Shown one piece after another: positions 1 to 24,000 of a DNA stretch of 24,000 bases; within the stretch, counting starts at the first letter, position 1; the number at the start of each line of letters is the position of its first letter. Source of the DNA: Hydrogenoanaerobacterium saccharovorans (GTDB lineage: Bacteria; Bacillota; Clostridia; Oscillospirales; Ruminococcaceae). The DNA lies in assembly GCF_003814745.1 (NCBI RefSeq), contig NZ_RKRD01000001.1, forward strand, positions 1,793,947 to 1,817,946, read 5' to 3'. Under the pieces are notes generated by a model. That model was not told where the DNA came from, ran no database searches, and worked only from the letters and a program-made list of their open reading frames with translations. The position numbers were made by a program, and so were the translations under genes.

Positions 1-1
1 C

Positions 2-73
2 AGTTATGTAATCAGTTATAACGGAAAAGATGGTAATGAAAATCTCGAATACATCACAGAAAAAGCAAGTTAA
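2..73 (+). CDS. 3' end of an unidentified CDS entering from the left edge (…SYNGKDGNENLEYITEKAS*)
   Basis: Frame 2 is open from the window edge to TAA at 71..73. A strong terminator hairpin follows at 133..172. Too short to identify. Confidence 0.3.
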   Translation, partial: SYVISYNGKDGNENLEYITEKAS

Positions 74-125
74 AGTACTGGTTAAATTCAGCTCGTGTTT
101 TAACAGTGTTGTATTCACTTACTAA

Positions 126-179
126 TATAAAAACGCCTCTTTAACACACTGAGCAGCGTGTTAAAGAGGCGTAATTTTT
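126..179. terminator. Bidirectional rho-independent terminator between the upstream + gene and yebC
   Basis: Perfect 15-bp stem ACGCCTCTTTAACAC (133..147) / GTGTTAAAGAGGCGT (158..172). A-run on the left and T-run on the right give a U-tract on both strands. Confidence 0.85.
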
Positions 180-238
180 GCTATACTTTAGCATTGTATT
201 ATTATTGATACATCTTTAAAAAGTTTAAGACATTTATA

Positions 239-982
239 TTAGTCTTCGTCCGGCTCATCAGGCATCTCCCAATTATGGAACACTTGCTGAACATCGTCGT
301 TATCCTCAAGGTGATCGAGCAACAGCGACATCTTGTTTTGCAAATCGGGATCATCAATGGTTGTATAAGTGGAGGGTACCATCACAGCGTCTGCAGAAAG
401 CACCTTGTAGCCCTTTTCAATAAGCCCTTTGTTTACGATATGGAGATCATTGGGCTCGCAGGAGATTTCCACCGCATCTTCTTCAAAATGAAAATCGTTT
501 GCGCCAACCTCCATGCAATCTTCCATAACTTTATCTTCGCTGAGTTTATTGTTCTCAACAACGACAATTCCCTTGCGTTCAAACATAAAAGATACACAAC
601 CGGTTTGTCCAAGATTACCGCCGAATTTATCAAAATAATGGCGCAAATCCCCTGCTGTACGGTTTTTATTATCTGTTAATGCTTCTACAATTACCGCTAC
701 ACCGCAAGGTCCATATCCTTCGTAAACCATATCAACGTAATCGTTTTTATTGCCTTCGCTGGATGCTTTTTTAATCGCACGGTCAATGTTATCATTAGGG
801 ACATTGTTGGCTTTGGCTTTTGCAATCAAGTCATACAGTTTGCTGTTATTATTTGGATCGGCACCGCTTTCTTTGACTGCAACCGAAATTTCTCTGCCTA
901 TTTTGGTAAAGATCTTGGCTCGTGCACCATCAGTCTTTTCTTTTTTCCGCTTGATGGTACTCCACTTGGAATGTCCAGACAT
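239..982 (-). CDS. yebC: YebC/PmpR-family DNA-binding transcriptional regulator (247 aa)
   Basis: N-terminus MSGHSKWSTIKRKKEKTDGARAKIFTKIGREI is the hallmark YebC/TACO1 signature. Full-length ORF. GAGAGGA RBS upstream of the ATG at 982. Confidence 0.93.
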   Translation of the reverse strand: MSGHSKWSTIKRKKEKTDGARAKIFTKIGREISVAVKESGADPNNNSKLYDLIAKAKANNVPNDNIDRAIKKASSEGNKNDYVDMVYEGYGPCGVAVIVEALTDNKNRTAGDLRHYFDKFGGNLGQTGCVSFMFERKGIVVVENNKLSEDKVMEDCMEVGANDFHFEEDAVEISCEPNDLHIVNKGLIEKGYKVLSADAVMVPSTYTTIDDPDLQNKMSLLLDHLEDNDDVQQVFHNWEMPDEPDED

Positions 983-1114
983 CTAAAATCGTCCTCTCAT
1001 GTAAAGAATTCATACTTATTCATTCTATCACACCAAATTAGCTAGTTCAAGGGTTAAAAAAGGTACTTAAGAAAAAAATTGCCTGAATATCTTCTTATTT
1101 TTGAGCATTAGGCA

Positions 1115-1143
1115 TTGTGCATTTCTGCTAAAAGTGATAGAAT
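1115..1143 (+). promoter_or_regulatory. Candidate sigma-A promoter for the PII-like/antiporter operon
   Basis: TTGTGC (1115..1120), 17-nt spacer, then TGaTAGAAT extended -10 (1135..1143). A 7-bp hairpin AGCTGTG/CACAGCT lies in the leader just before the RBS. Confidence 0.45.
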
Positions 1144-1204
1144 GTTATAGTAATTCCATACAAAAAACAGCTGTGCCAATTCACAGCTATAGGAGGTTAG
1201 AGCA

Positions 1205-1540
1205 ATGAAACTTTTAGTGTTTGTATTAAACAAAATTGAAACACTGGAACCGCTGCTTGAACGTTTTTCGCATGACGGAATCAGCGGTGCAACCATATTG
1301 AACAGCAACGGGATGGCTCACACCCTTTCGGAGTACGGTGGGTCGTTTCTTGGTTCTTTGCGTGCAATTTTAAACCCAGAACGTGTAGAAAGCAGAACAC
1401 TGTTTGCGGTACTGCCGGAAGATCAGGTAGAAATTGCAGTGAAAGCAATCGAGCTGGTTGTCGGTGATCTTTCTAAACCAGACACGGGTATCGTATTTAC
1501 CGTACCTGTTGACTTTACAAAAGGAATTAAACTTAACTGA
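1205..1540 (+). CDS. PII-like (GlnB-fold) small signalling protein (111 aa)
   Basis: Beta-alpha-beta pattern lines up by eye with GlnB: MKLLVFVLNK…GISGATILNSNG… / …RTLFAVLPEDQVEIAVKAIE… / …GIVFTVPVD. AGGAGG RBS. 17 nt upstream of the antiporter gene. Confidence 0.7.
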   Translation: MKLLVFVLNKIETLEPLLERFSHDGISGATILNSNGMAHTLSEYGGSFLGSLRAILNPERVESRTLFAVLPEDQVEIAVKAIELVVGDLSKPDTGIVFTVPVDFTKGIKLN

Positions 1541-1557
1541 AAAGGCTGTAGGCAAAT

Positions 1558-2733
1558 ATGAAATTAGATGTATTCTTTTATCTCGCTGTTATTTTATTGA
1601 CCGGCTTACTGTTTGGTAAACTTGCCAAACTGGTTAAACTGCCAAATGTAACCGGATATTTAATAGGGGGGTTGTTAATTGGTCCTTCCGTTTTGGGGTT
1701 GATCCCCGGCGAAACAGTATCGCAGTTGACTATGATATCGGACATGGCACTGGGTTTTATTGCCTTTTCGATAGGCAGTGAATTTAAAATCAGCTATTTT
1801 AAGCGTGTAGGATTTACCCCTATTGTTATTGCAATTTTGGAAGCTTTGTGTGCAGTATGGTTTGTTTTGGGCGGCCTTTTGCTGGCAGGCTTTAAATTGC
1901 CGTTTTCGTTAATACTTAGCGCAATAGCAGCCGCTACCGCACCTGCTGCAACCATTATGGTTATCAAGCAGTATAAGGCAAAAGGGCCTGTTACCGAAAC
2001 CCTGCTAAGCGTTGTGGCACTTGACGATGCCGTGGCTTTGATTGCATTCGGTTTTGCTGTAACCATTGCAAAAAGTATTATTTCACCCAATGCCGGCTCT
2101 TTGGCTATGTCGATTTTAGACCCCATTTTTGAAGTGGTTATCACCCTAGTGGCAGGCAGTTTATTAGGACTTGCATTCGCGTTTTTGCTAAAATTTTTCA
2201 AAAGCCAAGCCAACCACTTAAACCTGAGTGCCGCTTTTGTATTTTTGACAATTACGTGTGCAAAAATGCTCAATGTATCCGCCTTGCTAACGTGTATGGC
2301 AATGGGCGCTGTTTTGGTTAATCTTTCAGACGCTTCTGAAGATGCAATGAAGATTACCGACATGGTTACTCCCCCATTGTTTATGATGTTCTTCGTGCTT
2401 TCGGGCGCAGGGCTGGACATCTCGATTTTGCCGTCAATCGGAGTTGTAGGTGTTATTTATATCATTCTGCGTGTTGCCGGTAAGATGTTTGGCGCATGGG
2501 CTGGTGGTGCCATTATGAAGGCACCTGCTACCGTTCGTAAATATCTTGGTCCTGCACTGATCCCTCAGGCAGGTGTTGCCATCGGTTTGACGTTTGTGGC
2601 ACAAACTGTAGTACCGGAATATGCAGATACAATACGCGCTGTTGTACTTTGCGGTACACTTATTTATGAAATAGTAGGGCCGGCTATTGTAAAAATCAGC
2701 CTTACTAAAGCCGGAGAAATTGCAGACAAATAA
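1558..2733 (+). CDS. Cation:proton antiporter, CPA2/Kef-like membrane domain only (391 aa)
   Basis: Polytopic hydrophobic protein with Na+/H+-exchanger-type motifs (PNVTGYLIGGLLIGPSVLG, ATAPAAT). No soluble RCK/TrkA domain is present. Confidence 0.8.
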   Translation: MKLDVFFYLAVILLTGLLFGKLAKLVKLPNVTGYLIGGLLIGPSVLGLIPGETVSQLTMISDMALGFIAFSIGSEFKISYFKRVGFTPIVIAILEALCAVWFVLGGLLLAGFKLPFSLILSAIAAATAPAATIMVIKQYKAKGPVTETLLSVVALDDAVALIAFGFAVTIAKSIISPNAGSLAMSILDPIFEVVITLVAGSLLGLAFAFLLKFFKSQANHLNLSAAFVFLTITCAKMLNVSALLTCMAMGAVLVNLSDASEDAMKITDMVTPPLFMMFFVLSGAGLDISILPSIGVVGVIYIILRVAGKMFGAWAGGAIMKAPATVRKYLGPALIPQAGVAIGLTFVAQTVVPEYADTIRAVVLCGTLIYEIVGPAIVKISLTKAGEIADK

Positions 2734-2745
2734 AAATCTTATCTT

Positions 2746-2780
2746 CCCATTGCTTGATACTTAAAGCAATGGGATTTTTT
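2746..2780 (+). terminator. Rho-independent terminator after the antiporter gene
   Basis: CCCATTGCTT (2746..2755) / AAGCAATGGG (2764..2773), followed by ATTTTTT. Confidence 0.85.
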
Positions 2781-2798
2781 ATAATTACAGTGATTGGG

Positions 2799-2826
2799 TT
2801 GATTTTCTGTAAAAACAGAATATACT
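2799..2826 (+). promoter_or_regulatory. Candidate promoter of adenine deaminase with an inverted repeat in the spacer
   Basis: TTGATT (2799..2804), 16-nt spacer, TATACT (2821..2826). The spacer is itself the palindrome TTCTGT-AAAA-ACAGAA (2805..2820). Confidence 0.5.
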
Positions 2827-2875
2827 ATATAGTAATACTTATATATAATATATACAGTTATAAGGAGGTTGTGAT

Positions 2876-4582
2876 ATGAAATATGAGCAATTTGCAAAAC
2901 TCACTCAGATTGCATTGGGAAAACAAAAAGCTGATTTAGTTTTGAAAAATGCCGGCGTTGTTAATGTATTTTCGGGCGAAATCATTACCGCGGATGTTGC
3001 AATTTCGGACGGAATCATTGTTGGTGTAGGTTGTTATGAAGGTGCGTTGGAACAAGACATGAGCGGTAAAATACTTTGCCCCGGCTTTATTGACTCGCAC
3101 CTGCACTTTGAATCCACACTGGTAGCCCCCCCTGAACTGATTGCTAATGCCGTTGCATTTGGCACAACAACTTATATTGCCGACCCGCACGAGAGCGCAA
3201 ATGTGTGCGGATTGAGGGGCGTTGAGTACATATTAAAGCAAACCGAACAAGTGCCCGCAAATGTATTTGTGATGATGCCGTCCTGTGTACCGTCTGCCGT
3301 ATTTGAAGACAACGGCTGCAAACTTACAGCAGAGCATATGAAAGGATTTATAAATCACCCACGTATACTGGGGCTTGGTGAAGTAATGGATTACCGCGGT
3401 GTGGTAACGGCAGACAAAGCAATGTACGAAAAGTTGGAGTTGTTCCGCCATAAAATATTGGATGGACACGCTCCGTTTTTACAAGATTTTGACCTCGCCG
3501 CCTATTCACTGGCGGGTATTGCTACCGACCACGAGTGCTGTAACTTTGAATATGCAATGAAAGAACGCCGTGACGGAATGCAAATACTAATACGAGAAGG
3601 CACAGCGGCAAAAAATTTGGAGGCAATTGTTCGCGGTATTGTAGAAAACAACATTGACACCAACGGCTTTTGCTTTTGTACTGACGATAAGCATATTGAG
3701 GAGATACGGCGTGAAGGGCACATCAGCCATTGCATAAAAAAAGCGATCTCCCTTGGCATCTCTCCTGTGCATGCAATACAGATGGCAACAATCAACGCCG
3801 CAACATGTTATCATCTTGACGGCATCGGTGCCATTGCCCCGGGTTATCAAGCGGATATCGTTGTGCTGGACGATTTGGAGCAAGTGAAAATTTCACGCGT
3901 ATATCACAAAGGTATTGCGGTAAGTGAAAACACCACACCTGCAAAGGCAGAAGTTCTACCTTGTTATGGTGCAATTCGCGAGAGCGTACATGTTGCTGCA
4001 CTTGACGAAAGCAGCTTTGTACTGAATGCAGAAGATAAACCGTTCCCTGTAATCGTGTTGATTGATGGACAAATACTCACCAAGCGCATCGACGCCGTGC
4101 TGCCTGAAAAGGATGGCAAGTTTATTCCAAATGCAGAGTACAACAAGATTGCGGTAATCGAGCGCCACAAAGCAAGCGGGCGCATCGGTATCGGCGCAAT
4201 AAAAGGCTTTGGTATCAAAGGCGGAGCGATTGCTTCCAGTGTATCGCACGACTGCCATAACATCATTGTTGCAGGTGATAACGACACTGATATATTGCTG
4301 GCTGTTCGCGAACTGGTACGTACTCAGGGCGGCTATGCGATTGCAGGCGGAGGTAAAGTAGTTGCCTCACTTCCATTGCCTGTCATGGGTTTAATGAGCG
4401 ATACGGGATTTGAACAGGTAAACAGCACACTGCATAGCATGGTAGAGTTGGCGCATAACATGGGCGTCAACCCGAATATCGACCCATTTATTACACTCTC
4501 CTTTACCGCACTTCCAGTCATCCCCGAATTGAGGTTAACTACACGCGGAATTTATGATGTGCAAAAAGAACAGTTTGTGTGA
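2876..4582 (+). CDS. ade: Adenine deaminase (568 aa)
   Basis: Collinear by eye with Bacillus AdeC: KQKADLVLKNAGVVNVF…, PGFIDSHLHFESTLV metal site, TTYIADPHESANV, LGLGEVMDY. AAGGAGG RBS. Confidence 0.9.
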   Translation: MKYEQFAKLTQIALGKQKADLVLKNAGVVNVFSGEIITADVAISDGIIVGVGCYEGALEQDMSGKILCPGFIDSHLHFESTLVAPPELIANAVAFGTTTYIADPHESANVCGLRGVEYILKQTEQVPANVFVMMPSCVPSAVFEDNGCKLTAEHMKGFINHPRILGLGEVMDYRGVVTADKAMYEKLELFRHKILDGHAPFLQDFDLAAYSLAGIATDHECCNFEYAMKERRDGMQILIREGTAAKNLEAIVRGIVENNIDTNGFCFCTDDKHIEEIRREGHISHCIKKAISLGISPVHAIQMATINAATCYHLDGIGAIAPGYQADIVVLDDLEQVKISRVYHKGIAVSENTTPAKAEVLPCYGAIRESVHVAALDESSFVLNAEDKPFPVIVLIDGQILTKRIDAVLPEKDGKFIPNAEYNKIAVIERHKASGRIGIGAIKGFGIKGGAIASSVSHDCHNIIVAGDNDTDILLAVRELVRTQGGYAIAGGGKVVASLPLPVMGLMSDTGFEQVNSTLHSMVELAHNMGVNPNIDPFITLSFTALPVIPELRLTTRGIYDVQKEQFV

Positions 4583-4644
4583 TATGATACAGCTGTTAAC
4601 GTTTAAAATGTGGGCACACTGCTAGGACTTATAAAAGAATGTTT

Positions 4645-4680
4645 TAAGGGCATCCTCGTTTTGCTAAACGAGGATGCCCT
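4645..4680. terminator. Strong hairpin between convergent ade and the lipoprotein gene
   Basis: Perfect 16-bp stem AAGGGCATCCTCGTTT / AAACGAGGATGCCCTT with loop TGCT. The U-tract is poor on both strands, so terminator efficiency is uncertain. Confidence 0.55.
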
Positions 4681-4722
4681 TATTCGCATACTTCTTATTA
4701 CAAACAAAGCAAAGTCACATTA

Positions 4723-5307
4723 CTAAATGCCTATTTTCTCAACGGTGGCACTGTCAGGCGCTGTCATGTAAGCAAAGATAAAACGGTAGTCGCTAATAGT
4801 TATATTGCACTCTTGGTTTTCGCCGTGCTGCAAACTGGGTGCATTTGCAACATTTTCCGGAATAGTAAGCATAAACATAAACTCATCTTTCTGTTCCATC
4901 TCATCAGAAATGTAATGCGGCATTTTTGCTCTATCTTCTTCGGATACAGTAAAGTCATACCCTACATCCATAAGTCCACTACGGGTAATGGTACCTTTTA
5001 GGGTAACTTTGCCTTTAAACAGTGCTTCTAGCATTTGGATTTTATTTGCCCCATCATATTCAATCTCTAAATCGCTTAAAGTCCAGTCACCAAGGGTGTC
5101 GCCAACTTTCATAGTTTTCTTATCGGTCGTCATTAATCCCAGCTGGAAAAGGGCTGTTTCTTCGTCTTTTGGCTCTGACGAAGCAGAAATTAATGTTTCT
5201 TCTGATGAATAAGAGCTCGCCGATTGGCTGCCTGAATTTTTATCTTTGCATGCTACCACAGACAGTGCAATAACAATCGCGATTACCAGTAACAGTATTC
5301 TTTTCAA
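4723..5307 (-). CDS. Uncharacterised lipoprotein (194 aa)
   Basis: Signal peptide plus lipobox (…ALSVVAC|KD), then a Ser-rich linker. TTG start at 5307 preceded by AGGAGA. No family recognised. Confidence 0.7.
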   Translation of the reverse strand: MKRILLLVIAIVIALSVVACKDKNSGSQSASSYSSEETLISASSEPKDEETALFQLGLMTTDKKTMKVGDTLGDWTLSDLEIEYDGANKIQMLEALFKGKVTLKGTITRSGLMDVGYDFTVSEEDRAKMPHYISDEMEQKDEFMFMLTIPENVANAPSLQHGENQECNITISDYRFIFAYMTAPDSATVEKIGI

Positions 5308-5464
5308 AAAAATTCTCCTAATATAATATACTATTTATTTACCATACAAATGGGATGATTGCAAGCATAATATAACATATTCCATTATTATCCTTCATAT
5401 CAAATAGCAAAGAGTAAAGTGGAAGCTATAAAGCAGTACAACGATTTTTATGTTTGATATGTTA

Positions 5465-6496
5465 TCAAACTATCGGCTCCATAAATACGGTAAGCGTGCC
5501 GCCGCACACCATGCCCGCCTGTTTGGCATCGGTATTGGTCATGTTGCAGGTAGAAATTTGAGGTTTACCGGATTTGATGACGTCTGCCGTCATAGCACAT
5601 ATCTGCCCCTCGCCTGCCCCTCCGCCAATGCTGCCACTGAGGATTTTCCCCTGCGCATCAAGAAGCATTTTAGCGCCTGTGCTGCGAGGTGCCGAACCGT
5701 TTTTGGTAATAATGGTTGCCATCATCTCCGCCTGATTTATGTTATCAAGGCACTCAAGCATGCTGTCCTCCATACAGCCTTCGGCAAAACCCGAACGGCG
5801 AACTTGCACCAATTCTGCCGCAATGCAAACTGCAATTTCGGCAGGGGTTTGTGCACCTATTTTAAGCCCGATGGGTGCATACACCTGAGCAAGCTGTTCT
5901 TCGCTATAGCCATCTTCTTTCATTTGCTGCATAACCACTGCAACCTTGCGTTTGCTGCCTATCATACCCACATAAGCATACGGACGGTGCAATATCTCCT
6001 CAAGGCACTGGCGGTCGGCTGAATGCCCGCGCGTAACGATAACATAATAGGTGTTGGGGTTGCTTTCCAACTGTTCAAAGGCACTTTTAAAGTCGGCACA
6101 AATTACGTTGTGAACCGTTGAAAAACGTTGGATGTTGGCAAACTCCTCGCGGTCATCGATGACGGTGACTTCAAAATCGAGCATTACGCCGATTTGCGCA
6201 AGAGGCAGCGAAATATGCCCGCCTCCGCAAATAACCAGCCGCGGGCGGCGCACTAAATTTTCGGCAAGAACCTGGATACCATTTATTTCAGCGGTACATG
6301 GTGCATTTTCGAAGCGGCTGTCTGACGTTGCACTATGCCAAAATGGGAGCAGTAAATCATTTTGTGCAAGCAGAGTTTCGCTTGTACGCAGTGCTTTCTG
6401 CCCTGCATTTTCACCTGAAATGATGGTATAAAGCTGTACACTGCCTTTATCGCGAATATAACGTGCAACTTCTTTGTAAAACTGATAATTATTCAT
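5465..6496 (-). CDS. XdhC/CoxI-family molybdenum hydroxylase maturation protein (343 aa)
   Basis: Rossmann segment RLVICGGGHISLPLAQIG…VTVIDDRE. C-terminal XdhC_CoxI-type segment …GSAPRSTGAKML…GSIGGGAGEG…GMVCGGTLTVFMEP. Its start overlaps the yqeB stop by 8 nt. Confidence 0.85.
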   Translation of the reverse strand: MNNYQFYKEVARYIRDKGSVQLYTIISGENAGQKALRTSETLLAQNDLLLPFWHSATSDSRFENAPCTAEINGIQVLAENLVRRPRLVICGGGHISLPLAQIGVMLDFEVTVIDDREEFANIQRFSTVHNVICADFKSAFEQLESNPNTYYVIVTRGHSADRQCLEEILHRPYAYVGMIGSKRKVAVVMQQMKEDGYSEEQLAQVYAPIGLKIGAQTPAEIAVCIAAELVQVRRSGFAEGCMEDSMLECLDNINQAEMMATIITKNGSAPRSTGAKMLLDAQGKILSGSIGGGAGEGQICAMTADVIKSGKPQISTCNMTNTDAKQAGMVCGGTLTVFMEPIV

Positions 6497-7289
6497 ATTT
6501 ATTCACCTCATTTGTAATGTGAAGAACCGCTTCAAGCACACCGCCGGCAATCGCGCGTGCCTTATCTGAAACTGTAAAACAATATTCGTATATTCCGCGC
6601 GGGTCAACATCCCCGCTTTTCATCCCCTCAAAAACAGGGGTATTGGGGGGCAGCATCCCCCGCACGATTCCATCAATATTGGTATAAACGGGCTTTGAAC
6701 CCACAGTTGCTACAACATCGCCGGCCTTAACCATATCGCCTATATCCGCAACAGGTGTAAAAATACCGTCACAGCAAGCACGTAAGATACGTTCGCTCGT
6801 AAAGCCTGCAATATTGCCCGGTATGCCGGTGTTAGCGGCTGCACTGCCTTTATAAAGCACACGCCCAAGGTTGTGCCCGCGTTTGGTTTCGATAACAGCG
6901 TGACAATCGACGCCTGCTGTAAAACCGGGCCCAAGTGCCACAACAGCAGGGGCATCGGTGATGGATGTGTTGATGTTCTTTTTTGCAATGATGGCATCTA
7001 TTACCGCTTGAGGGTGCAGCTCTTTGATAATTTCAGCTTCGGGGTCAACAACAATTGCAACCTCATTTTGCCTGAGAGTTTCCCATACCTCACCTAAATT
7101 CGTACACAAACTCGCGGTAATACCTTCCACCACGGCTTTTTGCTCGTACACCGCACGAGAGAATGCAACCGTGCGTCTGACTGTAGTGGGTTTTGCAGTT
7201 TCAGTCATCACTACATCAAACCCGCACATTTTAAGCCTGCATGCCACACCGGTTGCCAAATCGCCCGCGCCTTTTATTAAAATCAGCAT
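6489..7289 (-). CDS. yqeB: YqeB-family selenium-dependent molybdenum hydroxylase system protein (266 aa)
   Basis: N-terminus MLILIKGAGDLATGVACRL…VVMTETAKPTTVRRTVAFSRAVYE matches my recollection of the YqeB family. Sandwiched between yqeC and xdhC with overlapping stop/start codons. Confidence 0.8.
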   Translation of the reverse strand: MLILIKGAGDLATGVACRLKMCGFDVVMTETAKPTTVRRTVAFSRAVYEQKAVVEGITASLCTNLGEVWETLRQNEVAIVVDPEAEIIKELHPQAVIDAIIAKKNINTSITDAPAVVALGPGFTAGVDCHAVIETKRGHNLGRVLYKGSAAANTGIPGNIAGFTSERILRACCDGIFTPVADIGDMVKAGDVVATVGSKPVYTNIDGIVRGMLPPNTPVFEGMKSGDVDPRGIYEYCFTVSDKARAIAGGVLEAVLHITNEVNKYE

Positions 7290-8293
7290 TTTACAGTACC
7301 TCTTTTCTGAGAATAGTATTCGTATTGTTTTGATAAGAACGAGGTAACCGCCACCCGATGAACCCCTTCTTGCATCAGCAGACCTGCAATGATTCCCGCC
7401 TGCCCTCGCAAAAACTCGTTATCCGCTTGATTGAGCACTACCGTTAGCATAGCGCCGTAGTTGCCGTAAGAGTGATAAAGCAGCTTCGCCATATCTTGTG
7501 CTGTTATTTGGTGGGTATCTTTTACATTCAGCAGCTGCTGTGCGATGGGGGCACGGTGGCAAATTAACCCGATTGGCTTGCCCAGACATGAAAGCCCCCC
7601 CACTGCAATGATTTGGTCGGTACCCGAATAGATAACCGGTTCACGGTTATTAGGGACCTTAATAGGAAGGCAACGGGAACCATCTGCCTCAATCAGCAGA
7701 AAGTCTACCGACTTGTGTAAATAGCGAATCAGCTCTTCTGCAGGTGCCGACAATTTACCGTTTTCTTCAAGAGCGCCAACCGTTACAAAGCGGTGCTCTT
7801 TTAAAGCGATATCTATCTTTTCTAAATCACCGTCTGTTATTAAATAGGCACATTGCTGTGGATCAGGCCTAAAAATATGGGTGGTAGTGGTAACAGCAAC
7901 ACGTTTGCCCTGTTTTGCAAGCTCATTTGCAAGTGCGAACAAAAAAGTGGTTTTACCACCAGAGCCTACCAAAGAAATAACACGTTTACTGTTTAAGTCA
8001 ATTCCAAACAGCTCACATAATTTTGGCGTTCTGCTGCTGGTTTGTGCCAACGCGGCATAAGCTTCATCGCGCAGGCGCAGTATTTCAGTGGCATAGGTGA
8101 GCAGTTTTGTACCCTCTTGAGAAGGATAAACTGCCTTGGTTGTGCGCACAATCAAACGCATACCTAGTTCTTTTTCTAAACTGCTGATGTGGGCGCTGAT
8201 GGTAGGCTGGGTAAGAAAAAGCTGCTCGCCTGCTTTAGAAAAACTGCCCAGTTTGGCTACCCATACAAGCGCCTCTAGTTGCTTAAAATCCAT
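7283..8293 (-). CDS. yqeC: Fusion protein (336 aa): LysR-type HTH DNA-binding domain (aa 1-~90) plus YqeC-family selenium cofactor biosynthesis P-loop protein (aa ~100-336)
   Basis: The track ORF of 414 aa is trimmed to the ATG at 8293 (MDFKQLEALVWVAKLGSFSKAGEQLFLTQPTISAHISSLEKELG…, a LysR HTH_1 signature), which has a GAAAGGA RBS. The YqeC part carries VISLVGSGGKTT (nt 7946..7966) and VAVTTTTHIF. No stop or ATG separates the two parts. Confidence 0.8.
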   Translation of the reverse strand: MDFKQLEALVWVAKLGSFSKAGEQLFLTQPTISAHISSLEKELGMRLIVRTTKAVYPSQEGTKLLTYATEILRLRDEAYAALAQTSSRTPKLCELFGIDLNSKRVISLVGSGGKTTFLFALANELAKQGKRVAVTTTTHIFRPDPQQCAYLITDGDLEKIDIALKEHRFVTVGALEENGKLSAPAEELIRYLHKSVDFLLIEADGSRCLPIKVPNNREPVIYSGTDQIIAVGGLSCLGKPIGLICHRAPIAQQLLNVKDTHQITAQDMAKLLYHSYGNYGAMLTVVLNQADNEFLRGQAGIIAGLLMQEGVHRVAVTSFLSKQYEYYSQKRGTVKC

Positions 8294-8304
8294 AATAAAC
8301 GTCC

Positions 8305-8337
8305 TTTCGTGTAAACGTGTTCTTGTTTTTCGTGTAA
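8305..8337. repeat. Exact 10-nt direct repeat TTTCGTGTAA (8305..8314 and 8328..8337), interleaved with TAAACGT x2, in the yqeC/selD divergent region
   Basis: Read directly from the sequence. The copies are 23 nt apart. TAAACGT lies at 8296..8302 and 8312..8318. Confidence 0.7.
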
Positions 8338-8384
8338 GAATGGGGTAAGATAGAATACAAATAATCTTGATGGGAGGGTAAAAT

Positions 8385-9428
8385 ATGTCTGAGATGAAGG
8401 ATATGCGTTTAACACAAATGACCAAAAGCGCCGGTTGAGCATCCAAGATTGGACCAGGTGTCCTTGCACAAGTTTTGTGCAACTTACCAAAATTCTCCGA
8501 CCAAAACTTAATTGTAGGGTTCGACACCAGCGACGATGCTTGTGTTTATAAAATAAGTGATGAACTCGTTCTGATTCAAACGGTGGATTTCTTTCCGCCC
8601 ATTGTAGACGACCCATACATGTATGGGCAGATTGCCGCCACCAATGCGCTAAGCGATATTTACGCTATGGGTGCATCGCCAACGCTTGCAATGAATCTGC
8701 TTTGCTACCCGTCTTGCCTGCCGCAGGAAACGGTACAGGCAATTTTAGCGGGCGGCTACGACAAAGTGCGTGAAGCGGGTGCTATTATTGCTGGCGGGCA
8801 TACCATTGAAGACAGCGAACCCAAATACGGCTTGTGCGTCAGCGGGTTTGCACACCCCGATAAGATACTCAAAAACAGCGGCGCGCAAACAGGTGACTTG
8901 CTGATATTAACCAAACCGCTTGGCATTGGCATTCTTACAACTGCTGCAAAAGCAGATATGGCAGATGCCGTTGCTTATAGGCTTGCGGTTGAAAACATGT
9001 CTACACTGAACAAAGCCGCCTGTGAGGTTGTTTCGCGTTACCATGCGCATGCCTGCACCGATGTAACAGGGTTTGGCTTGCTTGGGCATGCTTTTGAGAT
9101 GGCGGATGGTTCTCGGCGCAGTATCAAACTGTTTTCTGGCGAAATACCCGTACTGCCCACTGCTGTAGAGCTAGCAGAAATGGGGATTATACCTGCAGGT
9201 GCATACACCAACATGAACTACCTGTACGAAAAGGTAAAGATAAACAACAGTGTGGCACGCAGTATGCGGGATATATTAGCGGACCCGCAAACCGCGGGAG
9301 GGTTGTTGGTTTCGGTCTCTGCAAAAGAGGCAACAGAAATGCTTGCCGAGTTGCAGCAGCGTACCCCTTGGGCACGCATCATCGGCGAGGTTGTGGATAA
9401 AACAGAACACAGCATCATTGTGGAATAA
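8385..9428 (+). CDS. selD: Selenophosphate synthetase SelD, a selenoprotein form (347 aa, Sec at codon 18 encoded by TGA 8436..8438)
   Basis: The track ORF starts at 8475, but the same frame is open upstream apart from one TGA. ATG at 8385 has a GGGAGGG RBS and gives MSEMKDMRLTQMTKSAG-U-ASKIGPGVLAQVL. That is the SelD N-terminal active-site motif, with Sec where E. coli has Cys17 and the Lys conserved 3 residues later. Confidence 0.9.
8439..8482 (+). promoter_or_regulatory. Candidate bacterial SECIS region downstream of the selD UGA
   Basis: Hairpin GGAC-CAGGU-GUCC (8451..8463) has a GGU-containing apical loop 17-21 nt after the UGA. A second hairpin UUGCACAA/UUGUGCAA lies at 8464..8482. The exact fold was not computed. 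Confidence 0.4.
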
Positions 9429-9441
9429 TGTGTCGCAACTG

Positions 9442-9470
9442 GCCTGCAGAGCTTTCTGCAGGCTTTTTTG
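9442..9470 (+). terminator. Rho-independent terminator of selD
   Basis: GCCTGCAGA (9442..9450) / TCTGCAGGC (9455..9463), followed by TTTTTTG. Confidence 0.85.
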
Positions 9471-9491
9471 TTTTTACAATAGACTTTGTAT

Positions 9492-9587
9492 TGGCGGGAG
9501 CATGTGGGAATCGAACCCACCCAGGCAGCAATCACTACCTGCAACGGTTTTGAAGACCGCAGGGCACACCAGCACCCATCTGCCCCC
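9492..9587 (-). tRNA. selC: tRNA-Sec (anticodon UCA), 96 nt with encoded CCA
   Basis: Hand-folded from the reverse complement GGGGGCAGAUGGGUGCUGGUGUGCCCU… Features: 8-position acceptor stem (7 pairs plus a G/A), 6-bp D-stem with 4-nt loop, anticodon loop CU-UCA-AA, 7-bp long variable arm, 5-bp T-stem with loop UUCGAUU, discriminator G, CCA. Confidence 0.92.
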
Positions 9588-9622
9588 ATATATAAGGGAT
9601 GCCTTTGCAGGCTTCCCTGTTT

Positions 9623-11509
9623 TTATTTCAACGTGCGTACATCCCCTGTTTTATTTGTGATGCCAACAGCATCAAAGTACTCGAGCAACTGCTGTGCAGG
9701 CTTACGAGAAATACCCAGTAAATCACGGTATTGTGCGAGGGTAATGTTGCTGTTTTTCAATAGATACTGTTTCAGTTTTTGTACCGCCGAATTGTAATAT
9801 TCTGCACCAATACAGCATCCCGATGGTAATTTGATAAGTGCACCGCTATGCATCAACAAAAGGGCAACACGAAGCAGAGTTCGGTCATCAGATGCTATTG
9901 ATTCGGGCGGTGCAGGTACAAAGCCTTGTTTATTGTAAAAAAACATCACCTTTTCTTTTAACGTAACATAAAGCGAGGTGCGCTCACAGCAAAAAGTTGG
10001 CAGGGCAACCATATGGGATAGAACGGAAATAACCCCACGTTTATTCAGTAAATGTAATATTTCATCCGCTGCAGGTGCAGGGTTCTGCCCAAACAGCGCA
10101 ACTTTAAACTCCTGTTTTGGCATTCCTTCCTCTAGAGGGTTGCGATTATGATAATCGGAAAGAAGTGTCTGTGCTTTTTGTGCTATCAGTTGTAAATACT
10201 CTAATAATACAAACAGTTGTGAATCGGTTTTTATTACGTCGCCTTTGTCAATTAACGCTTGCAATTCTTCTTGAAGCCGCTCTTTTGGTATTTTAGGCAT
10301 TTTAGAGTGTATTTGTTCTTGCATATACAAAACAGATGATGTTCTCATCAACTGTAAAATTTGCTCGCGGAGTGTGCCTGTATCTGCTATACGAATCGCA
10401 TTTAGTACCGTAATATCACTGCGCTTATGGCGCACTGGGTTTGCATTCAGTACTGTCCCGCCGCCGATAGTACACAAAGGAGAGTAAAAACGAACCACAA
10501 ATCGGTCCCCGTTTCTAACTGCTACAGGGCTTTCTAAGCGAAGTTGTGCGTAAGCGCTTTTGCCTGCTTGCAGTTCGTTTGTACCAAACAAAACTATACG
10601 ACACAATACAGCCGAAGTGCCAATAAAAAGATGAACGCGCTGATTGTTGACAATTGGTTTTTCTATATTCGGCAAACCAATAAGCTTTACATCCAAATAG
10701 TATGTTGCACTCAATGAGCCTGAATAGGCAAGTACATCTCCGCGCTTTAGCTTTTGTTTGTTTATTCCGGTGAGATTTACCGCCGCACGCTGCCCCGCCG
10801 CCACTTTTTCAACATTTTTACCATAGCTTTGCAGCCCGCGTATCTTTGCAGCCTCTCCGCTTGGGTAAATGCTGATGCTATCGCCAACCGTAACAGAACC
10901 TTCGGCTACAACACCGGTTACTACCGTACCAAAGCCGTCTACGGTAAACACACGGTCGATAGGGAGCCGAAAGGACTGCGCGTCATTTTGGTAAGGGATA
11001 CTTGCAGAAATGGTTGCTATTGCCGTACACAAAGCGTCAATACCTACACCAGTCTTACAAGAAACCGCATATACCGGTGCATCTGCAAGAAAGCTGTTTG
11101 CAAAACGCTCTGCAATATCCTGCTTTGCAAGGGCAAGCCCCTCCGCATCGACAAGGTCTGTTTTAGTTATTACAACGATACCTCGTTTGATGCCGAGCAG
11201 AGATAATATTTCAAGGTGCTCTGCGGTTTGAGGCATAACGCCTTCGTCGGCAGCAACTACCATCAAGACAAGGTCGATACATCCTGCACCAGCAAGCATA
11301 TTTTTGATAAAGCGTTCGTGCCCCGGTACGTCGATAATGCCTGCCTGCACCCCATTGGGCAGCGCCATATGAGCAAAACCAAGGTCAATGGTAATTCCGC
11401 GGCGTTTTTCCTCTGCAAGGCGGTCGGTATCCATACCGGTAAGTGCACGAATCAGGCAGGTTTTACCGTGGTCGATGTGGCCTGCTGTTCCGATAATGAT
11501 ATGTTTCAT
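9623..11509 (-). CDS. selB: Selenocysteine-specific translation elongation factor SelB (628 aa)
   Basis: GTPase N-terminus [53 protein letters not shown], and a long C-terminal winged-helix-type extension. Its ATGA start overlaps the selA stop. Confidence 0.93.
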
Positions 11510-12888
11510 AGTGCGTTTGCTACCCCCTGTGCCACCAAATCGAACTCATGCTCATCTATGGTGGAAACATCGAGCAACAAGCGGTTTTCGCTGATGCGTG
11601 CAATGATAGGTGTTTCAAAAGCACGCAATTTCTGTTCCAGCTGTGTAACGGTTATTTTATAAGGTGCAATTGCAACCGCCGCAGTTGGAAATACCTGTGC
11701 AGGTAAACTACCGCCACCCGCCTGCCGCTGTTGCCGAACCACCTCTACTGTATACCCAGGGCAGTTATCTAAAATCTTTTGGCATAGCAACTGTGCTTTT
11801 TCAGTTAGAGTGGCAATGTCTGCGAAAAGCATACGCAAAGCGGGGATTTCTTTGCATGCCTGTACAGGGTCACGATACAAATGCAGTGTTGCCTCAAGTG
11901 CTGCGAGCGATAATTTATCAAGCCTCAATGCTCGTGCTAGAGGGCTGCGTTTCATTCGGTTGATACATTCCGCAGAGCCTACAATAATACCAGCCTGTGG
12001 ACCACCAAGCAGCTTATCACCGCTAAAGGTTACTATATCTGCACCGTCACGCAGAGCCTGCGGCACAGTTGGCTCAATCGAAATAGGGTATGCATGTTCA
12101 TCAAGCAAAGCACCGCTTCCAAGGTCATATACAACGGGGATATTGCGTTGTTTGCCCAGCTTTGCAAGCTCAGTGAGCGGCACATCACCCGAAAATCCGA
12201 TAATTTTATAGTTGCTGGTATGCACTTTTAAAAATACCGCTGTTTGGTCGGTTATTGCATTTACGTAGTCGCGCAGATGGGTTTTGTTGGTTGCGCCCAC
12301 TTCAACCAAGCGCCCGCCGCTCTGCTCCATAATATCGGGGACACGAAAGCTATCGCCGATTTCTACCAATTCTCCGCGTGAAACAATAATTTCCCTATTG
12401 TTCGCAAGGGTGGAAAGTGTTAGCAAAATAGCCGCCGCGTTGTTGTTTACCGCCATTGCTGCTTGTGCCCCTGTAAGCTCGCAGAGCAGAGGTTCTATGT
12501 GCTCTCCTCGATTGCCTCGTGCGCCCTTTTCCGCATCGTATTCTAACGTGGAATACCCCGAAGCAGCGTCATACACTGCCTGCAACGCCGATTTACTCAG
12601 CGGAGCTCGCCCAAGGTTGGTGTGCAGAACAATACCCGTTGCATTGATGACACGCCGCAGGCTCATCGTGCTCAAGCAATTTGCCCTTGCCAACACCGCG
12701 TTACTAAGGCATTCTGTTGACGGCACTTCGTTGCACTCGCCTGCGATAAGCTTGGCTCGTAGGCTATCCAGTTCGGCGCGAACCGCCTGCAAAAGAACTG
12801 AATGATGATATTGCTGCTGTAAAAGCGCAGGCTGACGCAAAAGTTCGTCCACTTTTGGAATTTGGCGCAAAAGCGGGTTGGATGGCAT
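11506..12888 (-). CDS. selA: L-seryl-tRNA(Sec) selenium transferase SelA (460 aa from ATG 12888; a TTG one codon upstream is possible)
   Basis: N-terminal [12 protein letters not shown] motif, [32 protein letters not shown]-lysine region. GGAG RBS sits in the 17-nt gap after the upstream gene. Confidence 0.92.
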
Positions 12889-12908
12889 CAAGCAACGCTC
12901 CTTTCGTC

Positions 12909-14066
12909 TTATTCTGCAAGAATTTTATGTATACACTTAACCACATAATCAATTTCAGTAATGGTGTTAAAATGGCTGATGGAAAAGCGCACTGTCCCCT
13001 GCGGGAAAGTACCCAGAGTTTTATGTGAATTGGGGGCACAGTGCAGCCCGCAGCGCGTCATAATACCATACTCACTATCAAGGCGGTATGCAACCTCCGC
13101 ATTATCTTTGCCAAGAAAATCAAGCGACACAATCGCCGATTTTTTTGTTGCGTCGTCTACCCCCACCAAGCGCAACTTCTTTTCGGTAAGGCTTTCCATC
13201 ATACGTTGTGTAAGTGACTGCTCCTGCTCTCGGATCCGGTCAATACCGTATTTTTCGAGATAATTGAGAGAGGTGTTCAGCCCATAAATACCGGGGAGGT
13301 TCGGAGTACCTGCTTCAAAACGGTCCGGCAACAGCAGCGGCAAGGTTTCAAGGTTAGAAAAACTGCCGGTTCCACCCGAAAATAAAGGGGTGAGCTCTTT
13401 TGCAAAAGAATCAGTAATAAGAAAGCCCCCTATCCCCTGCGGTGCAAGCAGCCCTTTGTGGCCGGTAAAGCACAATGCATCTAGGTGCATCGCCTGCATA
13501 TTAATTGGAAAGGTGCCTCCTGTTTGTGCACAATCTACAATAAACTTTAATCCATGCTCGCGACAAAATGCACCCACCCATTCAATAGGCATCAAGGTAC
13601 CGCAAACATTGGAAGCATGCGTCATTACAACGGCTCTTGTATTGGGGCGCAGCATCGATTCCATTTCATCTACCATCAGTTCACCGTCGCGGTTACATGG
13701 TATACGGTCAAATGTAACACCGTTTTCGGTAAGCTGTGTCAGAGGACGCATGACTGCGTTATGCTCCATTGCAGATATTAACAGGTGATCACCTGCTTTA
13801 AAGCAGCCTTTTAAAACCATATTCAGAGCAACTGTTACGTTTTGTGTAAAGATGACATTGCGCGGCTCGTTAAAACCGAACAAAGTACATAAACGCTCAC
13901 GCGTATCAAGTACGACCTCCGCCGTACTGTAAGCATCTTCATATTCACCGCGGTTGACATTGCAACCAACATGCTCAATAAACTCACAAACACGCTGTGC
14001 AACTCCGGGAGCTTTGGGGTAGGTTGTACTGGCATTATCCAGATAGACTTTGCAGTTTTCAGCCAT
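12909..14066 (-). CDS. Class V aminotransferase-fold PLP enzyme, NifS/CsdA-like (cysteine desulfurase or selenocysteine lyase family), 385 aa
   Basis: YLDNASTTYPKAPGV…, FTGHKGLLAPQGIGG (PLP Lys), …RCGLHCAP (active-site Cys loop). Start moved from GTG 14075 to ATG 14066, which sits 6 nt after GAGGTGA. Confidence 0.85.
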   Translation of the reverse strand: MAENCKVYLDNASTTYPKAPGVAQRVCEFIEHVGCNVNRGEYEDAYSTAEVVLDTRERLCTLFGFNEPRNVIFTQNVTVALNMVLKGCFKAGDHLLISAMEHNAVMRPLTQLTENGVTFDRIPCNRDGELMVDEMESMLRPNTRAVVMTHASNVCGTLMPIEWVGAFCREHGLKFIVDCAQTGGTFPINMQAMHLDALCFTGHKGLLAPQGIGGFLITDSFAKELTPLFSGGTGSFSNLETLPLLLPDRFEAGTPNLPGIYGLNTSLNYLEKYGIDRIREQEQSLTQRMMESLTEKKLRLVGVDDATKKSAIVSLDFLGKDNAEVAYRLDSEYGIMTRCGLHCAPNSHKTLGTFPQGTVRFSISHFNTITEIDYVVKCIHKILAE

Positions 14067-14115
14067 CTTTATCACCTCATAAAGCTATGATACTATTTTT
14101 TCTAAAAAACCGCTA

Positions 14116-14141
14116 TATCTATAGATAAATTCTATAGATAT
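14116..14141. promoter_or_regulatory. Tandem palindromic boxes TATCTATAGATA (14116..14127) and TCTATAGATA (14131..14140): candidate operator in the divergent csd-selAB / yedE control region
   Basis: Read directly. The first box is a perfect 12-bp palindrome. The 10-mer TCTATAGATA is repeated exactly with a 13-nt period. Confidence 0.5.
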
Positions 14142-14185
14142 GCACAAATTATATAAAATTGCAATGCCTAAATTTGGAATTTATA

Positions 14186-14194
14186 TGCTATAAT
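14186..14194 (+). promoter_or_regulatory. Candidate extended -10 promoter (TGcTATAAT) for yedE-yedF-DUF3343
   Basis: TGCTATAAT lies 57 nt upstream of the yedE TTG start. It is followed by the 15-nt palindrome ATTAGTA-A-TACTAAT (14199..14213). No good -35 was found. Confidence 0.45.
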
Positions 14195-14250
14195 GATTAT
14201 TAGTAATACTAATCTATCAGTGATTTTAACACGAAAGGGCGGTTGTTTTC

Positions 14251-15333
14251 TTGAAAGGAAAGATAAAAATAGTAGTTGCCGGGTTGATCATCGGCGTCAT
14301 CTCGGTGGTGTTGGTGTTGATGGGCAACCCTGCCAATATGGGGTTTTGCATTGCTTGTTTTATTCGTGATACAGCAGGTGCAGTTGGTATGCACAGAGCG
14401 GAAATTGTGCAGTACATACGCCCCGAGATCATCGGTTTGGTTTTAGGCGCATTTCTTTTAGCAGTATGCAAAAAAGAGTTTTCACCGCGCGGCGGTTCTT
14501 CCCCCGTTACACGTTTTGTACTGGGCTTTTTTGTAATGGTTGGTGCACTGATGTTCCTCGGTTGCCCGTTTAGAATGATTCTTCGTTTGGCGGGCGGAGA
14601 CTGGAATGCTGTGTTGGGTTTACTTGGCTTTACTGTTGGAATTGGCATTGGCGTTGCATTTTTAAAGAACGGATACAGCCTAAAACGCACTTATACCCTG
14701 CCCGCCTTAGAGGGTGCAGCTCTGCCGGTAATTCAACTTGTGATGCTTACTTTGCTGCTCGCAGCACCTGCGTTTATTCTGTTCAGCACCGAGGGGCCCG
14801 GTTCAAAACATGCCCCTATTTTAGTATCCCTGGCAGCAGGTTTGATTGTAGGTGTTATTGCACAGCGTACAAGGCTTTGCATGGTAGGCGGTATCCGCGA
14901 TGTAATGCTGTTTAAAGACTGGACCTTGCTTGCGGGTTTTGCAGCAATTTTTGCAGGAGCCTTGGTTTGCAATTTAATATTTGGGTTGTTTCACCCCGGT
15001 TTTGCTAACCAGCCCGTAGCCCACACCGACGGACTTTGGAATTTTCTTGGTATGCTTGCTGTTGGCTTTGGCTCTGTACTTTTAGGCGGTTGCCCCATGC
15101 GCCAACTGGTACTTGCAGGCGAGGGCAACTCCGATTCTGCAATCACTGTGCTTGGTTTATTTGTTGGCGCAGCATTTGTACATAATTTTGGTCTTGCATC
15201 TTCGGGCAAAGGCCCTACTTTAAACGGGAAGATTGCTGTTATAACAGGGCTTATCATTATGGTAATTATCGCCGTTTGCAATATAAAAAATGCAAAGAAA
15301 GTTAAGGAGAAGGTATATGAACAACACAATTGA
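14251..15333 (+). CDS. yedE: YedE-family membrane protein (putative selenium/sulfur compound transporter), 360 aa, TTG start
   Basis: Polytopic membrane protein with the YedE signature GNPANMGFCIACFIRD and a second conserved Cys region (GGCPMRQ). GAAAGGG RBS. Followed by yedF. Confidence 0.85.
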   Translation: MKGKIKIVVAGLIIGVISVVLVLMGNPANMGFCIACFIRDTAGAVGMHRAEIVQYIRPEIIGLVLGAFLLAVCKKEFSPRGGSSPVTRFVLGFFVMVGALMFLGCPFRMILRLAGGDWNAVLGLLGFTVGIGIGVAFLKNGYSLKRTYTLPALEGAALPVIQLVMLTLLLAAPAFILFSTEGPGSKHAPILVSLAAGLIVGVIAQRTRLCMVGGIRDVMLFKDWTLLAGFAAIFAGALVCNLIFGLFHPGFANQPVAHTDGLWNFLGMLAVGFGSVLLGGCPMRQLVLAGEGNSDSAITVLGLFVGAAFVHNFGLASSGKGPTLNGKIAVITGLIIMVIIAVCNIKNAKKVKEKVYEQHN

Positions 15334-15526
15334 TGCACGCGGGCTTTCTTGCCCACAGCCGGTTATTATGCTGAAAAAGGTACTGGATGCCAAACCCAAT
15401 AGCTGCGAACTTTTGGTAGATAACCGTACCGCTGTGGAGAACACTACCCGCTATGCAGAAAATGCAGGCTATAAAGTTACGGTTGCACAAATAGATGACG
15501 AATATCATCTGAGCATTGTGAAATAA
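15317..15526 (+). CDS. yedF: YedF/TusA(SirA)-like sulfur/selenium carrier protein (69 aa)
   Basis: MNNTIDARGLSCPQPVIMLKKVL carries the TusA-type CPxP motif. Start trimmed to ATG 15317 behind AAGGAGAAGG. Overlaps the yedE 3' end by 17 nt. Confidence 0.85.
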   Translation: MNNTIDARGLSCPQPVIMLKKVLDAKPNSCELLVDNRTAVENTTRYAENAGYKVTVAQIDDEYHLSIVK

Positions 15527-15531
15527 AAGCT

Positions 15532-15771
15532 ATGATAACCTATATTGCAACTTTTTTTACCCACTTTGATGCAATCAGTTTTGCAAAGACACTGCACAAA
15601 AATGGGTTGGATGCAAAGCCAATGCCCGTGCCACGCAGGCTGTCATCCTCTTGCGGCACTTGCGTAAAATTCACCTCAGATGCTAGTCCATTAAATTACA
15701 AGCATGAGGGCATTGAGCAAATCGTATCTGTATCAGAAGACCACTATCAACTAGTATGGGACAATCGTTAG
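15532..15771 (+). CDS. DUF3343-like small protein (79 aa)
   Basis: Pattern …FFTHFDAISFAKTLHKNGLDAKPMPVPRRLSSSCGTCVKF matches my recollection of DUF3343. That domain is the C-terminal half of long YedF proteins. Begins 5 nt after the yedF stop. Confidence 0.7.
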   Translation: MITYIATFFTHFDAISFAKTLHKNGLDAKPMPVPRRLSSSCGTCVKFTSDASPLNYKHEGIEQIVSVSEDHYQLVWDNR

Positions 15772-15828
15772 TTTCGTAGGTAAGAATTCATATGCACATT
15801 TCAGCAACACATTAAATATCTGAATACC

Positions 15829-15865
15829 AAAAAGCCATCCGAAGGTCAATATCGGATGGCTTTTT
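15829..15865. terminator. Bidirectional rho-independent terminator between DUF3343 (+) and carbamate kinase (-)
   Basis: AAAAA-GCCATCCGA (15834..15842) … TCGGATGGC (15852..15860)-TTTTT. Confidence 0.9.
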
Positions 15866-15915
15866 GGCTTGGTATCTATGGTTTATCGGAGATAGAAGTA
15901 TGGCATATAAATAAG

Positions 15916-16845
15916 TTATTTGATGACGGTACCGGTTTTACCTGCAATGCCGTTTTTTGCCTTTTCAAGCAATGTAATTAAAGCAGTGCGGTTTGCTTTA
16001 CTCTCTGCAAATTGTACCGCAGCCTGTACCTTAGGCAACATGGAGCCAGGCGCAAAATGCCCTTCTTCCATATATTTTCTCGCCTCATCAGGTGTAATTT
16101 CAGACAACCATTTTTGTTCGGGTTTGCCAAAGTTAATAGCGACCTTTTCAACCGCTGTGAGAATGATAAGGTAATCGGCATCAATCTGCTCTGCAAGCTT
16201 AGCACTTGCAAAGTCTTTATCGATTACCGCAGGGACACCTTTGAGGTGGTTGCCCTGTTTAATAACGGGGATACCGCCGCCGCCGCCCGCAATGACAATC
16301 TGACCTGCGTCGATCAGTGCCTTGATAATATCAAGCTCTACGATTTCCTGCGGTTTTGGAGACGCAACAACACGGCGGTAGCCGCGGCCTGCATCTTCAA
16401 TTACTTTGCAGCCTTTTTCAGAAACTAATTTATCGGCCTCTTCTTTGGTCATAAATGCACCGATTGGCTTTGTGGGGTTTTCAAAAGCTTTGTCCTCGGG
16501 ATCTACCGCAACTTGTGTTAACACGGTAGAAACCGCTTTTTTAATGCCGCGGTTGAGTAATTCTTCGCGCAGTGCATTCTGCAGGTCGTAACCAATGTAG
16601 CCTTGGCTCATTGCAACGCAAACAGAAAGTGGCGCAAGGGGCTGGTTGTGTACACGGCTGAATTCTGCCATTGCATTTTGGATCATACCTACCTGCGGGC
16701 CGTTGCCATGAGAAATAACAACCTGATGGCCCTCTTCGATAAGATCTGCGATGGCTTTGGAGGTTTCTTTGACAGCAATCATCTGCTCGGGGAGATTATT
16801 ACCGAGTGCGTTGCCGCCGAGTGCGATGACTATCTTTTTGCCCAT
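15916..16845 (-). CDS. arcC: Carbamate kinase (YqeA/ArcC-like), 309 aa
   Basis: MGKKIVIALGGNALG…, VISHGNGPQVG, IAGGGGGIPV. Start trimmed to ATG 16845 behind AAGAGGT. Confidence 0.9.
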   Translation of the reverse strand: MGKKIVIALGGNALGNNLPEQMIAVKETSKAIADLIEEGHQVVISHGNGPQVGMIQNAMAEFSRVHNQPLAPLSVCVAMSQGYIGYDLQNALREELLNRGIKKAVSTVLTQVAVDPEDKAFENPTKPIGAFMTKEEADKLVSEKGCKVIEDAGRGYRRVVASPKPQEIVELDIIKALIDAGQIVIAGGGGGIPVIKQGNHLKGVPAVIDKDFASAKLAEQIDADYLIILTAVEKVAINFGKPEQKWLSEITPDEARKYMEEGHFAPGSMLPKVQAAVQFAESKANRTALITLLEKAKNGIAGKTGTVIK

Positions 16846-16890
16846 AAATTTTACCTCTTTCGGTTTATAATTGGCAAATTTCACAATTAA

Positions 16891-16943
16891 TAGAAATAAA
16901 ATGGCTCACCTACACAGAATTAGGGTTCATGCAGGTGAGCCAT
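16891..16943 (-). terminator. Hairpin plus U-rich tract after ygeW (possible internal terminator or attenuator before arcC)
   Basis: 11-bp stem ATGGCTCACCT (16901..16911) / AGGTGAGCCAT (16933..16943) with a 21-nt loop. On the minus strand it is followed by UUUAUUUCUA. Confidence 0.45.
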
Positions 16944-16973
16944 AAGAATTGTTAATGGTTCATGCAAGCAGGA

Positions 16974-18170
16974 TTATTTCTGCATCCAACGCTCTAAGCC
17001 ACGAGCCTCAAGAGCAGCAAGTGTCTTCTGAGGATCTTTTACTTTGGCCAAGAAGATCATAGCAGCAATGATGTAAGGTTTGTAGGAAGCCTCTTTGTAC
17101 AAAGGTGTGCGGTAGCGATCGAATACCGATGCAGCAACTTCGCCCTCTTTGCAGCTAACGCCTGTAATATCGGCAGGCAGGCAGTGCATGTAAAGTGCTT
17201 TGCCGTCTTTTGTGGTTTTCATCAGCTCTTCGGTGCACTCCCAATCTTTGTGGTTGGCATTTTGAGCAAGCAGCTCTTTCTCAAGAACTTTGATACCGTC
17301 AAAATCGTTTTCGCCGTAAAGGTTGGTACGCTTCTCCATTGCAGCAAACGGTGCCCAGCTCTTGGGGTAAACAACGTCAGCATCTTTAAATGCTTCTGCC
17401 ATGCTATTTACTTTCTTAAAGCTACCGCCGGAAGCAGCTGCGTTTTTCTTAGCAACTTCTTCAACCTCAGGCATTACTTCGTAGCCCTCGGGATGTGCAA
17501 GGACAACATCCATGCCGAAACGAGTCATCAAGCCGATGATGCCCTGAGGAACAGACAGAGGTTTGCCGTAAGAAGGAGAATATGCCCAAGTCATAGCAAT
17601 CTTTTTGCCCTTCATATTCTCAATGCCGCCAAAATGGTGAACCAGAGCCAAAGCGTCTGCCATTGCCTGTGTGGGATGGTCAATATCGCACTGTAAGTTC
17701 ACAAGAGTTGGTCTCTGCTCGAGAACGCCTTCTTTATTACCTTCTTGTACTGCTTCAGAAACTTCGTGCATGTAAGCATTGCCTTTGCCGATGTACATAT
17801 CATCACGGATACCGACGACGTCTGCCATAAAGGAAACCATGTTAGCAGTTTCACGAACGGTTTCACCATGTGCTATCTGAGATTTACCCTCATCCAAATC
17901 TTGTACTTCAAGACCCAGCAGGTTGCAAGCAGATGCAAAGCTGAAACGTGTTCTGGTAGAGTTGTCGCGGAAAATGGAAATACCCAAACCGCTGTCAAAA
18001 ATTTTGGTAGAAACGTTCTGTTCACGCAGATGGCGCAGAGCGTCTGCTACGGTGAAAACAGCTTTCAGTTCGTCGTCGGTTTTCTCCCAAGTCAGGAAGA
18101 AATCGTTTTGATACATTTTAGAGAAATCAAGTTTATTAAGAGTTTCGATATATTTGTTAAGTCCGCTCAT
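16974..18170 (-). CDS. ygeW: YgeW-type (knotted) carbamoyltransferase, 398 aa
   Basis: Transcarbamylase motifs FRDNSTRTRFSF and MHCLPA. The long N-terminal extension and overall length are typical of YgeW rather than OTC or ATC. Context with ygeX, ygeY and carbamate kinase. Confidence 0.85.
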   Translation of the reverse strand: MSGLNKYIETLNKLDFSKMYQNDFFLTWEKTDDELKAVFTVADALRHLREQNVSTKIFDSGLGISIFRDNSTRTRFSFASACNLLGLEVQDLDEGKSQIAHGETVRETANMVSFMADVVGIRDDMYIGKGNAYMHEVSEAVQEGNKEGVLEQRPTLVNLQCDIDHPTQAMADALALVHHFGGIENMKGKKIAMTWAYSPSYGKPLSVPQGIIGLMTRFGMDVVLAHPEGYEVMPEVEEVAKKNAAASGGSFKKVNSMAEAFKDADVVYPKSWAPFAAMEKRTNLYGENDFDGIKVLEKELLAQNANHKDWECTEELMKTTKDGKALYMHCLPADITGVSCKEGEVAASVFDRYRTPLYKEASYKPYIIAAMIFLAKVKDPQKTLAALEARGLERWMQK

Positions 18171-18232
18171 TGTGTATCTCCTTTATAATTTTATTTAACC
18201 GCATTACCTGCGGGCTGTAAACGTAACTGTAC

Positions 18233-19429
18233 TTATTTATTGCAGTAGATTGAAGGCATTGCGGCATAAACAGCAGCGCAACGAACCAAATCTTCTTTCC
18301 ATGTTTTCTCGTTGGGAGCATGTGCCTGAGCCTCTTTACCGGGGCCAAAGCCGATGCAAGGGATGCCATAACGGCCCATAATGGAAACACCGTTGGTAGA
18401 GAAAGTCCATTTATCTACCTTAGGCTCACCGTACATGCCTTTGTAAGCCTCAACCATTGCTTTTGTAGCAGCATGATCTTCGGGAATAACCCAAGTTGGG
18501 AAGTAGCAGTCGGTGGGGTAAACAAGCCCGGTCCAAGACGGACGCTCGTAGGTGTACATGCTAACTTCTGCACCGTATTTCTTGCAAGAAGGCAGGTTAC
18601 GTACTTCTTCCAAAGCCATCTCGTAGGTTTCACCATCGGTGAGGCGGCGGTCAAGAGAAACTGCACAAGAGTCTGCAACAGCGCAGCGAGAGGGAGATGT
18701 GTAGAAAATCTGAGAAGTGGTAACGGTACCTTTACCCAAGAACGGATCGTAGTGGAGGTTATTATTCAGCTCGCGAACTTCTTGCAGGATATCTGCCATT
18801 TTGTAGATAGCATTATCGCCGCGCTCGGGTGCAGAACCGTGGCAGGATACACCTTTTACATCAATACGGATTTCCATACGTCCGCGCTGGCCACGGTAAA
18901 TGTTGCCGTCTGTTGGCTCGGTAATCACAACGAATTCCGGTTTCACTTTGTCTTCGTTGATGATGTACTGCCAGCAAAGTCCGTCGCAGTCTTCTTCCTG
19001 TACAGTGCCTGTTACAACAACAGTGTATTTATCGCTGAGAAGACCAAGATCTTTCATGATTTTTGCGCCGTATACGCCGGAAACAATACCGCCCAACTGG
19101 TCGGAGGTTCCGCGTCCGCCGATTTCGGTTTCTGTTTCGAAACCTTCATAGGGGTCAAATGTCCAGTTTGCTTTGTTGCCGATACCAACGGTATCGATAT
19201 GAGCATCGTAGCCGATGAGGGTTTTACCTGTGCCCATATAACCCAGAATATTACCCATCGGGTCGATTACAACTTTATCAAAGTTGAGGTCTTTCATCTC
19301 TTTTTCAATTCTTTTGATGACGCCCTCCTCTTCGCAGCTTTCGCCGGGGATAGCAACGAGATCACGCAGGAATTTTGTCATTGCAGCTTCGTAACCCTGA
19401 GCTGCTTCTTTGATTTTGTTAAAATCCAT
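18233..19429 (-). CDS. ygeY: YgeY-family M20 metallohydrolase (selenium-metabolism-linked peptidase/deacylase family), 398 aa
   Basis: M20 motifs ([10 protein letters not shown], …EEDCDG…, …[12 protein letters not shown]). Size and the ygeW/ygeX neighbourhood fit. Confidence 0.85.
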
Positions 19430-19503
19430 GATTGTAGTCTCCTTTTCAAATTTTTGTTTATCGCAGATTTATTTACTGAAAAATATGCCTTTGCCGTGGT
19501 AGC

Positions 19504-20724
19504 TTATTTGTTGCAGTAGGTTGGATGAGCACCGTTCCAAACAATGCCGCGGTAACTATCAGGGTCGGTGTCTCCCTCGGTGGAGAACATCAAAATTTTA
19601 GAGTTTTCGTCAAGCTTCAGCGCTTCACGAAGGTCTTTATACTCATCGCTCTCCATCAGAGTAGCAATCAGGCCCATACCAACTGCACCTGATTCGCCCG
19701 AGACCACCTGCGGGTCACCTTTCATGGGTGCCCCAAGCATTCTCATACCTTTTGCAGCTACCCAATCGGGGCAGGATACAAAGAAACTGCTGTGATTTTT
19801 AAGAATATCCCAAGAAATTGTGTTTGGCTCACCACATGCCAAACCTGCCATAATCGTTTGCAAATCACCCTCTGCAAAACGGATTTTACCATCTTGCTCA
19901 GCAGCAGATTTGTAGAGACAAGCTGCAATTTCAGCTTCCATAATCACAGTGGTGGGGCAGTTATCGGGGTACATATTGGCAAAGAAGCCCTGCACCGCAC
20001 CTGCCAACGAGCCTACACCTGCTTGCACAAAAATGTGAGTGGGTCTGTCCACACCGGCTGCTTTCAGCTGTTCGTAAGCCTCCATTGCCATGGTGCCATA
20101 GCCTTGCATAATCCAAGCGGGGATTTCTTCGTAGCCGTCCCATGCAGTGTCTTGCACCATAACGCCGTGCTCGGTTTTTTGCGCCATTGAATTTGCCATT
20201 CGAACACATTCGTCGTAGTTAACTTCTTCGATGCTAACCTTTGCACCCTCTTTTGCAATATTGTCAAAACGGGTTTTGGTAGAGCCTTTGGGCATAAGTA
20301 CAACCGATTTTTGACCAAGTTTGTTTGCCGCCCAAGCAACGCCTCTGCCGTGGTTGCCGTCGGTAGCGGTAAAGAAAGTTGCCTGACCAAACTCTTCGCG
20401 GAGTTTATCGGAGGTTAAGTAATTATAATCAACTTCAGAAACGTCTTTGCCAAGCTGCTGGGCTATGTAACGAGCCATGGCAAAAGAACCGCCCAATACT
20501 TTGAATGCATTTAAACCAAAACGATAAGATTCATCTTTAACAAAAAACTCTTTAACACCAAGCACCCCTGCCATATTCTTTAAATGTGCCAAAGGTGTGG
20601 TTGTATATTGCGGAAAGCTTTTATGGAATGCTCTTGCTTTTTCTACCTCAGACAGCGCCATAACTTTTAGCTTCGCGTCATCGGTTTTAGGCATTTTGTT
20701 TTCTACCCATTTGATCTTATCCAT
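19504..20724 (-). CDS. ygeX: Diaminopropionate ammonia-lyase (YgeX/DpaL), 406 aa
   Basis: PLP fold-type II enzyme with DESYRFGLNAFKVLGGSFA (Lys) and TATDGNHGRGVAW. Start trimmed to ATG 20724 behind AGGAGGGG. Confidence 0.88.
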   Translation of the reverse strand: MDKIKWVENKMPKTDDAKLKVMALSEVEKARAFHKSFPQYTTTPLAHLKNMAGVLGVKEFFVKDESYRFGLNAFKVLGGSFAMARYIAQQLGKDVSEVDYNYLTSDKLREEFGQATFFTATDGNHGRGVAWAANKLGQKSVVLMPKGSTKTRFDNIAKEGAKVSIEEVNYDECVRMANSMAQKTEHGVMVQDTAWDGYEEIPAWIMQGYGTMAMEAYEQLKAAGVDRPTHIFVQAGVGSLAGAVQGFFANMYPDNCPTTVIMEAEIAACLYKSAAEQDGKIRFAEGDLQTIMAGLACGEPNTISWDILKNHSSFFVSCPDWVAAKGMRMLGAPMKGDPQVVSGESGAVGMGLIATLMESDEYKDLREALKLDENSKILMFSTEGDTDPDSYRGIVWNGAHPTYCNK

Positions 20725-20787
20725 TCGACAAACCCCTCCTAATTTTATAGCGGCAATTTTCATTGCGTAGTGTTGCTTTATGTCTCC

Positions 20788-20815
20788 ATCATAGCACAGA
20801 AATAGAATAAATCAA
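20788..20815 (-). promoter_or_regulatory. Candidate promoter of the ygeX-ygeY-ygeW(-arcC) operon
   Basis: On the minus strand: TTGATT (20810..20815), 16-nt spacer, TGcTATGAT (extended -10, hexamer 20788..20793). Confidence 0.5.
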
Positions 20816-20887
20816 TAGATTTTCTAAAAAATTTTTAGATTTGCTCAAAAATATTTTATTTTTACCATAAAGTTGCTGTTTTATAGC

Positions 20888-20916
20888 TTGCTTTTTTCAT
20901 TTTTAGATGATAAACT
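20888..20916 (+). promoter_or_regulatory. Candidate promoter of the xanthine-dehydrogenase-like gene, implying a ~170-nt leader
   Basis: TTGCTT (20888..20893), 17-nt spacer, TAAACT (20911..20916). A weaker alternative is TTGTGT-N17-CATACT at about 20956..20984. Confidence 0.35.
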
Positions 20917-21094
20917 ATCTAATAGTAACACTATAACTCTTTTAATGTTTTTTAATTGTGTACAAAGTGCAGTAAAGTCATACTTCGATTAAATTGTACC
21001 GAACCTAAAATATTTTTAGGGGTTTTAGCGTCGTTATAAAAACGAGTGCTTCGTGCACGGGCTACATTAAATATTGGGGAAACGAGGTGCAGTA

Positions 21095-23653
21095 ATGTTT
21101 GAATTCGTGGTTAACGGAAAGACAACTTTTGCACAGAAGGATGAAAAGCTGATTACATATTTAAGAGAAACGCTTCATCTCACTTCTGTAAAAAACGGAT
21201 GCTCTGAAGGTGCATGCGGAACATGTATGGTTTTGGTAGATGGCAAGGCGACAAAAGCCTGTATTTTAACCACAGCACGCGCAGCAGGTAAAAGCATTGT
21301 TACCGTAGAGGGGCTATCCTCTCGTGAAAAAGATGTTTACGGTTATGCATTTACGCATGTTGGTGCCGTACAATGTGGATTTTGTACACCGGGTATGGTC
21401 ATCAGTGCCAAAGGCTTGATTGACACAAACCCAAATCCATCGCCTATGGATGTAAAAGAAGCGATTAAAAATAACATTTGCCGTTGCACCGGTTATAAAA
21501 AAATAGAAGAGGCAATTTTGCTTTCTGCTAAACTGTTCCGCGAGAACACCGCTGTACCAAAACAAGAATTTTGCGGTGTAATTGGCGAAAACCTGCACCG
21601 TGTGGATGCCACCGCTAAAGCACTTGGTACAGCAGAATATGCCGATGATATCCATATAGACGGCATGCTGTATGGAAGTGCAGTACGCAGCAGCTATCCC
21701 CGCGCCCTTGTAAAACATATTGATGTCACCGAAGCAAAAGCATTGCCCGGTGTTGTTACTGTGCTTACCGCTGCCGATTTGCCCGGCAACCATAAAATTG
21801 GGCATTTGAAAAAAGATTATGATGTGTTGATTGCCGAGGGTAAAGAAACTCATTTTATCGGCGATGCAATTGTGCTGATTGCGGCAGAAAGCAAGGAAAT
21901 TTTGGAAGAAGCCAAAAAGCTTGTTAAAATTGATTTTGAAGAGCTGAAACCCGTTCTGTCTGTTCAGGATTCGATAGCAGAGGGTGCGCCGTTGATTCAC
22001 GAAACCGGTAACCTGCTTGCCGACGAACATTTGGTGCGCGGCGACGCCGACGAAACAATAAAAAATTCGAAACACTCTGTAACAATGCGTTACAGCACAC
22101 CTTTTACCGACCATGCGTTTCTTGAACCCGAAACTGCAGTTGCAATGCCAGAAGGTGACGGTGTGCTTATTTACTCAGGTGACCAGGGTATTTATCAGAC
22201 ACGCAAAGAGTGCAGCGAAGCACTTGGATTGCCCGAAGATAAAGTACGCGTCATTGCAAAAATGGTAGGCGGTGGTTTTGGCGGCAAAGAAGATATGAGT
22301 GTTCAGCATCATGCTGCTGTTCTCGCATACAAATCTCAACGCCCCGTTAAAGTTTCTTTTACGCGGAAAGAAAGTATTATGATACACCCCAAACGCCACC
22401 CGATGGAGATGGAGTTTACCACTGCATGTGACGAAAACGGTTACCTCACAGCGATGAAGGCAACATTGCTTGCCGATACAGGTGCTTATGCGTCACTCGG
22501 CGGCCCTGTTTTGCAAAGAGCTTGTACGCATGCGGCAGGTCCATACAATTATCAAGTAATTGATATCCACGGGCAGGCTTGGTATACCAATAACCCGCCT
22601 GCAGGCGCATTCCGCGGCTTTGGTGTAACACAAAGTTGCTTTGCAACAGAGTGCAACCTCAACCTGTTGGCTGAAAAAGTAGGCATATCCCCTTGGGAAA
22701 TACGCTATCGTAACGCAATTCGTCCAGGTGAGGTATTGCCTAACGGACAAATCGCAGATGAATCTACCGCATTGGTAGAAACTTTGGAGGCTGTAAAACC
22801 ATACATGGATGCTCACCCCAAAGCAGGTATTGCTTGTGCAATGAAGAACAGCGGGCTTGGCGTCGGCATCCCCGATACCGGACGCTGCCGACTAACCGTC
22901 AAAGATGGAAAGGTGCATATCCACAGCAGTGCAGCTTGCATTGGGCAGGGTATGGGTACCGTTGTTACACAAATGGTTTGCACAACTCTTAGTCTCTCCC
23001 CCGAACAAGTAATTTATGATGCGCCCGACACAAAAGAAGCACCCAATGCAGGCAATACAACTGCATCCCGTCAGACACTGTTTACCGGCGAGGCAACCCA
23101 CCGCGCTGCTATGGCACTGAAAGAAGCACTGGGCAGTAATTCGCTCGAAAGCCTGAACGGCAGAGAGTTTATAGGCGAATACCTCGGTGTAACCGATAAA
23201 ATGGGCAGTGACAAGCCAAACCCCGTCAGCCATATTGCTTACGGTTATGCAACTCACGTGGTAGATTTGGATGAAAGCGGCAAGCTTTTAAAGGTAATTG
23301 CAGCACATGATGTTGGCAAAGCGGTTAACCCCATCAGCGTTGAAGGGCAAATTGAAGGTGGCGTTGTTATGAGCCTTGGATACGCTTTAACCGAAGATTT
23401 TCCGCTGAAAGACGGTGTTCCCACCGCGAAATACGGTACACTTGGCTTAATGAAATCGACGCAAGTACCTGAAATTGAGTCGATGATCATTGAGAAGAGC
23501 CACAGTGACTTGGCATACGGCGCAAAAGGTATCGGTGAAATCTGCTCTATTCCCACTCCACCCGCAGTTCAGCTTGCTTACTACAACTTGGACGGCAAGT
23601 TTAGAACAAAACTGCCGATGGAAGACACCCCCTACTCCAGAAAAAAGAAATAA
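21095..23653 (+). CDS. Selenium-dependent-type molybdenum hydroxylase (xanthine dehydrogenase-like): fused [2Fe-2S] plus molybdopterin-binding polypeptide, 852 aa
   Basis: N-terminal CSEGACGTCMVLVDG…AC, VQCGFCTPGMV and CRCTGY form the two 2Fe-2S sites. These are followed by aldehyde-oxidase/XDH a/b-hammerhead and Mo-binding motifs (GGGFGGKE, AFRGFG, AYGAKGIGE). Start trimmed from TTG 21074 to ATG 21095 behind GAGGTG. Confidence 0.88.
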   Translation: MFEFVVNGKTTFAQKDEKLITYLRETLHLTSVKNGCSEGACGTCMVLVDGKATKACILTTARAAGKSIVTVEGLSSREKDVYGYAFTHVGAVQCGFCTPGMVISAKGLIDTNPNPSPMDVKEAIKNNICRCTGYKKIEEAILLSAKLFRENTAVPKQEFCGVIGENLHRVDATAKALGTAEYADDIHIDGMLYGSAVRSSYPRALVKHIDVTEAKALPGVVTVLTAADLPGNHKIGHLKKDYDVLIAEGKETHFIGDAIVLIAAESKEILEEAKKLVKIDFEELKPVLSVQDSIAEGAPLIHETGNLLADEHLVRGDADETIKNSKHSVTMRYSTPFTDHAFLEPETAVAMPEGDGVLIYSGDQGIYQTRKECSEALGLPEDKVRVIAKMVGGGFGGKEDMSVQHHAAVLAYKSQRPVKVSFTRKESIMIHPKRHPMEMEFTTACDENGYLTAMKATLLADTGAYASLGGPVLQRACTHAAGPYNYQVIDIHGQAWYTNNPPAGAFRGFGVTQSCFATECNLNLLAEKVGISPWEIRYRNAIRPGEVLPNGQIADESTALVETLEAVKPYMDAHPKAGIACAMKNSGLGVGIPDTGRCRLTVKDGKVHIHSSAACIGQGMGTVVTQMVCTTLSLSPEQVIYDAPDTKEAPNAGNTTASRQTLFTGEATHRAAMALKEALGSNSLESLNGREFIGEYLGVTDKMGSDKPNPVSHIAYGYATHVVDLDESGKLLKVIAAHDVGKAVNPISVEGQIEGGVVMSLGYALTEDFPLKDGVPTAKYGTLGLMKSTQVPEIESMIIEKSHSDLAYGAKGIGEICSIPTPPAVQLAYYNLDGKFRTKLPMEDTPYSRKKK

Positions 23654-23667
23654 GCAGAACATAACAA

Positions 23668-23706
23668 AGAGCGCGAGACCAATAAAAAGGTCACGCGCTC
23701 TTTTTC
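23668..23706. terminator. Terminator hairpin between convergent xdh-like gene and the right-edge gene
   Basis: AGAGCGCGAGACC (23668..23680) / GGTCACGCGCTCT (23689..23701) with one mismatch, followed by TTTTT. Confidence 0.8.
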
Positions 23707-23727
23707 GTCAGCTTATTTCAATAGATA

Positions 23728-24000
23728 TTAGGGCAGCTTCCAAAACTCCTCGGCAGAGTAAGTGGGCTGTTCATTTCTGTAATATGCATAGGTAGTTGGA
23801 TAACCTGAGGGGATTAGTGTAATAACGCGATTTGCTGCAGCACCTTCCGCCCCTGAAAAAGAATCGACTGCATTGGAAAAATGAAAACAGTTTTTTGTCA
23901 TATACGCGCGGTAAAAATCCATATAAAATGGCCTACCGTTGCGCCCTGCTCCCTCATTGGGTATGAGTTTGGTACCGTTTATCAAGCTTTCACGCAACAT
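23728..24000 (-). CDS. C-terminal part of an unidentified CDS, probably continuing beyond the window edge
   Basis: Open frame from the edge to the stop at 23728, preceded on its 3' side by the terminator. No family recognised. The apparent ATG at 24000 may be coincidental. Confidence 0.4.
   Translation of the reverse strand: MLRESLINGTKLIPNEGAGRNGRPFYMDFYRAYMTKNCFHFSNAVDSFSGAEGAAANRVITLIPSGYPTTYAYYRNEQPTYSAEEFWKLP

What the first reader, a model, noticed from the sequence alone, without database searches (positions are those of the whole stretch)
5465..23653. Sec decoding, labile-Se molybdenum cofactor and Se trafficking genes packed with purine-fermentation enzymes in one ~18 kb block
Within 18 kb, with no unrelated gene interspersed, lie:
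- selD, selC, selB and selA (Sec incorporation)
- yqeB, yqeC and an xdhC-like gene (markers of the non-Sec Se-dependent molybdenum hydroxylase trait, as proposed from comparative genomics, e.g. Haft and Self 2008)
- a NifS-like enzyme plus yedE, yedF and DUF3343 (Se/S mobilisation and transport)
- the presumptive client enzyme (XDH-like)
- the ygeW/ygeX/ygeY/carbamate-kinase set

In E. coli these functions are scattered or only partly clustered. Here the arrangement reads like a self-contained module: take up Se, activate it, insert it in two different ways, and use it to degrade purines. The chemistry of YqeB/YqeC and the way Se reaches the Mo centre remain unresolved, so this compact locus is a good experimental handle.
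Basis: partly seen in the sequence, partly recalled or inferred. Interest (0 to 1): 0.7.

Follow-up and report, generated by a model that had tools for sequence, protein, structure and literature searches.

The report
Selenium and urate-breakdown gene neighbourhood
This stretch of a gut/sludge-type Clostridia genome (Hydrogenoanaerobacterium) really does pack the genes for taking up and activating selenium, inserting it into proteins and into a molybdenum enzyme, and breaking down uric acid; this is a known type of locus, and its one unreported feature is that the accessory gene yqeC is fused to the DNA-binding head of the neighbouring selenium regulator.

Summary
No unrelated gene lies between them.

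The same content, without selAB, was described for E. faecalis EF_2563-EF_2582 and E. coli ygeV-ygfN in 2008. The Se-trafficking genes were described in 2015, and the ygeWXY/ygfK pathway was solved biochemically in 2025 as the Se-dependent 2,8-dioxopurine (reductive urate) pathway.

The block is not self-contained. ygfK and a hydantoinase lie just outside the window, behind two unrelated genes, and ssnA was not seen. The 'XDH-like' client is more likely the urate/2,8-dioxopurine dehydrogenase. Having selABC and yedE/F in the same neighbourhood is unusual (0-1 of 80 in two samples).

Two things were missed. First, selD is itself a selenoprotein, with a covarying SECIS hairpin. Second, 'yqeC' encodes a 336-aa fusion of the LysR_Se DNA-binding domain to YqeC, made by in-frame loss of the effector domain. 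The fusion is kept under strong purifying selection and is confined to one small clade. It suggests that a GTPase-like YqeC domain now governs a selenium regulator.

The parts
2876..4582 (+). Adenine deaminase. It is also adjacent in relative L005.
   Evidence: TIGR01178, 556 bits against a cut-off of 472; L005 context.
5465..6496 (-). XdhC-family Moco chaperone with permuted domain order (Rossmann XdhC_C first, then XdhC_CoxI).
   Evidence: Pfam PF13478 at residues 87-229 and PF02625 at 258-314. NCBIfam equivalogs are below cut-off. Collinear homologues occur in many yqeC loci.
6489..7289 (-). YqeB, the Se-dependent molybdenum-cofactor maturation protein.
   Evidence: TIGR03309, 374 bits against a cut-off of 220. 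A 100% identical protein is named from Hydrogenoanaerobacterium saccharovorans. The AF2 model has pLDDT 94.
7283..8293 (-). Fusion gene of 336 aa. Residues 1-86 are the LysR_Se winged-HTH plus linker helix, the junction is at 87-90, and the YqeC P-loop NTPase domain runs from 91 to 336.
   Evidence: Pfam HTH_1 and YqeC; TIGR03172 at 194 bits; NF040786 matches only profile positions 1-88. Junction mapped. AF2 and Foldseek. Conservation.
8294..8384 (.). 91-bp divergent control region. It holds a conserved sigma-70-like selD promoter: -35 TTGTTT, 17-nt spacer, -10 TAAGAT on the + strand.
   Evidence: Alignment of six related intergenic regions, read directly from the sequence. No operator has been shown.
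8385..9428 (+). selD, selenophosphate synthetase. It is itself a selenoprotein, with UGA at 8436-8438 as codon 18.
   Evidence: TIGR00476 at 403 bits. The TGA is conserved in all 8 distinct related loci that carry selD (L001/L002/L003/L008 being copies of the window locus), and Cys replaces it in 14 other loci.
8464..8482 (+). SECIS hairpin of selD: 8-bp stem with a GUU loop, 25 nt after the UGA.
   Evidence: Fold. 100% of cells pair, two pairs show compensatory changes, and 0 of 500 shuffles reach the covariation score.
9441..9464 (+). Intrinsic-terminator-like hairpin after selD.
   Evidence: 10-bp stem followed by a T-run.
9492..9587 (-). selC, tRNA-Sec (anticodon UCA), directly downstream of selB.
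   Evidence: ARAGORN. Rfam RF01852 at 77.3 bits against a cut-off of 47.
9623..11509 (-). selB, the Sec-specific elongation factor, with its SECIS-binding winged-helix domains.
   Evidence: TIGR00475 at 372 bits against a cut-off of 242. Pfam WHD_2nd/3rd_SelB.
11506..12891 (-). selA, Sec synthase.
   Evidence: TIGR00474 at 588 bits against a cut-off of 268.
12909..14075 (-). NifS-like PLP enzyme of the EF2568/SclA type (probable selenocysteine lyase / Se donor). First gene of the nifS-selA-selB-selC unit.
   Evidence: TIGR01977 at 438 bits against a cut-off of 377. SclA exception model at 408 bits, below its cut-off of 525.
14251..15333 (+). YedE, putative selenium transporter.
   Evidence: TIGR04112 at 524 bits against a cut-off of 200.
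15317..15526 (+). Short TusA-type YedF. The longest ORF starts at 15290; the source assembly's gene call gives a 69-aa product.
   Evidence: Pfam TusA at 63.6 bits. TIGR03527 at 57 bits, below its cut-off of 110. Gene call.
15532..15771 (+). DUF3343 / Se-S carrier-like small protein. It was not called as a gene in the source assemblies.
   Evidence: PF11823 at 46.5 bits against a cut-off of 25. Absent from the gene lists.
15916..16884 (-). Carbamate kinase (YqeA-type). The gene call gives 15916-16845.
   Evidence: TIGR00746 at 398 bits against a cut-off of 358.
16974..18170 (-). YgeW, knotted carbamoyltransferase.
   Evidence: TIGR03316 at 799 bits against a cut-off of 500.
18233..19429 (-). 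YgeY, M20 hydrolase.
   Evidence: TIGR03526 at 693 bits against a cut-off of 322.
19504..20763 (-). YgeX, 2,3-diaminopropionate ammonia-lyase. The gene call gives 19504-20724.
   Evidence: TIGR03528 at 655 bits against a cut-off of 532.
21074..23653 (+). Fused 2Fe-2S + molybdopterin hydroxylase with no FAD subunit. It is the probable Se-dependent urate/2,8-dioxopurine dehydrogenase. The gene call gives 21095-23653.
   Evidence: TIGR03311 at 1461 bits against a cut-off of 830. The best solved relatives are D. gigas aldehyde oxidoreductase and E. barkeri nicotinate dehydrogenase. Full-length homologues of 52-69% identity lie next to YgfK in 41 of 80 loci.

Best explanation
**What the locus is.** It is a consolidated selenium-utilisation plus reductive urate-catabolism neighbourhood of Hydrogenoanaerobacterium (Oscillospiraceae).

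**Proposed flow.** This is inferred from family membership and published work on orthologues. Nothing has been measured in this organism.
1. YedE, TusA-type YedF and DUF3343 bring in and carry selenium.
2. The SclA-type NifS enzyme mobilises Se.
3. SelD makes selenophosphate. SelD is itself a selenoprotein, decoded through its own SECIS.
4. Selenophosphate feeds SelA, tRNA-Sec and SelB for Sec insertion.
5. It also feeds YqeB, YqeC and XdhC for the labile-Se molybdenum cofactor of the 852-aa FeS-Mo hydroxylase.
6. That enzyme most likely reduces urate to 2,8-dioxopurine.
7. YgfK and a hydantoinase, just outside the window, then YgeY, YgeW with carbamate kinase (yielding ATP), and YgeX take it on to pyruvate and ammonia.
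8. Adenine deaminase feeds purines in from the left side.

**The new element.** In relatives, a full-length LysR_Se regulator gene sits between selD and yqeC. Here an in-frame deletion removed its effector-binding domain and joined its DNA-binding domain and dimerising linker helix to YqeC.

**How the fusion most likely works.** It probably still binds the 91-bp selD/yqeC control region. A GTPase-like YqeC domain would take the place of the LysR effector domain, so that transcription of selD and of the yqeC-yqeB-xdhC operon responds to nucleotide or cofactor-assembly state.

**Confidence.** The figure of 0.75 applies to the identity of the locus and the origin of the fusion. The regulatory role of the YqeC domain is much less certain (about 0.25; see the novel case).
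For: **Family assignments.** All pass curated cut-offs apart from XdhC (below the NCBIfam equivalog cut-offs) and YedF (below TIGR03527).

**selD as a selenoprotein.** The Sec codon and the covarying SECIS are shown.

**Conserved core.** selD<->(lysR)-yqeC-yqeB-xdhC recurs in relatives.

**Published support.**
- The same gene content was described for E. faecalis and E. coli (PMC2276186).
- YedE, YedF, DUF3343 and LysR_Se were predicted as Se genes (PMC5322559).
- SelD and YqeB are needed for growth on urate and xanthine (PMC11448449).
- The pathway is solved and its DOPDH depends on SelD (bioRxiv 10.1101/2025.04.24.650524 and 10.1101/2025.05.19.654654).

**Client enzyme.** Full-length homologues of 52-69% identity lie beside YgfK in 41 of 80 loci.

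**Fusion.**
- Pfam finds HTH_1 plus YqeC.
- The identical protein is found on 13 contigs.
- Eight 90%-identity clusters, 56-100% identical to the window protein, all carry both domains.
- A full-length LysR_Se (341 bits against a cut-off of 250) lies upstream of yqeC in L009-L011, with its HTH 66-68% identical to the fusion's.
- The junction is at residues 87-90.
- The HTH is more conserved than YqeC: 72% against 62% mean identity, and dN/dS 0.04-0.09 against 0.11-0.14, with dS above 1.
- The AF2 model (pLDDT 94) places residues 1-87 on the BenM DNA-binding domain (TM 0.95, 1.2 A). The C-terminal domain resembles the SRP54, FtsY and MeaB GTPases.
- All residues invariant across YqeC are retained.
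Against: - No expression, binding or enzyme data exist for this organism.
- The pathway is incomplete within the sequence I could read. SsnA was not found, and YgfK and HyuA are separated from the block by two unrelated genes.
- The genes lie in at least six transcription units in alternating orientation, and relatives rearrange them.
- NCBIfam names the hydroxylase a xanthine dehydrogenase. Direct orthology to C. sporogenes DOPDH was not tested.
- No operator was identified. The only conserved intergenic block is explained by the selD promoter, and the motif does not recur in the window.
- A C. difficile yqeC deletion had no phenotype, so the role of YqeC is uncertain.
- A regulatory role for the YqeC domain is inference only.
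Confidence: 0.75

Rival explanations
1. The block is a loose neighbourhood, not a module. The genes are several independent operons that happen to have drifted together in this lineage. Their co-location has no regulatory or functional meaning beyond that of the already known small sub-clusters.
For: - At least six units lie in alternating orientation.
- Relatives rearrange the sub-blocks:
  - L005 has a two-component system between selB and selD and lacks yedE/F there.
  - L006 keeps only selD-yqeC-yqeB-xdhC.
  - L007 places selAB on the other side.
- selA and selB are within 10 kb of yqeC in 1 of 80 species, and the ygeWXY/CK genes in 0-1 of 80.
- selD is within reach of YgfK in 3 of 80 loci, and selAB in none.
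- GC content is uniform, with no sign of an island.
Against: - All 16 consecutive genes belong to two functionally coupled systems, and the pathway's Mo enzyme needs SelD.
- The same co-location arose independently in E. faecalis and E. coli.
- L007 and L009 keep most of the Se genes together.
Confidence: 0.3
2. The FeS-Mo enzyme is a true selenium-dependent xanthine dehydrogenase (hypoxanthine/xanthine to urate), as its NCBIfam name says, and not the urate/2,8-dioxopurine dehydrogenase.
For: - The TIGR03311 equivalog is named 'selenium-dependent xanthine dehydrogenase', and the protein scores 1461 bits against it.
- The family's founding member EF2570 was reported as a Se-dependent XDH (cited in PMC11448449).
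- The HMM score is higher against E. coli XdhA models (394 bits) than against the XdhD/YgfN model TIGR03313 (244 bits).
Against: - C. sporogenes DOPDH has the same fused FeS + Mo architecture, the same size and no FAD subunit.
- The gene is divergent from ygeX-ygeY-ygeW-CK and near hyuA-ygfK.
- Homologues sit beside YgfK in 41 of 80 loci.
- In C. sporogenes the separate XDH is a different enzyme.
Confidence: 0.25
3. The HTH::YqeC fusion is a tolerated scar. The deletion merely put yqeC under the lysR start codon. Either the HTH is functionally irrelevant, or it binds DNA constitutively without any input from YqeC.
For: - The event is a simple in-frame deletion between adjacent genes.
- The fusion is confined to one 50%-identity cluster among 1.84 billion representatives.
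- No operator was found.
- The junction segment is poorly conserved (42% identity).
Against: - A neutral HTH should decay, yet it is the most conserved part (72% identity; dN/dS 0.04-0.09 with saturated dS).
- It keeps a complete LTTR DNA-binding-domain fold with the 28-residue linker helix.
- The constitutive-binding version of this rival is not excluded by any of my data.
Confidence: 0.3

Closest known systems
E. faecalis EF_2563-EF_2582 and E. coli ygeV-ygfN (b2866-b2881) SDMH/purine loci (Haft and Self 2008, PMC2276186)
   Same: These loci contain yqeB, yqeC, an FeS-Mo hydroxylase of the EF2570 type, carbamate kinase, ygeW, ygeY, ygeX, a hydantoinase and ygfK. In E. faecalis they also contain selD and the NifS-like EF2568. 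All lie in one extended locus.
   Different: - This window adds selA, selB, selC, yedE, yedF and DUF3343.
- It has a Sec-containing selD.
- It lacks ygfJ/mocA and, as far as I could read, ssnA.
- Its yqeC is fused to a LysR HTH.
The 2,8-dioxopurine / reductive urate pathway gene cluster of C. sporogenes and E. coli (Liu et al. 2025; Li et al. 2025, bioRxiv)
   Same: It has an XdhAC-type FeS-Mo enzyme without an FAD subunit, YgeX, YgeY, YgeW with carbamate kinase, and YgfK and HyuA nearby. Both depend on SelD and YqeB/C.
   Different: - Here the Se machinery is physically adjacent. That is rare around YgfK: selD in 3 of 80 loci and selAB in 0 of 80.
- YgfK and HyuA are split off by two unrelated genes.
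- SsnA was not found.
- Enzyme identity rests on homology and context only.
LysR_Se (NF040786; HrsM in Methanococcus), the selenium-linked LysR-type regulators (Lin et al. 2015, PMC5322559)
   Same: The fusion's residues 1-88 match this family best. They are 66-68% identical to the full-length LysR_Se found at the same position in relatives. The gene is divergent from selD, as in a classical LTTR arrangement.
   Different: - The whole effector-binding domain is missing and YqeC takes its place.
- The protein fails the family cut-off (108.7 bits against 250).
- The separate lysR promoter seen in relatives is also absent.
SIMIBI-class cofactor-delivery GTPases (MeaB, and the SRP54/FtsY fold) as the working analogue for YqeC
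   Same: Both have a P-loop GxGGKT. YqeC has an invariant N288-x-x-D291 resembling the NKxD guanine motif. Foldseek finds resemblance to SRP54, FtsY and MeaB.
   Different: - No sequence-level membership was found: the best PDB E-value is 3e-4, over the P-loop only.
- TM-scores are low (0.32-0.38) because the model has two domains.
- No nucleotide-binding data exist.

Membership tests
Sec-decoding trait (SelA/SelB/SelC/SelD) | All four components are present and score above their curated thresholds. | tested here: met
   selA 588 vs 268, selB 372 vs 242, selD 403 vs 125. tRNA-Sec 77 vs 47.
Sec-decoding trait (SelA/SelB/SelC/SelD) | At least one in-frame UGA followed by a SECIS hairpin. | tested here: met
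   selD has UGA at codon 18. An 8-bp hairpin follows, with a G-first loop starting 34 nt after the UGA, 100% pairing and 2 compensatory pairs.
Se-dependent molybdenum hydroxylase (Se-cofactor) trait | The marker genes yqeB (TIGR03309) and yqeC (TIGR03172) are present together with selD. | tested here: met
   374 vs 220 and 194 vs 73. YqeC is present as a domain of a fusion.
Se-dependent molybdenum hydroxylase (Se-cofactor) trait | A molybdenum hydroxylase client carrying labile, non-Sec selenium. | not testable with these tools
   A TIGR03311 enzyme is present (1461 bits). Its Se content needs biochemistry.
2,8-dioxopurine (reductive urate) pathway cluster | DOPDH (XdhAC/XdhD) orthologue. | tested here: inconclusive
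   The architecture, size and context match. No direct sequence comparison with the characterised enzyme was possible, and the NCBIfam name says XDH.
2,8-dioxopurine (reductive urate) pathway cluster | YgfK (DOPOR) and HyuA hydantoinase. | tested here: met
   TIGR03315 scores 904 vs 835 on a truncated product, and TIGR02033 scores 599 vs 393. Both genes lie outside the window, after two unrelated genes.
2,8-dioxopurine (reductive urate) pathway cluster | SsnA amidohydrolase. | tested here: not met
   It was not found in the window or in the 5.4 kb read beyond it. The contig further upstream could not be fetched.
2,8-dioxopurine (reductive urate) pathway cluster | YgeY, YgeW, carbamate kinase and YgeX. 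| tested here: met
   All are above their equivalog cut-offs.
LysR-type transcriptional regulators (for the fusion protein) | N-terminal winged HTH plus linker helix. | tested here: met
   PF00126 at 67.9 bits. The AF2 model superposes on the BenM DNA-binding domain (TM 0.95, rmsd 1.2 A).
LysR-type transcriptional regulators (for the fusion protein) | C-terminal LysR_substrate effector-binding domain. | tested here: not met
   There is no PF03466 hit. NF040786 matches only profile positions 1-88 of 298, scoring 108.7 against a cut-off of 250. So the fusion is not a member of the LTTR family, although its head works like one.
XdhC family (Moco insertion chaperone) | XdhC_CoxI domain followed by the XdhC_C Rossmann domain. 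| tested here: inconclusive
   Both domains are present but in the reverse order. The equivalog cut-offs are not reached (298.6 vs 350; 131 vs 162).
YedF (TIGR03527, long form) | TusA-like domain plus a C-terminal DsrE-like domain. | tested here: not met
   Only the TusA domain is present, and the score is 57 against a cut-off of 110. A separate DUF3343 gene follows.

The most novel reading that the evidence does not exclude
The HTH::YqeC protein is a new type of transcription factor. A SIMIBI GTPase-like cofactor-assembly protein replaces the LysR effector domain. Nucleotide-dependent or client-dependent dimerisation of YqeC would then set the geometry of the DNA-binding heads. This would couple transcription of selD and of the yqeC-yqeB-xdhC operon directly to the flux of selenium into the molybdenum cofactor. 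If true, the ligand that switches DNA binding would reveal what YqeC binds.
Probability: 0.25. Interest if true: 0.6.

Novelty: new variant of a known kind. Interest (0 to 1): 0.35.

Why it matters
The block itself adds little. The link between selD, yqeB/C, NifS-like genes, Mo hydroxylases and the ygeWXY/ygfK purine genes has been known since 2008, and the pathway was solved in 2025.

The locus has some practical value. It belongs to Hydrogenoanaerobacterium saccharovorans, a named species, or a very close relative, and all three parts (Sec decoding, Se trafficking and the Se-cofactor system) sit next to the client pathway.

The fusion is the more useful lead. How selenium reaches the Mo centre, and what YqeC does, are still open; deleting yqeC in C. 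difficile gave no phenotype. A YqeC domain that has taken the place of a regulator's sensor domain and has been kept under strong selection offers a simple readout for YqeC ligands, namely DNA binding or reporter expression. It also argues that YqeC senses or handles a small molecule or nucleotide tied to selenium status.

Tried and rejected
1. **LysR operator.** I looked for one in the 91-bp selD/yqeC region. The conserved block (AAAAnnCAAG ... TAnnnTA) turned out to be the selD promoter read on the other strand: -35 TTGnnT, 17 nt, -10 TAnnnT. The motif does not recur elsewhere in the window (2 matches against 1.2 expected). The apparent 22-bp direct repeat overlaps the ribosome-binding site. 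No operator is claimed.
2. **Promoter and terminator scan.** It showed no enrichment over shuffles, apart from the clear selD terminator.
3. **Riboswitches and other RNAs.** Rfam found only tRNA-Sec at gathering and at E <= 0.5. A tmRNA-like hit at E = 0.029 is chance.
4. **Solved structures for YqeC and YqeB.** YqeC gave only P-loop-level hits, and YqeB gave none. The YqeB AF2 model (pLDDT 94) has no global PDB match (TM <= 0.28); only Rossmann-like and barrel-sandwich domain-level resemblances appear.
6. **Reading further along the source contig to find ssnA.** The exact-match look-up of the XDH ORF failed because I used the wrong start. A metagenome scan with YgfK returned only relatives of 51-64% identity, which I used as a context sample instead.
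7. **Genome scan for the source species.** The organism was named through a 100% identical YqeB.
8. **Internal start codon near the fusion junction.** None is evident.
9. **Genomic island.** Rejected, because GC is uniform at 40-48%.
10. **The 399-aa ORF at 18320-19519(+), antisense to ygeY.** It has no family hit and I treat it as spurious.

Full report
**1. What is in the window**

- xdhC-like, 5465-6496(-)
- yqeB, 6489-7289(-)
- a yqeC-containing gene, 7283-8293(-)
- selD, 8385-9428(+)
- tRNA-Sec, 9492-9587(-)
- selB, 9623-11509(-)
- selA, 11506-12891(-)
- a NifS-like gene of the EF2568/SclA type, 12909-14075(-)
- yedE, 14251-15333(+)
- a short TusA-type yedF, ending at 15526(+)
- DUF3343, 15532-15771(+)
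- carbamate kinase, 15916-16884(-)
- ygeW, 16974-18170(-)
- ygeY, 18233-19429(-)
- ygeX, 19504-20763(-)
- a fused 2Fe-2S/molybdopterin hydroxylase, 21074-23653(+), TIGR03311 at 1461 bits

All but two exceed their curated cut-offs. XdhC passes Pfam but not the NCBIfam equivalogs. YedF has only the TusA domain. The gaps between genes are too short to hold other genes.

The organism is Hydrogenoanaerobacterium. A 100% identical YqeB is named from H. saccharovorans. The window matches contigs from several assemblies at 96-100% protein identity.

**2.

*selD is a selenoprotein.*
- Its reading frame carries TGA at 8436-8438, as codon 18 in the motif G-U-A-S-K.
- Gene callers therefore truncated it to 317 aa.
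- The TGA is conserved in all 8 distinct related loci that carry selD. Fourteen more distant yqeC-linked selD genes have Cys there.
- An 8-bp hairpin at 8464-8482 follows the UGA. Across eight distinct loci it pairs in 100% of cells and has two pairs with compensatory changes at synonymous sites. No shuffle out of 500 reaches its covariation score.

*The 'yqeC' gene is a fusion.*
- It encodes a 336-aa protein whose first 88 residues are a LysR-type HTH. The best match is the selenium-linked LysR_Se model NF040786, profile positions 1-88 only.
- Residues 105-303 are YqeC.

**3. Origin and status of the fusion**

- It is not an assembly artefact. The identical protein is found on 13 contigs.
- Eight 90%-identity clusters, 56-100% identical to the window protein, all carry both Pfam domains.
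- In all three distinct fusion-bearing loci examined (L001, L005, L006) the gene is divergent from selD and followed by yqeB and xdhC.
- Anaerotruncus massiliensis (L009), Oscillospiraceae PP1C4 (L010) and a third relative (L011) carry a gene at that position, between selD and a separate yqeC, whose HTH is 66-68% identical to the fusion's. In L009 and L010 it is a full-length LysR ORF of 302-322 aa, and the L010 product scores 341 bits against the NF040786 cut-off of 250.
- BLASTP places LysR homology up to about residue 86 and YqeC homology from residue 91.
- The fusion therefore arose by an in-frame deletion that removed exactly the effector-binding domain.
- The HTH has been maintained:
  - Mean pairwise identity among the eight clusters is 72% for residues 1-62. 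It is 62% for YqeC and 42% for the junction.
  - dN/dS is 0.04-0.09 for the HTH against 0.11-0.14 for YqeC, with synonymous sites saturated.
- AlphaFold2 (pLDDT 94, pTM 0.81) gives a winged HTH and a 28-residue linker helix. These superpose on the BenM DNA-binding domain (TM 0.95, 1.2 A).
- The C-terminal domain resembles the SRP54, FtsY and MeaB GTPases.
- The YqeC P-loop and an invariant N288..D291 (NKxD-like) are retained.
- An exhaustive HMMER pass over 1.84 billion representatives found the HTH+YqeC arrangement only in this one 50%-identity cluster.
- That pass also found a single 528-aa protein (P0128, on one contig) that joins a complete LysR to YqeC.
- Other YqeC fusions involve MocA-like nucleotidyltransferases, an NTPase, and GNAT+XdhC. 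This fits a role for YqeC in Moco handling.
- No paper in the searchable library mentions a LysR-YqeC fusion.

**4. The control region**

Only 91 bp separate the two start codons. The block conserved across fusion-bearing and non-fusion loci reads, on the selD strand, as a sigma-70-like promoter: TTGTTT, 17 nt, TAAGAT. The invariant positions are those of a -35 and a -10 element.

Relatives with full-length lysR have an extra TGnTATAAT promoter for lysR, which the fusion loci lack. I could not identify an operator. DNA binding by the fusion is therefore inferred from conservation and fold, and has not been shown.

**5. The purine side**

Literature in the library shows that the ygeW/ygeX/ygeY/yqeA/ygfK/ssnA/hyuA set, with an XdhAC/XdhD hydroxylase, forms the 2,8-dioxopurine (reductive urate) pathway. 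That pathway yields ATP through YgeW and carbamate kinase, and pyruvate through YgeX. Its hydroxylase needs SelD. In C. difficile, SelD and YqeB, but not YqeC, are needed for growth on urate and xanthine.

The window's hydroxylase has the same fused FeS-Mo architecture and size as C. sporogenes DOPDH, and it has no FAD subunit. It is divergent from ygeX-ygeY-ygeW-CK. Full-length homologues of 52-69% identity lie beside YgfK in 41 of 80 metagenomic loci. I therefore read it as the probable urate/2,8-dioxopurine dehydrogenase, at moderate confidence. The NCBIfam name 'xanthine dehydrogenase' stays as a rival.

Reading 5.4 kb beyond the window shows a transglutaminase-like gene, an HAAS/RDD membrane-protein gene, then a hydantoinase (TIGR02033) and YgfK (TIGR03315). 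SsnA was not seen. Adenine deaminase lies at 2876-4582, and at the same relative position in a relative.

**6. How unusual the packing is**

Counts of window-protein homologues (tblastn, at least 50% coverage) in two samples of 80 loci. The first is centred on yqeC, +-10 kb, in 80 other species. The second is centred on YgfK in metagenomic contigs.

| Gene | Around yqeC | Around YgfK |
|---|---|---|
| yqeB | 67 | 20 |
| yqeC | 80 (the anchor) | 17 |
| selD | 46 | 3 |
| nifS-like | 35 | 4 |
| XDH-like | 34 | 45 |
| xdhC | 28 | 1 |
| yedF | 25 | 1 |
| yedE | 8 | 0 |
| DUF3343 | 8 | 0 |
| selA | 1 | 0 |
| selB | 1 | 0 |
| ygeW | 1 | 27 |
| ygeX | 1 | 37 |
| ygeY | 0 | 33 |
| carbamate kinase | 0 | 23 |
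| hyuA | not queried | 24 |

The pairwise associations are thus common and already described. Haft and Self 2008, Table 1, lists nearly the same content for E. faecalis EF_2563-EF_2582. Lin et al. 2015 cover YedE, YedF, DUF3343 and LysR_Se.

Having the Sec machinery, Se trafficking, the Se-cofactor genes and the catabolic genes all in one neighbourhood is rare in both samples. Close relatives shuffle the sub-blocks, and GC content is uniform. 'Consolidated neighbourhood' describes it better than 'self-contained module'.

**7. Verdict**

The locus is a new member of a known kind. One genuine variant feature stands out: a LysR_Se DNA-binding head fused to YqeC. This is unreported in the literature I could search, old, under strong selection, and restricted to one clade.

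My preferred mechanism is that a GTPase-like YqeC domain now serves as the sensor of a selD/yqeC regulator. I give the full sensing version about 0.25 probability. A constitutive-binding or functionally neutral fusion remains possible.

Noticed in passing
window 5465-6496(-); also L004, L006, L009-L011 and about 20 other yqeC-linked loci; P0194: The XdhC-like protein has its two Pfam domains in reverse order: XdhC_C Rossmann at residues 87-229, then XdhC_CoxI at 258-314. The arrangement is collinear in homologues down to 33% identity. It also occurs inside a 749-aa GNAT+YqeC+XdhC fusion.
   Followed up: partly
L089 109-1695 (protein P0128): A 528-aa protein joins a complete LysR (HTH plus LysR_substrate domain) to YqeC. 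It is followed by a 306-aa gene and two Mo hydroxylase genes. It was seen on a single contig, so it could be a real intermediate form or a sequencing error.
   Followed up: partly
window 8385-9428 and 15532-15771: Automated gene calls in the source assemblies truncate selD at its UGA (317 aa instead of 347). They also omit the DUF3343 gene altogether.
   Followed up: yes
window 6489-7289(-) (YqeB): YqeB is far more conserved across Clostridia (60-70% identity, including C. botulinum) than YqeC (35-45%). Its invariant residues include C129 and C237. The AF2 model (pLDDT 94) shows a Rossmann-like N-terminal half and a barrel-sandwich C-terminal half, with no global match in the PDB.
   Followed up: partly
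L005 6167-8515; L004 1982-5523 and 14962-18471: Relatives insert other genes into the neighbourhood. L005 has a histidine kinase/response regulator pair between selB and selD. L004 has a molybdate ABC transporter and a ModE-like HTH next to selA, and Moco biosynthesis genes (moaA, moaC, MoCF_biosynth, MOSC) after xdhC.
   Followed up: no
window 1205-2733(+): A 111-aa protein with weak P-II-like similarity (E = 0.007) sits directly upstream of a CPA2-type Na+/H+ exchanger-family gene. The pair is retained in identical strains, and L005 appears to keep only a 114-aa gene at that position.
   Followed up: no
window 18320-19519(+): A 399-aa ORF lies antisense to ygeY and has no family match. It is most likely a spurious ORF.
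   Followed up: yes
window 4723-5307(-) and 23728-24000(-): A 194-aa protein with a lipoprotein-like N-terminus and no family lies between adenine deaminase and xdhC. At the right edge is the 3' end of a transglutaminase-core gene that separates the hydroxylase from hyuA-ygfK.
   Followed up: no

Follow-up and report, generated by a model that had tools for sequence, protein, structure and literature searches.

A probable terminal module of the anaerobic uric-acid pathway within a selenium-utilisation island of Hydrogenoanaerobacterium saccharovorans

Layout and identity of the four-gene unit

The window, the whole 24,000-nucleotide stretch of DNA analysed here, carries on its minus strand four co-oriented open reading frames (ORFs) encoding a 2,3-diaminopropionate (DAP) ammonia-lyase (dpaL, or ygeX), an M20 hydrolase (ygeY), a YgeW-type carbamoyltransferase and a carbamate kinase (Table 1). 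The earlier note had delimited this unit at 15916 and 20724, and both ends fit the reading frames: the carbamate kinase stop codon ends at the former, and a dpaL ATG preceded by the ribosome-binding site AGGAGG begins at the latter. Its two short gaps are likewise exact, with 62 nt separating ygeW from ygeY (18171–18232) and 74 nt separating ygeY from ygeX (19430–19503); a third gap, between ygeW and arcC, is larger and measures 128 nt up to an ATG at 16845 preceded by AAGAGG. Gene callers on near-identical contigs also give a kinase of 309 residues. The four gene assignments made earlier proved correct: all four proteins exceed curated NCBIfam cut-offs, three of them by a wide margin, and share 46–71% identity with their E. 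coli counterparts. Such agreement is far beyond chance. Plus-strand ORFs overlapping the four genes lack Pfam matches and were dismissed as shadow ORFs, including a 399-residue ORF antisense to ygeY; this codon-aligned antisense frame is stop-free for at least 350 residues in only 27 of 68 ygeY orthologues (median 260 residues), high-GC ones included.

Table 1. Positions of genes and candidate signals, counted from the first letter of the window
Feature	Position	Strand	Alternative start	Evidence
Intrinsic terminator 3' of arcC, closing the unit	15826..15868	-		stem, tail, folding
arcC / yqeA-type carbamate kinase (309 aa)	15916..16845	-	GTG at 16884 (322 aa)	TIGR00746, PDB, identity
Promoter-like TTGCCA-18-TAAAAT, 3' of the ygeW-arcC hairpin	16877-16848	-		consensus scan
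Strong hairpin then U-run, between ygeW stop and arcC start	16901..16943	-		folding
ygeW, knotted carbamoyltransferase (398 aa)	16974..18170	-		TIGR03316, PDB matches, motifs
ygeY, M20 (ArgE/DapE-type) hydrolase (398 aa)	18233..19429	-		TIGR03526, Pfam, identity
dpaL / ygeX, 2,3-diaminopropionate ammonia-lyase (406 aa)	19504..20724	-	20763	TIGR03528, PDB matches, residues
Promoter-like site upstream of dpaL, TTGATT-16-TG-TATGAT	20788..20815	-		consensus scan
Two 15-nt palindromes CTAAAA-N3-TTTTAG	20824-20838 and 21005-21019	.		candidate operator pair
Fused 2Fe-2S and molybdopterin hydroxylase (852 aa)	21095..23653	+		TIGR03311, Pfam

DpaL scores 654 bits against TIGR03528 (cut-off 532), matches two DAP ammonia-lyase structures (PDB 5YGR and 4D9G) and shares 46% identity with its E. 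coli counterpart YgeX (EcYgeX, or EcDAPAL). The alignment retains the equivalents of the EcYgeX catalytic residues K77, D120 and D189. YgeY, with the Pfam domains Peptidase_M20 and M20_dimer, reaches 693 bits against TIGR03526 (cut-off 321.5) and is 71% identical to its E. coli counterpart; a search for a solved structure gave no match at E<=1e-20. YgeW scores 798 bits against TIGR03316 (cut-off 500) and 792 bits against NF005538, and matches two solved structures, 2YFK from E. faecalis at 765 bits and, at 621 bits, 3Q98, which is E. coli YgeW itself (EcYgeW; 70% identical); its catalytic motifs STRTR, HPTQ and HCLP occupy positions equal to those of EcYgeW. Identity as a canonical ornithine (OTC) or aspartate (ATC) carbamoyltransferase, whose specificity the earlier note had named as grounds for refutation, was rejected: the best OTC model (TIGR00658, cut-off 281) gives 128 bits and the ATC model (TIGR00670, cut-off 237) gives 78. 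A true pyrB–pyrI pair lies elsewhere on the extended contig described below. The carbamate kinase passes TIGR00746 with 398 bits (cut-off 358), has structural matches among carbamate kinases, PDB 1B7B included, and shares 66% identity with YqeA of E. coli.

The arrangement recurs in related genomes. Of 59 related loci (species representatives with room on both sides), 42 have dpaL-ygeY-ygeW-arcC in this order and orientation; ygeY immediately precedes ygeW in 64 of 65, and arcC immediately follows ygeW in 61 of 73. Among 39 strains described by Liu et al. (bioRxiv 2025.04.24.650524), 33 have the kinase as the next gene downstream of ygeW.

Two strong secondary structures flank the kinase gene. 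Downstream of arcC, the terminator consists of a 17-bp stem (AAAAAGCCAUCCGA...UCGGAUGGCUUUUU) and a U-rich tail (-30.4 kcal/mol, z = -5.9). Within the ygeW–arcC gap, a hairpin (minimum free energy -27.8 kcal/mol and z = -5.0, with 0 of 200 shuffles as stable; hairpin-only centroid -26.7 kcal/mol) is followed by the U-run UUUUAUUUCU and looks like a putative intrinsic terminator or attenuator, so that the kinase may not be strictly co-transcribed with the genes upstream. We suggest that dpaL, ygeY and ygeW would form one transcript from the promoter-like site near 20800, and that arcC would be expressed by read-through of the hairpin and/or from its own promoter. The same hairpin, U-run and promoter-like site could mark the kinase as a general-purpose ArcC, serving for example arginine deiminase and transcribed on its own; it matches the generic arcC equivalog TIGR00746, and some urate degraders encode the kinase elsewhere in the genome (bioRxiv 2025.04.24.650524). 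We consider this unlikely, given the conserved position directly after ygeW and the ATP-forming coupling of E. coli YqeA with YgeW. An arginine deiminase operon was rejected: no arcA or OTC gene lies beside arcC, YgeW falls far under the OTC cut-offs, and neither gene was found among the scanned window ORFs of at least 80 residues (long, non-overlapped) or the called genes of the extended loci. Nor would the two roles be exclusive, as a shared kinase would still serve urate degradation.

The divergent Mo-hydroxylase, the extended locus and the selenium island

A gene the earlier note had not linked to the unit adjoins dpaL in divergent orientation. Its product scores 1461 bits against TIGR03311 'Se_dep_XDH' (cut-off 830) and contains the Pfam domains Fer2, Fer2_2, Ald_Xan_dh_C, MoCoBD_1 and MoCoBD_2, with neither an FAD domain nor an FAD subunit. 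This layout equals that given for the 2,8-dioxopurine dehydrogenase (DOPDH) of C. sporogenes (Mo domains at residues 307–839), and orthologues of 53–76% identity stand beside urate genes in many related loci. The protein is probably a 2,8-dioxopurine dehydrogenase of the XdhAC type, the first enzyme of the pathway, judging from its domains and neighbours; it could be a xanthine dehydrogenase. Glu606 of E. coli XdhD has been proposed as a marker of 2,8-dioxopurine specificity (Li et al., PMC12507026). This residue sits in an insertion found in XdhD only and absent from the window Mo-hydroxylase, and is therefore of no use for classing the latter as DOPDH or XDH. An exact-product look-up returned no identical protein for the Mo-hydroxylase (with either the 859- or the 852-residue start) or for DpaL, as these proteins vary at a few positions from strain to strain; YgeW did give matches.

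The 370-nt region between dpaL and the Mo-hydroxylase gene holds the promoter-like site of dpaL, which by consensus match alone agrees at 9 of 12 positions and has an extended -10 TG, and two copies of the palindrome CTAAAA-N3-TTTTAG. These two sites are the only matches in the whole window (0.27 expected; 3 of 100 shuffles reach two) and in the 21-kb extended locus, although the AT-rich local sequence makes the evidence weak. Rfam yielded no riboswitch or leader upstream of dpaL, its sole match being a tRNA-Sec gene elsewhere. Co-regulation of the tail operon and the DOPDH-type gene from a single divergent promoter region through the paired palindromes, possibly by a LysR-HTH-YqeC fusion protein, is a speculative and decidedly unlikely proposal; if true, selenium or cofactor status would act directly on the transcription of purine catabolism by way of a protein that matures the selenium cofactor.

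The remaining pathway genes, ssnA, hyuA and ygfK, lie outside the window, as the earlier note had stated, and the extension it called for locates them 2–8 kb to the right of the window's end, on a contig that shares 99.2% identity with window positions 6974–24000 (not in the window itself). They occupy extrapolated positions ~25952–31847 and score 1507 bits (ygfK, TIGR03315), 696 bits (ssnA, NF005540) and 599 bits (hyuA, TIGR02033). The contig was extended with full-length HyuA as homologue query; a 238-residue C-terminal YgfK fragment returned short partial proteins only, an exact 29-mer from the contig edge had no match in metagenome contigs, and the best of the genome-contig matches listed was 86% identical. 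Beyond these three genes lies an NCS2 purine permease. The Mo-hydroxylase gene and two genes for a transglutaminase-core protein and an HAAS/RDD protein intervene between the tail genes and ssnA-ygfK-hyuA.

The locus is embedded in a full selenium-utilisation island. Around the module, the window contains yedE, an sclA-like gene, selA, selB, tRNA-Sec, selD (372 bits against TIGR00476), yqeC (domain score of 193 bits against TIGR03172) and yqeB (374 bits against TIGR03309). SelD contains selenocysteine, and a clade-restricted LysR-HTH-YqeC fusion is encoded 12 kb from the divergent region. Participation of the four genes in selenium metabolism itself, the older annotation, would explain this location and survives in the NCBIfam names 'selenium metabolism-linked hydrolase' for YgeY and 'putative selenate reductase' for YgfK. 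Published assays have largely refuted it, and we find it scarcely credible: the enzymes have defined non-selenium substrates, and Liu et al. (bioRxiv 2025.04.24.650524) showed that YgfK activity neither needs selenate nor is stimulated by it and that selenium comes in through the SelD-dependent cofactor which the Mo-hydroxylases carry. In the same study, yqeB, yqeC and selD occur in every strain with a urate cluster.

From urate to pyruvate and ATP

The region very probably encodes the closing steps of anaerobic uric-acid degradation by the reductive (2,8-dioxopurine) pathway. Gene identity, orthology and conserved order support this reading, and the rest of the pathway and the selenium-cofactor genes are present in the same organism; by analogy with their orthologues, the proteins encoded here would perform the same reactions. 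Two studies, one by Liu et al. (bioRxiv 2025.04.24.650524) and the other by Li et al. (Life Metab 2025, PMC12507026), have reconstituted the pathway, with every reaction demonstrated on E. coli and Clostridium orthologues, and they bear out what the earlier note had proposed, namely a link to anaerobic urate or purine catabolism, ATP formation from carbamoyl phosphate by the carbamoyltransferase and kinase, and release of pyruvate and ammonia by DpaL. YgeW and YqeA yield ATP from 2,3-diureidopropanoate (bioRxiv 2025.04.24.650524), and YgeW with phosphate gives albizziin, which YgeY and YgeX then convert to pyruvate (PMC12507026).

Transferred to this locus, the sequence of steps would begin with the Se-dependent Mo-hydroxylase reducing urate to 2,8-dioxopurine ('yanthine'), which YgfK would dearomatise before SsnA and HyuA open the rings to form 2,3-diureidopropionate. 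YgeW would phosphorolyse this compound to carbamoyl phosphate and a mono-ureido-aminopropionate. From carbamoyl phosphate and ADP, carbamate kinase would generate ATP, CO2 and NH3, a substrate-level yield of one ATP per urate, while YgeY would hydrolyse the second ureido group to leave DAP. DpaL would finally convert DAP to pyruvate and two NH3, a supply for central metabolism and for the synthesis of short-chain fatty acids.

The earlier note had described some of these steps as incompletely assigned. This is outdated for the substrates, as 2,3-diureidopropionate is now assigned to YgeW and a mono-ureido-aminopropionate to YgeY, and it still holds for the regiochemical order, the one point disputed in the searchable literature. 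According to Liu et al. (bioRxiv 2025.04.24.650524), YgeW takes the 3-ureido group and produces 3-amino-2-ureidopropanoate, whereas Li et al. (PMC12507026) have it take the 2-ureido group and produce albizziin; the exact YgeW product and YgeY substrate are uncertain for this reason.

The separation of the tail genes from ssnA-ygfK-hyuA by the Mo-hydroxylase gene and two unrelated genes would also suit a stand-alone module that is not fed by urate and processes free DAP, albizziin or further N-carbamoyl amino acids imported from the environment. E. coli YgeX does act on free DAP, and ygeX mutants accumulate it (bioRxiv 2025.04.24.650524, PMC12507026). We regard such a module as highly improbable, since ssnA, ygfK, hyuA or XDH-like genes lie within 10 kb in most related loci, no dedicated amino-acid transporter was found beside the module, where the NCS2 purine permease is the sole nearby permease, and orthologues of the tail enzymes are genetically required for urate consumption (bioRxiv 2025.04.24.650524, PMC12507026).

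Relation to known systems and significance

The enzyme set equals that of the E. coli K-12 ygeW-ygeX-ygeY-hyuA-yqeA / ygfK-ssnA-ygfM-xdhD cluster (PMC12507026, bioRxiv 2025.04.24.650524); besides the four tail enzymes, YgfK, HyuA and SsnA are 45%, 39% and 36% identical, respectively, and yqeB, yqeC and an NCS2 permease are nearby in both. The order differs, being W-X-Y-hyuA-yqeA in E. coli and X-Y-W-kinase here, with hyuA joined to ssnA-ygfK. The Mo enzyme, a fused Fe-S/Mo protein only 26% identical to E. coli XdhD, lacks the Glu606-bearing insertion and has no YgfM FAD subunit; the sigma-54 regulator YgeV is absent, with two PAS_6/HTH_22 regulators in its stead, and E. coli YqeB corresponds to a split XdhC-like gene and yqeB gene.

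The C. sporogenes XdhAC (DOPDH) cluster (bioRxiv 10.1101/2025.04.24.650524) is likewise of Bacillota type and shares YgeX, YgeY, YgeW, YgfK, SsnA and HyuA. Its XdhAC is a fused, SelD-dependent Fe-S and Mo hydroxylase without an FAD subunit, similar in architecture to the enzyme described here; orthology of the two rests on architecture and synteny. The C. sporogenes carbamate kinase is encoded elsewhere on the chromosome, whereas here it directly follows ygeW.

The energy logic is that of the arginine deiminase pathway (ArcA-ArcB-ArcC) and the oxamate branch of allantoin fermentation, in which a transcarbamoylase phosphorolyses a ureido compound to carbamoyl phosphate for ATP formation by carbamate kinase. 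In contrast to the arginine deiminase pathway, arcA is absent here, the transcarbamoylase belongs to the YgeW subfamily (OTC models at most 128 bits against cut-offs of at least 280), and the substrate would be 2,3-diureidopropionate. The C. difficile variant shares the DpaL, YgeY, HyuA and SsnA steps, but UacX replaces YgfK, and UacY, a hydrolytic D-aminoacylase homologue, replaces YgeW and the kinase, so that no ATP is gained (Li et al., PMC12507026). The locus described here has YgfK and the ATP-yielding YgeW/kinase version.

Publications of 2025 had already described the enzymes and intermediates, the coupling to ATP, the dependence on selenium and the broad occurrence among gut Bacillota, which makes the present finding correct but ordinary. 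The pathway is relevant to gut urate disposal, gout and the energetics of anaerobes, and this locus adds one more carrier with a slightly different layout, the tail operon being divergent from the Mo-hydroxylase gene inside a selenium island. Proteins named 'selenium metabolism-linked hydrolase', 'putative selenate reductase' and 'dihydropyrimidinase' at this locus should be re-annotated as urate-degradation steps, and the module could serve to decide between the two ureido groups proposed as the target of YgeW.

Identity and conservation of the tail module

Four ORFs lie in succession on the minus strand at 15916-20763 and encode DpaL (YgeX), YgeY, YgeW, and a YqeA-type carbamate kinase. They are separated by 74 nt (dpaL/ygeY), 62 nt (ygeY/ygeW), and 128 nt (ygeW/kinase), the first two values agreeing exactly with those in an earlier note on this DNA. 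The gene assignments made there hold as well: all four proteins score above the curated NCBIfam cut-offs (see the table), and their Pfam domains are consistent with these assignments. For YgeW, the canonical ornithine carbamoyltransferase is ruled out (128 bits against a cut-off of 281), as is the canonical aspartate carbamoyltransferase (78 bits against 237). Pairwise identity to the E. coli K-12 proteins of the fetched cluster is 70% for YgeW, 71% for YgeY, 66% for YqeA, and 46% for YgeX. The STRTR, HPTQ, and HCLP motifs of YgeW, which serve carbamoyl-phosphate and substrate, match E. coli YgeW in position, and DpaL retains the equivalents of E. coli K77, D120, and D189. Solved homologues exist for YgeW (PDB 2YFK, 3Q98), DpaL (5YGR, 4D9G), and the kinase (1B7B); YgeY has no solved-structure homologue at E<=1e-20.

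Gene order was assessed by mapping the window proteins onto 80 species-representative loci among the matches listed with the YgeW query. Among these, ygeY lies immediately upstream of ygeW in 64 of the 65 loci with room, the kinase immediately downstream in 61/73, and the full order dpaL-ygeY-ygeW-kinase recurs in 42/59. The tail genes are a conserved module, not a chance neighbourhood.

Antisense to ygeY, in the codon-aligned frame, runs a 399-aa ORF (18320-19519, plus strand) with no Pfam match. Of 68 ygeY orthologues, only 27 keep this frame free of stops over at least 350 aa; the median is 260 aa. The ORF was rejected as a gene and is most likely a shadow ORF, resulting from avoidance of TTA, CTA, and TCA codons.

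Features of the locus in window coordinates (e, extrapolated from near-identical contigs; c, ORF supported by gene calls on near-identical contigs; r, RBS-supported start with such gene calls)
Feature	Position	Strand	Remarks
adenine deaminase	2876-4582	+	TIGR01178, 556 bits; ~11 kb from tail operon
XdhC-family maturation factor	5465-6496	-	overlaps short yqeB
short YqeB	6489-7289	-	49% identical to C-terminal half of E. coli YqeB
LysR-type HTH-YqeC fusion, 336 aa	7283-8293	-	HTH, aa 1-88
selD	8385-9428	+	ATG 8385; in-frame TGA 8436-8438, motif SAG-U-ASKIGPG
tRNA-Sec	9492-9587	-	selenium-supply island
selB, selA, SclA-like selenocysteine lyase/cysteine desulfurase	within 9492-14075	-	selenium-supply island
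yedE	within 14251-15526	+	selenium-supply island
TusA/YedF-like gene, 69 aa	about 15317-15526	+	selenium-supply island
carbamate kinase (r)	15916-16845	-	TIGR00746, 398 bits (cut-off 358)
ygeW (c)	16974-18170	-	TIGR03316, 798 bits (cut-off 500)
ygeY (c)	18233-19429	-	TIGR03526, 693 bits (cut-off 321.5)
dpaL/ygeX (r)	19504-20724	-	TIGR03528, 654 bits (cut-off 532)
fused 2Fe-2S/molybdopterin hydroxylase, 852 aa	21095-23653	+	TIGR03311, 1461 bits; divergent from dpaL
transglutaminase-core gene	23728-25011 (e past 24000)	-	Pfam Transglut_core
HAAS/RDD membrane-protein gene	about 25182-25829 (e)	-	Pfam HAAS, RDD
hyuA	25952-27355 (e)	-	TIGR02033, 599 bits
ygfK	27454-30447 (e)	-	TIGR03315, 1507 bits
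ssnA	30510-31847 (e)	-	NF005540, 696 bits

The probable urate pathway across the right end of the window

The earlier note had read the module as the ATP-yielding tail of an anaerobic urate/purine route with incompletely assigned steps. The route is supported; the remark on its steps is outdated, since the reductive urate pathway was reconstituted in two 2025 studies with enzymes from E. coli, C. sporogenes, and C. difficile (Liu et al., bioRxiv 10.1101/2025.04.24.650524; Li et al., Life Metab 2025, PMC12507026). Urate is reduced to 2,8-dioxopurine by XdhAC (2,8-dioxopurine dehydrogenase, DOPDH) or XdhD-YgfM, YgfK then reduces 2,8-dioxopurine, and ring opening by SsnA and HyuA gives 2,3-diureidopropionate; phosphorolysis by YgeW releases one ureido group in the form of carbamoyl phosphate, YgeY takes off the second, and YgeX turns 2,3-diaminopropionate into pyruvate (Liu et al.; Li et al.). 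YgeW and YqeA together, with ADP and Mg, yield ATP (Liu et al.). The YgeW product is 3-amino-2-ureidopropanoate according to Liu et al. and albizziin according to Li et al.; no later paper deciding between the two was found in the literature searched.

The earlier note had also listed the usual partner genes as missing from the window, and had proposed extending it. Genes past the right end were read from two near-identical contigs: an ENA metagenome contig of 356 kb (99.2% identity over window positions 6974-24000) and a JGI contig of 420 kb (98.2% identity). The partners are indeed absent from the window, but hyuA, ygfK, and ssnA follow on the near-identical contigs and are therefore present in the organism; the proposed extension thus has a positive outcome. 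The closest named relatives of HyuA (87%) and YqeC (83%) are from Hydrogenoanaerobacterium sp., a genus of the Oscillospiraceae (Bacillota).

Past ssnA, the same contigs carry two PAS_6/HTH_22 (YheO-like) regulator genes, adjacent and divergent upstream of ssnA, the gene for an NCS2 permease of the xanthine/urate type that shares 34% identity with UacT, and, in addition, pyrBI and a RidA gene. The RidA enamine/imine deaminase gene adjoins the permease gene, the pair occupying 1637-2014 and 2317-3645 of L086, the 21-kb extended locus, ~12-14 kb past the window's right end; RidA could plausibly assist with the 2-aminoacrylate that DpaL releases. The transglutaminase-core and HAAS/RDD genes (L086 11527-13628), unrelated to purine catabolism, separate the Mo-hydroxylase gene from hyuA and so interrupt the cluster; neither protein has an NCBIfam match.

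The fused hydroxylase, encoded across a 370-nt AT-rich spacer from dpaL, places its Fe-S part ahead of Mo domains that begin at about residue 309, without an FAD subunit. Its gene adjoins the urate genes, as do its orthologues in many relatives, and both domain architecture and urate-gene neighbourhood match those of C. sporogenes XdhAC/DOPDH. Identity to the E. coli proteins is only 26% for XdhD and 30% for XdhA, and the fused hydroxylase lacks the XdhD-specific insertion containing Glu606, the residue highlighted by Li et al. (PMC12507026). By its domain architecture and gene neighbourhood, the enzyme is rather likely to be DOPDH.

The locus is an orthologue of the published urate system and differs only in layout. 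The genes run W-X-Y-hyuA-yqeA in E. coli and X-Y-W-kinase here; in this locus hyuA stands with ssnA-ygfK, the Mo enzyme belongs to the Bacillota XdhAC type without YgfM, and the regulators are different. Unlike in C. sporogenes, the kinase gene adjoins ygeW.

The selenium island and left flank

To the left of the module lies a full selenium set (yedE, yedF, an sclA-like lyase, selA-selB-tRNA(Sec), selD, yqeC, yqeB) with an XdhC-family gene. Its compact supply island, 9492-14075 (minus) and 14251-15526 (plus), directly adjoins the tail operon. The module's position inside a selenium island is explained by the pathway's need for the SelD-dependent cofactor of Mo-hydroxylases and by the presence of yqeB, yqeC, and selD in all urate-cluster strains (Liu et al.). 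With this cofactor role, the older assignment of YgeY and YgfK to 'selenium metabolism' falls away.

SelD is a selenoprotein itself; the ORF listing and gene callers on related contigs give only the 317-aa part past its TGA. The counterpart of E. coli YqeB (541 aa) is split here between the XdhC-family gene and short yqeB, which overlap. In the 'selenium metabolism-associated LysR' model, the HTH of the YqeC fusion finds a match at the N-terminus alone. Within the best 120 YqeC homologue clusters, HTH_1+YqeC is confined to the 8 nearest, which are Hydrogenoanaerobacterium-like and 56-100% identical, the others being YqeC alone (~225-260 aa), so the fusion is, judging from these architectures, real, conserved, and clade-restricted. 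Through the adenine deaminase encoded further left, adenine could enter the route of hypoxanthine, xanthine, and urate.

Transcription signals

The dpaL/Mo-hydroxylase spacer contains two copies of a 15-nt palindrome, CTAAAA-N3-TTTTAG (20824-20838 and 21005-21019), with no further copies in the 24-kb window or the 21-kb extended locus. The pair weakly hints at operators; it may also be an effect of AT-rich composition.

A promoter-like TTGATT-16-TG-TATGAT (20815-20788, minus) lies ~64 nt ahead of the ATG of dpaL, and the 62-nt and 74-nt spacers show no significant RNA structure on folding. The gap from ygeW to the kinase contains a hairpin with a U-run after it (z = -5.0; MFE -27.8 kcal/mol, centroid of the hairpin alone -26.7) and, 3' of this, a promoter-like site, the two spanning 16848-16943 (minus); a clean intrinsic terminator follows the kinase (-30.4 kcal/mol, z = -5.9). 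From these signals, dpaL-ygeY-ygeW are probably one transcription unit; expression of the kinase may depend on partial read-through and/or its own promoter. The terminator-like hairpin and promoter-like site ahead of the kinase suggest that the ATP-yielding step is transcriptionally semi-independent.
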